Below are positions 1 to 52,235 of a stretch of 52,235 nucleotides of DNA, piece by piece. Positions within the stretch are counted from its first letter, which is position 1. Every line of letters starts with the position of its first letter. The position numbers and the translations under genes were made by a program. This DNA is from a virus (lineage: Duplodnaviria > Caudoviricetes), in the IMG/VR virus record IMGVR_UViG_3300046003_002393, positions 1 to 52,235 of that record; one strand, written 5' to 3'. A model generated the notes under the pieces. It was not told where the DNA came from. It made no database searches and saw only the letters and a list, made by a program, of their open reading frames with translations.

Positions 1-3
1 GAA

Positions 4-129
4 GATTTCGGCCTCGACTACGCGAACTGGCCAGAGACCTTCGCGACCTTCGTTGCGTTGTACGCTGCTACTCAAGCGGGGATAAGAATCAGTCAGAGTG
101 AAAAAACGCTAGAGTTATTGACAAAAGAA
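4..129. repeat. Terminal direct repeat, left copy (126 bp); circular-assembly overlap
   Basis: 4-129 is identical to 52110-52235; the first 3 nt (GAA vs ACC) differ; the adaptor ORF continues in frame across the junction. Confidence 0.95.
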
Positions 130-276
130 TTGAAGAAAGCGAGGCGCGATGCGCTCTCCAAAGACGCCATGCAAGGCCCCACCCAATTCTTACCACAGGG
201 GGCTTGGAACTCCGCAAGACACGGTGGCCGCTATTCAAGATACGACAGGGGAAGCAGGAGTACCTTAATTGGCTAG
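4..276 (+). CDS. Tail adaptor / tail tubular protein A, C-terminal part (starts at 51738 and crosses the junction)
   Basis: Codon at position 4 (GAT) equals codon at 52110; frame ends at TAG 276 and overlaps the nozzle start; lies between capsid genes and nozzle. Confidence 0.8.
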   Translation, partial: DFGLDYANWPETFATFVALYAATQAGIRISQSEKTLELLTKELKKARRDALSKDAMQGPTQFLPQGAWNSARHGGRYSRYDRGSRSTLIG

Positions 277-2938
277 GCAAAACGGTGAACGGTTAGCTTT
301 CAACCGTGGGGTTGTCAGCCCTCTCTCGCTCGCGAGGGTGGATGTTAAGCGCATATCTCTGAGCGCCGAAGAGCAAACCAACTGGATGCCCCGCGTGCTT
401 GGACCGATGTCCTTGCGCCCAGGACTCCAGTTCATCGGCGGGTCGCACATGCACCAAGCGGCGAGGTATCTACCCTTCGTCTTTGCGGTAACAGACACAG
501 CGATTCTCGAACTAACTCCCAACATAATGCGGGTAATGGTATCGGACATAGAGATAACCCGGTCTGCTCTCGCCACCAGCGTTATCGCAAACGGCACCTT
601 CACATCAAACTTGACAAGCTGGACGGATAGCGATGAAGGAGGCTATGCGGTTTCAGCATGGCTCACAGGCGGGTATATGTCGCTACTTGGGGATGGCACA
701 CTCGCCGCAATACGCGAACAGACAGTAACCCTCTCGGGCAGCGGGGAACACGCCTTGCGGATCGTAGTCACCCAGGGGGTGTTACTCCTGCGGGTAGGCT
801 CGACCTCAGGCGGCGATGACTATATCTCGGAAACTTCACTAGGGGTAGGCACACACTCTCTCGCCTTCACTCCCTTGGGAACTTTCTATGTGAGGCTGTT
901 TAACCGCGATGATTACCCGACACTAGTGGATTCCTGCGTAATAGACGCTGCAGGGGAGTTGACGTTGCCTACTCCGTGGGGGGCTTCCGACCTGTCGAAT
1001 ATCAGGTACGCCCAATCTGGGGACATAATCTTCGTGGCGTGCAACGGTATCCGCCAGATGAAGATAGAGCGGCGCTCAACTACTAGCTGGTCGGTAGTGG
1101 ATTACGTCCCCTCTGACGGGCCGTTCTTGGTGGAGAACTTGTCTGCGATCACGCTGACATCCTCGACCATATCGGGCACCACGACTCTGACTGCTTCCAA
1201 AGCGTACTTCAAAGCCTCGAACGTGGGGTCGCTATTCAAGTTGACCTCAGAAGACGGGCACATACGAGACAAGATTCTGAGCGCTGCGGATGTGTACTCC
1301 GATGCGATCAGAGTAACAGGACTGACGATAGACCGAAACCTCCGCATCGTAACGACAGGAGTGTGGGTCGCCACATTAACCCTCCAACGCTCGGTAGGGG
1401 CGGTTGGAGCGTGGACGGACATTACCACTTACACCACAAACCAAGACGTAGAGTACAACGACGGTTACGATAACCAGATAATCTACTACCGACTCGGTAT
1501 CAAGACTGCGGAATACACGTCAGGCACGGCGGCGATAACGCTGAGTTACCTCTACGGCTCGCTTGCAGGGGTCGTCAAGATCACCGCGTACACCAACTCA
1601 ACTACCGTTACCGCTGTGGTACTAAGCGACCTCGGCTCAGTTGGTGCCACATCAACATGGGCGGAAGGCGCATGGTCAGATCGGAGAGGTTTCCCCTCAG
1701 CAGTAGCCATCCACGAAGGCCGGATGTGGTGGGCGGGTAAAGATAAGCAGTGGGGTTCTGTCAGCGATGCGTACTACAGCTATGGTGATGAACAGATAGG
1801 CGACGCCGGTACGATCGCACGGAGTATCGGTGCGGGGCCGGTGGACACGATTAACTGGCTGGTTTCCACCGAAGGGCTAGTCATGGGCGGCCAAGGTGGG
1901 GAGTTCACCTGTAGGTCGAACAGTCTGGGAGAACCCCTCACCCCCACGAACTTCAACATCAAACGCGGCACCACCGTTGGCTCCACGGCGGTAGACCCGC
2001 TTGAGGTGGATGCCAGCGTGATATTCGTTGACCGGTCGCGCACGCGGGTATACGAACTCACCAACGAAACCTTCGGGTCTACCTACGCGATCAAGGAACT
2101 GACCGCGCTCACTCCCGAGATCGGTAGACCAGAAATAATCCGCACTGCGGTACAGCGCAAGATTGATACCCGCATCCATTGCGTGCGAAGCGATGGCAAA
2201 GTTGCGGTGATGATTTTCGACAAGCTCGAAGAAGTTAACTGTTGGGTGTTGGTAGAGACCAACGGCTTTGTGGAAGACGTGGTTGTGATTCCTGCAGTCG
2301 GGGAGGAAGATCGGGTCTACTACTCGGTAAAGCGCACGATAGATGGCGCGACAGTCAGGTACTTGGAGAAGTGGGCGCTGACCAGCGAGTGCGAAGGCGG
2401 CACGCTGAACAAACAAGCAGACTCGTTCTTGATTTATAGCGGGGCGGCTACCCAGATCATCACGGGTCTCACGCACCTGGAAGCTGAAGAGGTCGTTGTG
2501 TGGGCTGATGGTGTTGACTTAGGAACCTATACGGTGGCTTTTGGCAGCGTGACTCTTGACCGAACAGTGACCGAGGCCGTTATAGGTTTGGGGTACTCGG
2601 CCACCTTCAAGAGTACGAAACTCGCCTACGCTTCCTATCTGCATGGCAGTGCGCTCACACAGAAGAAGCGTATTGATCACATCGGCGTGATACTGCGCAA
2701 CACGCATTACCAAGGACTTCAGTATGGGGACTCGTTCGATACCCTGGACGACCTACCTCTTGTTGACGCTGAACAGATAACCCCCGCCGATACGGTATGG
2801 GGTAGTTATGACTACGACTCCGTTGAATTTAACGGAACTTATGATGCGGATACCCGACTATGCCTGAAGGCGAACGCGCCCCGCCCGTGCACAATACTGG
2901 CAGCGGTAATCAGTATGAATACCAACGAAAAACTATAA
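269..2938 (+). CDS. Tail nozzle / tail tubular protein B (T7 gp12 / BPP-1-like)
   Basis: 889 aa, beta-rich; N-terminal FNRGVVSP..ARVD....NWMPRVLGPMSLRPG; YAQSGDIIFVAC; FPSAVAIHEGRMWWAG; C-terminal PRPCTILA; TTG start after GCAGGAG SD. Confidence 0.85.
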   Translation: MARQNGERLAFNRGVVSPLSLARVDVKRISLSAEEQTNWMPRVLGPMSLRPGLQFIGGSHMHQAARYLPFVFAVTDTAILELTPNIMRVMVSDIEITRSALATSVIANGTFTSNLTSWTDSDEGGYAVSAWLTGGYMSLLGDGTLAAIREQTVTLSGSGEHALRIVVTQGVLLLRVGSTSGGDDYISETSLGVGTHSLAFTPLGTFYVRLFNRDDYPTLVDSCVIDAAGELTLPTPWGASDLSNIRYAQSGDIIFVACNGIRQMKIERRSTTSWSVVDYVPSDGPFLVENLSAITLTSSTISGTTTLTASKAYFKASNVGSLFKLTSEDGHIRDKILSAADVYSDAIRVTGLTIDRNLRIVTTGVWVATLTLQRSVGAVGAWTDITTYTTNQDVEYNDGYDNQIIYYRLGIKTAEYTSGTAAITLSYLYGSLAGVVKITAYTNSTTVTAVVLSDLGSVGATSTWAEGAWSDRRGFPSAVAIHEGRMWWAGKDKQWGSVSDAYYSYGDEQIGDAGTIARSIGAGPVDTINWLVSTEGLVMGGQGGEFTCRSNSLGEPLTPTNFNIKRGTTVGSTAVDPLEVDASVIFVDRSRTRVYELTNETFGSTYAIKELTALTPEIGRPEIIRTAVQRKIDTRIHCVRSDGKVAVMIFDKLEEVNCWVLVETNGFVEDVVVIPAVGEEDRVYYSVKRTIDGATVRYLEKWALTSECEGGTLNKQADSFLIYSGAATQIITGLTHLEAEEVVVWADGVDLGTYTVAFGSVTLDRTVTEAVIGLGYSATFKSTKLAYASYLHGSALTQKKRIDHIGVILRNTHYQGLQYGDSFDTLDDLPLVDAEQITPADTVWGSYDYDSVEFNGTYDADTRLCLKANAPRPCTILAAVISMNTNEKL

Positions 2939-2948
2939 AGGTGATCTG

Positions 2949-3509
2949 ATGGGTGAGCAACTATCTCCGTCGATACTCGGCAGTATCGGAACCGGAATGC
3001 AAGCTGCAGGACAACTCAACGCTGGTTCCGCTTCGCGACGAGCGGGGGAAGCACAGCAAGTCGCCGCTGAGTATTCTGCCCGACAACTCGATACGAACGC
3101 AGGGCAAGCGCAAGCCGCCAGTCAGCGCGTCGCAGAGGAAGAAACCCGCAAGAGTATGCTGCTTCAGTCCCGAGCGATGGCGGTCTCCGCCGCTTCGGGG
3201 GGAGGTGCGCTCGACCCAACGGTGATGGCGTTGATATCTGGACTCTCTAAAGAAGGGCAACTCGCGTCTGAGACATTGCTCTACGGCGGGGCGGAACGCG
3301 CCCGTGGGATGCACGAACAGGCGAAGGCTACGAGGTACGAAGGTGCTACGCGAGCCGCAGCGGGGCATGCTGCGGAACGGACTTCACAGTTCAGCGCGAT
3401 GAGCACTATCTTGTCTGGGGCCACGAAGGATTGGGGTGGCGGGGGGTATAAGAACTCTCGTCGTGCGCCGATTAGCGAATCTGAGACAGTCTTTACAGGG
3501 AACCCATAA
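2949..3509 (+). CDS. Internal virion (ejection) protein, T7 gp14-like position
   Basis: 186 aa, Ala/Gly/Gln-rich helical, AASGG motif, directly after the nozzle. Confidence 0.65.
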   Translation: MGEQLSPSILGSIGTGMQAAGQLNAGSASRRAGEAQQVAAEYSARQLDTNAGQAQAASQRVAEEETRKSMLLQSRAMAVSAASGGGALDPTVMALISGLSKEGQLASETLLYGGAERARGMHEQAKATRYEGATRAAAGHAAERTSQFSAMSTILSGATKDWGGGGYKNSRRAPISESETVFTGNP

Positions 3510-6325
3510 TGCCAGTTCTGCCAGGCGTACAACAAAGGCTAAATCCTGAACCGTCAAGCACGGTAGCGCAGTACACGGGGGGTATCGCTGAGAACGCGGA
3601 GATTGCTCAAGGACAAGCTCTGACCAAAGCGGGGGGTGAGATCATCCAGATGGCGGATAAGCGTCGGGATGAGTTAGACGACTTGAGAGTTGTTGAAGCC
3701 GCTACCGACCTACGGAATCGGGAGTTGAAACTCACCGAAGAGTATAAAGCGATCAAGGGTGGCGATGTCATCAAGGCCAAGTTGCTCCCAACCTACGCTG
3801 CCAAGTTCAAAGCGGCTTCTGATGAAATTAGCTTCGGACTGTCCTCAGCGCAACAAAAGAAATTCGCGCCCCATGTTGCTACCGCCAGTGGAAACTTCCA
3901 AGCGAGCGCGATGGGCTACTCGATACATGAGTCCGAGGTTTATGCCGGCACGGTGTTTGAGAAAGACCTCGAATCTCGGGTGGGCGCTGCGGCTGCGACT
4001 TTCATGGACGACAGGCAGATTAACCTCCAGCGCGACGGGGGGAGAGCGATGGTTCTCGCCCGTATGGACACCTTGGGACTTAAAGATGGCACTGTTCGGG
4101 ATGAGACCGCGAAGGCTACTCTCGGAGCCATTAATGAGGGTGTTATCCACGCCGCGCTAAACGCGGGAAATACCGCACGCGCAAACGAATACTTCAACCG
4201 CCCTGACGTTCAGCGAGAAATGACGCAGAAGCAGATTGAAGAAACCCAGAAGATGCTGAAACCTGCTACGGACTTCGCTGCGGGGAAGGTGATCGCGGAT
4301 AGCGTCTACTCGATGTGGCAGAAAGATAAAACGATCAATACCGCTGAGTACGTCGCAGAGATGGCGAAGGGAAACCCTCAGATCGCTGAGAGAGCGCACA
4401 TGCTTGTCGCGCAGTACCAGCAAGCGCAGCACAGCATCAACCAAGAAAATAAAGGAAGCGCCTTGCTCGTTTTCCAAAAAAGCGGAGCAGATGCCAGTGC
4501 TCAGAGCAAGATGTTTAGTTCTAAAGAGTTCCGCGGTCTCCCCCCTTCAGATCAGGCTTCGGTCATAGATCATACTAACGCGCTAATTCACCAAGCTGTG
4601 AGGGAGTATCGTGCCGACGCGAACTTTACCCGTTCGGAGAACAGGTACGACGCACAAATCGCTAAAGCCGCAGAGCAAGAACGCAAAGCCGCCAACGTCG
4701 GTATGGCGGTAGATTTAGCAGAAAACCCAAAAGTTCTTAAAGAAATGACTCCCCAAAAATGGGCAGCGCTTGAGTTGGATGTTGACCTTAAACACATCGC
4801 TGAGTTGAAGAGAGAACAACAACGGTTGATAAAGGGCGTGGCTAGGCACGACGTAGACCCCGACCAGTTCAAGGCTGCGGTGGCGAACCTTCCGAAGGCT
4901 CAACAGGCAACGGTGAAAGCCCTGGCGGAACTGTACATCGCGAGTGAGCAAGAATCGACAGGGAAGCCCCTTGACGCTGCGGGACAAGCACGGGTAATCA
5001 GACGTGCCATTGACGAGGCCACACCTAAGAATCAAGAATCCTTCCACACTGGGGGAGAAGTACCCCTCTATAAACTGCCCCCCGAGAAGGCGCTATTCTT
5101 CAGCGCGTTGATGGGTAACTTCCCCGACAAGACTCAGTACAACCAAGCGTGGATGGAACAGATGTACGGCGACCAGACTAAAGATGTATCCAAACGCGCT
5201 GCTACGATGAGCATTCTACAGTCGGCGCAACGCAAGGGGGTTCATCTAAATATCGACGAACTAAACGCAGCGGTGGGCAAGAAGTTAGCCACCCCTGCTC
5301 CAACGGCTGCTCCAACGGCTGCTCCAACGGCTGCTCCAACGGCTGCTCCAACGGCTGCTCCAACGGCTGCTCCAACGGCTGCTCCAACCTCTACCGGAAA
5401 TGAGAACCTGGTCACTCCGAGTGCTCGACCGACTGGCGGAAAGGGACTTCCCGATGGGATGATAGCTGCGGGGACTATCGACCTCGCTAAACGGCAAGTA
5501 GTGCATAACGCCGATGGGAGTATAAGCACGGAATTGTCTAAAGGATTTAGCATCGACGGTAGGAACGTACTCATCCCGACGGTCATCGACGGTAAGATCG
5601 TGTCCGATACTGAGGCGATTGCACATTACCGTGCGACGTGGGAGAACTTAGGTGAGTTCAGTAGCGACGCGGCCTCTGATAGGTACGCGGAAATGTTGCA
5701 TAAAGACCAAGAGAAGCGGTACGCGAACCAAGCGAAACCTGTAACGGCTACACCGGCGCCAGAAAATGTGGCCAAGGAAGAAGCTCGTAAAAAGGAAATA
5801 ATATCTCTTGAGAAAGTAGAAAGAGCGCGTATAGCTGCTGAGGTAAAACAAAAAGCGGAAGCGAAGCAGAAAGCTGAAGCCACGGCTGCTGCTGAGGCAA
5901 AACAAAAAGCGGAAGCGAAGCAGAAAGCTGAAGCCACGGCTGCTGCTGAGGTAAAACAAAAAGCGGAAGCGAAGCAGAAAGCTGAAGCCACGGCTGCTGC
6001 TGAGGTAAAACAAAAAGCGGAAGCGAAGCAGAAAGCTGAATCTCAGGTGCAACAACTCTTGGAGGCGAATACGCTCTTAGCAGCGGCAAAACAAAAAGCT
6101 AACGAATCAGCCCCAACACCAGCGCCAGTAAAGGCTAAAGGACTTACCCAAAACCAAGCGCAACAACTCTTGGAGGCGAATACGCTCTTAGACGCAGCAC
6201 GAGGGAAAGGAGAGACAGCCCGAAAAGAAGCTGTAAATAAGGTATCAGACCAGCTATCTCACGAGCTACTACTAAAGCTGCTCGACCAACGCATATCCCA
6301 AAGCCAGAAGAAAGCAGGTAAATAG
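3509..6325 (+). CDS. Internal virion (ejection) protein, gp15-like position, with repeat-expanded C-terminus
   Basis: 938 aa helical; PTAA and AEVKQKAEAKQKAEATAA repeats flank a GTIDLAKRQVVHNADGSIST...VLIPTV...EAIAHYR...LGEF domain typical of phage DNA-transfer proteins. Confidence 0.7.
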   Translation: MPVLPGVQQRLNPEPSSTVAQYTGGIAENAEIAQGQALTKAGGEIIQMADKRRDELDDLRVVEAATDLRNRELKLTEEYKAIKGGDVIKAKLLPTYAAKFKAASDEISFGLSSAQQKKFAPHVATASGNFQASAMGYSIHESEVYAGTVFEKDLESRVGAAAATFMDDRQINLQRDGGRAMVLARMDTLGLKDGTVRDETAKATLGAINEGVIHAALNAGNTARANEYFNRPDVQREMTQKQIEETQKMLKPATDFAAGKVIADSVYSMWQKDKTINTAEYVAEMAKGNPQIAERAHMLVAQYQQAQHSINQENKGSALLVFQKSGADASAQSKMFSSKEFRGLPPSDQASVIDHTNALIHQAVREYRADANFTRSENRYDAQIAKAAEQERKAANVGMAVDLAENPKVLKEMTPQKWAALELDVDLKHIAELKREQQRLIKGVARHDVDPDQFKAAVANLPKAQQATVKALAELYIASEQESTGKPLDAAGQARVIRRAIDEATPKNQESFHTGGEVPLYKLPPEKALFFSALMGNFPDKTQYNQAWMEQMYGDQTKDVSKRAATMSILQSAQRKGVHLNIDELNAAVGKKLATPAPTAAPTAAPTAAPTAAPTAAPTAAPTAAPTSTGNENLVTPSARPTGGKGLPDGMIAAGTIDLAKRQVVHNADGSISTELSKGFSIDGRNVLIPTVIDGKIVSDTEAIAHYRATWENLGEFSSDAASDRYAEMLHKDQEKRYANQAKPVTATPAPENVAKEEARKKEIISLEKVERARIAAEVKQKAEAKQKAEATAAAEAKQKAEAKQKAEATAAAEVKQKAEAKQKAEATAAAEVKQKAEAKQKAESQVQQLLEANTLLAAAKQKANESAPTPAPVKAKGLTQNQAQQLLEANTLLDAARGKGETARKEAVNKVSDQLSHELLLKLLDQRISQSQKKAGK
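5295..5388 (+). repeat. 12-bp tandem repeat CTGCTCCAACGG x7.8 (PTAA linker)
   Basis: Seven perfect copies plus 10 nt of an eighth. Confidence 0.97.
5834..6040 (+). repeat. 54-bp tandem repeat x3.8 (18-aa Ala/Lys/Glu unit)
   Basis: Units start at 5834, 5888, 5942 and 5996; near identical (one T/C difference seen). Confidence 0.95.
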
Positions 6326-9300
6326 ATGGGGAATCTCGACGATGCAATCCTTGACGAAATCATCGCTCAACGCGGTTCAGGAGTACCTCCCCAAAGTATC
6401 CCAGGGACTTTAGCTCCTTCACCCCCTGCAAGCGCACAGAGGGCGAATCCCGACGATGCAATTCTTGACGAGATCATCGCTCAACGCGACCCCAACGCCG
6501 CGACTGCGGCGAGAGTACAGCAAGCCCTGGGCGACGCGGAAGGCAAGAAGCCCGAAGACGAAGCGCGACGCGCTCAACTTGCGGAGCAGCTAGGCACTGT
6601 ACCCGGCTTGCTACCCTCTATCCCCGAAGCCGAAGCGGAACTCAGGCGTAAGCAACTTCCGACACAAGCGGCAGACCTTGCGGCCAACTCTCCGAAGACA
6701 GCCAATTGGTCTTTGGTTCCGGGGCACACGGCCAGAGCAGGAACATTGGGACTCACGGCTCTCGCTAAGTTAGAGGAGTCGTTCCCCTCCATTGGATACC
6801 CGGCAACAAAACTTCGATCGGGTCTCGCTTCAGCCTCCGCAGGTACCGCAAAGTTAATCGACGATCTTGCGTCGTCCATATACAACCACGTTTACGGGGG
6901 GTACGAAGACCTGAAGGCCAAGCACAGAGCCGATGCGGGGATACCTAAACTGAACCCTCACGACACCTTCATGGGCCGCCTAGCCAAGAGTGAGCAAGAT
7001 AGAAGCGAATCCCTCGCAGCGCGTGCGGATATTATTGATCCTAGCCACAAAGACAAGAAGTACGCTGTCGGATGGAGTGACGAAAACGCGGCGTATAAAG
7101 ACCCGATGAAGATGTTCGGAGACGCTCTTCAATCCCTGCCGAGTACCGCCTTACTAATCGCTGCGAGCGTTGCGTCTAGGGGCGCGGCGGTGGAAGCGCG
7201 TCTTACAAGTTTAGCTGAAAGTGCCGCAGCGGGTATCGCTGAAAGCGTAGCAGCGGCAACCGCGACCAAAGCAGCGATTGCCGCTGCATCGAAGACTATG
7301 GCGATCTTCCAAGGCATAGGTGAGGGGGTTCTGTCCTACGCCCAAAACTCACTATCTACCACCTCTGAGGTGGAGAAGATGGCCTATGACAAGATCGCGA
7401 GCAGCCCGACACTTCAGAAGTACATCAAGATGGGTTACGGGCCTGACGTAGCGCAAGAACTAACTGCGCGTGAAGCCGGGCAGCAATCGGGTATCAGAGG
7501 CGGAGCCTTGACGGGGTTGATAGCCTTCATAGGCGGAAAGTTCACAGGTAAGTTTATCGGTGAAGGTGGCGCTTTCCTCCCCCGTTTTGGTAAGGGGGCG
7601 ATCAACGAAGCCCTTGTGGAAGCCCCCCAAGGTGGCCAAGAACAATGGCAGACCAACCTCGCTATCCGCGAGCACGCGGATAAGACACGCCAACCGGGTG
7701 AAGGAGTGCTTGAGGCTACGGTACAAGGGGCGGTATTAGGACCGATAATAGGTGGCCCGATTGCGGGTTTTGCGGGTAAACACACCCAAGCACAACAAGC
7801 TGTAACTGACCGCGATACACTAAACAAACTTGCGCTTGACGCAGCGGGTAATCCTGTTCGCGAACACTCTCCCAAACCGTACCGAGACTTCATCGACTCT
7901 CTGACAGAGGGGAGACCGGTGCGAGAAGTATTCATCGACACGAATATCCTCCGCGATGTGTTCGCACAAGCAGGAGTAACTGAGAGGGAGTTGACCACAG
8001 TATTCCCCGAGGTCGCCGCGCAGTTAGCCGATGAAGCCAACACCGAAGGGTTTGTCAGTATCAAGACTTCCGACTTGATCACAGGGATTAAGACCCCTGA
8101 GATTCTAAAGTCGGTGCTGGATAACGCTCGGGTTCAGACCGATGGTGAGATGGGTATGACCTTCGCGGAAGCTGAGGCGTTCTTTCAGACTCAGAACGAA
8201 GGCTTAACCCGTGCTCAAGTTAAGGCCGCTGAAGTGCAAGCCGCCGCGAAGCAACACGCTCAAGATATCGCAGAAATCCGCCAAACGATTACCGATGAGC
8301 TAGTCGCGACAGGACGATACGATAGGACCATAGCGGCGACGAATGCGGTGCCCATCACGGCGTTCTACGAACAACGCGCTAGGGACTTCAACGCTGGCCG
8401 CGCTAAGGAGGACTTCACAACAGCGAAGCAGTTGTTTGAACAGTATCCGTATAAGGCGCAGGGTGAAGCGAGTAAATCCATCGGAGAAAACTTCGCGCAG
8501 ACGTCGAGGCTGGAAGACTTCTCCGACCCGAATACCTTCTATCGGGTGATTCGCGGAGATAAAGCATTCCAAGATATTCTTGATACCGGCACGGTCAGAA
8601 CAGACTCTACTAAAAAGACTGGACTAGATAGGCCAACCCTGTTCCCATCGTTCTCTAAAGGTGGCGTGTCAGAGTCCTATGCTGAAGGTGAAGATAACCA
8701 CTACGTTATTACTTCCACCGATTCTTCTATTCAACCCTCCAAGAAGGGCAGACACGGAAAAGGCACCACGATGTTCCCGACTGATCTGGCGGGAAATCAT
8801 CTACCAAGCATAGAAGGCAGTAAAGTCAACGTGTATAAGCACACTGGCAAGGGCAACTATGAATTGGTGTACTCCAACGGAAAGCAAGTTACCCAAGGCG
8901 GTGAGAAGGGTTCGTTCAATCAAGGAGGCGCAGCCACCCCTAGTATCCCAGAACAGTTCTACAGCCAGCTACGCAAAGTATTCCGCGATGCGCCTGAAAA
9001 GATATTCACCGGCGGTGCACAGGTCAAGGCTTGGCTGGCCTCTAATCATGGCAAGTTGGGTATCAAGAAAGAAGAGATATTCTGGTCAGGGATAAACGAG
9101 TACCTTGATATTACAGGCAAGGTAAGCAAGGCGGATGTGCTGGCGTTCCTTGACGGTAACGGGGCTAAGGTTGAAGTGAAGATGCTTGGTAAAGAGCCAA
9201 CTAATGCGGCCGAATTCAAAAAACGAGAAGATGAATTAGATGACCTGCGTGACCGAGGGGGGCGTATATCCCATGATGAGTGGCGACGACGCATGACCGA

Positions 9301-12300
9301 GTTACAAAAAGAGTTTGGCTATGATGAAAACGGTAAACCTTTAGACAAAACAAAATTCGCCCAATACCAACTCCCCGGCGGGACTAACTACAGGGAAATG
9401 CTGATTACGTTGCCTTCAAAGAAGGTTCAGCAGGTTGATGTTATGGGGCGGGAGGAACTATCCGCGTGGTACGAAAAAGAAGTCGGATATAGCCCTATTG
9501 AAGAAGACCCGCAAATATCCACAGATGCGTTGCGCGAATTGGTGCGAGCATACGATGCTGAAAATGGTGCGCAGACATCCCCAACGGTCACGTCAGATTT
9601 CAGGTCATCCCACTTCGACCAACCCAACATAGCCGCCCACATCCGCATGAATGACAGGGTAGGCGCGAATGGCGAGAAGATATTATTTATTGAGGAAGTG
9701 CAGTCAGATTGGGGGCAGAAGGGGAAGAAGGAAGGGTTCTCAAAGGTTGCTGATAAGTCAGAGTTGGACGCCATGAAGGAAGAAATGGCCGCGCTCAACA
9801 GAAGGGCAATTAGTGGGCCAAACTTAAATCAAGCAGAGTACGCACGCCTTGATGAACTTATCCGTCTGACTAAAGCAGGGGTATCCTCAACAGCTAACAC
9901 ACCCGGCGTACCATCCGCCCCTTTCGTAACCGACACAAAAGCATGGGCAAGCCTAGCCATGAAGCACGTCATCCAGCAAGCCGTAGAAGGTGGCTATGAC
10001 TCCGTGGCGTGGACGAATGGCGAGCAACAGTTTGATCGCTGGGGCAGTGAAGAAATAGCATGGGTCAAAGAGGGTAAAGGATGGCGTGTTTCAGCTAAAG
10101 AACAGGTTGGAGGTAACGCTGGCGGGGTTGATCTTGAAGGGGCTGCTAGGGCGCGAGGAATACTTAACGAGGAGACTGGCAAGGTTGTCACATCAAAAGA
10201 GCAGCTTCGTTCAATCGTAGCTACTGTGTTAGCGCGTGAGAACAATGATACGGCGATAGATAAAATAGCTGATCGTACATGGGAGCGTATGCAGTCCGAG
10301 GATGCTGGTACTACCATGCCGAGGCGAGAAGGAATGAAAGGCTACTACGATGCCATCCTGCCCCAAGTAGTAAGCGGCATATTCAAGCAGTTGAAGGTTG
10401 AGGGGAAGGTTGAGAGTGTTGAAGTTAGGGGCGGCTACGCCCGTGACAGTAGCGGTATACCTTCACGGTATAAAGAGCTTACTGAGCAACCAGCCTTCAC
10501 CATCACCCCAGAACTAGCAGCCAAAGTCACAAACGAAGGAATGCCTTTCTTCCAAGCTAACAACGCTGAGTTCAATCCTGCAACGCTGATGTCCACGTTC
10601 TATGCGGGTGCGAATCTGTCCAGCATTATTCACGAATCGGGACACTTCTATCTGGAGATGATGGAGCGCCTGGCCAACCGCCCAGACGCGCCTCAGAAGA
10701 TCAAGGATGACTTCAACCTGTACATGGAGTGGTTCGGGATAGCCCCCGAACAATGGGCGGGTATGGATAACGCGGCGCGTACTCCGTATCACGAACAATT
10801 CGCACTGTCTCAGGAGTTGTGGATGATAGAGGGCAAGTCGCCTACGTTGAATCCGAAGATGGAATCCGCCTTCGCTCGTTTCAGGCAGTGGATGTTGAGC
10901 GTCTACACATCGGCGGCGGAGTTCCTTCGGCAACACCCCTCGGCTGGAAAGCTGAACGATGAAGTGCGGGCCGCGTTCAGTCGTCTGATCGCCAGCGAAG
11001 AAGCGATTCGCGAAGCTGAAGTGGTGAGGGGTTACGTTCCCTTGTTCCAGACCGCTGCGGAGGCTGGCGTATCACAAGAAGCGTTCGACGAATACATGAA
11101 CCTTCGTGAGGAGTTCATCCAGAAGGCGATAAGCACCGCACAGAAGCGTTCCATGCGCGATCTGAAGTGGTTGTCGAACGCGCAGAGTGGTGCGTTGAAG
11201 AAGATTCAAGATCAGGCAGAGGGGTTAAGGTCAACGATCCGTGAGGAGGTAGCAGCGGAGGTGATGGCCGAACCGATCAACCGCGCAAGGCAAGCCATGC
11301 TTAACGGTGAAGTTAAAATGAACATCGAGGAGTTAGGTGCGATGGTCAATAGTCCAGCCGTAGCAGGGATGGTGGCTAAAGACGGGATGCCTTTGGATGT
11401 GGTGGCCGCGCAGTTCGGTTTCCCTTCTTCAGAGGCACTCCTTCAAGAGCTTGCCCATGCGGAGAATGCTCAAGAAAAGATCGCAGGATTGACCGATCAG
11501 CGCATGTTGCAGGAGCACGGCGATATGGTCGATGCGCGTGCTATCGAGAAAGCGATGTACGCTGCGGTGCAGAACGAGGCACTTACCCGCTTTCTGGCCA
11601 CCGGCTTGAAATTACTCTCCAAGTCGAGCCTACCGATCAGTCAGATCACGAAAGCGGCGAAGCTGAAGGCGCAAGAAACAATCTCCAAGATACCACTGAA
11701 TAAGTTACGCCCCGCATACTACGAAGCGGCGGAACGTAAAGCCCTCGCTACCGCCCTAGAGAACGCGGGGAAAGACCCCGCCAGAGCGATAGCGGCGCAA
11801 CAGGCGGCGATACTGAACCGTCAGCTTCACAAAGCGGCTACAGAGACTCAGGAGAGGATTCAGGCTGACGTCGCACGGCTGAAGCGAATCACTAAACCCG
11901 CAGCGCAAAAAGCGATGGGTGGAGAACACATACTGCAACTCAACGCGCTGATAGACCGCTTTGGTATCCGTAGCAAGAACACCCTACTTACTGAGGGCAC
12001 ACCGCGCAAGTCTCTTGCGGAATACGCCGCGACGGAACAGCTTCGCACTTTGAACGCCTACCTGGAGGGAGAAGCGAAGCGCCTCTCCGCGATCGCGCTC
12101 AACGTCCCGAGTTGGATTGCTGACGGTAGCATATCGCAGGACTACAACTCGCTGACAGTAGCGCAGTTCGACGAGTTGATGGATTCGGTGAAAGCGATAG
12201 AGCTACTCGCTAGGCGCGAGCGCGAACAGTACGCCGCTTTTCGCGGGGCAACTTTCGCAGAAGCGAAGGCGAAGAACCTTGCGGTATTCAGGAAGAATTT

Positions 12301-14356
12301 CCCCAAGCTATTCCTCCCGAACGGTCAACTAAAGCCAACCGTGACAGACCCACGGCATAGCGTTGCAAATTCTTTAGGCGACACTTCGGATGCCGTACAA
12401 GCTGCGCTCTCAAGTTCGGAAGCGATAGTGAGTATCCTCGAAGGTGGAAAAGTCGGAGACTTGTTCTACTCCTTGATATGGCCGATGAGTTCACGGAACG
12501 ACTGGAAAGTTGCTCGGATGGAGGAGATATTCAAGGCGGTGCAACCTCTGCTCGACCAGTACAATCCGCTTGAACAAATAGCGTTCACACGCAAAGATAT
12601 CGGTACAGAGGCGCTTGGATTCGTAATGACCCGCGAGGCGGCTCTCACTGTCACGCTTTATCATGGCAGTGAAACGGGTCAGGATAGACTGAGCAATCAC
12701 ACGCTCACCAACGGTAAGCGATTGGATGTCGCTACGCAGCAGAAAGTCATCGACTTATTGGATGCGCGGGATATTAAGTTGGCAAACGGTTTGTGGGCGG
12801 TGTTCGATAAAACTCTGTGGCCTGAGCTAAAGGCGCTGGATGAACGGACTAAAGGCAAGGGCGCTCCGAAGGTTGAAGCAATGTCTCACAAGGCAAAGAA
12901 CGGAGACCTCACCGGCGGGTACTATGAGATTAAGTACGACACGGAAGAGAGCGCGACCCCTGGGAATGAAGCCAGCGCGGTAGCTGAGATGATGTCGGGA
13001 CAAGCCAGTGGGAGAAGGGTCTCCACGGCTCAAGGAACCAGCATTGCGCGGGAGGAGCACACCAAGTACCGTCCTCGCTTGGATTTGGGCGTGTTCTTCG
13101 AGACCGTCAACAAGGTGGTGAACGATCTGGCGTACCGTGAAGTTGTGGCCGACACCCAACGCATGTTGCTCGACCCGGACATAGAGACGGTGATCAAGAC
13201 TGCGGGATCGAAAGTGGAGTACCAAACCTTGCAGCACCGCGTTGGCGCGATGGTTATGGGAGCGCAACTCCCCTCAGGGCCTTTCGAGAAGGCGGCGGAT
13301 TTAGCAAGAAAAAATACTTCCGTTGTGCTTCTCTCAGGGATATGGACAGGATTGCAGAACTACACGAACTTGAGCGCGGTAGCCGATGAACTAGGCACTG
13401 CGAACGTCGCGTGGGAAACTCTCAGGATGCACAGTCCGATGGCCATATCCGCGTTTCGCTTTGGCATGAAGAACTCTGTCTTCTTGCGCAACTATCATCT
13501 TAGCTTCGACCGTACCGTGCAGGAGAACAGCAAGAAGCTGACATCGAAGCAGAAGTTCATGCCCAACATGTCCACATGGTTGTGGTTCATGGGTAAGATT
13601 AACCAGATCGTAGCTTCGATAACATGGAACGCCGCGTACAAGAAGGGGATGGCTCTAAACCAGAACGACCATAACGTGTCGGTCATCTACGCCGATAACA
13701 GGACGAGAAAACTTGTTGGGTCTGGGCGCGATGCTGATGTCACCAAGATCGCAGAGGGACACTGGCTTCCGTTGTTGAACATGATGTACAGCTTCTTCAA
13801 CTCACAGTTAATGATACTGATGGAGAAGTCAACACTGCTCAAGCGCACACTGAAGAGCGATGAGGAGACAGCGGCGTTCAAAGCCAAAGCCGTTGCGCTA
13901 TACGCGAAGTCATGGCTTATGATCGTGGCTATCCCTGCGATACTGGGGGACATGGCCTTGGGCGCGTTCAGGGGCGATCCAGATAAGGACGACGAAGATA
14001 AGTTGACTCACTACTTGAAAGCGATTGGGCTGTATAACATCTCATTCATTCCAGGTGGAGGCTCGGTCGGGGCTTTCCTATACCGTAAAGGTCTTGACAT
14101 GGACTCTTACGGACTCAAGATTTCCCCCGTCGAGGCGGCTATCACAGGAGTCGCTGCGGGGGCTGGCTCCGCAGTAGACATCTGGAACGATGAGGGCGAC
14201 ATCAAGGATGTGGGCAACGAGATAATGGCGTTGAGCTATATGCTCGGCCTTCCAGGGAGCTTCGTCAAGAATGCCGTTGTTGGAGGGTACGCCTACGCTA
14301 ATGAGCAAGCGGGACCAGAAGCACTACTCTTCGGGCCGCCGAAGGTTCCGAGGTGA
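6326..14356 (+). CDS. Giant internal virion / DNA ejection protein (gp16-like position; large polyvalent-type)
   Basis: 2676 aa; HESGH zincin-like motif at 10631-10645; central globular cassettes (LPGGTNYRE, SHFDQPN, FIEEVQSDW); hydrophobic C-terminal helices; last of three ejection genes before the tail fibre. Confidence 0.75.
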   Translation: MGNLDDAILDEIIAQRGSGVPPQSIPGTLAPSPPASAQRANPDDAILDEIIAQRDPNAATAARVQQALGDAEGKKPEDEARRAQLAEQLGTVPGLLPSIPEAEAELRRKQLPTQAADLAANSPKTANWSLVPGHTARAGTLGLTALAKLEESFPSIGYPATKLRSGLASASAGTAKLIDDLASSIYNHVYGGYEDLKAKHRADAGIPKLNPHDTFMGRLAKSEQDRSESLAARADIIDPSHKDKKYAVGWSDENAAYKDPMKMFGDALQSLPSTALLIAASVASRGAAVEARLTSLAESAAAGIAESVAAATATKAAIAAASKTMAIFQGIGEGVLSYAQNSLSTTSEVEKMAYDKIASSPTLQKYIKMGYGPDVAQELTAREAGQQSGIRGGALTGLIAFIGGKFTGKFIGEGGAFLPRFGKGAINEALVEAPQGGQEQWQTNLAIREHADKTRQPGEGVLEATVQGAVLGPIIGGPIAGFAGKHTQAQQAVTDRDTLNKLALDAAGNPVREHSPKPYRDFIDSLTEGRPVREVFIDTNILRDVFAQAGVTERELTTVFPEVAAQLADEANTEGFVSIKTSDLITGIKTPEILKSVLDNARVQTDGEMGMTFAEAEAFFQTQNEGLTRAQVKAAEVQAAAKQHAQDIAEIRQTITDELVATGRYDRTIAATNAVPITAFYEQRARDFNAGRAKEDFTTAKQLFEQYPYKAQGEASKSIGENFAQTSRLEDFSDPNTFYRVIRGDKAFQDILDTGTVRTDSTKKTGLDRPTLFPSFSKGGVSESYAEGEDNHYVITSTDSSIQPSKKGRHGKGTTMFPTDLAGNHLPSIEGSKVNVYKHTGKGNYELVYSNGKQVTQGGEKGSFNQGGAATPSIPEQFYSQLRKVFRDAPEKIFTGGAQVKAWLASNHGKLGIKKEEIFWSGINEYLDITGKVSKADVLAFLDGNGAKVEVKMLGKEPTNAAEFKKREDELDDLRDRGGRISHDEWRRRMTELQKEFGYDENGKPLDKTKFAQYQLPGGTNYREMLITLPSKKVQQVDVMGREELSAWYEKEVGYSPIEEDPQISTDALRELVRAYDAENGAQTSPTVTSDFRSSHFDQPNIAAHIRMNDRVGANGEKILFIEEVQSDWGQKGKKEGFSKVADKSELDAMKEEMAALNRRAISGPNLNQAEYARLDELIRLTKAGVSSTANTPGVPSAPFVTDTKAWASLAMKHVIQQAVEGGYDSVAWTNGEQQFDRWGSEEIAWVKEGKGWRVSAKEQVGGNAGGVDLEGAARARGILNEETGKVVTSKEQLRSIVATVLARENNDTAIDKIADRTWERMQSEDAGTTMPRREGMKGYYDAILPQVVSGIFKQLKVEGKVESVEVRGGYARDSSGIPSRYKELTEQPAFTITPELAAKVTNEGMPFFQANNAEFNPATLMSTFYAGANLSSIIHESGHFYLEMMERLANRPDAPQKIKDDFNLYMEWFGIAPEQWAGMDNAARTPYHEQFALSQELWMIEGKSPTLNPKMESAFARFRQWMLSVYTSAAEFLRQHPSAGKLNDEVRAAFSRLIASEEAIREAEVVRGYVPLFQTAAEAGVSQEAFDEYMNLREEFIQKAISTAQKRSMRDLKWLSNAQSGALKKIQDQAEGLRSTIREEVAAEVMAEPINRARQAMLNGEVKMNIEELGAMVNSPAVAGMVAKDGMPLDVVAAQFGFPSSEALLQELAHAENAQEKIAGLTDQRMLQEHGDMVDARAIEKAMYAAVQNEALTRFLATGLKLLSKSSLPISQITKAAKLKAQETISKIPLNKLRPAYYEAAERKALATALENAGKDPARAIAAQQAAILNRQLHKAATETQERIQADVARLKRITKPAAQKAMGGEHILQLNALIDRFGIRSKNTLLTEGTPRKSLAEYAATEQLRTLNAYLEGEAKRLSAIALNVPSWIADGSISQDYNSLTVAQFDELMDSVKAIELLARREREQYAAFRGATFAEAKAKNLAVFRKNFPKLFLPNGQLKPTVTDPRHSVANSLGDTSDAVQAALSSSEAIVSILEGGKVGDLFYSLIWPMSSRNDWKVARMEEIFKAVQPLLDQYNPLEQIAFTRKDIGTEALGFVMTREAALTVTLYHGSETGQDRLSNHTLTNGKRLDVATQQKVIDLLDARDIKLANGLWAVFDKTLWPELKALDERTKGKGAPKVEAMSHKAKNGDLTGGYYEIKYDTEESATPGNEASAVAEMMSGQASGRRVSTAQGTSIAREEHTKYRPRLDLGVFFETVNKVVNDLAYREVVADTQRMLLDPDIETVIKTAGSKVEYQTLQHRVGAMVMGAQLPSGPFEKAADLARKNTSVVLLSGIWTGLQNYTNLSAVADELGTANVAWETLRMHSPMAISAFRFGMKNSVFLRNYHLSFDRTVQENSKKLTSKQKFMPNMSTWLWFMGKINQIVASITWNAAYKKGMALNQNDHNVSVIYADNRTRKLVGSGRDADVTKIAEGHWLPLLNMMYSFFNSQLMILMEKSTLLKRTLKSDEETAAFKAKAVALYAKSWLMIVAIPAILGDMALGAFRGDPDKDDEDKLTHYLKAIGLYNISFIPGGGSVGAFLYRKGLDMDSYGLKISPVEAAITGVAAGAGSAVDIWNDEGDIKDVGNEIMALSYMLGLPGSFVKNAVVGGYAYANEQAGPEALLFGPPKVPR

Positions 14357-14406
14357 TACCGAAGCATATTTTTAAGCTATAATCATGCAAACATAGAGGG
14401 GTTATC

Positions 14407-15897
14407 ATGGCACAGCAAGACAGAATCGCAGGATTGATTGGCTCGTTGGGCATGAAACCCCCGTGCCGTGTTGTAACCTCATCGAACATAACCCTCTCGG
14501 GCACGCAGACGATAGACGATGTTGCCCTCGCGGTCGATGATCGCGTGTTGGTCAGAAGTCAAACCGATCCAGTTGAGAACGGTATCTACTACGTCACCGC
14601 AGTGGCGTGGGAACGCGCCCCAGACTTCGATGGTGTGCGAGACGTACTCAGGGGAACGACGGTATCCGTCGCAGAGGGTGCAACCTACGTCAATACTATC
14701 TGGCAGTTGTCCTCAAGCGGCGTATTGATCGGGACTTCGGAGTTATCGTTTACCCAGATACTCGGAAGCGGAAGTAGCGGTCTCAGCGCCAGCGCGTTCA
14801 TGCAGACTGTTCTCGACGACACGACCGCCGCTATTGCAAGGGCGACTCTCGGTGCGGCGAATCTGGCAGGAGATGCCGCCCAGAACTTTTCGGCGGATTC
14901 CTTAGCGGTAACTACCGCGCTCGATCTCCCCGGGCCAAGCAAGGTGAACTCATCTGGATACCTCGGTCTAGGCACTACATCACCCACCAGTTTTCTACAC
15001 GTCAATGAAACATCCACATCATCGACCCGCGACACCTCCAACATCGTTAGGACAACGAGCCACACTGGGGGAACCGCCGGTGTTGTCGCAGCGGCGAGTC
15101 GAATCGTCCACACGGTTAACGCAGCGGCTACCAACTATGAGTATGGCCAGTCGGTTACTTTAGAAAACTATGGGGCTTCGAGTTACAACATCGCGGGATA
15201 TTTCAGGGGTAATAAGCGTGCTGTGGGGAGTACGGAAGCCGGTACGTTCGAGGCTAAAGATTACACCGCCGTTGTGAACCCGACGGGGGCACTCCATGCT
15301 TTGCTGGCTACCATCTCCGCGAACGGTTTCGACGGTTTCGGCACACGCTTCGGTTTGGAGATTGTCAGTGGTCGAGTTAACCTCGCGGGTACCGCCGCTA
15401 ATATAACAGCGGGGATTCGTATCGCCGCAGTAGGTACCGATACCGCAGGGTCATATTACACCAGCGGTATCGAACTGAAGAACGACATGCAATCCGCCAT
15501 AAAGATAAACACTTCAGGCGCGAACACCTCTTATGGTATTAAGTTTGAAACTAACCTGCCTATTGGGATCGAGATGCCCTCTGGCGCTGCGGGGGGTATC
15601 GGGATACGGATGCCTGGGACGTACGTCAACGGGGCAATTATGATCGCGCAGGGGCAGAAGATAGTGTTCGACATCACCGGCGTTGGTGCGAGTCTGCGCG
15701 AGGACTCCGTTGTATCTGGCGCGGTGGGCTTTGAGAACTGTTGGGTCAACTTCGCCCAAGGTTGGGGGGTGACTGCGGGGACACTTCTCGCTAGTTCTGC
15801 TTCTGGCGGAGCGGCTACCGCGCTACCTGCTTTACCAAGTGGATACCTCAAGTTCAAGATTGACGGCGCTAATTACAAGTTACCGTATTACAACTAA
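14407..15897 (+). CDS. Tail fibre / receptor-binding protein
   Basis: 496 aa; N-terminal NITLSGTQTIDDV...DRVLVRSQTDPVENGIY attachment domain; SAFMQTVLDDTTAAIARATLG linker; Gly/Ile beta repeats; C-terminal YKLPYYN. Confidence 0.75.
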   Translation: MAQQDRIAGLIGSLGMKPPCRVVTSSNITLSGTQTIDDVALAVDDRVLVRSQTDPVENGIYYVTAVAWERAPDFDGVRDVLRGTTVSVAEGATYVNTIWQLSSSGVLIGTSELSFTQILGSGSSGLSASAFMQTVLDDTTAAIARATLGAANLAGDAAQNFSADSLAVTTALDLPGPSKVNSSGYLGLGTTSPTSFLHVNETSTSSTRDTSNIVRTTSHTGGTAGVVAAASRIVHTVNAAATNYEYGQSVTLENYGASSYNIAGYFRGNKRAVGSTEAGTFEAKDYTAVVNPTGALHALLATISANGFDGFGTRFGLEIVSGRVNLAGTAANITAGIRIAAVGTDTAGSYYTSGIELKNDMQSAIKINTSGANTSYGIKFETNLPIGIEMPSGAAGGIGIRMPGTYVNGAIMIAQGQKIVFDITGVGASLREDSVVSGAVGFENCWVNFAQGWGVTAGTLLASSASGGAATALPALPSGYLKFKIDGANYKLPYYN

Positions 15898-15913
15898 GAA
15901 GAGGATAACAACA

Positions 15914-16105
15914 ATGCACTCCATAATTCTGAGCGATGAAGACTTGCGTTTCATTAACGAAGCCGCCAGCATTTTAATGTCCCACTACAAAGCGGTGGCG
16001 TTTTTAGGCAACATCAACGGCCAGGCGGCTAAGAGTGCTCAAGACCAGAAGGAACGCCAGAAAGAACAGTTTGACGCCGCTGTTGCGGCTGCGGTTCTTG
16101 CGTAG
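15914..16105 (+). CDS. Small hypothetical protein (possible fibre chaperone)
   Basis: ATG 15914 after GAGGA SD; 63 aa directly after the fibre gene. Confidence 0.5.
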   Translation: MHSIILSDEDLRFINEAASILMSHYKAVAFLGNINGQAAKSAQDQKERQKEQFDAAVAAAVLA

Positions 16106-16140
16106 AAACGATTTCACAACAATAAACAAGGAAGTCTGAG

Positions 16141-16455
16141 ATGAGTGATAATGTTGGAGATGATGATAGCTACCGGGACAGGTGGCCAGACCAGCACAAC
16201 AGACGGAAGAGCGACAATAAATTCTCAGTTAGTGCCGCATTTAATATCACACATATTATAGCTACTATAGGCCTGATAGTTTCCATGTTCAGTTGGGCGA
16301 CAGAAGTTAAAACCATCATCGCAACCAATACCGCCGAGATTGCTAATCTGAAAGCGGAGCGCGTGCGTGAAACCGCCGAGTTAAGAACAACCGTGCGGGA
16401 GATTGATGCTAAGGTGACGCGGCTCCTCGAGCGTGGGAATGGTGACAGGCAATGA
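16141..16455 (+). CDS. Single-TM membrane protein with coiled coil (holin/antiholin-like)
   Basis: RRKSD motif, one hydrophobic helix, ATGA overlap with the endolysin. Confidence 0.55.
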   Translation: MSDNVGDDDSYRDRWPDQHNRRKSDNKFSVSAAFNITHIIATIGLIVSMFSWATEVKTIIATNTAEIANLKAERVRETAELRTTVREIDAKVTRLLERGNGDRQ

Positions 16456-16868
16456 TTAACAGTAGACAGATCGCTGACCTTCACCCCAAGGTGCAGGAGT
16501 TGTGTAAGAAATTCATTGCTGAGTGCATGGTCGACGGTATTGATGTCATCATCACTTCCACCTACCGCGACAAGGAATCGCAAGACGCGCTGTACGCACA
16601 GGGCAGGGCTACTGCTGGTGCTATCGTAACAAACGCTCATGGCGGCTGGTCATACCATAACTACCGACTGGCTTTCGACTTCGCGCCTATCCAGAATGGA
16701 AAGATCGACTGGAACAACACTGCCTTGTGGGAGAAGTGCGGGCGTATTGCTGAGGACGTTGGATTGGAGTGGGCGGGACGATGGGAGCATAATCGCGAAA
16801 TGGCGCACTGCCAATTTACTGATGGGCTGAAGATAGCGCAACTTTTTAACGGAGAAATGATCTCGTGA
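16452..16868 (+). CDS. Endolysin, M15 family L-Ala-D-Glu peptidase
   Basis: TYRDKESQDALYAQGR, SYHNYRLAFD (SxHxxxxAxD), GLEWAGRW...EMAH. Confidence 0.92.
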   Translation: MINSRQIADLHPKVQELCKKFIAECMVDGIDVIITSTYRDKESQDALYAQGRATAGAIVTNAHGGWSYHNYRLAFDFAPIQNGKIDWNNTALWEKCGRIAEDVGLEWAGRWEHNREMAHCQFTDGLKIAQLFNGEMIS

Positions 16869-16944
16869 AGAATTTTATAGAACGTGTTAAAGGCTGGCTC
16901 ATTGCACTCAAAGTTTGGTTCCGCACTTTTCCAAAAGAGAAATA

Positions 16945-17175
16945 ATGGCATTTTGGGAGTGGGTAGATAAGCGGCAGATCGTCAGGCGTGGGGTGTTGTT
17001 GTTCACTCTGGTGATGACTTATCTCGCATTCAGACTCGGTTACGACTTTGCACTGGTGTCCAGGTTCGATGGGGTTGGAACCGCCGCTGTTATAGCGGCC
17101 TTCACCGCGCCCGTGGCGTACCTGCAGAAATCCGCGCTCGATTCGTACTTAGCCAACAAAGGAAAACCAGAATGA
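16945..17175 (+). CDS. Putative holin (two TM helices)
   Basis: Two hydrophobic segments, located between endolysin and spanins; ATG at 16945. Confidence 0.6.
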   Translation: MAFWEWVDKRQIVRRGVLLFTLVMTYLAFRLGYDFALVSRFDGVGTAAVIAAFTAPVAYLQKSALDSYLANKGKPE

Positions 17176-17651
17176 ACCCCTACGTGCTGCTTGCAGTGAT
17201 ACTCTTCCTTGCCGGCTCACATACCACTGCTTACTTTCAAGGTCGTGGAGCGCGTGACGATGAAGTAAAGGTAGAGAATGCTAAGATCGCTGCCAAAGCC
17301 GCTGCGGAGTATAAAGTAGCTGTAGATTACGGCAACAAGAAAGCTGCCGAGGTGCAAGAACTAGAGCGCTCATCTGCTGAAGTGTTAACGGAGGTATTAA
17401 TCAATGTTGCTAAAATCACTACTGGGAAGTCTTGCTTGTCTGCTGATGCTGTCAGGCTGCTCAACAAACCCACTAAGGTCTCTGGTCTGTCCCCACGTCC
17501 CCGCGACCCTGATGAAGAAAGTGCCGGAGGAGTTGCCTCCGATACCGACATCGTTAACTGGATTGCCAGAGCACAAGATCAGTATAAAAAGTGTGCTGCC
17601 AATAACAACGGGATTGTAGATATTTTAGTTAATGGCGAAAAACTAAAATAG
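17172..17651 (+). CDS. Rz: i-spanin (Rz-like)
   Basis: N-terminal TM anchor followed by coiled coil; contains a nested lipoprotein ORF. Confidence 0.8.
   Translation: MNPYVLLAVILFLAGSHTTAYFQGRGARDDEVKVENAKIAAKAAAEYKVAVDYGNKKAAEVQELERSSAEVLTEVLINVAKITTGKSCLSADAVRLLNKPTKVSGLSPRPRDPDEESAGGVASDTDIVNWIARAQDQYKKCAANNNGIVDILVNGEKLK
17404..17619 (+). CDS. Rz1: o-spanin (Rz1-like lipoprotein, embedded in Rz)
   Basis: Signal peptide with lipobox LSGC, Pro-rich mature part, +1 frame inside Rz. Confidence 0.8.
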   Translation: MLLKSLLGSLACLLMLSGCSTNPLRSLVCPHVPATLMKKVPEELPPIPTSLTGLPEHKISIKSVLPITTGL

Positions 17652-17669
17652 CGTTGGAGTTGTTTTAGT

Positions 17670-19487
17670 TCAAAGCAAGTCAGAAATAACATCTATCGTT
17701 TCCATCATCGCGATTCTTTCGCCCAATATCCGCATACAATTTACCGCCATACTGTTGCCCAAAGCCTTGTACCGCGCTGAGTTTGATGCACCAGGTATGT
17801 TGGTATAACCGTGGGTAAGGCTAAGATTTATTGCGTATGAATTGCCGTTGTGCATTTGCTCTGGAATGAATGAACTTATGACACTCACGACAAAGCAACA
17901 CAAGGTTTGAATGCTCTGTTCGTAACTCTGGAAATTTGACCCAACTTCCGATGTGATGAACTTCATGCAGTCGTTCTTTGTAGACATGAACTTTGTGGCA
18001 TCGCTGACAAGTTGCTCGATCTCTTGTCCAGATACGTCTACAGACTTGCTTCCATATCCGTGATGAGAAGAATTGTTGATGTTCTGTGGTAATGCCGCCC
18101 CTCCAACAATGGTGTTTGTCCCCAACAAGGTGTGCAGTCTTACATTTAATTGAACAAAATCGTCTAGTTGAATAGGCAGGCGACACCATTTTTGTTTGTC
18201 CGCAAGATTGACAGACAAGAGCAACTTTCCTTGATTGTGTATTTCCAGAGTTCGTGCCTCTAAATTTAGAAGCGCAGACACCTCCGCAAGTTCGGAAGTC
18301 TTGTGATTGCTTTGTCGTGAATTCACCTCCGCAAATGATGCAATTTTTTGTGATTCGCTTACTACGGCATTGCCAGCAACATTTGGCAACTTGGGACATT
18401 GCGTTTCCGCAAGCGCATTGGTTTTTTGATGGTCTGAGCATACGCGAAGTATAACAGTTTTCGTTACCTCAGGAAACCCCTGCAATCTTTCGCACTCAAG
18501 CGGAGTTAATCGGCGTACTCGCATTTGTGAGCAGACAGCCATTTGGTTATCACCAGGTTCTTTGCGAATAGTCCCTGTGTGCTCTTCGTAAGCAACCGCA
18601 TGAACATCCGTCTTGGTTAGCGTATAGGATGACCCTGTATCATCGTAGCCAGTGCCATTCCCGCCATTCTCAGGTGCGCGTCCGATTGTGTTTCCAGCTA
18701 AGGCATAAGTCGGTACAAACAGCGGTGCGCCCTCGTTGATATGCTGATTTTCCAATCCTTGTTTATCTCCGAAGTGTGCGTTTAACGTGCTTGCGATTTC
18801 AGCCGGCCATTTCTTCACTGGCAAGATATGTCCACAGGCTGCGTCTTGCGCTCCGATACTAACGCCAGTGCGCGCTCCAATTGTTCCGGCAAATTCTTGC
18901 CCCTTACTTCTGCTCGGCGGAGGATTCCCGCACAGGCTTTCGGAGTCAAAAAGAACTGCGGCTGCACTTCGCCAGTCTCCAAGACATCCGATAACGAACA
19001 CACGCCTTCGTCTTTGCGGGACGGCTCTAGGGTGCTCATGTGTTCTGCTGAATTGAGCATCAAGAACTCGGTAGGCGAACCCATAGCCGAGTTGCCCCAA
19101 CCCTCCAAGGAAGGTTCCAAAATCCCTTCCGCCGTTACTCGACAAGACCCCCGGTACGTTTTCCCAGACAATCCATTTCGGCTTATATCGATCAGCAATT
19201 GCGAGGTAGATGAGCATGAGGTTGCCACGCGGGTCATCCAATCCTTTTCGCAAACCTGCGACTGAGAATGATTGACAAGGGGTTCCGCCGACAAGAACAT
19301 TGATAGTTGCATCAGGCCACTCCTTAAATTTAGTCATGTCGCCTAGGTTCGGGACGCTTGGGTAGTGGTGCGCCAACACTTTGCAAGGAAAAGGTTCTAT
19401 CTCTGAAAACCCGATAGGGTTCCAACCAAGCGGATGCCAAGCGCATGTAGCTGCTTCGATTCCACTGCATACCGAAAGGTAATTCAC
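17670..19487 (-). CDS. DNA (cytosine-5) methyltransferase with a 219-aa in-frame insertion
   Basis: Motif I SVCSGIEA, IV GGTPCQSFS, VI WENVPG, VIII PQRRRRVF, IX RRLTPLECERLQGFPE, X RYKALGNSM; insertion lies between FPE and GYTNIPG. Confidence 0.92.
   Translation of the reverse strand: MNYLSVCSGIEAATCAWHPLGWNPIGFSEIEPFPCKVLAHHYPSVPNLGDMTKFKEWPDATINVLVGGTPCQSFSVAGLRKGLDDPRGNLMLIYLAIADRYKPKWIVWENVPGVLSSNGGRDFGTFLGGLGQLGYGFAYRVLDAQFSRTHEHPRAVPQRRRRVFVIGCLGDWRSAAAVLFDSESLCGNPPPSRSKGQEFAGTIGARTGVSIGAQDAACGHILPVKKWPAEIASTLNAHFGDKQGLENQHINEGAPLFVPTYALAGNTIGRAPENGGNGTGYDDTGSSYTLTKTDVHAVAYEEHTGTIRKEPGDNQMAVCSQMRVRRLTPLECERLQGFPEVTKTVILRVCSDHQKTNALAETQCPKLPNVAGNAVVSESQKIASFAEVNSRQSNHKTSELAEVSALLNLEARTLEIHNQGKLLLSVNLADKQKWCRLPIQLDDFVQLNVRLHTLLGTNTIVGGAALPQNINNSSHHGYGSKSVDVSGQEIEQLVSDATKFMSTKNDCMKFITSEVGSNFQSYEQSIQTLCCFVVSVISSFIPEQMHNGNSYAINLSLTHGYTNIPGASNSARYKALGNSMAVNCMRILGERIAMMETIDVISDLL
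17811..18467 (-). mobile_element. 657-bp in-frame insertion carrying an out-of-frame HNH gene
   Basis: Removal restores canonical LQGFPE|GYTNIPGASNSARYKALGNS; length is a multiple of 3; no stop in the host frame. Confidence 0.8.
17821..18441 (-). CDS. Zinc-finger HNH endonuclease nested in the methyltransferase (alternative frame)
   Basis: Multiple CxxC units; RDRATCQRC...EVHHIGSW...SNLVLLCRECHKFIH HNH motif. Confidence 0.88.
   Translation of the reverse strand: MLRPSKNQCACGNAMSQVAKCCWQCRSKRITKNCIICGGEFTTKQSQDFRTCGGVCASKFRGTNSGNTQSRKVALVCQSCGQTKMVSPAYSTRRFCSIKCKTAHLVGDKHHCWRGGITTEHQQFFSSRIWKQVCRRIWTRDRATCQRCHKVHVYKERLHEVHHIGSWVKFPELRTEHSNLVLLCRECHKFIHSRANAQRQFIRNKS
18815..19312 (-). CDS. 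Overprinted ORF resembling the M.EcoHK31I beta polypeptide
   Basis: TAAGGAG SD 7 nt before ATG; C-terminal CSLSDVLETG...FFLTPKACAGILRRAEVRGKNLP..LERAL; +1 frame inside the MTase. Confidence 0.72.
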   Translation of the reverse strand: MQLSMFLSAEPLVNHSQSQVCEKDWMTRVATSCSSTSQLLIDISRNGLSGKTYRGSCRVTAEGILEPSLEGWGNSAMGSPTEFLMLNSAEHMSTLEPSRKDEGVCSLSDVLETGEVQPQFFLTPKACAGILRRAEVRGKNLPEQLERALALVSERKTQPVDISCQ

Positions 19488-19678
19488 GGCAACCCCAATC
19501 TATCCCGGCACGGGGCACACGCTCCCCCTACCAACCTGAGCGAGTGCTCCTCGCAGTGGATACACTCACCCGCCACACCGACAGGTATCCGTGAAGCCTT
19601 CTCCCTGATCTCCGCGATGTGAGCCGCGTCGAAGAACTCCATCTTTTCGGAGGTCATGTCTATTTCATCGGCCATCAC
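19484..19678 (-). CDS. TraR/DksA-type C4 zinc-finger protein
   Basis: MADEID N-terminus; GECIHCEE...CAPCRD. Confidence 0.7.
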   Translation of the reverse strand: MMADEIDMTSEKMEFFDAAHIAEIREKASRIPVGVAGECIHCEEHSLRLVGGACAPCRDRLGLP

Positions 19679-19920
19679 ATTTTCCTTTCATAAGTATGCA
19701 GTTCACAGTGAGTCGCGATAGCCGCTGACATGCCGTTAGGTGAGTTAACCAGTATCTCCGATATCTGATCTTTATTGCAGAGCCAGTAGACGCTGGTTAC
19801 TTCGGGGTGAACTACCCGTCGATACTCCGTCGAGATTTCCCACGCCACACACACTACTGCAAGCCCAATTAACGCCCCGACCAATACCAGCGGGTCAGGT
19901 ATCCGTTCCAAAAATTTCAT
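19675..19920 (-). CDS. Hypothetical membrane protein
   Basis: One TM helix; ATGA overlaps on both sides. Confidence 0.55.
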   Translation of the reverse strand: MKFLERIPDPLVLVGALIGLAVVCVAWEISTEYRRVVHPEVTSVYWLCNKDQISEILVNSPNGMSAAIATHCELHTYERKM

Positions 19921-21332
19921 GCTTGCCCCCTTTTCATTGCTTCCAATAAACAGTCCATGATTCCCTTTTTGTTATCTATTCTCTCCAGCACCAACTCGTC
20001 TATCGTACCCCGTGCGATGATGTTGTGGACGAACACCGAACGCTTGTACCCAGATTGCTCTTGTCTCACAGGGCCAATCCGTTCGAGAATCTGCAATCTA
20101 TTCTCCAGATTCCAGTCATGTGAGAAGAACACGAGTGTTCGCCCACCGTGCTGCAGGTTCAGCCCATGCCCGGCCGAGGCGGGATGCGCGAACAATACAG
20201 GTATCTTGCATTCGTTCCAATCCTTCTGGGTCTGCGGGTCGGCATCCAGCACGCGCCCTTGGGGAAAAGCCTTGAGTAACCTTACGAGGTCGCTCTTGAA
20301 GTGGTATGCCACCAACACCGGTTCGCCCATCGCTTCTTCGATAATCTCTTCGAGCGCCAGAATCTTGACATCGTGAACCTCCTTCCAGTCTTTAGCTTTA
20401 GGGTGAAAGTCGTTGTCAGCATCCGGGTCGAGGTACACCGCGCCGCTGGCGATCTGCAGTAACTTCTGTGTCTTGCTGGCCGCGTTGTGCGCTTCGACCT
20501 GGCGCTCACCCAACTTGATGAACATTTCCTTCTCCATCTCCCGGTACGTCTTGCGCGCCTTCGGTGGGAGGTCGATGTAGATGTTGTTCACGATCGGGTC
20601 TTCCAAGTCGAACCAATCCTTCATGTCGATGGTCAGGCACACATCCCTCAACCTCTCCTGAATCTCGGCTTGCGCGTGCGGTAGCGGAATCAGTGGCCCC
20701 TCTCCGTACTCCGGTGGGCGGAACCAGCGTTGCTTGAAGGCTTCGTAGCTCCTGCCCAGACGCTCCCCCGCATCCACGAACCACAACTGGCCCCACAGGT
20801 CGAGTAGCCCGTTCGGTGATGGCGTTCCGGTGAGGAGGTCGATCTTCTTGATCTTGGTGTGTGCTATCCTGCCCAACGCTTGCGCCCGAACGCCTCCCTG
20901 CTTCAAGCGGAACGACTTTAGTTTAGTGCTCTCGTCGATGATGACGTGCTTGAACGGCCAGCGGTCGCCGTAATAGTCGATAAGCCACACCAGATTCTCG
21001 AAGTTGATCGTGTACACGCTGGCGTCGTACTTCAACGCTCGCCGGCGCTTATCCTCATCGCCCATGATGGGCATGACGGTTATCTGGCTGAGGTGCGACC
21101 ACTTCTTCGCCTCTTCAGGCCACGTTGTAACCGCCACGCGCTTCGGCGCTACGACCAGAACGGGACTGTCCTCGCCAGCGAGAAAGCGGATATCTATGGC
21201 AGTGTATGTCGATACCGTCTTGCCTGAACCCATACCTGACCAGGTACACCCTCGGTCGATAGCGAGTTGGTGGTTCACGATCATGCCTTGGTACTCCCTT
21301 GGGGTGTAGACTGTGCGGATGGAGGGATTCAC
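19917..21332 (-). CDS. SNF2-family (SF2) helicase
   Basis: PREYQ, MGSGKT (Walker A), IIDES (Walker B), LTGTP, AGHGLNLQ, QILERIG. Confidence 0.93.
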   Translation of the reverse strand: MNPSIRTVYTPREYQGMIVNHQLAIDRGCTWSGMGSGKTVSTYTAIDIRFLAGEDSPVLVVAPKRVAVTTWPEEAKKWSHLSQITVMPIMGDEDKRRRALKYDASVYTINFENLVWLIDYYGDRWPFKHVIIDESTKLKSFRLKQGGVRAQALGRIAHTKIKKIDLLTGTPSPNGLLDLWGQLWFVDAGERLGRSYEAFKQRWFRPPEYGEGPLIPLPHAQAEIQERLRDVCLTIDMKDWFDLEDPIVNNIYIDLPPKARKTYREMEKEMFIKLGERQVEAHNAASKTQKLLQIASGAVYLDPDADNDFHPKAKDWKEVHDVKILALEEIIEEAMGEPVLVAYHFKSDLVRLLKAFPQGRVLDADPQTQKDWNECKIPVLFAHPASAGHGLNLQHGGRTLVFFSHDWNLENRLQILERIGPVRQEQSGYKRSVFVHNIIARGTIDELVLERIDNKKGIMDCLLEAMKRGQA

Positions 21333-21568
21333 CTCGGCACTCCCTGAAACAACTTCTTGCGAAGCTGAACCACGATGTCGCTCTTCAAGGTATTGTGGAT
21401 AAAGTCCCGCAGAACAGGATACATCGCGTCGTGCTCCTCCGCTGGCATGAACCTCGAAGCGGTAAACGCCTCGCCTTCTACCTCAACGGTTGTCGTGGAC
21501 AGGTAGCCGGTGATCACCCCATCGGCACTCTTGATCGGGGAAAACTTTATGTCCTCAACTATTCTCAT
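21329..21568 (-). CDS. Hypothetical protein
   Basis: 79 aa, translationally coupled to both neighbours. Confidence 0.6.
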   Translation of the reverse strand: MRIVEDIKFSPIKSADGVITGYLSTTTVEVEGEAFTASRFMPAEEHDAMYPVLRDFIHNTLKSDIVVQLRKKLFQGVPR

Positions 21569-21912
21569 TTCGCTATCCTCTCAAAGAAAATATCTACTTC
21601 CTCATAGGTGCTCAAGACGTGAACAGGCACCCCCTTTTTCTCCAGCTTCAACGCTTCCCGCGATTGCGATGGGTTGGGCTTTGCACCTGGTCGCTTCAGT
21701 TCAGCGAAGTGCGCACCGTTCAGCGCGACGAACCAATCGGGAGCGTCCTTGCGGCGATACCACTCACACTTGCGAACCTCGGCGCCATAGGACTTAGCGA
21801 TTTTCAAGAAGTAATCCTTGATGTCACGCTCCTTGACGGGCTTGGCTTTCTTAATCGCTTTGCGTTCGAGGTATTCGGCGTCTACTTGTTCTATTGAAAT
21901 TTTAGTTGGCAT
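21565..21912 (-). CDS. VRR-NUC domain nuclease
   Basis: ERDI...APDW...FAELKRPGAKPNPSQ PD-(D/E)xK pattern; located between polymerase and helicase. Confidence 0.88.
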   Translation of the reverse strand: MPTKISIEQVDAEYLERKAIKKAKPVKERDIKDYFLKIAKSYGAEVRKCEWYRRKDAPDWFVALNGAHFAELKRPGAKPNPSQSREALKLEKKGVPVHVLSTYEEVDIFFERIAK

Positions 21913-21917
21913 TTTCT

Positions 21918-23978
21918 CTACCCCTTCCTGTATCGATAAGTTTCAAATCCCGCTGCTGCCAGCGGCATCCCTTGTGCCCATGGCGGATTCGTTGCAAGCA
22001 ATTCGCTCAGGCGTCCTACGTTAAAATCTTCAGTGTCTGGTACTTCCGTGATTAACTCATCATGCACCTCCAAGACGATCTCGTACCCCGCATTCTCAAC
22101 CGGAATGAACGAACTCTTGAACACGTCTCGGGCGAATGCTTGTGTCACATTTTCGACGAGCCGCCCGCTATATGTGCTAATCCTGCACCACTTGCGGCTG
22201 AACTGATTCACCCCTTCGTAACTGATCTTACCGTGGTCATCTAACCGTGGGGAGGGATAGCAAAGTGCGCGACCTGAAGGCAGGACTATCCTCAACCATT
22301 CACCTGTGCGCCTGACTCTGACCTTGCGGCACAAGAAGGTGACTTGTGGTTCGCGAATCGCGGCGATCACCGCGTCTTGCACTTCACCCCAGAACGCTAC
22401 GATATTCGGATGCTGTAACCGCCACATCCGTTTAAGCGAGTCGCAAGCGCAGAACACGTCCTTGCTCAGGCCGTAGGTGGCGCGCTTGGTCTTATGACAC
22501 CAGTGCCAGAACTTGATGGCTTCGTTCCATACCTCTTCGGGAATACCGGGGCGGGCCATCGTGGACATGTGATCAAGGTCTATCCGGTATGTGGCCGCCC
22601 CGGTTAGGTAAGCGCCTACACCGCCTTCGTAACCCAGCATCAACTCCATGACCTTACCGATCTGACGCTTGTCGCCAGTGGCCTCTTCAGCGGGAACCTT
22701 GAACGCTTTACCATAAGCGACCTTGTATAAGTCTTCCCCGATTCCCGCATCGAAATCGCGGAACGCTTGTAGCTTCCACTCTTCGCCAGCGAGGTAGGCC
22801 AGCACACGACCTTCAATGTTGGACAAGTCCGATACGACCAGTTTCTTACCCGGTGGTGCGACTATGCAACCGCGAATCGCGTTGGAGGTGAGCGACATCA
22901 CGTTCTCATAGATCAGGTCAGCGCAGTCTAGCTTCATCGCTTCAACACCCGCTTCTATCGCGGCGTTCTTCATGTTCGGTCGCGGAAGATTCTGAGGTTG
23001 AAATGTTCTCCCGGCGCTGCGACCCGTTCTGCCCGCCCCGCAGAACTGGATACTCCCCCGCATTCTGCCATCGGTAGTCGCTTTGATCAGTTTCTTGTAC
23101 TTGCTGGTACTGATAGAGCACACCTGTAACCTGACCTTGAGGAGTTCCTTCAATGCGTCAGGCATGTCGGGGTCATCGAGCAACCGCGTAACGGTGTCCT
23201 TGGTGAGGTCAGGCAGAGCGAAGCCATAACTCTCTAGGATGTGATCTAACAGCACATCGCGCTGCGTGGTGCTCTCTACCTTCCCTTCGGTCATATCGAA
23301 GGTCTTAGCCTTCAGGAAAGCCTGTTCCAAGCCAACGGCGCGGAGGGCGGCGTGCGCCAGTTCGAGATCGACTGCAAACCCACGGTCGTTGATCTTCTGG
23401 TCGAGGTGCCATAGCGCCAGTTCGTCACCCTTGTAGTTCCAAGTGGGCATCTTCTTGGCAATCGCCCTCATCGCTTCGGTATCGTTAATCGCGTACTCGA
23501 TAAACTTAGCCCAGTCCTCGGGGTGTGTTAACCGCGTCGCCCTGCGAACCTTGACGTTCTTTCCTCGGGGCTTGCAGAACAGGTGGATGAGTCGAGTACC
23601 GTCCTTGTGCTTCGCGAGGTCGTCTCCGATCTTGAATATGCCGCATAGCTTGTCGAGACCGCCAGGGAGTGAGAGCGTGAACGCTTGAACCATCGTGTCG
23701 CGCCAGCGCGGGATATCGATGTCGAGGTTCATGGCGTACTTGAGTACGTTACGGTCGAACATGGAGTTGTGGGCAGTGACAAGCTGTTCAGGATCGTTCA
23801 GCGCGTACTTCAGATCGGGAATATCGTATGGGTGTTCGTCGTTCGTTAAGTCGAGACCGATAACAGGGCCATCGTCGATTGCTGATGTCCAGATCATCGC
23901 TTCGCAGTTCGACGTGTAGGCGTAAGTGCCATTTGCTATCGGCACCTCGCTGAATGTTTCGGTATCGAGCCAGATCAT
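21918..23978 (-). CDS. Family A DNA polymerase with 3'-5' exonuclease (APSE/BPP-1-like)
   Basis: LDTET, AHNSMFD, YAINDT exonuclease motifs; TGR, QPQNLPRP, DLSNIEGR (motif A), RQIGKVMELMLGY (B), VHDE (C). Confidence 0.95.
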   Translation of the reverse strand: MIWLDTETFSEVPIANGTYAYTSNCEAMIWTSAIDDGPVIGLDLTNDEHPYDIPDLKYALNDPEQLVTAHNSMFDRNVLKYAMNLDIDIPRWRDTMVQAFTLSLPGGLDKLCGIFKIGDDLAKHKDGTRLIHLFCKPRGKNVKVRRATRLTHPEDWAKFIEYAINDTEAMRAIAKKMPTWNYKGDELALWHLDQKINDRGFAVDLELAHAALRAVGLEQAFLKAKTFDMTEGKVESTTQRDVLLDHILESYGFALPDLTKDTVTRLLDDPDMPDALKELLKVRLQVCSISTSKYKKLIKATTDGRMRGSIQFCGAGRTGRSAGRTFQPQNLPRPNMKNAAIEAGVEAMKLDCADLIYENVMSLTSNAIRGCIVAPPGKKLVVSDLSNIEGRVLAYLAGEEWKLQAFRDFDAGIGEDLYKVAYGKAFKVPAEEATGDKRQIGKVMELMLGYEGGVGAYLTGAATYRIDLDHMSTMARPGIPEEVWNEAIKFWHWCHKTKRATYGLSKDVFCACDSLKRMWRLQHPNIVAFWGEVQDAVIAAIREPQVTFLCRKVRVRRTGEWLRIVLPSGRALCYPSPRLDDHGKISYEGVNQFSRKWCRISTYSGRLVENVTQAFARDVFKSSFIPVENAGYEIVLEVHDELITEVPDTEDFNVGRLSELLATNPPWAQGMPLAAAGFETYRYRKG

Positions 23979-23979
23979 G

Positions 23980-24156
23980 CTAGTGTTGATTCAGTGAACA
24001 ATCTTCAGAATGTGAGAAATCGTCCACACGACACTCTGGGCACACTGTCCAGTTCGCGCACCCGTTCCTGTTAAGGACACCGGCTACCTTCCCGTCGGTG
24101 GCGATATCGGCTTGTTCTAGTATTTTGTAATCTTCTTTACTTAGCCTGTTAATCAT
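23980..24156 (-). CDS. Small hypothetical Cys/His protein
   Basis: AAGGAG SD 6 nt before ATG 24156; CPEC...H...C. Confidence 0.55.
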   Translation of the reverse strand: MINRLSKEDYKILEQADIATDGKVAGVLNRNGCANWTVCPECRVDDFSHSEDCSLNQH

Positions 24157-24377
24157 TTTCATCTCCTTATGATTAGTTAAAAGTAGAGGGAACCCATTTC
24201 GAGTTCCCTTCACTTAGGTTGTTGGACTGATTGCCTGAATTTTAATTTAAAGTGTCCTCAGGTTTAAGCATGGCGAGTAAGTGCGAAAAATCGGGGTCTC
24301 AACTCGCCTAGCGCATCAATCCCTATCAGGCGTGCAACCAGCACGCACGTTCTAGGAAGACACTCCCAAGGAAAATC

Positions 24378-24947
24378 TTACATGAAATCTTCGTCGCCGT
24401 CCTCAGTATCTCCAAGGTCAGGAAACTGGTCAGGACTTGCCGGTGCGCCTCCGCCGAATGCGTCTCCGTCTGAGTGGAACTGAACCCCGGTCAGCGTGGC
24501 GTTAACGCGCTTGCCGAACTCCCCATCTTGCGCCCAGATGTCCACGATAGCGTTGACGTAGCAGCCGCCATAAGGCTTCCCATCGGCGGCGGTCAGAGGT
24601 TGCTTACGCCCGTCGATGACTGTGGGGCGGGTCTTGTTGTACGCCGCGATGAAGTACTTACCCTCGAAGCCCTGATAAGGCTCTCCGGATGACCCAACTT
24701 TATCGCGCTCGCCATAGGCGCACTTCTCTTTGCGCTTCAACTCTTCGAGAATCTTGAGAGGGTCTTTTTTCCACTTCCCCTCGGCGGCTTCCTTCATCGC
24801 GGCGTTAATCTTCTTCGCGTTGGTGCTATCCGGCTCAATGATGAACGTCGCACCGAAGCGTGCCAACCCTCCCGCTTCAAAGGATTTAGGAACAAAAAGT
24901 GCGTCCATGAAAGCGATTCTTACTTTTAACAATTGTACTGAGGCCAT
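24378..24947 (-). CDS. ssDNA-binding protein (DUF2815 / T7 gp2.5-like)
   Basis: PYGGCYVNAIVDIWAQ...GKRVNATLTGVQFHSDGDAFGG; acidic C-terminal tail. Confidence 0.9.
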   Translation of the reverse strand: MASVQLLKVRIAFMDALFVPKSFEAGGLARFGATFIIEPDSTNAKKINAAMKEAAEGKWKKDPLKILEELKRKEKCAYGERDKVGSSGEPYQGFEGKYFIAAYNKTRPTVIDGRKQPLTAADGKPYGGCYVNAIVDIWAQDGEFGKRVNATLTGVQFHSDGDAFGGGAPASPDQFPDLGDTEDGDEDFM

Positions 24948-24983
24948 GATTTTCTCTCTTTCTATTAGTGACTACTGATTAAA

Positions 24984-26459
24984 CTACATGAAATCGTCGA
25001 TGTTTACTTCTGCTGCCTTTGGTGCCTGTTTGGACTCAAGTTTCGCCCAATCCTTGTCAGTGAAAGTGCTTACCTCTTCGTCTACTACAACTGCCTTTAA
25101 TACAACTTTCTCTACCACTACTGCTGTTGGCACGCCTTCAGGCAACTCTTCGTATCCTACCAAGTCAAACTGATCCGCTACATGCGTCAACGCGGGTCGC
25201 TTGTCGGTGACCGGAACTACCGTCTTACCTCCAGGTTTACGAACGATTAGCTCCTGCAGCTTCGGCCATTGCTTTGCCCCAAGGATTTTAGCCTTGAACA
25301 GCTTCTCGGCTTGGGGCGCAGTGATAACCTTCTTGGAGTAAATGTGCTCTTCACGAATCTTCATGCGCTTCATCTCTGCTTCAACAGCCATGTCGTTCAC
25401 CCAACTGCGAGGGCCTTCATTACCTTGCACGACCTTCCAGTCAGCGAGTTGGCCGTTCTGCTCTAACAGGTAGTGATCCCGCGCATCTTCAACCGCTTTG
25501 CACCACTGCTTGACCAGTCCGACTTTGTTGGCCATGTCGTTCAGGTACTCAGGGGTGTAGCTACCGATAAGCTGGTCGATCTGTCCGGTTACTGCAGCGG
25601 GCGTACTCATATCGGCAGCCGCGTCAATCATATCGAACTGGTCCAACACCACCGCATTCGTTTCTTGCCCGAACTTCTGGCAAGTCAGCTTCGCTTTGCA
25701 ATACTTGCATTGCGCCTCACCAGGGTTCAGGTCTTTATCCGCTACTGACCCATCCCCCTCCGTAAATACCGACCATGCTCGGATCGAAGCGTCTTCAACT
25801 TCATCCGAAAACTCGATCAATTCATCGAGGGTGATCACATGCTCACTTGGGTCATCAAACACCCGTGGTTGGGAGATGACGAGTCGGAAAGTGTCGAAGT
25901 CCTGAACCAGGCCGTACTCGCGGTAAGCGGCGAGCGCATACATCATCAACTGTCGGTTATCTCTAGCCTGAACTGGAGTGCGTCCGTACTTCAGGTCGAT
26001 GATGACTAGCTCTTTTTCCTTAACGACGTGGAAATCGACAGTGCCCTTCGCCCCTTCCTCCGATGTGAGATGGGATATGTCCAGTGCAACCTCGGTGAAA
26101 GAGTCGCCCTCTTCAGCGTGCGCTCTGCACACTCCGAGGTAGGCTTGGATGTACTGAACCATCTCAGCGTCCACGACGAACGAAGTACGGTGCTCGTAAT
26201 CCTTGAAGTTCCTTGAATCCCACAGACACACCTCGTTACCTGTGGCGATCTCAACACAGATGTTGATTGTGTGCCCGAGGTGAACGTGAGCGTTAAGGTC
26301 GCCTATCAGACACTCCGAAGCCAAGAAGTGGGCCGCCGTGCCTTCGTCAGCGAATTTCGATGAGGTATTAGGCAACCCTTCTTCCAGCCTCGTGCTTCCG
26401 GGGCAGAGCATCCATCGGTCTGCTCCAGAGGGAGATAACCTAGCGTGTTGGCCAGCCAT
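24984..26459 (-). CDS. DUF2800 Cas4-like PD-(D/E)xK nuclease
   Basis: HARLSPSGADRWMLCPGS, EGTAAH, GTVD, IIDLKYG, QLMMYALA, CKYCKAKLTC; likely start ATG 26459. Confidence 0.88.
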   Translation of the reverse strand: MAGQHARLSPSGADRWMLCPGSTRLEEGLPNTSSKFADEGTAAHFLASECLIGDLNAHVHLGHTINICVEIATGNEVCLWDSRNFKDYEHRTSFVVDAEMVQYIQAYLGVCRAHAEEGDSFTEVALDISHLTSEEGAKGTVDFHVVKEKELVIIDLKYGRTPVQARDNRQLMMYALAAYREYGLVQDFDTFRLVISQPRVFDDPSEHVITLDELIEFSDEVEDASIRAWSVFTEGDGSVADKDLNPGEAQCKYCKAKLTCQKFGQETNAVVLDQFDMIDAAADMSTPAAVTGQIDQLIGSYTPEYLNDMANKVGLVKQWCKAVEDARDHYLLEQNGQLADWKVVQGNEGPRSWVNDMAVEAEMKRMKIREEHIYSKKVITAPQAEKLFKAKILGAKQWPKLQELIVRKPGGKTVVPVTDKRPALTHVADQFDLVGYEELPEGVPTAVVVEKVVLKAVVVDEEVSTFTDKDWAKLESKQAPKAAEVNIDDFM

Positions 26460-26460
26460 G

Positions 26461-26811
26461 TTATTCCCCTTTGGCCTTGTTGATAGCTTTGGCCAGCGCG
26501 AGGTCGGCGGAGACGTACTGTTCAGGGGAGAGTTCCGATAAGCGAGCAACCTTGAGTCCTGCGAACACCGCCATAACTGCATCGCGGCCACCTAACGCCG
26601 CCAGAGCTTTGACTTTATCGGCCAAGTCCTCAAGAGCTACACCCGAAGCGGGTTCAGCTTTGGCTGGTTCAGCTTTGGCTGGTTCAGCTTTCGGCTTCTT
26701 GATACTCTCAGGGATGTTCGGAGCTTCAGTTGGGGCTACTCCTGTAGAGAGCAGCGCGATTACTTTTTCGAGGTTGGTATTCAGTGTTGCTATTTGCTGT
26801 TCGAGTGACAT
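26461..26811 (-). CDS. Hypothetical protein typical of the position upstream of DUF2800
   Basis: MSLEQQI N-terminus, AEPAK linker repeats, C-terminal ARLSELSPEQY helical domain. Confidence 0.7.
   Translation of the reverse strand: MSLEQQIATLNTNLEKVIALLSTGVAPTEAPNIPESIKKPKAEPAKAEPAKAEPASGVALEDLADKVKALAALGGRDAVMAVFAGLKVARLSELSPEQYVSADLALAKAINKAKGE
26651..26691. repeat. 15-bp tandem repeat x2.7 (AEPAK)
   Basis: GGTTCAGCTTTGGCT repeated. Confidence 0.9.
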
Positions 26812-26847
26812 TTTAGTTTTCCTTGATTAGTTGTGTTGCGAGTTGGT

Positions 26848-26877
26848 AATTTATCACCAGATAAATAACCTTGTCAA
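26848..26877 (-). promoter_or_regulatory. Putative sigma70 promoter for the replication genes
   Basis: TTGACA-18 nt-TAAATT with TG extension on the minus strand, intergenic. Confidence 0.5.
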
Positions 26878-26886
26878 GCGTTTTAT

Positions 26887-27132
26887 TTAGTGTATCTTAA
26901 TTTCAGACATTATTTCACCGCAGTCGGACATTCCCGCCAGCACGTTTTTGGTTCCGATCACCTCTCTGAGGCGACGGATTCGGGATTCGTGGCACTCAAC
27001 CATCGCTATGTAATAATCGACTTTGGTAATCACTTCCAGAAACTCTCGCTCCGCGAGCTTCAACTCCCTCTCGGCCTCATCCAACGCGCTCGGTAATCCT
27101 GGTAGTAGTATTGATCTCAGTTCTTTAAACAT
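26887..27132 (-). CDS. Hypothetical coiled-coil protein
   Basis: 81 aa; AGGAG SD upstream. Confidence 0.6.
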   Translation of the reverse strand: MFKELRSILLPGLPSALDEAERELKLAEREFLEVITKVDYYIAMVECHESRIRRLREVIGTKNVLAGMSDCGEIMSEIKIH

Positions 27133-27144
27133 TTTTAGCTCTCC

Positions 27145-27612
27145 TCATAATTTTACCCACTCCCTTCCTGATTTCTCCCAAATACCTCGGGCATCGAGGT
27201 TGATGTACTCTTCGTTAAACACTATCCGCTGACAACTTGTATTGAGCAGCAACTTCACACACGTCATGCACGGGCTGGTCGTGGTGTAACACGTCTCGAT
27301 CTCCCATACGTCTCGGCATTGCAGTAAAGCGTTCTGCTCTGCGTGGATCGCGTGGCACCCATCGAGATTCGTCCCCGTCAGAGATTGCGCTCCGGGACAG
27401 GCGTGAGGGTAATCTGTCTCACGGAAGGGATACAAAGGTTCCGATTCATTACAGTGCTTCGCCCCCGCATACACCCCGTTATATCCCGTAGCGAGGATGT
27501 GACCGCGTTTGTTTACGAGGACGCACCCAACACTACGTCGGAGGCACGTTGAACGGCCAGCGGTCACTTGAGCGAGTTGCATTCCCCACTCATCTTTAGT
27601 CGGTCTGGCCAT
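27145..27612 (-). CDS. dCMP deaminase (ComEB-like)
   Basis: RSTCLRRSVGCVLV, ATGYNG, HAEQNA, PCMTC zinc-deaminase motifs. Confidence 0.92.
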   Translation of the reverse strand: MARPTKDEWGMQLAQVTAGRSTCLRRSVGCVLVNKRGHILATGYNGVYAGAKHCNESEPLYPFRETDYPHACPGAQSLTGTNLDGCHAIHAEQNALLQCRDVWEIETCYTTTSPCMTCVKLLLNTSCQRIVFNEEYINLDARGIWEKSGREWVKL

Positions 27613-27994
27613 GTCCACCTCTAATGTTAATCACTTCATGCGGTTTTCTTCCCAAGTTAAAGAACAGGGAGTCCAAGTCCAACTTCGGTCTGCTGTTAAG
27701 TCCCTGCTCGTCTAGCTTGGAGGCACTGGACACACTAAGGGGAAATATCCGCGCTTGGTACACCCCGTAGTTCTTACCGGTACGTTTCGCACAGCGTTCG
27801 CCCACCTTCTTGAGAATGCCCATCTTGAGCAAGAACACCAGGCGCACCGCTATTCTGTTACGGTCTTTTGACGTGTCCTTCCCGAGGAACTCCTCGAAGT
27901 CCCAGTGAGTGAACTCCTTATCCAGCCCGTAGTTGCTTTCAATCTTTGCGTATACCTTGGAGAGGATACCTCCTCGTGGGTTACAGTTAGCCAT
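27596..27994 (-). CDS. Hypothetical protein (possibly winged-helix)
   Basis: 132 aa basic protein, overlaps both neighbours. Confidence 0.55.
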   Translation of the reverse strand: MANCNPRGGILSKVYAKIESNYGLDKEFTHWDFEEFLGKDTSKDRNRIAVRLVFLLKMGILKKVGERCAKRTGKNYGVYQARIFPLSVSSASKLDEQGLNSRPKLDLDSLFFNLGRKPHEVINIRGGHGQTD

Positions 27995-28472
27995 CGAATC
28001 TCTCCAACATCAATTCCAACACGGCGAGGGCGTTCCACGCGACCTGTGCTTGGTGCATGAGTCCTGTTGCGGAGTCCGTCTGCGCGTCGGTACGTTGAGC
28101 GAACCAGTGTCTCATCATCGCGTTGTCGTACCTCTCTACGCTGTTCGGGACGTGTTTCCAGCCATCGGGTGAATACTTCTCCGCGCCGTAGGTGCCGACC
28201 TTGCCGACCTCTTCCAGCGCCTTCGCGAAGCCCCCCAAGACCAACCCAAGGCGGTTTTTACCAGCGTCTAACTTAGCCCCTGGAGAATGCGGATCGGTAC
28301 CGTGGGGGTCTGTCTCAGCGACGTTCTTATGCTTCACGGTTACAAAATCTACCCCCGGTATGGCGCGTCTCCTCTCGGCGGGAGCTGAGAAAGCCTCTAA
28401 CTCCTGCTGAGTCATTGGGCGGATTTTCTTCGCGGTATCCATCTCTAAATCTATCTGCTTGTATATCGACAT
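27987..28472 (-). CDS. dATP/dGTP diphosphohydrolase domain protein (DUF5664-like)
   Basis: GAKLDAGK.R..L, V.TYGAEKY...W, RY.NAMMRH, DSATGLMHQAQVAWNAL. Confidence 0.85.
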   Translation of the reverse strand: MSIYKQIDLEMDTAKKIRPMTQQELEAFSAPAERRRAIPGVDFVTVKHKNVAETDPHGTDPHSPGAKLDAGKNRLGLVLGGFAKALEEVGKVGTYGAEKYSPDGWKHVPNSVERYDNAMMRHWFAQRTDAQTDSATGLMHQAQVAWNALAVLELMLERFDG

Positions 28473-28483
28473 TCTGATTCTCC

Positions 28484-28708
28484 TTATTCAAGTGCTTCAA
28501 ATTGCGCCCTAACCATCGGGCAGGTTTTAGTTAGTTCCCTTGTGTTTTCCATGACGTTTATTAGTGATGTAGGCCAGCTTTTTTCTTTCGTACACCAACG
28601 TGTACCTTCTTCGGTTCTCATGTGTGGACATAGCACTTCGTCAACATCACACCCCGTAATCTCAACCATAAAACTAACTTTCATTGGTGGGTCTTCAATC
28701 GTTTCCAT
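28484..28708 (-). CDS. Hypothetical Cys-containing protein
   Basis: AAGGAGG SD; 74 aa; first gene of the leftward operon. Confidence 0.6.
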   Translation of the reverse strand: METIEDPPMKVSFMVEITGCDVDEVLCPHMRTEEGTRWCTKEKSWPTSLINVMENTRELTKTCPMVRAQFEALE

Positions 28709-28760
28709 TTGTCACCTCCTTACACATTTCAATCTCCTTAAAAATTAAACTGCGGATAGA

Positions 28761-28833
28761 ACTCTACCACACCTTTTTTATCTTGTGCAAACTATTTTTA
28801 TCTATTGATAAATAAAATTGAAGGGTATACTAT
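28761..28833. promoter_or_regulatory. Divergent sigma70-like promoter pair
   Basis: Minus strand TTGCAC-18-TAGAGT (28790-28761); plus strand TTGATA-17-TACTAT (28805-28833); AT-rich gap between divergent operons. Confidence 0.6.
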
Positions 28834-28862
28834 CCGCTTCTTTTCAGACAAACGAGATAAGC

Positions 28863-29123
28863 ATGGACCCAACAACACTGAGTACATGGCTGCGAATGGC
28901 CACCCCGCTGCAAAGAGAGGAGTTAGCCGCTGCTGCTGACATAAGCGTGAACTACCTGTACCTCATGGCAGGGGGACATCGCAACAACTTCAGGCTTCGG
29001 ATGGCTTTTCGCCTATCGAAAAAGTCATACGAGATGCACCTGCAAACCTTGTGCTTCCTGCCTTGGATAACAATTGAAGACCTGTACGCTATAACCGATC
29101 GAACAAAAACTAAAAACAAATAG
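28863..29123 (+). CDS. Cro-like HTH regulator
   Basis: QREELAAAADISVNYLYLMAGGHR helix-turn-helix; directly upstream of the primase. Confidence 0.75.
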   Translation: MDPTTLSTWLRMATPLQREELAAAADISVNYLYLMAGGHRNNFRLRMAFRLSKKSYEMHLQTLCFLPWITIEDLYAITDRTKTKNK

Positions 29124-29133
29124 GGGTATTTCT

Positions 29134-31071
29134 ATGGTGAATCATTACGGCGCCTCGCCCGGAGCGTGGGATCACTTCGATCTCGTCCTCGGGCTAGGCG
29201 AGGACTTATTACCAGTAGCCGCTGACCCGAACGTGGGGATATCCCCAACCTCATCGCTCACCTCTGTCGGCAAAGTGCCAAGCGTGTACAACAGTCGCGG
29301 TCAGATCGTCGGCATGGCGAAGTGGACAGAACACATCACGACCAGCGAAGAGATCACCCGCTGGTCGCAGAATACCGAATTAGGTATGTGCATCCAGACT
29401 CGTAGAATCAGGGCGATCGACGTGGACATCTCCGACACGGATGAAGCGGAGAGTGTTTACGGGATGCTATGGGGCCAAGGGGTATCGTTCCCTCTCCGCA
29501 CGCGCTCTGACTCCTCCAAGTTCCTCGTTCTTCTCGACTGCGCTGGCGAACTGCCCAAGCGTCGCTTCAAGACCGAGCATGGCGTCATCGAGTTCCTCGG
29601 CACGGGACAACAGTGTGTGCTCGACTCGACTCACCCAAGCGGTGCGCGGTACGCGTGGCCGCTGGAGTGGCCGACTTCTATCCCCATACTCACTATCGAA
29701 GAGCTTGACGTGTTGTGGTCATCGCTCGAAGCCCAGTTCGCTGTCGAACCCTCCACCACCGGCTCGCTCTCCACCAAGAAGCAACAACTCACCGAGATTA
29801 TCTCTACCGATCCTGTCGCCCAAGCCCTGAGCGATCAGGGTCTCGTCATCTCCCAAGCCGCCACGGGTATGCTGGCCATACACTGCCCGTTCGAGGACGG
29901 TCACTCCCCCGGCAGTAGCGCAACCTCTACCGTCTATTTTCCCCCGCACACCGGCGGGTACGAGTTCGGGCACTTCGACTGCAAACACGCGAGTTGTGGT
30001 CATCGCGACGATACCGACTTCAAGGAAGCCATCGGCCTTCGAGTGAGCGACCTGTTCGACTTCGTGGAAGACGAAGCGTTATGTACCTCACTACATAGCG
30101 ATGGTGAAGTCCTCCCCCCGCAGCGGTTCGCGTTCAAGCACGCGAGCGAGTTCGTGCAAGGTGCGCAACCCCGTTGGATTATCAAGGATGTGCTACCTCA
30201 AGCCGAACTCGCGATGATCTATGGCGAGTCTGGAAGCGGGAAGTCCTTTTTTGCGTTGGACATGATTCTTGCCGTTGCCCAGGGATTAGACTGGCAGGGA
30301 CACACCACCGTCGAGGCTGGCGCGGTCGCTTATCTGGCCGCCGAGGGTGCTGGCGGTGCGAAGAATCGGATAAGGGCATACATGCAGCACAACCACTTGA
30401 ATATCGCTGACATTCCACTGTTCGCTCTCGGTGACAGCCCGTCGTTCTTAGAGCGGAAAGACGTGGCCGATGTTATCGCCGCTTTGCGTGTTGTGGTCGG
30501 CTTGCGCGTTGTGGTCGTGGATACCGCCGCGTGTGTCGTGGCGGGCGGTGACGAGAACAGCGGCAAAGATATGGGGCGGTTTATTGCTCATTGCCGGGCG
30601 GTCCACAAGGCGCTGGGTGTGCTGGTCGTGATCATTCATCACAGCGGCAAGGATGCGGCACGGGGGGCGCGTGGTTGGTCGGGAATGCGCGGGGCTTTGG
30701 ATGTTGAAATATGCGTGACCAGGGAAGGACATGAGCGGCTTGCGACTGTAACCAAGATGAAAGACGGAAACGACGAAGACCTGGAATTCGGCTTTAAGCT
30801 GGTACCTGTCACCCTGGAAGACTCGGACGGGGTGACAAGCTGCGTTATACAATACGGCGAGCTGTTACCGAAAGCAGAGCGCAAGCAACCCATCAAGGGT
30901 ACTGAGCAGACTCTAATTGACTGGCTAACGGACTATGAAGACAATCACCTGGAATGGCCTAGCACTGCTGAAGTGTTAGCCGCTATACCGCGCGGGGGCG
31001 TACTGCTTGAGCAGCTTATGGAAAAAAATCAGGTATTGGACATTAACGGGCGGATTACAATTAACAAGTGA
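29134..31071 (+). CDS. Primase-helicase (Prim-Pol domain, Zn finger, RecA-like AAA_25 helicase)
   Basis: AIDVD, THPSGARY.W, CPFEDGHS...FDCKHASC, YGESGSGKSF, YLAAEG, VVVDT, IIHHSGKD..RG.RG.S. Confidence 0.9.
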   Translation: MVNHYGASPGAWDHFDLVLGLGEDLLPVAADPNVGISPTSSLTSVGKVPSVYNSRGQIVGMAKWTEHITTSEEITRWSQNTELGMCIQTRRIRAIDVDISDTDEAESVYGMLWGQGVSFPLRTRSDSSKFLVLLDCAGELPKRRFKTEHGVIEFLGTGQQCVLDSTHPSGARYAWPLEWPTSIPILTIEELDVLWSSLEAQFAVEPSTTGSLSTKKQQLTEIISTDPVAQALSDQGLVISQAATGMLAIHCPFEDGHSPGSSATSTVYFPPHTGGYEFGHFDCKHASCGHRDDTDFKEAIGLRVSDLFDFVEDEALCTSLHSDGEVLPPQRFAFKHASEFVQGAQPRWIIKDVLPQAELAMIYGESGSGKSFFALDMILAVAQGLDWQGHTTVEAGAVAYLAAEGAGGAKNRIRAYMQHNHLNIADIPLFALGDSPSFLERKDVADVIAALRVVVGLRVVVVDTAACVVAGGDENSGKDMGRFIAHCRAVHKALGVLVVIIHHSGKDAARGARGWSGMRGALDVEICVTREGHERLATVTKMKDGNDEDLEFGFKLVPVTLEDSDGVTSCVIQYGELLPKAERKQPIKGTEQTLIDWLTDYEDNHLEWPSTAEVLAAIPRGGVLLEQLMEKNQVLDINGRITINK

Positions 31072-31094
31072 AAAAGCCCGCATTGTGCGGGCTT
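31071..31094 (-). terminator. Intrinsic terminator between convergent operons
   Basis: AAGCCCGCA-TTG-TGCGGGCTT hairpin; A5 run gives a U-tract on the minus strand. Confidence 0.8.
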
Positions 31095-31117
31095 CGTGGT
31101 GCGCGGTGCGGTGTTAC

Positions 31118-32212
31118 TCAGACTCTCATTGGCATAACGACTAGCTGGAAGTCATCGCCGTCAATCAGCACGCTATCATTAGCGGTTAACATTCTTAGAG
31201 CCACATCATCACCTGTTGCCGATTCGAGCGCGTCGATTAGATAGTTGATATTCACTCCCATTTTGAGCGGTTCGCCTTCCCATGTTGCGGGCATGCTCTC
31301 CGTGATGTCGCCCGATGCAGTGCCAAGCGTCACGGTATCTTTAGCGCAATTAATCCGTACTCCATAAAACGACTCTTTAACGGCTGGCTTTAATCTCTTC
31401 AACACAGCGAGTAATCCGGCGCGGTCAGTTGTCAGCGTGCGGTCCCGGTCTTTTCGTGCGGGTATCACCCTTTCATAATCCGGGAATCTACCCTCAATTA
31501 GTCGCGATTGCACCGTGCTACCGTCGGGCAGCTTAAAGTGCATCGCGGTTTTATAGATATTCAATTCTACAATGTCACTGTCCTTTTTTGGCAACATTTT
31601 GTAAAGCGCGGTGACTGCATCGCCAGGCATTATGCTATCTGGATAATCTGCCAAGCCAACCTGGCGACTAGATACACGATGCAATCGGTGTCCGTCAGTT
31701 GCGATCAGGTTAAAATAACCACGATGAACATTGAAGCACATCCCGTTTAAGTAATACCGTACAACATCCTGCTGCGACATTGCCTTGATGACATGTGACA
31801 TCATCGTTCTAAGCGTATCGGCTGGCATGTTCAGAGCTAAGGTATCTTCCAAAGTGTCTACGCTGCGCGGTATCGGATAATCTACCGTGCTCAACACGTT
31901 CAATTTGCTAATGTTGCCATCGTGTTGAATGATCAGCTTATCAATACCTGGTTCGCTGGTCAGCGTGATTTCTGTACTCTTTGGCAATGCGCTTACCCTG
32001 GCGAGTATATCCGCCAGGTTAACGCATACCGGATGGAATACGTCGGTGCCGGTGTCATCCAGTGGCACGGATATAAAAGTATCGCAATCCGTGCCTGTGA
32101 TCTGCCAGGCTGATAAACTTACGCATTGCAGTATAGGTGTCTTATGCCGTTTGTTCACTACTGCGCCCGCTATCTTCAGTGCTGCTGTTAGAACTTCGAT
32201 TTTGATTTTCAT
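31118..32212 (-). CDS. dnaN: DNA polymerase III beta sliding clamp homologue
   Basis: 364 aa; PILQCV, GTDCD, DYP, RYYLNG, ATDGHRL, SRLIEGRFPDYERVIP, GVNINYLIDAL, C-terminal VVMPMRV. Confidence 0.92.
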   Translation of the reverse strand: MKIKIEVLTAALKIAGAVVNKRHKTPILQCVSLSAWQITGTDCDTFISVPLDDTGTDVFHPVCVNLADILARVSALPKSTEITLTSEPGIDKLIIQHDGNISKLNVLSTVDYPIPRSVDTLEDTLALNMPADTLRTMMSHVIKAMSQQDVVRYYLNGMCFNVHRGYFNLIATDGHRLHRVSSRQVGLADYPDSIMPGDAVTALYKMLPKKDSDIVELNIYKTAMHFKLPDGSTVQSRLIEGRFPDYERVIPARKDRDRTLTTDRAGLLAVLKRLKPAVKESFYGVRINCAKDTVTLGTASGDITESMPATWEGEPLKMGVNINYLIDALESATGDDVALRMLTANDSVLIDGDDFQLVVMPMRV

Positions 32213-32240
32213 TTTTAAAACTCCCTGTAAAGTTGTAAAG

Positions 32241-32690
32241 TTATGCTCTTATTAAAAAAGTGTTGCCGTCAAAATCTACTTCCACATAGTCTTGCTTTGC
32301 CTCTTCCGCCGCCGCTTCGAAGTTCATTGTTATATGCCTATAGGGCCAGTTCCCGCTGCCCATTTCTTTGGGCATTTCGTAACAGTCATTAATTAATTCT
32401 TCAATGTACTGCGCGAAGTAGTCCTCATTTATTAGTTGCTCTCCATAAATCCAATCTGACGATCCTTCCGCTACACTTTGCAGCTTGAGCAGTATATCAA
32501 GCTCTTTTCCGTCGTCGCTATTATTGAAGGTGTCTAACTCATTCTGCGCGATCCGTTCGGCTTCAGACTCACCTTCAGATTCGTCGTATTCTTCCTGAAG
32601 CGCATCGCGTTCCGCCGTTAGCTCTTCAATCCGTGTAAGTACATCGCGGCTGTCTATGGTGTTGCTGGTGTTATCAAATTCTGTACTCAT
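32241..32690 (-). CDS. Acidic ArdA-like antirestriction (DNA-mimic) protein
   Basis: Highly acidic 149 aa; IDSRDV..RIEEL, W.YGEQLINEDYF..Y..EL..DC, WPY.HI..NFEAAAEE...DY.EVDFDG.TF. Confidence 0.65.
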   Translation of the reverse strand: MSTEFDNTSNTIDSRDVLTRIEELTAERDALQEEYDESEGESEAERIAQNELDTFNNSDDGKELDILLKLQSVAEGSSDWIYGEQLINEDYFAQYIEELINDCYEMPKEMGSGNWPYRHITMNFEAAAEEAKQDYVEVDFDGNTFLIRA

Positions 32691-32710
32691 GTTTAAAATC
32701 TCCTTAAAAG

Positions 32711-33370
32711 TTAGTAAATAAAGCCTAATGCTTCCACATCCCGTTGGAAGTCTTCCATCAGTGCGGGCAGCCTGGCCTGTAGCTTCATAACGGTGAAGTC
32801 TTCAAGCCGCGCATCAGGCCATACCGCGCATGCCCTAGCGGCTTCCAGGTTAGGCTCTTTAGCCATTGAGTTATAGCACGGTTCATAGCTCATTGCGCCG
32901 CCGTGTCGCGCGTCGAGCTTGCTTTTTGTTTCTTCGTTCACAATTTCGAGTAGATTTTTAGCACCTGTCATAGGTTCTCTGTAATACGCAAAATATTGTC
33001 CTTGTTCTTTAGGTATTGCCTTTGCGTAATACATGGAATCTGCAATGTAGTGCATGGGGCCATCACTGCTGACTAAATGCCATTTGACATAGTGTTCAAG
33101 TTCAGGGATACGCCGGGCGATGTCTTCATGTATGCATCCGCATGAGCCTAGCCATAGTTTTTTCCCGTCGGCGTTCACGGTATAGCTTTCTCCTGGTATC
33201 CGTTCGGTGCGATCGTATAAACTGCCTGTTATGGCGAAGGAATTGTGCCCGTTTCGGCAATTGTCATCGTATCGAACATTTGCGACAAGTACGCAAGCGT
33301 CGCCGTTATCGTCGGTATATTCTGCGCGAAATTTCTTTTTTTGGTCGTAGGTTATGACTGAAGGATTCAT
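32711..33370 (-). CDS. Hypothetical early phage protein
   Basis: 219 aa; RYDDNCRNGHNSFAITG, GCIHEDI, KWHLVSSDGPMHYIA; strong SD. Confidence 0.75.
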   Translation of the reverse strand: MNPSVITYDQKKKFRAEYTDDNGDACVLVANVRYDDNCRNGHNSFAITGSLYDRTERIPGESYTVNADGKKLWLGSCGCIHEDIARRIPELEHYVKWHLVSSDGPMHYIADSMYYAKAIPKEQGQYFAYYREPMTGAKNLLEIVNEETKSKLDARHGGAMSYEPCYNSMAKEPNLEAARACAVWPDARLEDFTVMKLQARLPALMEDFQRDVEALGFIY

Positions 33371-33439
33371 GGTTTAAATCTCCTATAAAGTTAATGTTGC
33401 AAGCTGATTGTTTCACGGTTCGGTTCAGTAGCTCTTGAT

Positions 33440-33529
33440 CTACATCAAGGTTTTCTGTATTAGCTTGATTAGCACGACATACCCTAAAAGCAAGATAACG
33501 CCGATCTTGTATAGTATTTTGATCTTCAT
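33440..33529 (-). CDS. 29-aa hydrophobic peptide (not in the ORF track)
   Basis: MKIKILYKIGVILLLGYVVLIKLIQKTLM; ATGA overlap with the upstream stop. Confidence 0.45.
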   Translation of the reverse strand: MKIKILYKIGVILLLGYVVLIKLIQKTLM

Positions 33530-34110
33530 ATTATGCCTGTTAGATAGAGAGCATGATTGTGGACGTGATGCAGTTCCGCGACAAGCTCCGCGCCCTGGTC
33601 AGTCTGGTATCGCTGTTCGATACCCTCAGCCATAGTTAATGCGTTCTGAGCGTTCCAGTCCTTAAGCTTCTGATCATAGCCGTCGTCGACCATGCCTAGG
33701 TAATCGTCATATCCTTCCATCTCATCGCCGTCAGAATCGACCATAATCACGTGTAAGCAGCAATACCACCAGTCACTATTACACCATGCCCTTAGATTGT
33801 CAAAATCGGCCTGAGCAGCTTTTACAGCTTTCTGGCCTGGCGTATCCGTGGGAAGTACAGCATCACAACTCCAGCCTTCCGCTTTTGCCGTCTTGATAGC
33901 CCCCTGCATATCGTAAAAACGCTTACTACTGTGATCCGTATGTAATATGACCTCTCCAGGCTTCTTATTTCGATGCGTCCAGTTTGAAACCTGTCCATGT
34001 CCGTCGCAATGCTCCCAAGGTAATTCACTGCAATTCTCGAACAAGTAATCTACGCGGAATTGATTACCGGCTGGTGTGATGAATGCTTCTGTTTTATATT
34101 GCGTGTTCAT
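33526..34110 (-). CDS. Hypothetical early phage protein
   Basis: Start at ATG 34110 after AAGGA leader; PWEHCDGHG.VS.W...KKPGE, LRAWC...WWY. Confidence 0.72.
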   Translation of the reverse strand: MNTQYKTEAFITPAGNQFRVDYLFENCSELPWEHCDGHGQVSNWTHRNKKPGEVILHTDHSSKRFYDMQGAIKTAKAEGWSCDAVLPTDTPGQKAVKAAQADFDNLRAWCNSDWWYCCLHVIMVDSDGDEMEGYDDYLGMVDDGYDQKLKDWNAQNALTMAEGIEQRYQTDQGAELVAELHHVHNHALYLTGII

Positions 34111-34214
34111 TTTTAAATTTCCTTGATTAAAGATTATAGAAAAGTGCCAGGGCGGCACATACGCCCATTGCCGCGCCTATCAGAACAGGCGCGACAACCT
34201 CATTGATGAAATAT

Positions 34215-34376
34215 TTAATACGCTGCGTATACATTATATTCGCCCCTCTTGTGATCCGCCCTCATGCCGCGTTTGTCGATGTAGGCCATAGCTGCGCGTA
34301 ATGTTGCGAACGATGCAATGACATAACCCCACTTGAAACAAATTACCTTGTACTTCCCTTGCAAGTTTGAAATCAT
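34215..34376 (-). CDS. Small hypothetical early protein
   Basis: GGAGG SD before ATG 34376; 53 aa. Confidence 0.55.
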   Translation of the reverse strand: MISNLQGKYKVICFKWGYVIASFATLRAAMAYIDKRGMRADHKRGEYNVYAAY

Positions 34377-34596
34377 TTTAAAACCTCCGTGATCAGTTAT
34401 TGGCCGTTGGTGCAGTTCAGACGATACGCTGATTTGACGGTTGAGGGTTGACATAGGTCAAGAAATGTTAATATAAATATTTTTTATTTATATTTTATTT
34501 TCTGGGTATGTGTCGGTAAAAAAGGGGTGTGTTCTATAAACACATCCCCTCTTATATTACCTCCGACATACGGATACCTGTTTAAATCTCAATGTA

Positions 34597-34781
34597 GTTA
34601 CACATAGTTACGTTGTTCTCCTTTAGTGTTACTATGTCACCTCCATGTGGTTACTATATGTTACATAGTCCTCCGATTACGAACTGGTTACTATATCGTC
34701 ATGAAGTATTCTCACTGTCGTTATAAAGTGACCTCTAAAGGATACAAAGGGGTTCCGTTACTTTTAGTTACTTTTAGTTAC
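34597..34781 (+). repeat. Array of nine GTTAC pentamers, often 10 bp apart (iteron-like)
   Basis: Copies at 34597, 34607, 34628, 34650, 34660, 34687, 34757, 34767 and 34777. Confidence 0.7.
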
Positions 34782-34834
34782 GTTCTAAACATAAGTGTGT
34801 TAGAGTGCCACCACGTTGTAACCCGTTATAGGTT

Positions 34835-34926
34835 AAACATGTATCTAAGATGTATGTTATGAAGTAAACATGTATCTTAAATACATGTTCAGTTGCGAAG
34901 TAAACATGTATTTAAGATACCTATTT
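34835..34926. promoter_or_regulatory. Three imperfect palindromes AACATGTAT-N4/5-ATACATGTT (operator-like)
   Basis: Copies near 34835, 34866 and 34902, upstream of an HTH gene. Confidence 0.6.
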
Positions 34927-35018
34927 GAAACCTTTTAGTGTATTTACTGTTATCTATCAGCGGGTAGCGAATCATAGATAATTATCTATGGTTAACTCAA
35001 AATGAAGGGGAAAAAGTC

Positions 35019-35729
35019 ATGCCATCACCAGTAAAGACAGTACCAAGAGCACATATTTTAATCCAATACATCCTGGACAGATGTGTCTCCCCACGGTACG
35101 AGGTAGCGAAAAGGCTCAACATAACTCGGAAGACCTTATATGAATGGGAGTACCAACGGATAAACATACGTGATCACATGGTTGATCAGATAGCAGCAGC
35201 AGCAGACTATCCAATGGATAGAATACCGGAGAGCGTGCGCCAAAAGGCGCAGGACGAAGACATCAAACGGCGCAGACGGCGTGACGCTGAAGTGTCACAA
35301 GCCAAACTAGCACCACCAGGCACTCCGGCGAATCAGTGGGTGCGTAAGCCATCACAGATGAGCATGTCAGATGTGGATATTCACCGCCTATGGGTGCGCC
35401 GCGCACTGCGCGAAGGCACGGCACCTCCGCCACCGTTTAATATCATGTTCCCTACTAGCAGCATTTCATCCCTGCCCAAGCACATGCAATGGGTGCCCGA
35501 TCCTGATTTGATAGCTGAAGCACGGAAAACGATGCACCCGTATGAATTGCGGTACATACCCGCGCACCGCATAGCAGACCGGCACCCTCTCGGCCTACAG
35601 ATCACGGCTGGCTGGTACTTTTTCGGCGCGGATGGCAAGATGATGCGCGAATCAGATAAGGGCAAGGCGCAAGCGCGAATAGACAAGCTAAAAGCGGATG
35701 AAGCCAAGGCACTTGACGAGTTCCTATAG
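35019..35729 (+). CDS. XRE-type HTH protein with unknown C-terminal region
   Basis: RYEVAKRLNITRKTLYEWE helix-turn-helix; GAAGGGG SD. Confidence 0.65.
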   Translation: MPSPVKTVPRAHILIQYILDRCVSPRYEVAKRLNITRKTLYEWEYQRINIRDHMVDQIAAAADYPMDRIPESVRQKAQDEDIKRRRRRDAEVSQAKLAPPGTPANQWVRKPSQMSMSDVDIHRLWVRRALREGTAPPPPFNIMFPTSSISSLPKHMQWVPDPDLIAEARKTMHPYELRYIPAHRIADRHPLGLQITAGWYFFGADGKMMRESDKGKAQARIDKLKADEAKALDEFL

Positions 35730-36179
35730 TCTATTATCTATGGTCGCTGTCTCATGTATGCAACACCAAGGCGCGAATAGTGTCTCATTTATGCAATATT
35801 GTCGCCATATTGAGACAGTATTCGCGCCTCGCTATGGTCGGCGCGTTGTTCGCGCCCCATCCTGGCCGCCTTGCGGCCCCACCGGTTCGCGCTTCGCGCG
35901 TCAACATGGCCGCTTCGCGGCCCGGCGCGTTGCACGCGCCCCCCATAAGTCTTTGCTCTTAGGGCTGAGCGAAGCGAAGACATTTAAGAGTCTTCTAACC
36001 ATAAGACCAATAGGAAGAGGGGGGAGGGGTTTGGTTTTGGGTTCGGTTTTGTTGGATAAGGACGCGTCCGAAAAATTAAAATCTAAAACCGAATCGCGAT
36101 ACCCGAAGCCCAAGTATACTTCCCCCGCGTGTTGTGGTTCGTCAACCCTGATCCGCTAAAAAAATTAAAGGAAAATCCA

Positions 36180-37310
36180 ATGGTTAACCCCCAAAGCGCA
36201 CCCTCCCCAAACGAATCGTGGCTCGAGGACCTCATCGGCGCACCGCCTACCCACACGGCCACTAACCCCGTCCCGATCACTCCCATCGCGACTCAGATCG
36301 CCCCTCAGGTCACTCCCACGAGTAACTATGAGCAGGATAGGTACGAGCGAAGGTTGCTGCGACAACTCGGCAGACCTTCGGCACCGGTCTCGGATGCGCC
36401 TTTGCCTACGCTATCCGGCCACGAGTCTCCTTCTCCGTACCTCGCGCCCGAGTTGGAGGTGTTGCAGTCGCAGTTGAAGGAGCAGATACGTAAGGTTAAG
36501 CTCACGGAGCGGAAGGCTGAACGGTTGGTCAAGCGCGCCAGAGCGGTTATTAGCCCTCCCAAGCCCGAGAAGCATGACTCCGCAGAGTTCGGGGTTCCTG
36601 TGCCGCCCCCGTCTCCCGATACTCGCACCCCTGACCCCCTCTCGGCGCTGTCAGATGGTCAGAAGTTGCTTGCTAAGGCGGCGGAAGGGTTCCCAGGCGA
36701 TGGGCGAACCCCGATGGCCACTGAGGTAAGGGCGCTTGACCCACGGGAGAGGGTGTTCGTGGGTAATCTGTTCAACGGGATGATGGCTGATGAGGCTGCG
36801 GAGAAGGCGGGATACCCTCACCGGCCTGACTTCGCGATGCGGTTGGTCGCTAAACCTCACATTAGGCAGGCATTGGATTGGATGCAGCAGGAATATCTGA
36901 GGTCGATAGGTGCCACGCTCACCAACGCGGTGACTCAGATGACTCACATCGCGTTCCTCGACCCGCGCAAGGTGGTGAACATGGAGACTGGAGCGCCGAT
37001 ACCGCTGCACAAGCTCGATGCGGCAACGGCAGCAGCGTTAGAGGCGGTCGAGATTACTGAGACGGAGTTCAACGGAGTGTCTAAGGTGACTAAGACGAAG
37101 TATAAGTTCAACTCGAAGTTGAAGGCTTTGCAGCAACTCGGAGAGCACTTGGGGTTGTTCAATCAGGTAGTGAAGGTAGAGCATACAGGGGCAAACGGGG
37201 GGCCGATACAGATGGAGATGAGCCAGACGGAGATCGCACGGCGCATGTTGTTCGTGCTTCGGCAGCAGGGGGAGGTAATTGATGTTGACGTAAGTGCTCA
37301 GGTGGAGTAA
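36180..37310 (+). CDS. terS: Terminase small subunit with long Pro-rich N-terminal extension
   Basis: LDPRERVFV...AAEKAGY...RLVAKPHIRQAL, IAFLDPRK, KLKALQQLGEHLGLF, VEHTGANGGPIQ; AAGGA SD before ATG 36180. Confidence 0.82.
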   Translation: MVNPQSAPSPNESWLEDLIGAPPTHTATNPVPITPIATQIAPQVTPTSNYEQDRYERRLLRQLGRPSAPVSDAPLPTLSGHESPSPYLAPELEVLQSQLKEQIRKVKLTERKAERLVKRARAVISPPKPEKHDSAEFGVPVPPPSPDTRTPDPLSALSDGQKLLAKAAEGFPGDGRTPMATEVRALDPRERVFVGNLFNGMMADEAAEKAGYPHRPDFAMRLVAKPHIRQALDWMQQEYLRSIGATLTNAVTQMTHIAFLDPRKVVNMETGAPIPLHKLDAATAAALEAVEITETEFNGVSKVTKTKYKFNSKLKALQQLGEHLGLFNQVVKVEHTGANGGPIQMEMSQTEIARRMLFVLRQQGEVIDVDVSAQVE

Positions 37311-37359
37311 AAGGCGGGTGTAATCCCATAGCACTATAACTTTATAAAGGAGCATTACG

Positions 37360-37872
37360 ATGGCTGCAACAAAACAGATTTTGACATCCGTACACGGTAA
37401 GCGTCTGGGCATTAGCCCACGGGGTAACTTGGTGGTAGAGGGTAAGACCGCCGCGCTGATGAACGATGCAGGTGTTATCGTTGAACCGATGGCCGCACCG
37501 ACCGCAAAGACCGTAGCAGTAACCCTCACCTCCGCAGAACTGCTCACTAAGTACCTCACTGGAACACACACCGCGGGCGCGACTGCCGCATACGTCCTCC
37601 CGACGGGTACGTTGCTGGAAGCCGCGATCGTTGCGGCGCCTGAACTGGCTAAGGTGTTCGCCGCTGATACTGGCTTCCGGTGGGAGTTGATCAACTTGAG
37701 CGCGGCGGCACTGGATACGATAACGATGACTGCGGGGACTGACCACACACTAGTCGGCGCTGCGTTGATACCCTCGAACCACGTCACCACAGGTGGCCTC
37801 GACGGTACTAGCACATCGAGATGGCGCACGAGGCGTGTGTCTGCAGGAGTATTTGTCACTTATAGGGGGTAA
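37360..37872 (+). CDS. Putative virion structural/decoration protein
   Basis: 170 aa Ala/Thr-rich; TLTSAELL, YVLPTG, TITMTAGT, VTYR. Confidence 0.55.
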   Translation: MAATKQILTSVHGKRLGISPRGNLVVEGKTAALMNDAGVIVEPMAAPTAKTVAVTLTSAELLTKYLTGTHTAGATAAYVLPTGTLLEAAIVAAPELAKVFAADTGFRWELINLSAAALDTITMTAGTDHTLVGAALIPSNHVTTGGLDGTSTSRWRTRRVSAGVFVTYRG

Positions 37873-37877
37873 TCGCT

Positions 37878-38222
37878 ATGTCAGCAATACCGAACAGTGG
37901 GAACTCCAAGAACGTCAAGTGGGCGAAGCTCAACGCCAGCGCCAGTGGAGCGACTGAGTTAGTCGCGACTACTGGCCTTGGAGCACGGAGCAAGATACGT
38001 GTTCTGGCGTTGGCGCTCACTACCACGGCGGAGAACACCGTCTCGTTCAAGTCAGCGTCCACCGTGATCACTGCGGCGTGGCCACTCGTTGCGTTGGGGG
38101 GCATGGTCTTGCCGTTCAACGAGCACGGGTGGTTCGAGTGCGCGGTCAACGAGGCACTGAACTTTAACCAGACAGTCGCAACGGTGTGCGGAGTGCACAT
38201 CGCGTACACTATCGTAGATTAA
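37878..38222 (+). CDS. Putative virion structural protein
   Basis: 114 aa beta-rich; GWFECAVNEALN. Confidence 0.5.
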   Translation: MSAIPNSGNSKNVKWAKLNASASGATELVATTGLGARSKIRVLALALTTTAENTVSFKSASTVITAAWPLVALGGMVLPFNEHGWFECAVNEALNFNQTVATVCGVHIAYTIVD

Positions 38223-38227
38223 GGAGG

Positions 38228-38449
38228 ATGACCTTGTTGAAAGCACCGGTAGTAGATATGAGAGCAGTCTCGACGGGTTTGGAGGTGGGGTTGGAAGCAC
38301 ATCCTCTGGACTTTAACCCGCCACCGATCGTTAAGTCGGTTCGTGATTTGGCAAGGTACAACCGCTTGCTGGAAGCACTCGCTGATGGGCAAGAGGTGCC
38401 CTTCGCGGAGGTGGAAGCGCACCGCATAGCGGCTTACGGAAGGGTGTAA
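38228..38449 (+). CDS. Hypothetical protein
   Basis: AAGGAGG SD; fills the gap in the late operon; exact start (38228-38237) uncertain. Confidence 0.5.
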   Translation: MTLLKAPVVDMRAVSTGLEVGLEAHPLDFNPPPIVKSVRDLARYNRLLEALADGQEVPFAEVEAHRIAAYGRV

Positions 38450-38452
38450 CCC

Positions 38453-39046
38453 ATGCCGAACACAGTAAGCATTGACGAGAAGAAGGTAGAGGGGAGTTAC
38501 CCCGCTGATAACAACCTGCACACGGGTTTCAAGGCGGAGATGACGACCAACTTCGGCAGTGGCATGGCCGGGGCATCCTTCGGGATGTACGGTATCTCTA
38601 TCGGCAACGGAGATGCTGGTTCTTGGGGTGTGCACGACATTGTCGGTGTTCACGGTACGGCGATCAAGAATGGCAAGCACTGGGCGGCGGGGATGCACTG
38701 CGATGTCTATGACTCCGCACCCGGCGGAACAGCCATTGGCCTGAATATCGAGTTTCCGCAAACACAAGTTGGCACTGATACCATCGGTATTAACATTCAG
38801 CCAGATGAAAAAGCGCGAGGGCTGGTCGGGATACAGATTCAGAATCCGCAAGCGTTCAAGCACGGGATAAAGGTACCGAATACAGCATGGGTATTCGGCC
38901 AAGTCGACACCTGCCTATTTGGTATGCGGTTTAACCCTGTTCGGCAGTCGTTGGAGTTCTTCCGGTGGCTTGGGGAGAAGGACGAGACCAAGGTAGGTGA
39001 GATAAAGATGGACTTTGGGCAAGTTCGCCCGGCTGATAAATGGTAA
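38453..39046 (+). CDS. Beta-solenoid-like hypothetical protein (fibre-like)
   Basis: Repeated G-[ILM]-x-I strands (GLNIE, GINIQ, GIQIQ, GIKV). Confidence 0.55.
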   Translation: MPNTVSIDEKKVEGSYPADNNLHTGFKAEMTTNFGSGMAGASFGMYGISIGNGDAGSWGVHDIVGVHGTAIKNGKHWAAGMHCDVYDSAPGGTAIGLNIEFPQTQVGTDTIGINIQPDEKARGLVGIQIQNPQAFKHGIKVPNTAWVFGQVDTCLFGMRFNPVRQSLEFFRWLGEKDETKVGEIKMDFGQVRPADKW

Positions 39047-39078
39047 GATATTACAACTTTAGAGAAGGGTAGAACGAC

Positions 39079-39540
39079 ATGGCAACAACATTCAACTTAT
39101 TTGACAACTGGCGCAAGACGGTGGCAACTCCCTCCCGCGCAGCAGCGGTAGCGGGTACGCTGAAGCTGGCGATATTCAAGGCTATGACCATCGGCACCAC
39201 GGAGCAAGGTGCGTGGGACTTCTATGATGACCTCACACCTGGTACGAATCAGGTATCAGGCACCAACTACACCGATTTGGGTAACGCCTGTGCCTCCCCG
39301 ACGTGGACAGGGCCGACAGCGGGGGTGTTGACGTTTGACGCCAGCGACCCGACTACGTGGAGCCAGCACGCCTCGGGGTTCTCGAACGGTAGACGTGCGA
39401 TACTGTTCTACGACACCGGAGTCGCAGCCACATCGACATTAGTAGGCTTCTCTGACGACTTCGGTGCCGACCTTGGTAACGTGGCTTCTGACTTCAGCGT
39501 AGCTTTTAACGCCAGCGGAATCTACACAAGTAGCAGGTAA
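39079..39540 (+). CDS. Putative virion structural protein
   Basis: LKLAIF, VSGTNYT.G, TFDASDPTTW, AILFYDT, DFG.D...FSVAFNASGI. Confidence 0.6.
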   Translation: MATTFNLFDNWRKTVATPSRAAAVAGTLKLAIFKAMTIGTTEQGAWDFYDDLTPGTNQVSGTNYTDLGNACASPTWTGPTAGVLTFDASDPTTWSQHASGFSNGRRAILFYDTGVAATSTLVGFSDDFGADLGNVASDFSVAFNASGIYTSSR

Positions 39541-39599
39541 GAGTACCTTTAAGGGTCGTGTTCGCAAGGGTGCGACCATTTTTTAAGAGGAGGTCTGCC

Positions 39600-39854
39600 G
39601 TGGCGGGATTAGAGGCAATACAAGCATGGAATAACGAGTTCATGCGGTTAAACGGTATTCCACCAAGTAGGATGGCGAATAACGAGTCCATGATGGATTA
39701 CTTCAAGACGATAAGTAGGAATGGCGGGTACAAGCTCCCTTCACCTCTTAACGCTGCGCCAGCACCAACAGTTCCAACCCCAATAAAACCCCCTTCAGTG
39801 GCTACCGCCCTCGCCGCAGCGCGAGAAGTGGTTCGACTACTCGAAGCTATGTAA
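39600..39854 (+). CDS. Hypothetical protein
   Basis: GAGGAGG SD 6 nt before GTG 39600. Confidence 0.5.
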   Translation: MAGLEAIQAWNNEFMRLNGIPPSRMANNESMMDYFKTISRNGGYKLPSPLNAAPAPTVPTPIKPPSVATALAAAREVVRLLEAM

Positions 39855-39866
39855 AGGAGAAACGAC

Positions 39867-40352
39867 ATGCGCTTCACACCAGCACAACAAGCAGCAATCA
39901 AGACATATGTATTGGCTGACCCAGTTCTTGCGCCGCTTACTTCGGGAGACGGTACCGACTATGGGTTCGTAGCGAGTACACTATCCGGCTATCCCATATC
40001 TCCCGTCTTAGCATGGTCAACGAATGTCCCATCGGTTGTCTCTGACGACGCTCCGAGCTACGCTACCTTCGACAGTATCGTCGCGGGTAAGCGTGACTCA
40101 TGGGGATTCTTCCTTGCTAATCCAAGGGACTTTACCCGTAAAAAAGTTCGGGACTGGGTAGTAGACGTTTGGGGTGCTGCTACTGCTGCAAGTAATGCTG
40201 AGGCGATACTCAAGGCGGGTACCGAGAACATGCGGGTGATCGAGGTCGTTCTCGGTGGCGTGGATAAAACCACAGGTACAGTAACAGCCAAAACACGAAG
40301 CTACGTCGGGGGTATCGACCTCGCGGAAGTAGCTGGACTCTTTAATGTATGA
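39867..40352 (+). CDS. Hypothetical phage protein
   Basis: AAGGAG SD; MRFTPAQQAAIKTYVLADP N-terminus. Confidence 0.65.
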   Translation: MRFTPAQQAAIKTYVLADPVLAPLTSGDGTDYGFVASTLSGYPISPVLAWSTNVPSVVSDDAPSYATFDSIVAGKRDSWGFFLANPRDFTRKKVRDWVVDVWGAATAASNAEAILKAGTENMRVIEVVLGGVDKTTGTVTAKTRSYVGGIDLAEVAGLFNV

Positions 40353-40996
40353 GTGACGACATCAGGCTGGTGATCGCCATACCGACCGCCGGAACGGTCA
40401 AGATGGGCTTCGCGTATTCGTTGGCGGGTCTCATTGGCTACCTAGCTGCGCACGCTGTGCCCTCACGCCCCGAAGCGGCTGTTGAGGTGCAGATGGACGT
40501 TGTTGAGTCGAGCGTAATTCACACGAACCGTGAGAAACTGGTACGCCGGGCGATAGATTCTGGGCAGACGCACCTCATGTTTATCGACGATGATATGGTG
40601 TTCGAGCCGAACATCGTTGATGTGATGCTTGGGCGCAGACAGCCAGTGGTGTGCACCAACTACCTCATCAAGACGGATGCGTGTGACTCGTTCGTGGCTG
40701 TTGGGCTGAACGATAAACGTGTCAACACGCTGGAGAAATCCACAGGATTGAAGCCCATAGCCTACTCGGGTTTTGGGGTAAGCGTGTTTGAGATAGAGGT
40801 GTTCAAGAATACCCCCCAACCGTGGTTCTTACCGAAGTTCATACCGGAAGACAACGGGTACACAACAGAGGATAATCCGTTCTATGAACGGGTAAGAAAC
40901 GCGGGATATAAAGTGTTCCTAGACCAAGACGCCAGCAAGCTAGTGTCCCATCTAGGCGGATCATCATGGAACTGGAGGGAGTTCAGAAATGGCTGA
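40349..40996 (+). CDS. Glycosyltransferase, GT-A fold (GT2-like)
   Basis: LVIAIPT, NREKLVRRA, HLMFIDDDMVF (DxD), GFGVSVF...VF....PWF, TEDNPF, GYKVFLD...VSH. Confidence 0.85.
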   Translation: MSDDIRLVIAIPTAGTVKMGFAYSLAGLIGYLAAHAVPSRPEAAVEVQMDVVESSVIHTNREKLVRRAIDSGQTHLMFIDDDMVFEPNIVDVMLGRRQPVVCTNYLIKTDACDSFVAVGLNDKRVNTLEKSTGLKPIAYSGFGVSVFEIEVFKNTPQPWFLPKFIPEDNGYTTEDNPFYERVRNAGYKVFLDQDASKLVSHLGGSSWNWREFRNG

Positions 40997-41459
40997 CGCA
41001 ACTACGAAAGTAACAACATCAACACAAGTAACGCACATCGGAAGCGGTGCGTCTATGGCCGCTGCGACACTTAGCGGCTCGGCAGACGTGTCCACCGCGC
41101 TCTCGTTCACGGGGAACCTGAACAGGTATCCAAGGGCAGACCTGGTTCTGAAGGTCTCGCCCACCGCGTCCATCGCGTCCACATCGACGAATATCCTCTT
41201 GTACCGCAGGGATATGAACATCGACAGCACAACGGATGAACCCGTACCGGGGGTGAGCAACAAGCAGCACTACATGGGCGCTTTCCAGCTTTCCGCAGCA
41301 ACAACAGCGTCCACCACTCATAACATACAACTTACCGATATTCCACTACCAGGTAGCGGAGATTGCGAGTTCTACATTGAGAACGCTCTAGGGGTGAACA
41401 TCCCGATCGGGTGGACGCTAAAGGTGACTCCCAAGTCCGACATCGGCGCAACATCGTAA
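40989..41459 (+). CDS. Putative virion structural protein
   Basis: 156 aa Ser/Thr/Ala-rich beta protein; WTLKVTPK. Confidence 0.55.
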   Translation: MADATTKVTTSTQVTHIGSGASMAAATLSGSADVSTALSFTGNLNRYPRADLVLKVSPTASIASTSTNILLYRRDMNIDSTTDEPVPGVSNKQHYMGAFQLSAATTASTTHNIQLTDIPLPGSGDCEFYIENALGVNIPIGWTLKVTPKSDIGATS

Positions 41460-41462
41460 GAC

Positions 41463-43106
41463 ATGATAGTCCGTCGTATCCCGTGGACTAGCCAGCCTCA
41501 GATAGCGGTTCCGATAGATTCATCGAACACGCTGTTTGACGTGTCTAAGATAACTGCTGTCGTCAATCCTGGGTTTGGAACGTACAAGAGGGACGCTCGA
41601 ACAGGTAAGTTATATACTGTATCTACCAACCCCGCCCAAGCGATGAATGCTTTAGGTAAGGGTATTAGATGGGTAGGAGGTACTAATGACTATATACAAT
41701 TAGATGCTGACGCAGATAATGTATTAGATACTGTTAGCTGTTCTATGCTGATAGCTACTGTCAGGAATGCTACTAATAATGGTAATGATATATCTTATGG
41801 ATATGAAGATGGAGGTACTGGTAATAGAGTTCAAGCACACTTTCCTCTAGATACTACTGCTACTATATATTGGGATTTTGGTAATGGTACTGGTGGTGTT
41901 GGTGGAGGTAGAGTTACTGCAAATCCTGGGGCTGCTACATGGGCTATTGGAAGAATTAATATATGGGGTTTTTATGCTGGTAGTAGAGGTAGAGAAATAT
42001 GGTTAAATGGAAGGTTAATAGCGTCTGATATAACAGCTACTAAAATACGTAGTGCTACTACTCAAGGATTTAGAATAGGAAGTGGTGCATCTAATTCTAG
42101 CAGCGCATCTGCACCTTATCACTCTGATAATCTATTTGTATTATCTAAAGAAGGTTGGAGCCAAGCTGCTTTTGCAGGATTAACTGCTAATCCTTGGCGG
42201 ATATTTGAGCCTAAACAGGTTACAGTCTTCGCGGCACCTTACCCCCCAACGGTCATAGGCCTTACCGCCCCGACTCTCGGACTCACCCCCCAAGATATCG
42301 CGCAAACGAGGACGCAAAATCTCACCGCCGCTGCGCTTACTTTAACACCGAACAGTGTAACCGCGCTATGGACTATCCGCCCCGCGACTGCAGATTTCGC
42401 CTTTAACCGAGAAGTTTTCCAGATCGCATCAGCGAATAACTTAGGGGTTTCGACTTGTGACTTCACGGCTTTAGAGATAAGTGCTCAATCGGTAGCATCA
42501 CTAGGCACTGCTGCGATGGACTTCGTAGCCAACGACGTGCAGTTAGCGATTACCAATAACCTAGATGTTGGCAACTTAATCCTCGCCGGTCAGGATACTC
42601 AGCAAGTCGCCAGCACGACATTGGGCACCGCGACGATGGACTTCGTGGGTAAAAACATCACTGAGATACAGGTTGTTGCTCTTGGTTCTGCCGCGCTGAA
42701 CTTTACCGCGCAGACTTCCAACCCAGTCGCGGTAGTTACGCTCTCTACCGCTGCGATGAATATGGTTGTGCTCGATATCAGACCGGAGAACTCACCGCTT
42801 GGAACGGTGCAGGTGATGACGATATCCGCGATGGACTTCGCGGTTAACCCTATCAGCAACACTGCCAGCACGACGCTCTCCGCTGCGGCGATGAACGATG
42901 TGGCTTACGAATTGCACCTCGTATCGAGCAACGTGCTTACCGCGCCTACGTTTGATCTAGCGCCTCAACCGCTGACCGTTACCCAAGCCGCCGTAGTAGT
43001 GGCACTTGTTCCCGCGACGTTCGACTTCGTACCGGGCGCGATACAAGCGGCAGGCACGTCATCGGTGGGCGACAGACGACGCATTATGATGGGAGTGGGC
43101 AAGTAA
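41463..43106 (+). CDS. Fibre-like protein: lectin/LamG-like N-domain plus ~20-aa repeat shaft
   Basis: WTSQPQ..VPID N-terminus; EIWLNG, FRIGS, NPWRIF; repeats of LGTAAMDFVA type. Confidence 0.6.
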   Translation: MIVRRIPWTSQPQIAVPIDSSNTLFDVSKITAVVNPGFGTYKRDARTGKLYTVSTNPAQAMNALGKGIRWVGGTNDYIQLDADADNVLDTVSCSMLIATVRNATNNGNDISYGYEDGGTGNRVQAHFPLDTTATIYWDFGNGTGGVGGGRVTANPGAATWAIGRINIWGFYAGSRGREIWLNGRLIASDITATKIRSATTQGFRIGSGASNSSSASAPYHSDNLFVLSKEGWSQAAFAGLTANPWRIFEPKQVTVFAAPYPPTVIGLTAPTLGLTPQDIAQTRTQNLTAAALTLTPNSVTALWTIRPATADFAFNREVFQIASANNLGVSTCDFTALEISAQSVASLGTAAMDFVANDVQLAITNNLDVGNLILAGQDTQQVASTTLGTATMDFVGKNITEIQVVALGSAALNFTAQTSNPVAVVTLSTAAMNMVVLDIRPENSPLGTVQVMTISAMDFAVNPISNTASTTLSAAAMNDVAYELHLVSSNVLTAPTFDLAPQPLTVTQAAVVVALVPATFDFVPGAIQAAGTSSVGDRRRIMMGVGK

Positions 43107-45679
43107 TGCGTGTTGAGGACATGCTGAAGATACTAGCCCAAACACCGGGAGGGGGTCGCGATGAAGTATCGCGACTCGCGCTTGAGGCTACCGCACATAT
43201 GAAGTGGGTTCCGAACCCCGGGCCGCAAACCGAGGCTTACTTTTCACCGGCTGACGAGATATTTTTCGGTGGGCAAGCAGGCGGGGGAAAATCGGATTTA
43301 GAAATCGGACTCGCTATTAACGAACACGATCGGTCACTGCTCCTCCGCAGAACGAATAAAGAAGCCGATGGGCTGGCCGACCGTATGACCGAGATTCTCG
43401 GCAACCGCGATGGGTACAACTCCCAGAAGGGAACATGGAGGATACCGCACAATGGAAACATCGTGGAGATCGGTGGGTGCCAGCTAGAAACGGATAAGCA
43501 ACGGTATAAGGGGAACCCGCATAGTTTGATCTGTGTGGGTAGAGAAACGCCAGTGCTTATGGCAGATGGGTCTTATAAGGCAATCTCCGCTATAAACGTA
43601 GGGGAGTCGGTGACTACACTTGAAGGCCCCCGGCGGGTACTGAAATCTTTCCCCGTCGCGGCAAAACCTTCGGTGGAGTTGCGCGTTCAACTACCGTGCG
43701 GAGCCGTTCATCGCCAGGTGCAATCGACGACCCATAAAGTTCTTTCGCATAAGGAGTGGGTTGCCCCCGGTACACAAGGCGTTTCCCGTGGCCACCTGTC
43801 GGCCCTTGCTTCCAAGCAATGTCATACTCAGCGAGTACCACGCGCCAAACGATCATCCCTACTTGGGTTAGTCGAGCGAGCTCTCTGTACGACAAGTCGG
43901 TTGGGGCGAAGTACCTTGCCACCTCTGCAAGTTGGTTACGTGTCGTCGGGCAAGAAGGGTCAATTGGACGGGTGCGCATATAAGGCGCGAGAACTTCATC
44001 AAAGTGTAGTCGTAAGGTCTGGTGCGCGACGCCTAAATGCTTGGCAGCAGCTTTTATGTTGCCTGTCGTCTTCAACGCTTCTGAGACAATCGAGGAGGTT
44101 AAATGCACCCTCTTTCCATCGTTCATCTTCTTGGCATGATAACTACGATGCGCTGAAAAAGTCATTACTTCTAAGTTCTCAGGTCTGTTATCAGTCCTTA
44201 TCTCATTTTTGTGGTGAACACATTCCTTCTCTGAGGACTTCGTACTCCACACCAAAGGGCGCCCTATCATATCCTCTCCCACAAGACGGTGTTGGAATAC
44301 CCAACCCCACATATTCGCCTCGCGATGAAAAGGATGGAATTCTAAAACGTAACCACCCATCAAGCACGTATGTCCACCCTTATACGAAGGAAATACGTCA
44401 AACGGAGTGCGTGCTTTCTTTAGCTTCATGGTCAGCGGTTCCTATAGGCGATATTGAGTTGTTCGACATCGAGGTTGAAGAAGTAAACCATTTTATCACA
44501 AAAGGCGGGATAGTCAATAAGAACTGTTTCGATGAAGTGAGCGATTTCACCGAATCGCAATACGTTTTTATCAATGCGTGGAACCGCTCCGCGAACCCCA
44601 AACAGCGGTGCCGTATCGTCGCTGCAGGGAACCCCCCGACACGTCCTGAAGGTCTGTGGGTTGTGCGCCGATGGGCAGCATGGCTCGATCCGAAGTACGC
44701 GAATCCCGCTAGTCCGGGAGAGTTACGCTGGTACACCACGGGCGAAGACGGTAAGGAAATCGAGGTCGACGGGATAGGTCCACACCGTATCTATGGCGAA
44801 CAGGTGTTCGCAAGGTCGCGCACCTTCATCCCCTCCCAGTTATCCGACAATCCCGATCTCTCAGCCACGAACTACGCGGCGTCCTTAGCGGGTCTGCCGG
44901 AAGAACTACGGCTAGCTTACCGCGATGGCGACTTCAGTGTGGGTCTCCGCGATGAGCCGTGGCAGATAATCCCCTCGGCATGGGTTGTGGAAGCCCAAGC
45001 CCGTTGGACGAAGAATCCCCCCTACGGCGTGCCGATGTGCTGTATCGGAGTGGACGTAGCGCAAGGAGGTAACGATAACACCGTGCTCGCGATACGACAT
45101 GATGGTTGGTTCGCTCCGTTGATCGTTGTCCCCGGAGCCGAGACCAAGGATGGCCCAAGCGTGGCGGGTAAGGTAGTAGCGAACCGCCGGGACGAGTGCC
45201 GCGTTGTGGTTGACATCGGCGGCGGGTGGGGTGGTGAAGCCTATGCACACATGAAGGCCAACGGCATAGACGCGGTGGGCTACATGGGCATCAAGGCGTC
45301 CACGAGGCGCACGCGGGACAGGCAGTTGGCGTTCACCAATGTCCGTACCGAAGCGTACTGGCGGTTCCGTGAAGCCCTCGATCCTGCTCAACCTGGCGGG
45401 TCGAACATCAAGCTCCCGAGCGACCCCGAGGTGGTATCCGATCTCTGCGCGGCGATGTACGAAGTGACCTCACGGGGCATCAAGCTGGAAAGCAAAGAAG
45501 ATGTCTGCAAGAAGTTAAGCCGATCACCCGATAAAGGCGATGCTATTGTCATGGCGTGGTGGGACGGGTATAAGGTAGAACAGCTTCAAGACGGGGATTG
45601 GAAGGGAGTTAAAGGTGGTAGAATGACTCCTAAAGTGATTATGGGACGTGCAGCGGCGCGAGCGAACAAGAGAAGATGA
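43106..45679 (+). CDS. terL: Terminase large subunit containing a 331-aa intein
   Basis: PNPGPQ, GGQAGGGKS (Walker A), spliced Walker B SLI|CFDE, AGNPP, GVDVAQGGND, SPDKGDA nuclease motifs. Confidence 0.93.
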   Translation: MRVEDMLKILAQTPGGGRDEVSRLALEATAHMKWVPNPGPQTEAYFSPADEIFFGGQAGGGKSDLEIGLAINEHDRSLLLRRTNKEADGLADRMTEILGNRDGYNSQKGTWRIPHNGNIVEIGGCQLETDKQRYKGNPHSLICVGRETPVLMADGSYKAISAINVGESVTTLEGPRRVLKSFPVAAKPSVELRVQLPCGAVHRQVQSTTHKVLSHKEWVAPGTQGVSRGHLSALASKQCHTQRVPRAKRSSLLGLVERALCTTSRLGRSTLPPLQVGYVSSGKKGQLDGCAYKARELHQSVVVRSGARRLNAWQQLLCCLSSSTLLRQSRRLNAPSFHRSSSWHDNYDALKKSLLLSSQVCYQSLSHFCGEHIPSLRTSYSTPKGALSYPLPQDGVGIPNPTYSPRDEKDGILKRNHPSSTYVHPYTKEIRQTECVLSLASWSAVPIGDIELFDIEVEEVNHFITKGGIVNKNCFDEVSDFTESQYVFINAWNRSANPKQRCRIVAAGNPPTRPEGLWVVRRWAAWLDPKYANPASPGELRWYTTGEDGKEIEVDGIGPHRIYGEQVFARSRTFIPSQLSDNPDLSATNYAASLAGLPEELRLAYRDGDFSVGLRDEPWQIIPSAWVVEAQARWTKNPPYGVPMCCIGVDVAQGGNDNTVLAIRHDGWFAPLIVVPGAETKDGPSVAGKVVANRRDECRVVVDIGGGWGGEAYAHMKANGIDAVGYMGIKASTRRTRDRQLAFTNVRTEAYWRFREALDPAQPGGSNIKLPSDPEVVSDLCAAMYEVTSRGIKLESKEDVCKKLSRSPDKGDAIVMAWWDGYKVEQLQDGDWKGVKGGRMTPKVIMGRAAARANKRR
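43532..44524 (+). mobile_element. Intein (Hint domain) in the TerL Walker B motif
   Basis: Block A CVGRETPVLMADG; block B STTHKV; blocks F/G LFDIEVEEVNHFITKGGIVNKN; +1 extein Cys; removal gives GNPHSLICFDEVSDF. Confidence 0.9.
43614..44429 (-). CDS. HNH homing endonuclease encoded antisense within the intein
   Basis: GYV, QHRLV...IGRPL...ECVHHKNEIRTDNRPENLEVM...H...H (HNH_3-like); HTH NIKAAAKHLGVAHQTLR; AGGA SD ~10 nt before ATG. Confidence 0.87.
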   Translation of the reverse strand: MKLKKARTPFDVFPSYKGGHTCLMGGYVLEFHPFHREANMWGWVFQHRLVGEDMIGRPLVWSTKSSEKECVHHKNEIRTDNRPENLEVMTFSAHRSYHAKKMNDGKRVHLTSSIVSEALKTTGNIKAAAKHLGVAHQTLRLHFDEVLAPYMRTRPIDPSCPTTRNQLAEVARYFAPTDLSYRELARLTQVGMIVWRVVLAEYDIAWKQGPTGGHGKRLVYRGQPTPYAKELYGSSIAPGDERLRTVVERATPPKVLPRRGKISVPAGGLQV

Positions 45680-46125
45680 CAACCTACCAACGCGAAACTT
45701 TTGACGAAGCCTACACGGACGCGCTACCGATGCTGGAAGCCCACCGGATAGAGATATCGGACAATGACGTTCCGCTGGATGTGAATGTGAAAGCATACCA
45801 ACAAAGTGAGAAACTTGGGCTGTTAAGGATATACACCGCTAGAAACGACAGAGGTATGGTGGGCTACGCCGCGATGTTCATTCACCGGGGGCTGCATAAT
45901 CAGGATAATTTACAGGCCGCGCAGGACATTTTCTATGTCGACCCCGAGTGGCGGGGCGGTATGGTAGGAACCAGACTTTTAAAATTTGTAGAGGATCAAC
46001 TCCGAAGAGAAGGAGTGCAGATTGTCTATCAAACGGTTAAGATAAAACACCCGATGTTGGGGCAACTACTTGAGCGCAGCGGGTACACCGCTACTGAAAC
46101 TGTCTATCAAAGGAGGTTAGTATAA
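45676..46125 (+). CDS. GNAT-family acetyltransferase
   Basis: MVGYA, DIFYVDPEWRGGMVGTRLLKFVE acetyl-CoA-binding motif. Confidence 0.85.
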   Translation: MTTYQRETFDEAYTDALPMLEAHRIEISDNDVPLDVNVKAYQQSEKLGLLRIYTARNDRGMVGYAAMFIHRGLHNQDNLQAAQDIFYVDPEWRGGMVGTRLLKFVEDQLRREGVQIVYQTVKIKHPMLGQLLERSGYTATETVYQRRLV

Positions 46126-46388
46126 TGGCTGAAGCAGCATTACCCGCAATCTTTGCATCTCTCGCTGGTAGCGTGGCGTCTACCGTACTCGGTAAAGTTC
46201 TGGGCGGTAAGGATGATAACCCTCCCCCCGCGCCTACTCCTACCGCGCCTACCGTCATGCCAACCGCCGATGACGCTTCGGTACAGGCGGCTCGCAAGAA
46301 GTCCATCGCTGACCAGACACATCGGCAAGGGCGAGCGAGTACGATCTTGACCAGCGATCAAGACACCTCTGACAAGTTGGGGGGTTAA
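46125..46388 (+). CDS. Small virion protein upstream of portal
   Basis: Hydrophobic N-terminus, Pro linker, RQGRASTILT...KLGG end. Confidence 0.65.
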   Translation: MAEAALPAIFASLAGSVASTVLGKVLGGKDDNPPPAPTPTAPTVMPTADDASVQAARKKSIADQTHRQGRASTILTSDQDTSDKLGG

Positions 46389-46389
46389 T

Positions 46390-46893
46390 ATGCCAGTAAT
46401 AAAAGTCCCGATACCTGCCAATTCAGTTATCCGTTCAGTTATCAACTCGGGGGTCTTCGCAGGTAAGAGGCGGGGAGTTTTGCCTTCTCCGGATTCTGCC
46501 AATTCAGTTATCAATTCAGTTATCAACTCGGGGTTCTTCGCAGGTAAGAGACTGGGAGTTTTGCCTTCTCAGGATTCTGCCCCCGCGACCATACTTGACC
46601 CAAGTGACCCGACTCTTGGCAGTACCTATGCTGATGGCGTGGAGCGTGCCAGTAGGGTTAAGAAAAAGAAACAGATAGCCGCAGGTGTGGGCGACGCAGG
46701 AGGCGAGGGCGACGCAGGAGGCGAGGGCGACGCTCGCTCGATACTTGAGGAACTTAAGTCGATGCTTATGGGGGCGCCTCAGGGACTCGTGACCCCAGAG
46801 GAGTTAGAGATGTCCCCAGAGGAGTTAGAGATGCGGCGCAAAAAACGTGCCGTGCAGTCAAGTTTGCCGAACCGCACCATATTGGGGGGTTAG
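46390..46893 (+). CDS. Repeat-built hypothetical protein ending RTILGG
   Basis: 167 aa; directly abuts both neighbours; contains three internal duplications. Confidence 0.55.
   Translation: MPVIKVPIPANSVIRSVINSGVFAGKRRGVLPSPDSANSVINSVINSGFFAGKRLGVLPSQDSAPATILDPSDPTLGSTYADGVERASRVKKKKQIAAGVGDAGGEGDAGGEGDARSILEELKSMLMGAPQGLVTPEELEMSPEELEMRRKKRAVQSSLPNRTILGG
46415..46581 (+). repeat. 81-bp tandem duplication
   Basis: Units start at 46415 and 46496; each contains TTCAGTTATC twice. Confidence 0.9.
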
Positions 46894-48528
46894 ATGGAAG
46901 CAATCGAGTTTCACCTAGAGCAAGGCAAGAAGCTATTTGATAGTCGAACAGCACTCTTGTCGATGTGGCAAGAGATCGCGGATAACTTCTACCCTGAACG
47001 CGCAGACTTCACCACGGTGCGCAACATCGGCGCAGAGTTCGCTGATAACTTGACGACCAGCTACCCGATACTCGCACGGCGCGATCTAGGAAACTCTCTC
47101 GGCTCGATGCTGAGACCGACCAGCAAGGACTGGTTCAGAATACGCACCTCCGCGAACTGGGAAACCCTTGGGGTGGAAGCACGAGCATGGCTTGAGTGGG
47201 CGGGCAGTGTGATGAAGCGTGCGATGTATAACCGCAAGGCGCAGTTCACCCGCGCTACTAAAGAGGCCGATCACGACTTCGCCGCCTTTGGGCAAGCAGT
47301 TATCCAGACTTCCCTCAACCGCAATGCCGACGGGTTGCTGTATCGTTGCTGGCACCTCCGCGATGTAGCGTGGCGTGAGAACGAAGAGGGCATGGTCGAC
47401 ACTGTTTATCGCAAGTGGAAACCCACGGCACGCGACCTGACACGACTCTTCCCTGGAAAGGTACACGCTAGTATCTTAGCCAAAATGGAGAAGGAACCAA
47501 TGTGTGAGGTCGAGGTGTGGCACTGTATCGTGCCCTCCGATCTCTACAACGAGGGCAAACCTTCGCGCACGCCGTTCAAGTCCTACTACATCGACGTGGA
47601 TAACAAGCATGTTATGGAAGAGGTTGGCCTCCTTATGATGGAGTACATCGTTCCCCGCTGGCAGACTGTCTCCGGTTCGCAGTATGCCTATTCCCCCTCC
47701 ACGGTAGCCGCACTACCAGACGCAAGGTTACTCCAAGCGATGACCAGCGTGCTGATCGAGGCTGGCGAAAAAGCAGTTAATCCTCCAATGATCGCGACGA
47801 TGGAAGCCTTGCGCTCCGATATCAGCGTCTTCGCGGGGGGCATAACGATAGCGGATTCTGAATACGACGAGCGTTTGGGCGAGGTACTACGGCCTTTAAC
47901 GCACGACATGAAGGGCATCCCCCTAGGTCTTGATATGGCACGGGATACCCGCGCAATGATCTCGGACTGCTTCTTCCTGAACAAGCTGGCACTACCCCCG
48001 CCTGAGCGTGAGATGACCGCATACGAGGTTGGTCAGCGAGTGCAGGAGTATATCCGGCAAGCAATGCCCCTATTCGAGCCTATGGAGGCGGAGTACAACG
48101 CGCCGATATGTGAGAACACCTTCGCGCTCATGCTCCGCGCTGGCGCGTTTGGCTCTCCGATGGACATGCCGCCCGAACTCCACGGCGCGGGGTACGAGTT
48201 TTCGTTCGAGTCGCCGCTGCATGACGCTACTGAGCGTCAGAAAGGACAGCGGTTCCTGGAAGCTAAGAGCATGTTGGCTGAAGCTATCGCGCTTGATCCT
48301 TCCGCCGCGTCGATGGTTGACGTGAAAATCGCGCTCCGCGACGTGCTGCAGAGCATCAACATACCCGCGAAGTGGACACGCACCGAATCGGCGGTGGCTG
48401 AGATGGAAGCGCAGCAGCAACAACAGCAGCAAACTTCCGCGTTGCTTGACCAGATGCAGAAGGGCAGCGATGTGGCTAAGACGATGGCCGAAGCGCAATC
48501 CATCGTACCCGCTGAGGCTACGATATGA
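46894..48528 (+). CDS. Portal (head-tail connector), BPP-1/T7-like
   Basis: 544 aa; WQEIADNFYPERADF, VPRWQTVSGSQYAYSP, EKAVNPP, MTAYEV. Confidence 0.9.
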   Translation: MEAIEFHLEQGKKLFDSRTALLSMWQEIADNFYPERADFTTVRNIGAEFADNLTTSYPILARRDLGNSLGSMLRPTSKDWFRIRTSANWETLGVEARAWLEWAGSVMKRAMYNRKAQFTRATKEADHDFAAFGQAVIQTSLNRNADGLLYRCWHLRDVAWRENEEGMVDTVYRKWKPTARDLTRLFPGKVHASILAKMEKEPMCEVEVWHCIVPSDLYNEGKPSRTPFKSYYIDVDNKHVMEEVGLLMMEYIVPRWQTVSGSQYAYSPSTVAALPDARLLQAMTSVLIEAGEKAVNPPMIATMEALRSDISVFAGGITIADSEYDERLGEVLRPLTHDMKGIPLGLDMARDTRAMISDCFFLNKLALPPPEREMTAYEVGQRVQEYIRQAMPLFEPMEAEYNAPICENTFALMLRAGAFGSPMDMPPELHGAGYEFSFESPLHDATERQKGQRFLEAKSMLAEAIALDPSAASMVDVKIALRDVLQSINIPAKWTRTESAVAEMEAQQQQQQQTSALLDQMQKGSDVAKTMAEAQSIVPAEATI

Positions 48529-48797
48529 CCGCAAAGAAGAGAGTAGATATCCCCGCAGACTTACCCGCGTACTGGGAGTTGCCCGACATAGCCGCTATTC
48601 AAGCTCTTGAAAAAGGAACAGCCACGCCGGAACAGCAGGTACGCGCTTTGACGTGGGTGATAAACAACGCTTGCGGGACGTATGACCTGTGCTATCACGT
48701 TAATGACAGGGAGCACGCCTTCGCAAGTGGAAGGCGTTTTGTAGGTTTACAAGTAGTAAAAATGTTGAAGTTAAACGCAGGTAAATTTAAGGAGTAG
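48525..48797 (+). CDS. Small conserved protein between portal and scaffold (Bbp19-like)
   Basis: ATPEQQ.RAL.W, HAFASGRRFVGLQVVKML. Confidence 0.7.
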   Translation: MTAKKRVDIPADLPAYWELPDIAAIQALEKGTATPEQQVRALTWVINNACGTYDLCYHVNDREHAFASGRRFVGLQVVKMLKLNAGKFKE

Positions 48798-48800
48798 TGA

Positions 48801-49703
48801 ATGTCAGACCAAGAAGCAGCACCCGACGCATCAACGGGAGACCCTGCAGATAACGCAACAGATACCTCCGCAGCCTCATCCGAAGCATCCACCGCCGAAG
48901 CAACCTCCACGTCAACCGCAGCAGACCCGAACGACTGGGCGACCAAACGCACGGCATACGCTAATGGCGACGCGAAGTTGCTGTCCCGACTTTCACGGTA
49001 TTCATCCGAGAAGGACGCGATAGACGCGCTAATCGCGGTGCAGAACAAGATGGCCAGCAGCAGAGCGAAAGAACCCTTGCCCGACAACCCAACACCTGAA
49101 GAAGTAGCGGCATGGCGTGCGGAGAACGGCATTCCGATTACCGCGAAAGATTACGGGGTGAAGGTGCCTGAAGGGATGGACGCGGCGCAAACGGAGGAAT
49201 TTCTCTCTACTGCGCACGAGTTGAACATGACTCCCGCGCAGGTGGAGAAGATAATCGGCTGGAAAGCCGCCGCAGACCAGAAGTTCCTTGAGCAACGGGC
49301 GGAGAACGACCAAACTGCGCGGGATGCCGGAACGGAAGAACTACGAAAGGACTGGGGCAGTGAGTACAAGCTAAACATCAACCTCATCACGGGTCTGCTT
49401 GATGGTGCGCCCCAAGGCGTTAAAGAGCAGATCATGGGAGGTAGGCTGGCCAACGGTACGTTGATCGCGAATGACCCGAGCATGCTGCGATGGTTGGCTT
49501 CTCTATCCCGTGAAGTTAATCCAACCGCAACGGTCGTACCGGGTTCTGGGGTGAACGCAGCCCAGGCTATTCAGAGTGAGATGCAGAATTTGCAGACCAT
49601 GATGGGCGATCGGAAGTCGGAATACTGGAAGGGGCCGAAGTCGGAAGCGTTGCAAGCAAGATACAGAGACCTCGCCACGGTTCAGTCTAAGATTAGCAAA
49701 TAA
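48801..49703 (+). CDS. Capsid scaffolding protein
   Basis: Acidic disordered N-terminus; AHELNMTPAQVEKI, LRKDWGSEY; located between portal and capsid. Confidence 0.8.
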   Translation: MSDQEAAPDASTGDPADNATDTSAASSEASTAEATSTSTAADPNDWATKRTAYANGDAKLLSRLSRYSSEKDAIDALIAVQNKMASSRAKEPLPDNPTPEEVAAWRAENGIPITAKDYGVKVPEGMDAAQTEEFLSTAHELNMTPAQVEKIIGWKAAADQKFLEQRAENDQTARDAGTEELRKDWGSEYKLNINLITGLLDGAPQGVKEQIMGGRLANGTLIANDPSMLRWLASLSREVNPTATVVPGSGVNAAQAIQSEMQNLQTMMGDRKSEYWKGPKSEALQARYRDLATVQSKISK

Positions 49704-49836
49704 AAATCGGCGGGGCTTACGTTGTCAAGGCTCACACGGAAAAGCGACTGACCGTTTATTCCTCGATCGCAGCGTAAGCCACACCGACGCAGAAAGTATA
49801 TTTCAAAGGCATTAACAAGTCAAACAAATAAATAGC

Positions 49837-49865
49837 TTGACAACCTTCGTTAATCGGAATATGTT
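49837..49865 (+). promoter_or_regulatory. Putative sigma70 promoter for the capsid gene
   Basis: TTGACA-17-TATGTT with A-rich upstream element. Confidence 0.6.
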
Positions 49866-50003
49866 TACGCCATAACACCGATAGCAAGGCTCCACAGGTG
49901 CTAGGTAGATCAACCCCTTTATGGGATACCTGATTGAGATAGACAGCGAGGACACCCCAAGCCGACGGATATGTAAATATCTTTTAACTTTGGAGAGTCC
50001 ATT

Positions 50004-50834
50004 ATGTCTGACCACGCATACCAAACGCAGTACCGAGCCGAGTTTGTTGCTGGCTTCGAGCAAAAACAATCCCTGACCCGTAACACCGTCACTACTGAAG
50101 CGATGGTTAAGGGCAATACCGCTACCTTTTTAGTTGCTGACTCTGGCTCTGCCACTGCGGTAACAAGAGGCTTGAACGGTCTTATCCCCGCCCGTGCTGA
50201 TAATCTGACACAGTATTCTGCCTCTCTGACCGAGTGGCACGATCTGGTTCGGCGCACAAGCTACAACATCTTCAGTTCGCAAGGCGATGGTCGCAGGATA
50301 ATGCAAGACACCACGATGGCTGTTATCAACCGCAAGATTGACGATGACATCATCACTGAACTGAACACCGCTACTCAAGACACCGGAACGACTCAGACAG
50401 CCACCTTGTCGATGGTTATGTACGGTATCGCGATCTTGGGCAACAACAGCGTTCCCCTCGATGGCAATGTCTCTGCTCTCATCACGCCAGCGTTCCACGC
50501 TTACTTGATGCAGACTAAAGAGTTCGCCAATGTGGACTATGTGAACAACAAGCCTTTTGAAGGTCAGATGATGTCCTACCGTTGGGCTGGCGTGAACTTC
50601 ATCGTTCATCCGAACCTCCCTGGTAAGGCAACTACCGCCGAGAAGTGCTTCTTGTACCATAAGAACGCAATCGGGCACGCGATCAACACTGGCGGTATCG
50701 ACACCTCTGTTGACTACAACGCTGAACATGACTACTCGTTCGCACGTTGCAGCGCGTTCATGGGGTCGAAGATTCTGCAAAACTCAGGCATCGTAGTGCT
50801 GAACCATGACGGTTCTGCTTACGCCGCCCAATAA
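50004..50834 (+). CDS. Major capsid protein (BPP-1-like)
   Basis: 276 aa; QYRAEFVAGFEQKQSLTR.TV, AVINRKIDDDII, RWAGVNFIVHPNLP, CFLYHKNAIGHA. Confidence 0.88.
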   Translation: MSDHAYQTQYRAEFVAGFEQKQSLTRNTVTTEAMVKGNTATFLVADSGSATAVTRGLNGLIPARADNLTQYSASLTEWHDLVRRTSYNIFSSQGDGRRIMQDTTMAVINRKIDDDIITELNTATQDTGTTQTATLSMVMYGIAILGNNSVPLDGNVSALITPAFHAYLMQTKEFANVDYVNNKPFEGQMMSYRWAGVNFIVHPNLPGKATTAEKCFLYHKNAIGHAINTGGIDTSVDYNAEHDYSFARCSAFMGSKILQNSGIVVLNHDGSAYAAQ

Positions 50835-50852
50835 TCTAAGGAGACATACAAC

Positions 50853-51122
50853 ATGGCTTATTCAACAGCAAACCCTCCAGCCTTAGTTTCTGCTCCCTTG
50901 ACGGGCGCGGGAAGACTGTGGTACTACACCTCAACCGATGTGGCTACTGACGTAGACGCAACCGGCTACTTCACCAACGGCAATGCTCTTGGCATGGCGG
51001 TAAACGACATCGTGTTGGTCTGCGATACGGATACCGGACCAGTAACTACCATCCACAGGGTCATAACCTCGACCACTGGCGGCGCGGCGACAGTATCTAC
51101 CACTGGGTTGACCATCACCTAA
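50853..51122 (+). CDS. Capsid cement/decoration protein
   Basis: 89 aa after the capsid gene; TGYFTNG..LGM.VND; TAAGGAG SD. Confidence 0.7.
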   Translation: MAYSTANPPALVSAPLTGAGRLWYYTSTDVATDVDATGYFTNGNALGMAVNDIVLVCDTDTGPVTTIHRVITSTTGGAATVSTTGLTIT

Positions 51123-51150
51123 CAGCACTTAGTTGATAAGTGATATGATG

Positions 51151-51180
51151 AACGGGCGCTCGTTAAACAGCGCCCGTTTT
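51151..51180 (+). terminator. Intrinsic terminator after capsid/cement genes
   Basis: AACGGGCGCT-8 nt-AGCGCCCGTT followed by TT. Confidence 0.8.
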
Positions 51181-51203
51181 CATAACTAAAAGGATACTAA
51201 AAC

Positions 51204-51728
51204 ATGACAGAATCTATCAAGCTCGCGCCTAAGTTAACTCCAGATCGCTTTAAAGAGGCGGAATATACTAGGCGTGTGTGGGCGATGACGCCCGCAGTAG
51301 GCACTGAGGTTAAACACCTGCTCGCTCCCGCGTACTGGTCGCACGTAGCCGCTAAACTGAACCCGACGGATCGCATTGAAGTAATCACTGAAGACAACGC
51401 ATGGTTCGCTGAACTGTTGGTAATGTCCCAAGGAGGTAACTGGGCGCAAGTCAAGTTGCTGAGATATGTTCAGTTAACTGGTGTGGCCGCCGCGCCGGAG
51501 GCAGTCGTTGAAAAAACTTCTGAATCCGTAGCCGAGGAAGTTACTGAACCCACTACTGAGACACCATCAACGGATAGCCAACTCACCGTCAGCTATGGAG
51601 GGATAAAGGCACGCCATCGGGTCATACGGAAATCTGATAAGGCTGTGCTAAAAGATGGTTTCCCAACGCAAGCCGAAGCTGTAAAATGGATGCACGAACA
51701 TGAAGTAAATAACCTCATCGCACCGTAA
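51204..51728 (+). CDS. Hypothetical phage protein
   Basis: 174 aa; PAYWSHVA.KL...DRIEV..ED..WFAELLV; AAGGA SD. Confidence 0.7.
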   Translation: MTESIKLAPKLTPDRFKEAEYTRRVWAMTPAVGTEVKHLLAPAYWSHVAAKLNPTDRIEVITEDNAWFAELLVMSQGGNWAQVKLLRYVQLTGVAAAPEAVVEKTSESVAEEVTEPTTETPSTDSQLTVSYGGIKARHRVIRKSDKAVLKDGFPTQAEAVKWMHEHEVNNLIAP

Positions 51729-51737
51729 GGAGTCAGC

Positions 51738-52235
51738 ATGGCAAACGACCAGTTGGGCATGTATAACCAAGCAATGTACTTGTTGGGCGAGCGCAGTCTT
51801 GCTTCCCTCACCGAGAACAGAGAACCCCGCAGGGTACTCGATCTTGTGTGGCGCGGTGCGGTGAAGTTCTGCCTCGAAGCAGGGCAGTGGAAGTTCGCAC
51901 TCCGCACGGCGAAGTTAACGTACTCAACTGATGTCGTACCGACCTTCGGATTTCGCAGGGCGTTTGAACGCCCCTCGGACTGTGTTCGGTTGGCTAAAGT
52001 GTGTAGCGACGAATACCTGCAGAATCCTCTGCTTCAATACAGCGAGGAAGCGAGTTGGTGGTTCGCTGACGTTGATGATATTTATGTGAGCTATGTCTCT
52101 GATAGTACCGATTTCGGCCTCGACTACGCGAACTGGCCAGAGACCTTCGCGACCTTCGTTGCGTTGTACGCTGCTACTCAAGCGGGGATAAGAATCAGTC
52201 AGAGTGAAAAAACGCTAGAGTTATTGACAAAAGAA
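51738..52235 (+). CDS. Tail adaptor / tail tubular protein A, N-terminal part (continues to 276)
   Basis: TAAGGAG SD; MANDQLGMYNQAMYLLGERSLASLTE...W.FA.R...F..PSDCVR; absent from the ORF track because it runs off the end. Confidence 0.82.
   Translation, partial: MANDQLGMYNQAMYLLGERSLASLTENREPRRVLDLVWRGAVKFCLEAGQWKFALRTAKLTYSTDVVPTFGFRRAFERPSDCVRLAKVCSDEYLQNPLLQYSEEASWWFADVDDIYVSYVSDSTDFGLDYANWPETFATFVALYAATQAGIRISQSEKTLELLTKE
52110..52235. repeat. Terminal direct repeat, right copy
   Basis: Identical to 4-129. Confidence 0.95.

Follow-up and report, generated by a model that had tools for sequence, protein, structure and literature searches.

[quoted passage not shown]

A gene for a predicted C5 cytosine DNA methyltransferase in the window (the whole stretch of viral DNA analysed, 52,235 nucleotides) is split between motifs IX and X by a 657-bp insert. 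The insert contains an HNH endonuclease gene in a shifted frame, and the host frame is open throughout the resulting 605-aa ORF (17670..19487, minus strand; ORF list and translation). Since the host frame was also stop-free in nearly all related loci, it is likely that the insert is a mobile homing-endonuclease element, consisting of little beyond the HNH gene, which persists by read-through of the host frame.

Results

The interrupted methyltransferase gene

Across the two junctions (Table 1) the host-frame protein reads LQGFPE/VTKTVILRV...YAINLSLTH/GYTNIPG...RYKALGNS. The initial annotation claimed that deletion of the insert rejoins motif IX to motif X, and this was borne out by uninterrupted homologues, which read L[QM]G[FY]PD/xYTNIP at this point. 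The Pfam DNA_methylase profile (PF00145, E 2.7e-43) matched only aa 1-340 (profile positions 1-291 of 324). P70 C71 Q72, E109 N110 V111, Q158 and R160 were invariant in an alignment of 72 sequences, as were the motif X residues Y573, G577 and N578. We take PCQ (with the catalytic Cys) to be motif IV, ENV to be motif VI, QxRxR to be motif VIII and GNS to be motif X. The methyltransferase core was modelled by AF2 at pLDDT > 90, with a structural match to M.HaeIII (1dct) and M.HhaI. By profile, motifs and fold, the host protein is a C5 cytosine DNA methyltransferase (PF00145) with predicted activity.

Table 1. Coordinates of the methyltransferase locus in the window.
Feature	Position	Strand	Remarks
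Methyltransferase 5' part	18468..19487	-	aa 1-340; GTG start; PCQ, ENV, QRR; ends ...RRLTPLECERLQGFPE, motif IX
Insert	17811..18467	-	657 bp; 219 codons open in the methyltransferase frame
Insert 5' flank	18442..18467	-	26 nt; codes in the host frame only (VTKTVILRV); holds the putative HNH promoter
Extended -10-like box, TGT TATACT	18448..18456	-	hexamer at -12..-7 from the A of the HNH ATG; 6-nt gap
HNH endonuclease gene (predicted)	17821..18441	-	206 aa; 621 nt including stop; frame -1 (+2) relative to host
Insert 3' flank	17811..17820	-	10 nt past the HNH TAG stop
Methyltransferase 3' part	17670..17810	-	GYTNIPG...RYKALGNSMAVN..., motif X, stop codon

The HNH gene starts 1046 nt after the methyltransferase start (1046 mod 3 = 2), and the ORF coordinates agreed with the initial description of a gene filling 621 of the 657 nt between flanks of 26 and 10 nt. 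Its product matched Pfam HNH (PF01844; E 2.2e-9, 37.7 bits with a cut-off of 21.4) at aa 145-194. The N-terminal half of the protein carries cysteine-pair (CxxC-type) zinc-finger-like motifs, and the HNH domain is C-terminal. HNH endonucleases are characterized by a beta-beta-alpha-metal motif with conserved His, Asn and His residues, together with CxxC pairs. Among 16 HNH sequences H162, H163, N179, C184, C187, H188 and H192 were invariant, and the Cys pairs were invariant in 15 separately called homologues (42-66% identical). On these family characters the 206-aa protein is an HNH endonuclease, i.e. a predicted nuclease.

The host frame is open across the family

Relatives were collected by HNH similarity alone, ignoring the host frame. 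A single HNH protein as query found no loci in the related-locus search, for which an alignment of HNH homologues was required, and from metagenome contigs, in which 324 stretches matched, the best 80 were included. An HNH match of 150 aa or more was obtained at 119 loci, of which 96 had unique HNH DNA.

The host frame (HNH+1) was stop-free in 94 of the 96 unique loci, which are related and therefore do not represent 94 independent trials. The open loci have an HNH identity to the window of 36-60% and a GC content of 25-63%, and their third frame (HNH+2) contains 2-35 stops (median 10). Host-frame stops occurred only in L033 (six stops; 33% identical) and L076 (eight stops; 28% identical); the region of L033 has just a short upstream-exon-like match in another frame, and that of L076 has none. 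For 46 unique relatives that matched in the HNH domain only, the +1 frame was stop-free in two, with a mean of 3.4 stops per 100 codons.

At every locus with exon matches adjoining the HNH gene, the methyltransferase frame is the HNH frame +1, and tblastn matches to the downstream exon were always in the frame of the upstream exon. All 13 host-frame ORFs tested, the most divergent included, matched PF00145 (12 above the cut-off, L161 just below it). Both flanking motifs were found by regex in 71 of the 94 DNA loci, the other 23 having variant spellings or a contig end, and the insert site was identical wherever the flanks were readable. In the 15 other insert-bearing proteins of alignment A1 the insert is also at this site, between QGFPx and xYT. 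Proteins P0004-P0007 are without the insert (73-78% identical by BLASTP, 74-81% in alignment A1).

These copies, at least 94 and diverged, were found in metagenomes of lake, soil, marine and wastewater origin, and in five bacterial genomes. A protein database search found 15 HNH relatives called as separate proteins, compared with the 94 loci of the DNA scans. The gene had no megablast match among 50,697 phage records, and tblastn of the HNH protein against phage records revealed no close full-length relative in cultured phage. Of the 872 phage records matched in the latter search at E <= 10, 60 were listed; 25 records matched at E <= 1e-5, all with less than 60% identity and none of the 25 under a methyltransferase annotation.

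The initial annotation estimated the probability of an open host frame as (61/64)^219. The arithmetic is correct (2.7e-5), but as an estimate of chance it relies on the wrong null. In models in which the HNH protein was fixed and synonymous codons were randomised, the host frame of the window was stop-free in 5.2% of the trials when the gene's own codons were permuted, or in 3.0% when the codon usage of the host exons was applied. Across relatives the median P(open) was 0.096 (94 loci) or 0.03 (76 loci), and about 1.7-2.9 stops would be expected in each gene. For the window alone an open frame is therefore just mildly surprising (P 0.03-0.05 given the HNH protein), which is what could be said for chance in a single sequence, or an assembly artefact, as its cause. 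This explanation, whose probability we regard as negligible, is refuted by the 94 of 96 open loci and by contigs from other public runs in which the same DNA occurs unchanged across both junctions (e.g. a 1278-nt X19 contig covering 17600-18820 with 0 differences). It is the family-wide openness, and not the single sequence, that shows selection for the predicted read-through. Selection had been proposed from the one sequence, and the homologue comparison suggested with it also showed that the length of the insert remains divisible by three.

Neither a joint across 17811-18467 nor an insert-free allele was present in the X19, X18, X16 and X20 contigs, and a 20-nt-sided joint from 17765 to 18975 was judged unreliable. 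X20 (probably DNA) also had contigs with relatives of the insert, each contig showing 4-34 differences. No RNA run was among the public runs listed for this stretch.

Intron and intein signatures

Group I introns have a ribozyme core (Rfam Intron_gpI), follow a 5' exon ending in U and end in G, whereas group II introns have a 5' GUGYG, domains V/VI and a structured RNA of some 600 nt or more, usually with a reverse-transcriptase ORF. An Rfam E-value scan of 17500-18800 (E <= 10) detected no group I or group II intron, giving only two chance-level unrelated matches (E 6.6 and 9.1). The insert begins with GTAACG, its sole ORF is the HNH gene, and just 36 nt (26 + 10) lie outside this ORF. The upstream exon ends in ...GAG, i.e. 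in G rather than U; the boundary is ambiguous by 1 nt, which would allow the insert a final G, yet the exon end stays G. HNH genes are, as is generally known, common passengers of group I introns, and the insert might be removed as RNA by an undescribed self-splicing or host-assisted intron, the open frame being incidental or serving another purpose. Besides the negative scan, the short flanks and the exon end, such an intron would give no reason for 94 of 96 open host frames or for an insert length that is a multiple of three, and it is very improbable.

Inteins have a Hint fold, an N-terminal Cys or Ser (or Ala), and a C-terminal His-Asn followed by Cys, Ser or Thr. No Hint or intein Pfam domain was found in the 605-aa protein at E <= 0.01. 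The insert termini in the window (V...H/G) are not intein nucleophiles, and the junctions vary in the relatives (first residue V/I/L/F/Y; last residue H/T/C/Q/K/S/R and others; +1 residue G/A/D/P/E). The host frame would be translated through in an intein as well, and inteins with out-of-frame or antisense homing endonuclease genes have been described in actinophages (bioRxiv 10.1101/2025.01.02.630785). According to that description, their endonuclease is overprinted on a translated host-frame segment, as in the window, but they keep host-frame splicing domains, none of which is detectable in the window. Also in favour of an intein, the methyltransferase of locus L024 has a real Hint domain elsewhere in the protein. 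An unconventional self-excising intein with an out-of-frame endonuclease is nevertheless hardly credible, as the first, last and +1 residues are unconserved and are not the required nucleophiles. No solved structure matched the insert model (top Z of 4.5 with VIA; lowest E of 0.12 with Foldseek, none <= 0.001), a result that says little because the model is of low confidence (overall pLDDT 60). Group I intron, group II intron and intein hallmarks are therefore all lacking from the sequence of the insert, as the initial annotation had stated, and read-through of the host frame is probably splicing-free.

Constraint on the host-frame insert

The codons used for conserved HNH residues are position-specific. 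His188 is CAT in 51 of 53 sequences and His163 is CAC in 43 of 53; similarly, Cys37 is TGC (47/53) and Cys56 is TGT (45/53), and Ser193 is TCC in 39 of 53, giving Pro in the host frame. These synonymous codons fix host-frame residues, indicating that the filler sequence is partly constrained. Identity averaged 28% in the host-frame insert, 49% in the HNH frame and 53% in the exteins.

The initial annotation regarded the insert as an overprinted and tolerated loop, with its two ends as beta-strands. Overprinting agrees with the open frame in 94 of 96 loci, but mere tolerance does not agree with the synonymous-site constraint in the HNH gene. The structure prediction that it called for gave a hairpin-like stem, and the body of the insert was mostly predicted at low confidence, with parts at pLDDT 80-89 in AF2. 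The N-terminal V-I-L/I pattern of the supposed strand arises, at least in part, from translation of a conserved -10 box, TATAAT, preceding the HNH ATG (see below).

Mobility and vertical inheritance

HNH and extein identities were partly correlated (r2 0.28), and the corresponding distances gave a Mantel r of 0.53 (0 of 2000 permutations as high), suggesting that much of the inheritance is vertical. This correlation, the host-frame residues fixed by the HNH codons and the better predicted parts of the insert would all suit a domesticated module of HNH protein and methyltransferase (restriction-modification-like or anti-competitor), or an insert that is functional in the methyltransferase; co-option was raised as speculation in the 2025 paper on mycobacteriophage ShiLan (PMC11855218). 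Domestication is unlikely, as methyltransferases of 73-78% identity are without the insert and the host-frame insert is much less conserved than the HNH frame or the exteins. In addition, exactly the same conserved codons are occupied in methyltransferases of only about 30% identity, and HNH and exteins are discordant in pairs such as the window and L082 (HNH 60%, exteins 31% identical), which together form the pattern of site-specific homing.

Expression of the HNH gene

The HNH start codon is ATG in 85 of 91 relatives and GTG in six. In leaderless promoters a TATAAT-like -10 hexamer ends 6-7 nt before the AUG, which is the 5' end of the transcript. At -12..-7 the family had on average 3.99 of six matches to TATAAT, compared with 1.36 at 7594 control ATGs. 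T-12, A-11 and T-7 were found together in 58 of 91 relatives (0.7% of the 7594 controls), at least five of the six matches in 37 of 91 (0.4% of controls), and TG at -15/-14 in 28 of 91 (6.6% of controls). Within the hexamer, host-frame wobble positions were conserved (0.74 bits at -12, 0.35 bits at -9); outside it, values were 0.04-0.13 bits at -3, -6, -15, -21 and -24, and 0.49 bits at -18. Because the box overlaps the host-frame codons V-I-I, part of its conservation could be due to selection at the protein level. A consensus promoter scan that needs a -35 hexamer did not report the HNH -10 site; exon codons TTyCCn are located at -35..-30 with a 17-nt spacer, with just 3-4 of six matches to TTGACA.

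The position of the box, exactly 6 nt before the HNH ATG, makes it probable that the HNH protein is translated from its own leaderless transcript, and these results suggest a leaderless HNH mRNA initiated from a -10 box that is often TGn-extended. A Shine-Dalgarno-like 4-mer was present 4-10 nt upstream of 18 of 91 HNH starts, compared with 20 of 35 host methyltransferase starts, and the box had three or fewer matching positions in 31 of 91 relatives, so that a single expression route does not fit all of them. A canonical Shine-Dalgarno sequence was rejected as the HNH route, being present in those 18 only. A -1 ribosomal frameshift producing a methyltransferase-HNH fusion was also rejected as a general route, because an HNH-frame stop lies no more than 27 nt upstream of the ATG in 48 of 91 relatives and the ATG/GTG start is conserved.

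Discussion

The open frame in 94 of 96 loci, the lack of an intron or intein signal and the retention of motif X in frame support the interpretation as a splicing-free overprinting element. In the proposed mechanism, the element entered a phage C5 methyltransferase gene within its coding sequence, at the conserved codons that separate motif IX (QGFPD/E) from motif X, and would persist without splicing machinery because the host frame is kept stop-free. The ribosome would read through the insert, yielding a 605-aa methyltransferase with a 219-residue segment looped out of its surface. Translation of the nuclease would use the -1 frame of the same strand, probably on a leaderless transcript starting at the AUG, which in most relatives lies exactly 6 nt past the -10 hexamer; a minority of relatives have an AGGA-type ribosome site instead of the -10 box. 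Homing of introns and inteins provides the analogy for the spread of the element: methyltransferase alleles lacking the insert are presumably cleaved by the nuclease at the conserved site, and repair would then copy the element in.

Phage HNH homing endonucleases of the I-HmuI and I-TevIII type have zinc-finger DNA-binding modules, occupy conserved codons and show presence/absence polymorphism. The window element resembles them in its zinc-finger HNH protein, its position at conserved codons of a conserved phage gene and its presence/absence polymorphism, but it has no ribozyme, does not split the gene into two ORFs and is apparently unspliced.

The idea of an out-of-frame HNH insertion is already in print for another methylase/HNH pair, namely an N6/N4 methylase with an HNH_3 nuclease in mycobacteriophage ShiLan, which has the same kind of element (Genes 2025, PMC11855218). 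As described there, and as in the window, the HNH gene takes up nearly all of an insert within a DNA methylase gene, the host frame is stop-free with no intron or intein signature, the element is patchy among related methylases, and the predicted structure has a hairpin-like stem and a mostly low-confidence body. The flanks are short in both (18 nt and about 1 nt in ShiLan, 26 and 10 nt in the window), and the frame offset is the same, the ShiLan HNH gene starting 1730 nt after the gp65 start and that of the window 1046 nt after its host start (both 2 mod 3). The zinc-finger segment and a W[KR]GG linker of the two HNH proteins could be aligned (hhalign probability 94%, 54 columns), and BLASTP matched the zinc-finger segment only (27% over 63 aa, E 7e-5). 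The host methylases belong to different families (PF01555 in ShiLan, PF00145 in the window), as do the nuclease domains (PF13392, central with zinc fingers on both sides, in ShiLan; PF01844, C-terminal, in the window). The ShiLan HNH gene starts with GTG and, by eye, this one sequence has no TAnnnT box at -12..-7. About ten near-identical actinophage copies are described for ShiLan, compared with at least 94 diverged copies in the window family, and the available text of that report contains no family-wide test of frame conservation, promoter or synonymous-site constraint (PMC11855218). Judged from these alignments and features, the window element works like that of ShiLan but is not of the ShiLan sequence family.

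A putative out-of-frame HNH-like ORF within a methylase-domain gene with an open host frame is also described for Pacc40 gp60; by that description it differs from the window in being a helicase-methylase fusion, with another site and a 160-aa ORF (PMC11855218). The split methyltransferases of Omega and Dove were set aside as a different situation, with two ORFs and an HNH gene downstream.

To our knowledge, homing endonuclease genes in essential or useful genes are thought to survive only by means of a self-splicing intron or intein, or else to lie between genes. A third way was suggested by the ShiLan report from about ten near-identical mycobacteriophage copies (PMC11855218). The C5-methyltransferase family would place this third way on a much firmer comparative footing, with dozens of diverged copies from many habitats in a different methylase superfamily, and it adds measurable constraint on both overlapping frames and a testable expression route for the hidden gene. 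We tentatively propose, as a joint reading that is plausible but falls somewhat short of probable, that this is a widespread and ancient family of 'naked' homing endonucleases that would persist in a third way, next to introns and inteins. The same tentative reading includes that the de novo overprinted, stop-free host-frame polypeptide may itself be under selection, that a beta-stem and a small sheet may hold the extra segment off the methyltransferase, and that the nuclease may be made from a leaderless mRNA whose -10 box lies within host-frame codons, so that two reading frames and a promoter would all share the same 657 nt.

For annotation, the finding means that gene callers give one long 'methyltransferase' and that the nuclease is missed. 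The host-frame insert would be a natural example of protein sequence that arose de novo through overprinting and has since been shaped by selection.

Structure of the interrupted methyltransferase gene

The 52,235 bp virus record was rated complete, and the ORF list, Pfam and the comparison with homologues showed that all coordinates in the initial annotation were accurate (table below). The C5 cytosine methylase family (PF00145, Pfam) matched the interrupted protein with an E value of 2.7e-43, over residues 1-340 only (profile positions 1-291 of 324). After ...RRLTPLECERLQGFPE, 219 residues without a family match follow before GYTNIPG...RYKALGNS resumes. Within the insert the HNH ORF is flanked by 26 nt and 10 nt. 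In four insert-free methyltransferases (P0004-P0007, BLASTP identity 73-78%), L[QM]G[FY]PD runs uninterrupted into xYTNIP. DNA identical across both junctions was also present in contigs of other lake-water runs.

Coordinates of the interrupted gene and of the elements within it
Feature	Position	Strand	Remarks
Interrupted methyltransferase ORF, 605 aa	17670..19487	minus	from ORF list
Insert, 657 nt	17811-18467	minus	between methyltransferase parts
HNH ORF, 206 aa	17821..18441	minus	offset 2 mod 3 vs host frame; Pfam HNH PF01844, E 2.2e-9

The initial annotation had reported no intein or intron hallmarks, and the Rfam scan, the Pfam search and the junction residues all agree. An intron appears unlikely, as the Rfam E-value scan of 17500-18800 gave merely two chance-level matches to unrelated families, and the preceding exon ends in G while the insert starts with GTAACG. 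The sequence likewise speaks against an intein: Pfam found no Hint domain in the 605-aa protein, and the first, last and +1 residues of the insert are freely variable among relatives, none being intein nucleophiles. One related locus (L024:761-3718, plus strand) encodes a C5 methyltransferase with a Hint_2 (intein) match at aa 117-159 in addition to an out-of-frame HNH insert, and so holds two mobile elements within one gene.

Elsewhere in the window, PF18909 (dATP/dGTP diphosphohydrolase N-terminal domain; 27987-28472, minus strand) lies near PF00383 (dCMP deaminase; 27145-27618, minus strand), an arrangement that hints at phage chemistry of the nucleotide pool or of DNA modification. A 2676-aa ORF (6326-14356, plus strand) and its neighbouring ORFs of 889, 938 and 496 aa had no Pfam match at E up to 1e-5.

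Conservation of the open host frame

The methyltransferase (host) frame is open through the insert, a fact to which the initial annotation had assigned a chance probability of 3e-5. When the HNH protein was held constant, synonymous codons were randomised and host-frame stops scored, the window's host frame was stop-free in 5.2% of trials (own synonymous codons permuted) or 3.0% (codons from host-exon usage). The earlier estimate was thus too extreme, and in the window sequence alone the open frame is only mildly beyond chance.

In a protein search, at least 15 long methyltransferases of 573-692 aa, with 42-61% identity, spanned 97-100% of the query. Since a set of called proteins favours open frames, relatives were retrieved as DNA by HNH similarity alone, using an alignment of the window HNH protein and 15 relatives that had been called as proteins of their own to query viral contigs, metagenomes and genomes. 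This gave 119 loci whose HNH match spanned 150 aa or more, and 96 unique HNH DNA sequences including the window. The host frame (HNH+1) had no stop over the entire match in 94 of these 96, the metagenome share being the best 80 of 324 matches, and the third frame of the 94 contained 2-35 stops (median 10). The open loci share 36-60% identity with the window HNH protein and range in GC from 25 to 63%. Stops were found only in the two most distant relatives, L033 (33% identity, 6 stops) and L076 (28%, 8 stops); by tblastn, the L033 region had only a short upstream-exon-like match, in another frame, and the L076 region none. Among relatives in the HNH domain only, the +1 frame was without stops in 2 of 46 unique sequences.

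The median chance that a gene has an open frame was 0.096 (n = 94) under one null model and 0.03 (n = 76) under the other, and 1.7-2.9 stops per gene would be expected; because the loci share ancestry, these values cannot be multiplied into a P value. Divergence of this extent means that synonymous sites have been replaced many times over, yet the frame is still open, so on this comparative evidence the host frame is kept open by selection, as the initial annotation had proposed.

Host gene and insertion site in relatives

Both methyltransferase parts adjoin the HNH gene, invariably in frame HNH+1 (tblastn). All 13 host-frame ORFs tested, including ones too divergent for tblastn, matched PF00145, 12 above the Pfam cut-off and one (L161) just below. 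The insertion point lies after motif IX (QGFPx; variants e.g. LQTLPE, AQGFPFW) and before xYT...RYKxLGNS. A regex search located both flanking motifs in 71/94 loci, spaced 202-262 residues apart, and the remaining 23 have variant spellings or reach the contig end. In an alignment of 68 insert-bearing and 4 insert-free methyltransferases, the catalytic PCQ, ENV and QxR residues were invariant in all 72 sequences, as were Y573, G577 and N578 downstream of the insert, indicating that the downstream part is still selected in the host frame.

Several loci depart from this arrangement. In L012/L116, L110 and L118 the ORF with motif IX, insert and motif X does not share a frame with the N-terminal catalytic part. 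The enzyme is then either split into two subunits or encoded by a frameshifted gene; the insert frame is still open. Five homologues of 669-723 aa (P0010, P0017, P0032, P0055, P0068) align over only 34-43% of the query and are likely to contain insertions of other kinds. The element has full-length relatives (L162-L166) in assemblies titled Massilia sp., Sphingomonas fennica and Vannielia litorea and in Clostridia and Actinomycetota MAGs, presumably in prophages. Contigs 85-99% like the insert (compared with window 17781-18476) in a wastewater library (X20; labelled RNA-Seq, probably DNA) place close relatives outside lake water as well.

Constraint on the host-frame segment

Pairwise identity averaged 53% in the exteins (the methyltransferase parts flanking the insert); for the insert DNA it averaged 49% when translated in the HNH frame and 28% when translated in the host frame, making the nuclease the primary constraint. 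When synonymous codons were permuted within each gene with the frame kept stop-free (HNH-guided columns), host-frame identity was 0.287 against 0.229 in the null (z about 49; all 1378 pairs of 53 sequences), and 0.243 against 0.206 (z about 23) in the 610 pairs with HNH identity below 48%. Shared descent may inflate this signal. It is position-specific, and general codon bias cannot explain it, since like residues show opposite preferences: invariant His188 is CAT in 51/53 (host-frame Ile) and His163 CAC in 43/53 (Thr), while Cys37 is TGC in 47/53 and Cys56 TGT in 45/53. Ser193 is TCC in 39/53 (host-frame Pro).

For the whole protein, AlphaFold2 predicted a confident methyltransferase core matching M.HaeIII and M.HhaI. 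The beta-strands suggested earlier for the insert ends were recovered in the model at 341-350 and 550-559 (pLDDT about 84-87). A small beta-meander plus helix was predicted at about 400-456 (pLDDT 79-84 over 401-430, 60-80 beyond); the rest of the insert was below 50. HNH-frame couplings might leak into the prediction. The insert alone gave the same picture (mean pLDDT 60), with no convincing match to a solved structure.

Proposed expression of the hidden HNH gene

In 91 relatives aligned at the HNH start codon (ATG in 85, GTG in 6), positions -12 to -7 matched TATAAT at a mean of 3.99 of 6 bases, compared with 1.36 at 7594 other ATG triplets from the same loci. T-12, A-11 and T-7 occurred jointly in 58/91 (0.7% of controls), a perfect TATAAT in 16/91 (0.03%) and TG at -15/-14 in 28/91 (6.6%). 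The window has TGT TATACT tcgcgt ATG (18456-18439). Within the hexamer, wobble positions of the host frame are conserved (0.74 bits at -12, 0.35 at -9), with little conservation outside it (0.04-0.13 bits at five of six: -3, -6, -15, -21, -24; the exception, -18, has 0.49), which argues for a DNA-level -10 signal beyond the V-I-I peptide alone. With the hexamer ending 6 nt ahead of the first base of the start codon, transcription would start on the AUG and yield a leaderless HNH mRNA.

An SD-like 4-mer 4-10 nt upstream was present at 18/91 HNH starts, compared with 20/35 host methyltransferase starts. In several of the 18, GAGGAT or TAGGAT replaces the box, which suggests an alternative expression route. 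Frameshift fusion is excluded as a general mechanism, an HNH-frame stop lying within 27 nt upstream in 48/91. An A-run precedes the -10 box (window 18457-18467, minus strand; -26 to -16 from the HNH ATG), with A-19 in 84% of the 91, and the exon GFP codons (TTyCCn) lie at -35 to -30, 17 nt from the box.

Inheritance and relation to known elements

Close methyltransferases differ in whether they carry the insert, and methyltransferases with a mutual identity of about 30% carry it at the identical site; both patterns fit homing. The correlation between HNH and extein identities was partial (r2 0.28; Mantel r 0.53, 0/2000 permutations as high), with discordant pairs in both directions (window/L082: HNH 60%, exteins 31%; L006/L021: exteins 86%, HNH 45%), which indicates a mixture of vertical descent and transfer.

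Passages in Arsenault, Gosselin and Gogarten (Genes 2025;16:178; PMC11855218) describe an element of exactly this kind, the 'ShiLan domain' in mycobacteriophage methylase gp65: an out-of-frame HNH gene in an open host frame, neither intron nor intein, with a predicted looped-out structure and, as the authors' speculation, leaderless translation. The frame offset is 2 mod 3 in ShiLan (NC_041988.1) as in the window. However, gp65 is an N6/N4 methylase (PF01555) rather than a C5 enzyme (PF00145), the nuclease hidden in it belongs to HNH_3 rather than HNH PF01844 and starts with GTG, and the two HNH proteins align only over the zinc-finger segment. Parts of a preprint (bioRxiv 10.1101/2025.01.02.630785) describe inteins with out-of-frame or antisense endonucleases. 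Further reports in the literature searched concerned actinophages only, and none described the family in C5 methylases, a test of frame conservation across a family, the -10 box or synonymous-site constraint, although the supplements or repository of PMC11855218 may list more cases.

The element is real and its initial reading essentially right, the functional steps being deduced from sequence. The concept was already published in 2025; new here are another methylase superfamily, another HNH family and far more diversity, together with new evidence from relatives and a mechanism of expression that can be tested.

Follow-up and report, generated by a model that had tools for sequence, protein, structure and literature searches.

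How can two complete endonuclease genes lie inside two other protein-coding genes of a phage and leave both of those genes open from end to end? The 52,235-bp genome of a lake-water phage (the whole of this stretch of DNA is called the window below) contains one HNH gene hidden within its methylase gene and a second hidden within its terminase gene. An initial annotation had placed the pair between positions 17811 and 44524, and had read them as two independent invasions that reflect a general strategy, namely an under-recognised class of overprinted homing endonucleases with or without an intein shell. Those coordinates hold: 44524 falls at the last codon of the intein described below, and 17811 is 3 nt inside the 3' edge (17808) of the methylase insert.

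The C5 cytosine DNA methyltransferase gene (17670..19487, minus strand) encodes 605 amino acids with its insert; residues 1-340 match Pfam DNA_methylase (E 2.7e-43), and the ORF also matches PHROG methyltransferase families. Alignment with five insert-free relatives delimits a 660-nt insert (17808..18467, minus strand; host-frame residues V341-H560) that lies exactly at QGFPE^...^GYTN (carets mark the insert boundaries), between the QGFPE sequence, which we take to be motif IX, and the GNS sequence of what is presumably motif X, which returns at residues 570-598. An empty-site allele type of the methylase reads QGFPD^NYTN. The insert keeps the host frame, in which its 660 nt are read through as 220 amino acids. 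Pfam and PHROG searches recognize, in the methylase's -1 (third) frame, a gene for a 206-amino-acid zinc-finger HNH protein (17821..18441, minus strand) that fills the insert, with its ATG at insert nucleotide 27 and its TAG stop codon at 17821-17823; 26 nt precede the ORF and 10 nt follow it, 36 nt outside it in all. The protein matches Pfam HNH (PF01844, E 2.2e-9) and PHROG HNH families (down to 2.8e-15), and in 16 sequences (15 homologues and the window copy) its Cys pairs, H162, H163, N179, H188 and H192 are invariant.

What does the methylase frame itself encode across the insert? In that frame the insert has no Pfam match, and it ends V...H followed by G, where the intein pattern would be C/S/T...N followed by C/S/T. 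An AlphaFold2 model of the methylase has pLDDT values below 50 at residues 343-556, within the insert, with some low-confidence helices; over its whole length the model is of low quality, with a mean pLDDT of 47 and values under 50 for residues 181-325 too, and therefore cannot tell whether the loop is harmless. Rfam searches gave no family at gathering score over the whole window and, for positions 17650-18650, nothing with an E of 1 or less. Among sequencing runs on record as RNA, none contained this stretch. Contigs from four sequencing runs (three of lake-water DNA, and one of wastewater that is labelled RNA-Seq but is probably DNA) included no joint that skips 17808-18467 and no insert-less allele.

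The large terminase (TerL) gene (43106..45679, plus strand; PHROG terminase large subunit, E 1.9e-22 and 2e-20) specifies an 857-amino-acid precursor. The TerL of locus L002, which is 86% identical, is the insert-free form and reads SLI^AFDE without the intervening 331 amino acids, and alignment with this empty site gives the boundaries of a class-1 intein (43532..44524, plus strand; Cys1 to Asn331) whose +1 Cys codon (44525-44527) directly precedes the FDE of the presumed Walker B motif. Class-1 inteins have Cys or Ser at position 1, (T/S)xxH in block B, and a terminal Asn followed by Cys, Ser or Thr. None of C1, H68, N331 and the +1 Cys varies among the 13 sequences; in the window H68 stands in the block B context S-T-T-H, with Ser at the usual Thr, and the penultimate residue is Lys rather than the usual His. 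AlphaFold2 models intein residues 1-83 and 275-331 at pLDDT 85-97, and VIA-align superimposes the model on the gp41-1 intein (6riz_A) with a Z of 16.2 and an rmsd of 2.1 (120/127 aligned); the 29 chains at Z of at least 8 are all, by title, inteins, BILs, hedgehog-type Hints or Vints. The motifs and the modelled fold suggest that this intein would be competent to splice.

Between the two well-modelled lobes lies a linker of 191 amino acids (intein residues 84-274; 43781..44353, plus strand) with pLDDT below 50, for which AlphaFold2 gives no confident structure and no secondary structure, and whose sequence is the HNH gene read in antisense. That gene (43614..44429, minus strand) encodes a 271-amino-acid HNH_3 + HTH endonuclease that matches Pfam HNH_3 (PF13392, E 3e-7) and PHROG HNH families (down to 1.6e-15), the HTH part resting on weak matches that fall below the Pfam cut-offs. 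Its identity to 12 relatives is 28-54%, and the catalytic-motif residues H72, H73, N81, N85, H94 and H98 are invariant in the 13 sequences. At two other terL loci, L004 and L010, the insertions are different and larger.

The two nucleases belong to different Pfam families and have no mutual similarity (BLASTP E 0.5), in agreement with the initial annotation, which had called them unrelated. It was also correct that both sit at conserved motifs (one between methylase motifs IX and X, the other before the TerL Walker B), that both lie outside an open host frame, one in a shifted sense frame (-1) and one antisense, and that one has an intein shell and the other does not, the TerL HNH being inside a class-1 intein and the methylase insert having no intein signature. 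A Pfam scan of 91 further ORFs of at least 100 amino acids, nested ones included, found no other nuclease within another gene of the genome.

Are the open host frames a matter of chance? Each HNH gene was put through 5000 synonymous shuffles and the host frame of each product was checked for stop codons. No shuffle out of 5000 left the TerL frame stop-free (mean 9.3 stops), whereas 286/5000 did so for the methylase frame (5.7%; mean 2.0 stops); from this one genome the methylase case would be modest, and it draws its strength from the family. Among 21 ordinary genes of this genome, the methylase-type frame relation gave a mean of 10.9 stops per 207 codons and no stop-free control window in 704, and the terminase-type relation gave a mean of 14.8 stops per 272 codons and none in 604. 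Scans of viral contigs with the single sequence of either HNH found nothing, and the HNH relatives were recovered by profile-based scans. For the methylase HNH these gave 333 metagenome and 88 viral hits before de-duplication. At 114 of 116 loci that match the methylase HNH over at least 165 amino acids (not de-duplicated; 73 distinct full-length sequences) the HNH gene is embedded in the same frame relation and the host methylase ORF is open, mostly with methylase parts on both sides of the insert, and the insert is likewise present, read in the host frame, in 10 further methylase proteins of 421-915 amino acids. The TerL HNH profile found genes antisense within a long open frame at 35 of 37 loci (some contigs overlap those of another search), and at all 13 related terL loci both frames are open in the same phase. 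A third out-of-frame family, resembling gp103 of Mycobacterium phage Thibault, was found in methylase ORFs at L157, L158 and L196/L197 (the hits in the last two are identical). Neither layout is due to chance. The possibility raised at the outset, that no further examples would turn up or that these two are accidents, is contradicted by the embedded relatives and by the shuffles and control windows.

Which of the overlapping frames, then, is under selection? Column entropies at nuclease codon positions 1, 2 and 3 are 1.08, 0.96 and 1.46 in the methylase family and 1.17, 0.99 and 1.58 in the terminase family. Host-frame amino-acid identity among relatives is 0.27 across the methylase insert, against 0.26 in the control frame, and there variability is highest at the host's second codon position; across the intein linker it is 0.19, against 0.21 and 0.31 in control frames. 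Selection is on the nuclease frames, and the host frame is simply kept free of stops.

The initial annotation proposed mapping insertion sites and phylogenetic patchiness, and presence at the sites is indeed patchy. L002, with the 86% identical TerL, is empty, and 13 more distant terL loci are filled; the insert is absent from 80/80 of the nearest viral methylase loci, and the 114 filled loci have more varied methylases and are filled at the same GFPx^ site. Nor does HNH identity to the window copy follow methylase identity: at L100 the HNH is 60% and the methylase 24% identical to those of the window, and at L142 the values are 47% and 73%. In DNA searches of 50,697 phage records, terL had no match and the methylase matched 23 records, none of which reached the insert. 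This patchy distribution and the family membership of both nucleases suggest that the elements move by homing.

How might genes buried in this way be expressed? An extended -10-like box, TG-n-TATACT (18448..18456, minus strand), ends 6 nt before the ATG of the methylase HNH. A TANNNT sequence is at exactly that insert position in 53/71 distinct methylase junctions, and the start codon is at insert nucleotides 27-29 in 63/71, while words that resemble a Shine-Dalgarno (SD) sequence are present in only 16/71. A conserved -10 box 6 nt before the ATG predicts that the HNH message is leaderless. The antisense HNH of the intein is preceded by a promoter-like site, TTGACT-16-TAAAAT with a TG (44490..44517, minus strand), which lies in the codons of intein blocks F and G, and by an SD-like AGGA (44440-44443, minus strand; a sequence match). 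In 11/13 loci the best promoter-like match lies equally far from the end of the intein, with scores of 9 to 12 of 12. All of the -10 boxes given here are matches to a consensus, and those in the intein could in part be a by-product of conserved amino acids.

We consider it likely (probability about 0.8) that both elements are selfish HNH homing-endonuclease genes, and we call their arrangement "ORF-transparent overprinting": the HNH genes would persist inside the host genes because the host reading frame across them stays stop-free. In the terminase gene, a class-1 mini-intein has its insertion point immediately before Walker B of TerL, and its dispensable middle is filled, on the opposite strand, by an HNH_3 + HTH gene of the free-standing type that would have its own Shine-Dalgarno sequence and its own promoter written in the block F/G codons. 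TerL would be translated through the antisense sequence as a 191-amino-acid unstructured linker, and the Hint lobes would splice out the whole 331 amino acids and restore TerL. The separately made HNH would cut intein-less terL genes, and repair would copy the intein and the HNH gene into them. In the methylase gene, the -1 frame contains, between motifs IX and X, an HNH gene that nothing would remove; the methylase would be made with a poorly structured 220-amino-acid loop, which it presumably tolerates, and transcription from the conserved -10 box within the insert would yield a leaderless HNH mRNA beginning at the AUG.

Could the methylase insert instead be removed or used in some other way? 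HNH genes are frequent passengers of phage group I introns, and the insert is at a conserved site that is empty in relatives, so a group I (or other) self-splicing intron with an HNH ORF has to be weighed, in which RNA splicing repairs the mRNA and the open frame is incidental. Such an intron is very unlikely: the 26 nt and 10 nt outside the ORF are all that is left for it, the Rfam searches were negative, and the host frame is open in 114/116 loci, which a spliced intron does not need; the authors who described ShiLan (below) report likewise negative results for their own element (PMC11855218). A host-frame domain, unrecognised and either protein-splicing or otherwise functional, to which the HNH frame is secondary, would account for a frame that is always open, for the predicted full-length 605-amino-acid product and for the low-confidence helices; we judge it highly improbable from the host-frame identity that equals that of the non-coding control, the variability peak at the host's second codon position, the lack of a Pfam match, the non-intein ends and the pLDDT below 50. 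A -1 ribosomal frameshift in the 26-nt leader, yielding a methylase-HNH fusion nuclease, fits the A-rich composition of that leader and the position of the HNH in the host -1 frame, which is also that of the Thibault gp103-like inserts and of the ShiLan "third frame" (PMC11855218). We nevertheless regard it as very improbable in view of the fixed start codon and the -10 box upstream of it; the homologues, moreover, begin at the same Met, and the leaders contain no conserved slippery heptamer.

For the terminase, the antisense HNH might serve in packaging, as do HNH proteins that aid terminases at cos sites, rather than in homing, and phage HNH genes do often adjoin terminase genes (PMC3592412). 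This is very improbable: the TerL HNH is found only with an intein, a phage with an 86% identical TerL lacks both intein and HNH, and the HNH_3 + HTH make-up fits PHROG families of HNH endonucleases. A loss of function of either or both host genes, with open frames that are mere relics, we consider exceedingly improbable, as the frames are open across relatives diverged to 26-50% identity and a terminase is essential for a tailed phage. This idea has no specific support, although the methylase may be dispensable, as has been argued for ShiLan (PMC11855218).

ORF-transparent overprinting could be a third lifestyle of homing-endonuclease genes, beside introns and in-frame inteins, in which obligately overprinted lineages are never free-standing. 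In its full form this reading has several components: the host frame would be kept open by selection on codon choice and amino-acid sequence, the expression signals (the leaderless -10 box and the block F/G promoter) would lie inside host coding sequence, and environmental phages would commonly carry such lineages, which would be routinely mis-annotated; that all of them hold jointly we put at roughly even odds. Under it the methylase element would need no splicing, and the host enzyme would just carry a 220-amino-acid junk loop. Since both families are nearly never free-standing (embedded in 114/116 and 35/37 loci), they also offer an extensive natural collection for studying how a pair of overlapping frames stays open. 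For annotation, a long in-frame insert that looks "domain-less" in a conserved phage gene can turn out to be an entire selfish gene in another frame or strand, and annotation that ends at the longest ORF loses it. The initial annotation had supposed that standard gene callers would miss both nucleases, which is right for one: the exact out-of-frame methylase HNH is absent from a 15-billion-protein collection, but several sources already list the exact antisense TerL HNH protein.

How do these elements compare with known systems? The closest relative of the methylase element in design is the ShiLan domain, an HNH concealed in the third frame of mycobacteriophage DNA methylases and reported to have no intein or intron (Arsenault, Gosselin and Gogarten, Genes 2025, PMC11855218). 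According to that description, both are phage methylase inserts of about 200 amino acids with a stop-free host frame and no intron or intein signs, both encode a zinc-finger HNH of about 195-206 amino acids in the third frame, and the HNH gene starts a few nucleotides into the insert (18 in ShiLan, 26 here) and stops a few nucleotides before its end. The sites differ: ShiLan is described as flanked by N^T/S where uninvaded genes have P (PMC11855218), and here the flanks are QGFPE^...H^GYTN. The comparison with ShiLan is by description, not by sequence; a tblastn search of the 50,697 phage records with the methylase HNH of the window and an actinobacterial relative gave only matches below 60% identity, and 0/49 records were Mycobacterium phages. 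Unlike ShiLan, the methylase-HNH family here is large and environmental, and it has a -10 box at leaderless distance, whereas the ShiLan account proposes leaderless initiation without such a box (PMC11855218). The box is a testable answer to the question those authors leave open, of how hidden HNHs are expressed.

The terminase intein resembles the mini-inteins gp41-1 (6riz) and the Mtu RecA splicing domain (2imz) in its Hint fold (Z 16.2 and 15.9), Cys1, terminal Asn and +1 Cys, and differs from canonical mini-inteins in having a 191-amino-acid disordered linker in place of a short loop or in-frame nuclease, and in its penultimate Lys. Antisense and out-of-frame nucleases in inteins are already in print (bioRxiv 10.1101/2025.01.02.630785; 10.64898/2026.09.14.751524), and those inteins, some of which are also in large terminase genes, have in common with ours an intact splicing domain, an unstructured middle and an overlapping separate nuclease ORF. 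The present nuclease is of the HNH_3 + HTH type rather than the LAGLIDADG or VSR-like antisense types described there, and the intein insertion point directly before Walker B is a further difference. The first of these preprints (10.1101/2025.01.02.630785) lists HNH only as an in-frame type, although its supplementary table may list more, and our literature searches found no description of an antisense HNH within an intein, though preprint supplements may include one. Dassa et al. (NAR 2009, PMC2677866) described fractured genes in which a free-standing nuclease gene lies between the halves of a split intein; these likewise tie a nuclease gene of the free-standing type to an intein, but in the terminase described here the host gene is unsplit, and a single ORF runs through the antisense strand of the nuclease.

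The inference of a general class of overprinted homing endonucleases therefore holds, with further examples at 114/116 and 35/37 loci and the four gp103-like loci, but it has already been published (PMC11855218 and the bioRxiv preprints above); the class is under-recognised, not unrecognised. For the intein and homing-endonuclease field these findings are a confirmation and an extension rather than a new principle, and what they newly contribute are further members of the class, the conserved -10 box of the methylase family and the candidate antisense promoter in intein blocks F and G.

The methylase element lies in a C5 DNA methylase ORF of 605 aa (17670..19487, minus strand), residues 1-340 of which match Pfam DNA_methylase (E 2.7e-43) and in which a PHROG methyltransferase family match returns at residues 570-598. 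Alignment with five insert-free relatives delimits an insert of 660 nt (17808..18467, minus strand; host residues 341-560) with QGFPE on one side and GYTN on the other, at a site that we take to be between motifs IX and X in the usual C5-methylase numbering. Within the insert, an HNH ORF of 206 aa (17821..18441, minus strand) is read in frame -1 (the third) relative to the methylase; 26 nt precede it and 10 nt follow it. Its product matches Pfam HNH (E 2.2e-9) as well as PHROG HNH families (down to 2.8e-15), and several Cys pairs plus H162, H163, N179, H188 and H192 are invariant in its homologues. The AlphaFold2 model of the methylase has pLDDT below 50 at residues 343-556, in a model that is weak overall (mean 47) and is also low in the variable region 181-325.

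Is the methylase frame open across this HNH gene by chance? Shuffling the HNH gene synonymously left that frame free of stops in 286 of 5000 cases (mean 2.0 stops), with 13 stops in the other shifted frame, while the same frame relation in ordinary genes of this genome gives a mean of 10.9 stops per 207 codons and no stop-free window among 704. The amino-acid sequence itself, besides codon choice, thus fits an open host frame. Profile scans with the methylase HNH covered 80 of 333 confirmed metagenome loci, 80 of 88 confirmed viral loci and 9 genome loci, the last including several MAGs as well as records of Massilia, Sphingomonas and Vannielia. Plus-strand matches of at least 165 aa came from 116 loci (a redundant count, with 73 distinct full-length coding sequences). 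The host frame is open across the entire HNH in the same frame relation in 114 of these, the two exceptions being the most distant loci (33% and 28% identity), and in most of the 114 the N- and C-terminal parts of a methylase flank the HNH. Column entropy at HNH codon positions 1, 2 and 3 is 1.08, 0.96 and 1.46 bits, and the mean pairwise amino-acid identity, 0.49 for the HNH reading, falls to 0.27 for that of the methylase and 0.26 for the closed third frame. Since identity in the methylase frame is about that of the closed frame, the host-frame peptide is not conserved as a protein; its openness alone is.

Might the methylase insert be removed from the RNA or the protein? No Rfam family was found on the window at gathering score, nor on 17650-18650 at E up to 1, and in the host frame the insert's ends (V...H, then G) are unlike those of an intein. 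We conclude that probably nothing removes it, as the ShiLan authors concluded for their own insert (PMC11855218). Of 71 distinct junctions anchored immediately after GFPx, 53 have a TANNNT hexamer precisely at nt 15-20 of the insert (on average matching TATAAT at 4.1 of 6 positions), and at any other offset it occurs at most 22 times, usually 0-2; a start codon occupies insert nt 27-29 in 63 (ATG 58, GTG 5), and Shine-Dalgarno-like words were seen in 16. In this genome the -10-like box (18456..18448, minus strand) reads TG-T-TATACT and is followed by 6 nt and then the ATG at 18441. As the box ends only 6 nt before the AUG, the transcript is predicted to begin at the AUG itself, and the conservation of this arrangement points to a leaderless mRNA for the methylase HNH.

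The large terminase (TerL) element is built differently. In the TerL ORF of 857 aa (43106..45679, plus strand), matches to PHROG large-terminase families flank an insert of 331 aa (43532..44524, plus strand) that runs from Cys1 to Asn331 (end VNKN) and is followed by Cys and FDE, presumably just ahead of the acidic pair of Walker B; the related TerL of L002 (86% identical in the C-terminal part, 76% in the N-terminal part) joins residues 144 and 474 directly (SLI/AFDE). All 13 intein sequences share C1, H68, N329, K330 and N331 and have Cys at +1, the penultimate residue thus being Lys where His is usual. AlphaFold2 gives an all-beta fold for residues 1-83 and 275-331 (pLDDT ~85-97) and no secondary structure for residues 84-274 (pLDDT below 50); the confident part resembles the mini-inteins gp41-1 (6riz_A, Z 16.2, rmsd 2.1, 120/127 aligned) and Mtu RecA (2imz_A, Z 15.9). 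Antisense to the intein is an HNH ORF of 271 aa (43614..44429, minus strand) that matches HNH_3 (E 3e-7) and PHROG HNH families (to 1.6e-15), with weak HTH matches below the cut-off.

Chance does not account for the open frame here either: the TerL frame was open in none of 5000 synonymous shuffles of the HNH (mean 9.3 stops), and the same antisense relation in ordinary genes gives 14.8 stops on average and no stop-free window among 604. Intein and HNH homologue (33-57% identity) are both present in 13 of 18 related viral loci, in all 13 of which both frames are open in the same phase though TerL identity drops to 26-29%. The other five comprise two C-terminal fragments (L001, L009), the empty L002, and L004 and L010, whose terL genes (3001-6111; 59% identity in the C-terminal part, ~1037-codon match) have inserts arranged differently that may be other inteins at other sites. 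A profile from the 13 HNHs found 42 loci, some on contigs shared with the 18; in 35 of the 37 examined (match at least 70 aa, the five weakest being dropped) the HNH match lies entirely antisense to one open frame of 522-1243 aa, again in the same phase. Column entropy at codon positions 1, 2 and 3 is 1.17, 0.99 and 1.58, and amino-acid identity is 0.38 for the HNH reading and 0.19 for that of TerL (control antisense frames 0.21 and 0.31). By mapping of both alignments, the codons of intein H282-P283-Y284 (44375-44383), which are invariant residues, face those of HNH Y16-G18-G19, which are nearly so; the stretch under real double constraint is short. A promoter-like site for the antisense HNH (44517..44490, minus strand; TTGACT-16-TAAAAT with TG before the -10) lies within the intein end, and AGGA stands 10 nt upstream of the HNH ATG. 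The best promoter-like match is at the same offset in 11 of 13 loci (scores 9-12 of 12); read on the other strand, its -35 spells the Val-Asn codons of VNKN and its -10 the block F His-Phe/Tyr-Ile codons. The shared position may be partly a consequence of conserved amino acids.

Indirect evidence suggests that the elements are mobile: close relatives have empty sites and, across loci, the similarity of the HNH to that of the window does not go together with that of the methylase. The methylase insert is absent from all 80 methylase loci on viral contigs (the best 80 of 593 confirmed stretches), and in the host frame it is common to 10 other methylases of 421-915 aa (37-83% identity); homologues of the HNH itself on record number 15, each ~206 aa. 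In P0003, a near-identical methylase variant (426 aa, on a 1737-nt contig) that also lacks part of the methylase body, 33 host-frame residues are missing within the insert (17808-18467); by mapping, the deletion covers the HNH catalytic motif and the host frame is still open, so that this looks like a decaying nuclease copy. No insert-less methylase allele was found in contigs of four runs, and the region was contained in none of the runs recorded as RNA. Contigs of wastewater run X16 span the insert with few differences (e.g., 7 in 266 nt; 17706-18643), and the flanking methylase body is uncovered or joined differently (joint 18525 to 18909), as would fit a different methylase carrying a similar insert.

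A third hidden-HNH family is exemplified by gp103 of Mycobacterium phage Thibault (L099, JN201525.1 60673-65724), an annotated HNH with HTH repeats and an HNH_3-like domain within an open frame of 503 aa whose first part is that of a methylase (2666-4174, minus strand). Its homologues (41-46% identity) occupy the -1 frame of methylase ORFs in L157 (904-1485), L158 (662-1276) and L196/L197 (1106-1723), upstream of the motif IX/X HNH in the same ORFs; two hidden nucleases are thus present in some methylases. In the methylases P0010 and P0011, a matching host-frame segment follows motif VIII.

The genome is a single contig of 52,235 bases, which is the entire assembly, from a tailed phage with Pfam/PHROG matches to a T7-type portal, capsid protein, small and large terminase, family-A DNA polymerase, primase-helicase, sliding clamp, dCMP deaminase and C5 methylase; at least 90% of sampled words from 17600-19600 are present in 15 lake-water metagenome runs. 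Pfam found no further hidden nucleases among 91 additional ORFs of at least 100 aa, and BLASTP found no relationship between the two HNHs (E 0.5). The small-terminase-like gene (36129-37310, plus strand; Terminase_2 E 1.7e-12) is ~5.8 kb upstream of terL (43106, plus strand), with several unannotated ORFs between. Pfam (E up to 1e-4) gave no match for a 2676-aa ORF (6326-14356, plus strand) or for the adjoining ORFs of 889 and 938 aa. Within 27145-28472 (minus strand), the dCMP deaminase gene has as a near neighbour a protein carrying a dATP/dGTP diphosphohydrolase N-terminal domain (PF18909, E 5e-24), and these together with the C5 methylase hint at altered nucleotide pools or modified DNA.

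The ORFs, domain matches and open host frames bear out the initial annotation's proposal of two dual-coding HNH elements in one genome, and its broader idea of a class of overprinted HNH genes is supported, the principle itself having already been published. Its expectation that gene callers miss both was half right: the exact 206-aa methylase HNH is absent from a 15-billion-protein collection that includes both host proteins, but the 271-aa antisense HNH is present there (from NCBI, Logan and ENA, with a 248-aa form from JGI). Splicing, cleavage and homing are inferred, as are leaderless transcription and the methylase's tolerance of its loop. The analysis adds the size of the two families, evidence for which frame selection acts on, and two candidate mechanisms of expression. 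The ShiLan report describes a mycobacteriophage methylase with a stop-free insert of 202 aa, whose third frame encodes a zinc-finger HNH of 195 aa; the report gives signs of an intein or intron as absent, and proposes leaderless initiation (PMC11855218). Two preprints credit an anti-sense LAGLIDADG intein type to Gorbalenya 1998 and Gogarten 2002 (bioRxiv 10.1101/2025.01.02.630785) and describe an out-of-frame nuclease in a dnaX intein (bioRxiv 10.64898/2026.09.14.751524); among the abstracts and text passages searched, no account of an intein with an antisense HNH was seen. The methylase element thus has the same design as ShiLan but belongs to an environmental, non-actinophage family, apparently at a different methylase site, and the TerL element is an HNH version of the published antisense-nuclease inteins.

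Follow-up and report, generated by a model that had tools for sequence, protein, structure and literature searches.

The terminase large subunit gene (terL) of the uncultivated virus IMGVR_UViG_3300046003_002393 probably carries a mobile class 1 intein of a non-canonical kind, with the homing endonuclease encoded by a gene of its own on the antisense strand. The window that we analysed is the whole stretch 1-52235 of this virus, 52,235 nucleotides long, and all coordinates below refer to it.

We infer splicing, antisense transcription, nuclease activity and the target of the nuclease, and the mechanism may be pictured as follows. The terL mRNA would be translated through the entire 331-aa intein, the two ends of which (about 85 and 57 aa) would assemble into a Hint domain and, using Cys1, Asn331 and the +1 Cys, splice out the whole insert, including a filler of ~190 aa, to leave a 526-aa terminase with an intact ...SLICFDE. 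The 271-aa nuclease, which combines an HNH_3 domain with a helix-turn-helix region (HTH), would be made from its own transcript, starting at a -10 element within the block F codons, and translated from its own ATG and Shine-Dalgarno (SD) sequence inside the codons for the C-terminal half of the Hint domain. In a mixed infection, the nuclease would cut or nick an intein-less terL near the insertion site, and repair from the intein-bearing genome would copy the complete cassette, i.e., the Hint halves, the antisense gene and its signals.

Insertion site and splicing domain

The terL precursor ORF (43106..45679, plus strand) encodes 857 aa plus stop, and removal of 331 residues gives the predicted 526-aa product. 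The ORF matches the terminase large subunit families phrog_979 (1.9e-22) and phrog_2 (2e-20), and uninterrupted phage TerL relatives match it in two pieces, one on each side of the intein stretch; a search of the PDB with the TerL profile gave no match. The P-loop GGQAGGGK (43268..43291, plus strand), labelled Walker A from its motif, has G55, G56, A58, G59, G60, G61 and K62 invariant in alignment A3. Close relatives have a second intein, of the LAGLIDADG type, after the P-loop Lys, which is absent from the window; another terL (CL131) has an insert after its P-loop and shows no match to the HNH profile of the present family.

The intein (43532..44524, plus strand; residues 143-473 of the TerL ORF) starts with CVGRETPVLMADG and ends with GIVNKN, followed by Cys. 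It splits an hhhhDE motif, which by its pattern is Walker B-like, between the last N-extein residues S-L-I (43523..43531, plus strand) and the C-extein start C-F-D-E (44525..44536, plus strand), which supplies the +1 Cys and the acidic pair; C474 (the +1 residue), F475, D476 and E477 are invariant in alignments A1 and A3. Four intein-less relatives, P0173, P0175, P0176 and P0177 (respectively, 90, 86, 82 and 77% identical overall), read ...PHSLI and CFDEVSDF without interruption, and ...LI or ...LK is directly joined to CFDE in these four as well as in P0178 and P0252. Since intein-less relatives are contiguous across SLI|CFDE, the insert is exact and in frame, and the initial annotation, which had placed a 331-aa intein at this junction, had its coordinates right.

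The N-terminal half of the Hint domain (intein residues 1-85, 43532..43786, plus strand) contains Cys1, block A and block B with His68, and the C-terminal half (residues 275-331, 44354..44524, plus strand) contains the HPY motif, blocks F and G, and Asn331. Among 26 related inteins, C1, T6, G13, G24, T29, L30, G32, H68 and W76 are invariant in Hint-N, and P283, Y284, N329 and N331 in Hint-C, where H282 and H320 are nearly so. The residues expected at the splice junctions of a class 1 intein are preserved: C1 and N331 in all 26 inteins, and the +1 Cys in alignments A1 and A3. Two positions depart from the usual pattern. Next to last in the intein stands Lys, Gln or Arg, never the usual His, and at the block B Thr position, where relatives vary, the window has Ser, with H68 invariant. 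Some active inteins lack the block B Thr or the penultimate His.

Pfam Hom_end_hint matches Hint-N at E 4.6e-5, with 23.9 bits, which is below its gathering score of 32.1, while the NCBIfam model TIGR01443 (intein_Cterm) matches Hint-C at 17.3 bits, above its cut-off of 15.6. Comparison of the intein profile with the PDB recovers the gp41-1 intein (4.6e-6) and PI-SceI (6.7e-6). In the AF2 model, pLDDT is 87-98 in Hint-N (residues 1-80) and 87-96 in Hint-C (about 275-331), and the solved inteins that it resembles include gp41-1 (Z 16.4, rmsd 1.8 over 115 residues), MchDnaB-1 (Z 15.9), NpuDnaB (Z 15.6) and Mtu RecA (Z 15.4). All 29 structural matches with Z of at least 8 are intein, Hint, BIL, hedgehog or Vint domains. 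By this model, the two intein ends are predicted to fold as a Hint domain, similar to the mini-inteins 6riz, 6riy, 4o1r and 2imz (Z 15.4-16.4, rmsd 1.8-2.9, 115-122 residues); the mini-inteins of known structure have short linkers, whereas here about 190 aa of unselected sequence separate the halves.

This filler (residues 86-274, 43787..44353, plus strand) keeps the terL frame open across the antisense gene. Its pLDDT is below 50 over intein residues 83-265, its identity between relatives is 14-61%, compared to 41-94% for the Hint halves, and its content of Ser, Leu and Arg is 38.6%, compared to 19% in the exteins. Mini-inteins of 147-162 aa that occupy the same terL site do without it. The filler has no match among Pfam and PHROG families, and a scan of the sense frame of the window's intein and of 26 related inteins finds Hint families only and a nuclease family in none, which bears out the earlier description of this frame as free of stops and of any endonuclease motif. 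The evidence supports the reading of the middle of the intein frame as an open, unconserved read-through of the antisense gene. An unselected insert of this size might impair folding; in a charge-hydropathy test 7 of 23 fillers fall on the "unfolded" side, and the number of Cys per filler ranges from 4 to 19.

The antisense nuclease gene and the two reading frames

The predicted homing endonuclease gene (43614..44429, minus strand; stop codon 43614..43616) encodes 271 aa and overlaps the splicing domain by about 57 codons of Hint-N and about 26 of Hint-C. Its product matches HNH_3 (PF13392) at 30.4 bits, above the gathering score of 24.8, as well as PHROG HNH families (best 1.6e-15), and 585 relatives of the protein were found; a sequence search of the PDB gave no match. 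The HNH_3 core, i.e., the Pfam stretch, spans HNH residues 68-93 (44151..44228, minus strand). The domain is detected in 54 of 54 relatives, and H72, H73, N81, N85 and H94 are invariant across the 54 sequences; from the HNH motif, we take these residues to be catalytic. The region at residues 114-148 (43986..44090, minus strand) is a predicted helix-turn-helix and presumably a DNA-binding module. In the window's protein, HTH_8, DUF2089-HTH, HTH_30 and NUMOD1 all match below their cut-offs, and HTH families found among the 54 relatives include HTH_Tnp_ISL3 (17/54) and HTH_23 (11/54). The initial annotation of a 271-aa HNH and HTH protein with an AGGA Shine-Dalgarno is therefore upheld, with the HNH part scoring above its cut-off and the HTH matches below theirs.

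Over the HNH ORF, the terL frame contains no stop codons, and the other two plus-strand frames contain 12 and 9. When the codons of the HNH gene were shuffled synonymously 20000 times, 2-17 stops (mode 9) appeared in the terL frame and none of the shuffles left it open; the same was true of 20000 shuffles of codon order. Across the family, terL is open in all 33 HNH-bearing viral loci, for which shuffles expect 4.8-15.1 stops; among 2000 shuffles per locus, one without a stop never arose in 32 loci and arose four times in the remaining one (L003). A set of 79 loci was reduced to 60 after removal of duplicates and to 53 with a strict junction motif. An antisense HNH gene is found in 47 of these 53 and a sense-strand one in none, and in 46 of the 47 it lies in one shared phase with terL open; four further loci, out of four, have the same orientation and phase and an open terL. 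In this phase, the sole dipeptide in the HNH protein that forces a stop in terL is F-[IMTNK], and it occurs once in the 70 closest HNH proteins, where 68.7 are expected, and 28 times in the next 50, where 46.3 are expected.

Conservation follows the antisense frame. The first, second and third positions of the HNH codons have nucleotide entropies of 1.23, 1.05 and 1.66 bits, and the encoded amino acids are on average 40% identical for HNH and 19% for the sense frame, with HNH higher in 464 of 465 pairs. Of the codons that differ between the window and locus L044, 79 are synonymous and 71 non-synonymous when read as HNH; read in the sense frame, the numbers are 10 and 140. The NG86 dN/dS ratios of the HNH and sense frames are, respectively, 0.16 and 1.89. 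The HNH ORF is intact in 45 of 47 loci. Both frames are maintained, terL being kept open by selection and the HNH gene being under purifying selection. The earlier proposal that the nuclease is an independent antisense gene, as opposed to an in-frame domain, thus holds on the shuffles, the per-frame dN/dS and the presence of a start codon and SD of its own, and the antisense ORF is unbroken in most relatives.

Candidate expression signals within the Hint-C codons

The HNH start codon and its ribosome-binding site lie within 44427..44443 (minus strand), with ATG at 44429..44427 and the AGGA core at 44443..44440, 10 nt before the ATG. In 42 of 43 loci, a start codon (40 ATG, 2 TTG) precedes the QHRLV motif by 44-50 codons; an SD core is present ahead of the start in 26 of 43 loci, compared to 6.9 expected, and is missing in 17.

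Further upstream, inside the block F/G codons, there is a candidate sigma-70-like promoter (44490..44517, minus strand), consisting of TTGACT, a 16-nt spacer and a TG-extended TAAAAT, with 10 of 12 consensus matches in addition to the TG. The region contains two promoter-like sites of this quality where 1.1 are expected. Among 47 loci, the -10 sequence is TATAAT in 16, TATAGT in 12, TAAAAT in 5 and TAAAGT in 5, and the block F motif that yields it is also a typical intein sequence. The -11A falls at a synonymous terL site and is supplied by a Tyr or Phe codon ending in T; 40 of the 47 loci use such a codon, where their own extein usage predicts 19.5, and one of five HNH-less mini-inteins does so (Fisher p 0.005), though p-values for promoter conservation are inflated by the relatedness of the loci. 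The other elements are not in excess: the ATC codon that gives the TG extension occurs in 26 of 45 loci (23.9 expected), and the G of the -35 element in 18 of 48 (17.5 expected). The one RNA run that shares words with the stretch covers extein parts of a relative, in unstranded contigs.

These sequence patterns partly support an antisense promoter for the HNH gene and make it plausible that its timing is separate from that of terL, as had been suggested at the outset. We give somewhat less than an even chance to the stronger proposal of an autonomous homing cassette, in which the Hint-C codons double as antisense -10 element, ribosome-binding site and first codons of the nuclease. If it is correct, about 170 bp would hold three kinds of information at once, for the Hint fold, for transcription and translation, and for the N-terminus of the nuclease. 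Production of the nuclease would then not depend on the late expression of terL and might fall early in infection, and terminase synthesis could be delayed or reduced by transcription running antisense through terL.

Mobility, origin and related systems

The intein is sporadically distributed. The 120 nearest C-extein relatives include 109 without intein, 9 with an intein of HNH-bearing size, one with a mini-intein and one with a partial intein, so that empty, mini-intein and antisense-HNH forms of terL, the alleles anticipated in the initial annotation, all exist. The tree contains sister pairs of which one member has the intein and the other lacks it. In P0004 (with intein) and P0178 (without), the 388-aa C-exteins are identical and the N parts 98.9% identical. 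Extein and intein similarities are discordant: relative to the window's cluster, P0003 has exteins 0.97-0.99 identical and Hint halves 0.82-0.84, and P0002 has exteins 0.91-0.96 and Hint halves 0.91-0.94. GC content is 0.46 across the insert and about 0.60 in the downstream flank, and a natural intein-less site (L084) has two mismatches to the window on each side, over flanks of about 19 nt each. Hint identity also tracks extein identity (Spearman 0.69), indicating that much of the history is vertical. The hosts of the family are uncultivated non-actinophage viruses and one cyanobacterial chromosome.

A different account of the same gene would make it not the intein's mobility engine but a lodger, i.e., a free-standing homing gene that invaded the linker of a mini-intein and spread chiefly through cleavage of mini-intein alleles without HNH, or of terL sequence close by, with the Hint domain as a safe harbour that removes the insertion from the protein. 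Such an origin, a free-standing nuclease gene invading an intein, has been proposed for the non-canonical inteins of actinophages, where continued transfer is also inferred (Gosselin, Arsenault, Gogarten, 10.1101/2025.01.02.630785). In the present family, mini-inteins with homologous Hint halves occupy the same site, the nearest HNH relatives in cultured phages are free-standing and have only the HNH domain in common (42 records, none covering at least 80% of the query), and the correlation of Hint with HNH identity (0.58) is not above that of Hint with extein identity. We nevertheless regard this account as unlikely, in view of the constancy of HNH orientation and phase noted above and of the candidate promoter, SD and first HNH codons inside Hint-C, because of which the HNH gene cannot move without a part of the intein. 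Near-identical alleles, moreover, differ by the whole 331-aa unit and not by the HNH gene alone, and the six mini-inteins are scattered within the tree of HNH-bearing inteins, with at least three changes forced by well-supported branches, so that repeated loss of HNH would fit better than repeated capture.

Far less probable is a reading in which only the terL frame matters and the antisense ORF is a silent relic that looks conserved by common descent or by constraint from the sense strand. Two loci point that way, L054, with an internal stop in HNH and terL still open, and L051, where a frameshift breaks both frames; yet the sense filler is the less conserved of the two frames, the HNH dN/dS is low, the catalytic residues are invariant, the start codon keeps its place, and the ORF is intact in nearly all loci despite a mean identity of about 40%.

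We find it hardly credible that TerL arises other than by cis splicing, either from a split intein joining two polypeptides or by removal at the RNA level. Fractured genes with a nuclease gene between the halves do exist, one of them a terminase (Dassa et al. 2009, PMC2677866), but a split intein has no need of an open terL frame, which is nonetheless kept in 46 of 47 loci where 5-15 stops would be expected; an Rfam scan of 43000..45000 finds no intron family, only a microRNA model at 22 bits (gathering score 73), and the Hint blocks share the reading frame of the exteins on either side. Nor can we give any real weight to a role of the HNH protein as a packaging accessory, like the HNH proteins that adjoin some cos-phage terminases: HNH genes are common beside phage terminase genes (PMC3592412), but here the intein, and with it the HNH gene, is absent from 109 of the 120 nearest terL relatives, the gene is always intein-internal and antisense, and its HNH_3 and HTH modules resemble those of homing and free-standing phage nucleases.

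A mobile intein with a separate antisense homing gene, our preferred reading, belongs to a rare layout that has already been described, so the starting premise that full-length inteins carry their nuclease in frame is outdated (10.1101/2025.01.02.630785; 10.64898/2026.09.14.751524). The inteins reported by Gosselin et al. (10.1101/2025.01.02.630785) include ones with a LAGLIDADG or VSR-like nuclease in antisense and ones with an EndoVII-like nuclease out of frame, and many of these interrupt terminase large subunits; the antisense LAGLIDADG examples are attributed there to Gorbalenya 1998 and Gogarten 2002. As in those actinophage inteins, the nuclease here is encoded on the opposite strand between the splicing blocks, and the in-frame middle has no recognisable fold. 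The differences are several: the nuclease is HNH_3 with HTH, whereas in their list HNH occurs in frame only; it overlaps the splicing domain by the ~57 and ~26 codons given above, whereas their nucleases "typically lie outside"; and the hosts are not actinophages. Promoter or ribosome-binding signals are not mentioned in the main text of that study. The antisense HNH_3 and the embedded expression signals appear to be new, although its supplementary tables may list similar cases; the size and conservation of the antisense-HNH terL intein family are also new, so that a rare layout is represented here by a large, conserved family.

The cyanobacterial dnaX intein, with an out-of-frame LAGLIDADG nuclease in the +2 ORF (Phillips, DeSimone, Gogarten, 10.64898/2026.09.14.751524), likewise has overlapping frames, with omega low in the nuclease frame and raised in the intein frame, a Shine-Dalgarno before the nuclease ORF, and coexisting mini, full and empty alleles; secondary invasion of a mini-intein is proposed for it. 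It differs in having a +2 LAGLIDADG ORF in a cellular host gene, as opposed to an antisense HNH_3 gene in a phage terL. Another known intein, which self-excised in E. coli, combines Hint and HNH_3 in one mobile element, with the HNH_3 domain inside the intein polypeptide, as described, unlike the nuclease-free sense frames of the present family. In the fractured genes of PMC2677866, a nuclease gene of free-standing type occupies, as here, the usual place of the intein nuclease, but the host gene is in two ORFs and the nuclease is GIY-YIG or Vsr-like, while here selection preserves an unbroken host frame.

The ShiLan-type HNH of phage DNA methylase genes (Arsenault, Gosselin, Gogarten 2025, PMC11855218) is similarly hidden in an alternative frame of a stop-free insertion. 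As described, it is on the same strand, with no splicing domain, no detectable ribosome-binding site and a proposed GTG start, unlike the terL case with its Hint domain, antisense gene, ATG start and SD. A hidden HNH of the ShiLan type is also found in the window's own methylase.

The terL intein and the HNH gene on its opposite strand

The terL precursor (43106..45679, + strand, 857 aa) matches terminase large subunit families and is interrupted by an intein at residues 143-473 (43532..44524, + strand), whose first residue is Cys and whose last is Asn, the next residue being Cys again. Phage relatives lack the insert and align to the precursor as two pieces around residues 143-473. Metagenomic relatives with 77-90% overall identity also have no insert, and their sequence ...PHSLI runs directly into CFDEVSDF. 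The first 41 residues of the insert resemble Hom_end_hint, below the curated cut-off, and its last residues resemble NCBIfam intein_Cterm, above the cut-off. The exact insert with its Cys and Asn ends and +1 Cys (the first residue of the C-extein), the two-piece relatives and the contiguous empty alleles bear out the placement of a terL intein here by the initial annotation. The labels of Walker A and B are motif-based alone, because the TerL profile matched nothing in PDB at E<=0.01.

An alignment of 26 inteins (A2: the window plus 25 unique loci, out of 40 viral ones, in which a motif search located the N boundary) has conserved ends and a middle that cannot be aligned. Three mini-inteins in A2, i.e., inteins of 147-151 aa at the same site without the HNH gene, have the identical end layout with a short linker between. 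Since the ends are conserved and the mini-inteins join them directly by a short linker, the + strand intein can be divided into an N-terminal splicing half, Hint-N (intein residues 1-85), a filler read across the HNH gene (residues 86-274), and a C-terminal splicing half, Hint-C (residues 275-331). The AF2 model computed with A2 as input has pLDDT of 87-98 at residues 1-80 and ~275-331, and below 50 at residues 83-265. When this model was searched against 48,161 PDB representatives, the best matches were the gp41-1 intein (Z 16.4, rmsd 1.8, 115 aligned) and also the MchDnaB-1, NpuDnaB and Mtu RecA inteins; every one of the 29 hits at Z>=8 is a Hint-type domain. None of the 26 sense frames scanned has a family match in the filler, in line with the earlier reading that no nuclease motif is recognisable in the sense-frame middle, and a crude charge-hydropathy test called only 7 of 23 fillers disordered. 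The sole Rfam match in 43000..45000 is to a microRNA model, below threshold. Judging from the sequences, the Hint domain appears to accept a linker of ~190 arbitrary amino acids, and this natural linker series may interest protein engineers.

The opposite strand (43614..44429, - strand) codes, as had been proposed, for a coherent 271-aa protein with HNH and helix-turn-helix regions; it scores above the gathering score for HNH_3, has helix-turn-helix matches, and matches PHROG HNH families (to 1.6e-15). HNH_3 is present in 54 of 54 sequences compared, and the putative catalytic residues are invariant among them. There is no second copy of the protein in the window genome, and a sequence search of PDB returned nothing at E<=0.1.

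Two of the three + strand frames over the HNH ORF contain 12 and 9 stops, and the terL frame contains none. Synonymous-codon shuffles of the HNH gene (n=20000) gave 2-17 stops in the terL frame, with a mode of 9 and never zero, and codon-order shuffles had the same outcome, the terL frame never being open. The stop-free intein frame recorded by the initial annotation is not a product of chance.

The two frames differ in how they vary. Among 31 unique HNH segments, nucleotide variability at HNH codon positions 1, 2 and 3 is 1.23, 1.05 and 1.66 bits, HNH position 3 being terL position 2; mean amino acid identity is 40% in the HNH frame vs 19% in the terL frame, and the HNH frame is the more similar in 464 of 465 pairs. 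Between the window and L044, the closest related locus with DNA, there are 59, 47 and 124 differences at HNH positions 1, 2 and 3. Of the codons that changed, 79 are synonymous and 71 non-synonymous as read in HNH, vs 10 and 140, respectively, as read in terL; the per-frame dN/dS comparison suggested at the outset (NG86) gives 0.16 for HNH and 1.89 for the terL frame. A C-extein dN/dS for the same pair was set aside, since the pair violates the assumption of no gaps and its dS is saturated. Because these selection data favour the HNH frame, we infer that HNH is the working gene and that the filler is constrained only to be free of stops. The region is then a neat natural example of antisense dual coding: in one frame selection acts on the protein, in the other only against stops.

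This arrangement leaves a footprint in the HNH protein. A terL stop in this phase needs an HNH codon NTT, NCT or NTC followed by a codon starting with A, so that only Phe in front of Ile, Met, Thr, Asn or Lys forces a stop, and all other cases are synonymously avoidable. The dipeptide F-[IMTNK] occurs once in the 70 closest HNH proteins, vs 68.7 expected, and 28 times, vs 46.3 expected, in the next 50, which are mostly HNH-domain-only matches. Its absence is a simple protein-only signature that could help to find other hidden overlaps. A real dual-coded mobile intein is strongly supported, with splicing, antisense transcription and DNA cleavage as its predicted activities.

Distribution and history of the intein

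With the intein region as query, 52 precursors were retrieved from 5.8 billion proteins, many of them ~850 aa long, with 100% intein coverage and 26-75% identity; relatives of the HNH protein number 585. DNA loci (40 viral, 2 from bacterial genomes, 37 metagenomic) were fetched with an alignment of 15 of these precursors and scanned with an HNH profile built from 48 of the relatives listed. The profile matches in 33 of the 40 viral loci, every time opposite to the terL strand, and terL is open across HNH in all 33, where shuffles expect 4.8-15.1 stops. The 79 loci reduce to 60 non-duplicate ones, 53 of which have the strict junction motif. An antisense HNH is found in 47 of these 53 and a sense-strand HNH in none; of the remaining six, four have a mini-intein (147-162 aa) and two are truncated. 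Empty, mini-intein and antisense-ORF alleles of terL, which the initial annotation had proposed to look for, all exist. Seven variant-junction loci were excluded from the 53, of which at least L017 and L066 carry HNH. Four additional viral loci show the same antisense HNH and open terL, and a further scan for mini-inteins returned mostly repeat contigs and no new mini-intein.

In 46 of the 47 HNH-bearing loci terL is open in one common relative phase. It can be derived that all three antisense phases could stay open through synonymous choices; that just one is shared thus speaks for common descent, not necessity. The exception, L051, has one frameshift that disrupts both frames, which might reflect faulty assembly or a dead copy. 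In L054 there is a stop within the helix-turn-helix region of HNH, and the terL frame is still open. These two loci stand as decaying or faulty copies.

The same intein site is occupied by the HNH-bearing form, with terL open, in a chromosome record of Stenomitos frigidus ULC029 (L042), and by a 162-aa mini-intein in an Oscillospiraceae (Bacillota) MAG (L043). The A2 profile matches 4099, 572 and 202 proteins among 1.84 billion representatives at E<=1e-3, 1e-10 and 1e-30, respectively; among the 150 matches listed, mostly proteins of 750-900 aa, 126 run unbroken from position 1 to at least 307. With 202 clusters at E<=1e-30, the layout is not confined to a few actinophages. In annotation, terL genes of this kind may be mis-scored as decaying inteins. 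P0421, a related TerL protein considered as an empty allele in a 90% cluster, is a fragment beginning inside the filler.

The 120 nearest C-extein relatives comprise 109 intein-less proteins, 9 with the HNH-size form, 1 with the mini form and 1 partial. In the TerL proteins P0004 (1246 aa) and P0178 (915 aa) the 388-aa C-extein is the same and the N parts agree at 98.9% identity; the two differ by the 331-aa intein. Sister pairs with and without the intein (P0002/P0173 and P0009/P0252) have high local support in a FastTree tree of the 54 of 120 proteins that passed a motif filter, which misclassified two long rows. Among the closest relatives, the similarity of the exteins and that of the intein do not agree. 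Over larger distances, divergence of the Hint halves parallels that of the exteins (Spearman 0.69, 666 pairs, 37 loci), which suggests that the intein passes chiefly from one terminase to a related one, a requirement of homing.

A tree of 49 unique Hint domains has its 6 mini-inteins dispersed among the 43 HNH-bearing ones and requires six changes, at least three of them forced by well-supported branches. The pattern fits one capture of HNH followed by repeated loss to mini-inteins and, with regard to the origin of inteins, a scenario of 'splicing domain first, nuclease captured later'. Five DNA alignments of mini and full forms, in which mini-inteins were considered as single clean deletions, gave 15-27 blocks, the divergence being too great to tell.

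The GC content over 44000..44600, the HNH-proximal half of the intein, is 0.46, vs 0.59-0.62 in downstream terL, which fits a foreign origin of the cassette.

Close terL relatives have a second intein, of ~350-390 aa and with LAGLIDADG_3, directly after the P-loop Lys (43291/43292; Lys62 in GGQAGGGK). It is independent of the HNH intein at the Walker B site: P0003 and P0004 have both, P0174 and P0178 only the P-loop one, and P0173 neither. The P-loop intein is also noted for L004, L018 and L044, and is absent from the window.

Candidate expression signals of the HNH gene

The ATG of the HNH gene at 44429 (- strand) is preceded at 10 nt by AGGA, the Shine-Dalgarno sequence ascribed to this ORF from the start. 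Start codons were surveyed in the window and 47 loci, 48 unique HNH-bearing entries in all, of which 43 have a QHRLV anchor. A start codon lies 44-50 codons upstream of QHRLV in 42 of the 43 (40 ATG, 2 TTG), the exception being L051, and an AGGA/GGAG/GAGG core is found 4-17 nt before the candidate start in 26 of the 43, vs 6.9 expected. In many loci the core is AGGAG, which on the other strand corresponds to the Thr-Pro codons in the TPIG motif of the intein.

A consensus scan finds a sigma-70-like candidate promoter at 44517..44490 (- strand), TTGACT, 16 nt and a TG-extended TAAAAT; on the terL strand, the same bases belong to the codons for GIVNKN and NHFIT. The -10 element in 47 unique HNH-bearing sequences is TATAAT (16), TATAGT (12), TAAAAT (5) or TAAAGT (5), with rarer TGAAGT (3), TGTAAT (3), CATAAT (2) and TGAAAT (1). 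Most of it is dictated by conserved amino acids, and position -11 falls on the third base of a Tyr/Phe codon. This codon ends in T in 40 of the 47, vs 19.5 expected from the extein usage of each locus, and in only 1 of 5 HNH-less mini-inteins (Fisher p 0.005); these tests ignore the kinship of loci, although at such distances synonymous sites are saturated. The TG extension and the G of the -35 element are in no excess among HNH-bearing loci. We see an about even chance that a functional promoter would be embedded in the intein codons. The predicted 5' UTR of the HNH mRNA has no unusual structure (z 0.33), and terminator-like hairpins number 3 vs 1.8 expected, which is not meaningful. One metatranscriptome, with 5% of the sampled words, has unstranded contigs of a relative that cover extein parts only, with 90-99% likeness, and is uninformative on expression; three other RNA runs gave no contigs here.

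At 44354..44429 (both strands), the invariant H-P-Y of Hint-C lies opposite the conserved HNH start ...FPSYKGG..., both proteins being conserved here. The Hint constraint is probably the older one, as HNH-less mini-inteins retain HPY.

Relation to known inteins and the rest of the genome

For actinophage inteins, many of them in terL, Gosselin et al. (bioRxiv 10.1101/2025.01.02.630785) describe nucleases of four kinds: HNH in frame, LAGLIDADG and VSR-like enzymes on the antisense strand, and EndoVII-like ones out of frame; the antisense LAGLIDADG they credit to Gorbalenya 1998. The premise of the initial annotation that full-length inteins carry their nuclease in frame is accordingly outdated. 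The list given there has HNH in frame only, whereas the HNH_3 of the window is antisense; promoters and ribosome-binding sites, of which the window has candidates, go unmentioned in the main text of that work. Frame-dependent selection and SD motifs have been reported for a +2 ORF in a dnaX intein (Phillips et al., bioRxiv 10.64898/2026.09.14.751524). Full-text literature searches, which left out the supplements of Gosselin et al. and Gorbalenya 1998, did not find an antisense HNH in an intein. What appears novel relative to the described kind is the HNH_3 family, its antisense placement, the large size of the family and the embedded candidate signals; HNH_3 thus joins LAGLIDADG, VSR-like and EndoVII-like enzymes as a separate, overlapping intein nuclease.

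The source databases label the precursor or HNH 'hypothetical protein', and gene callers give either the 857-aa ORF or HNH. No record from cultured phages spans at least 80% of the precursor (0 of 120) or of HNH (0 of 42). CL131 terL, a lead by virtue of a match from residue 408, was discarded: its insert follows the P-loop, and it does not match the HNH profile. PaV-LD terL is 535 aa long.

The window record (52,235 bp) is rated 100% complete and, in PHROG scans, has a tailed-phage gene layout. The structural and packaging module is on the + strand (a small terminase-like protein, terL, an acetyltransferase, a portal-type adaptor, the major head protein, tail proteins and a 2676-aa virion protein), and the replication module is on the - strand. 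The 2676-aa ORF (6326..14353, + strand) matches phrog_9880 (1.4e-191), with weak similarity also to DarB-like antirestriction and virion RNA polymerase families. TerL is 38-44% identical to homologs in BPP-1-like, Acidovorax, Limnohabitans and Caulobacter phages, and its C-extein is 62-63% identical to prophage terminases of Sphingomonas/Rhizorhabdus and Pseudomonas; the host is likely to be a proteobacterium. For the region 16452..16865, a longest-ORF picker favours two - strand ORFs (16173..16640 and 16664..16951), neither with a family match; the + strand codes there for a 138-aa VanY/Peptidase_M15_4 protein, likely an endolysin.

A second nuclease is hidden in the gene of a C-5 cytosine methylase (17673..19487, - strand, 605 aa), in which PF00145 covers residues 1-340 only. 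Phage methylase relatives align to the PF00145 part only, and 0 of 1515 records span at least 80% of the protein. Inside the unmatched insert, on the same strand as the methylase and in a different frame, lies an ORF for a 206-aa Cys-rich protein (17824..18441, - strand) that matches the PF01844 HNH domain with 37.7 bits vs the cut-off of 21.4. The methylase frame has 0 stops across it; shuffles have a mean of 2.0, and zero in 274 of 5000, a weak indication that the frame is open beyond chance. The 'ShiLan domain' described for actinophage methylases (PMC11855218) is of the same design.
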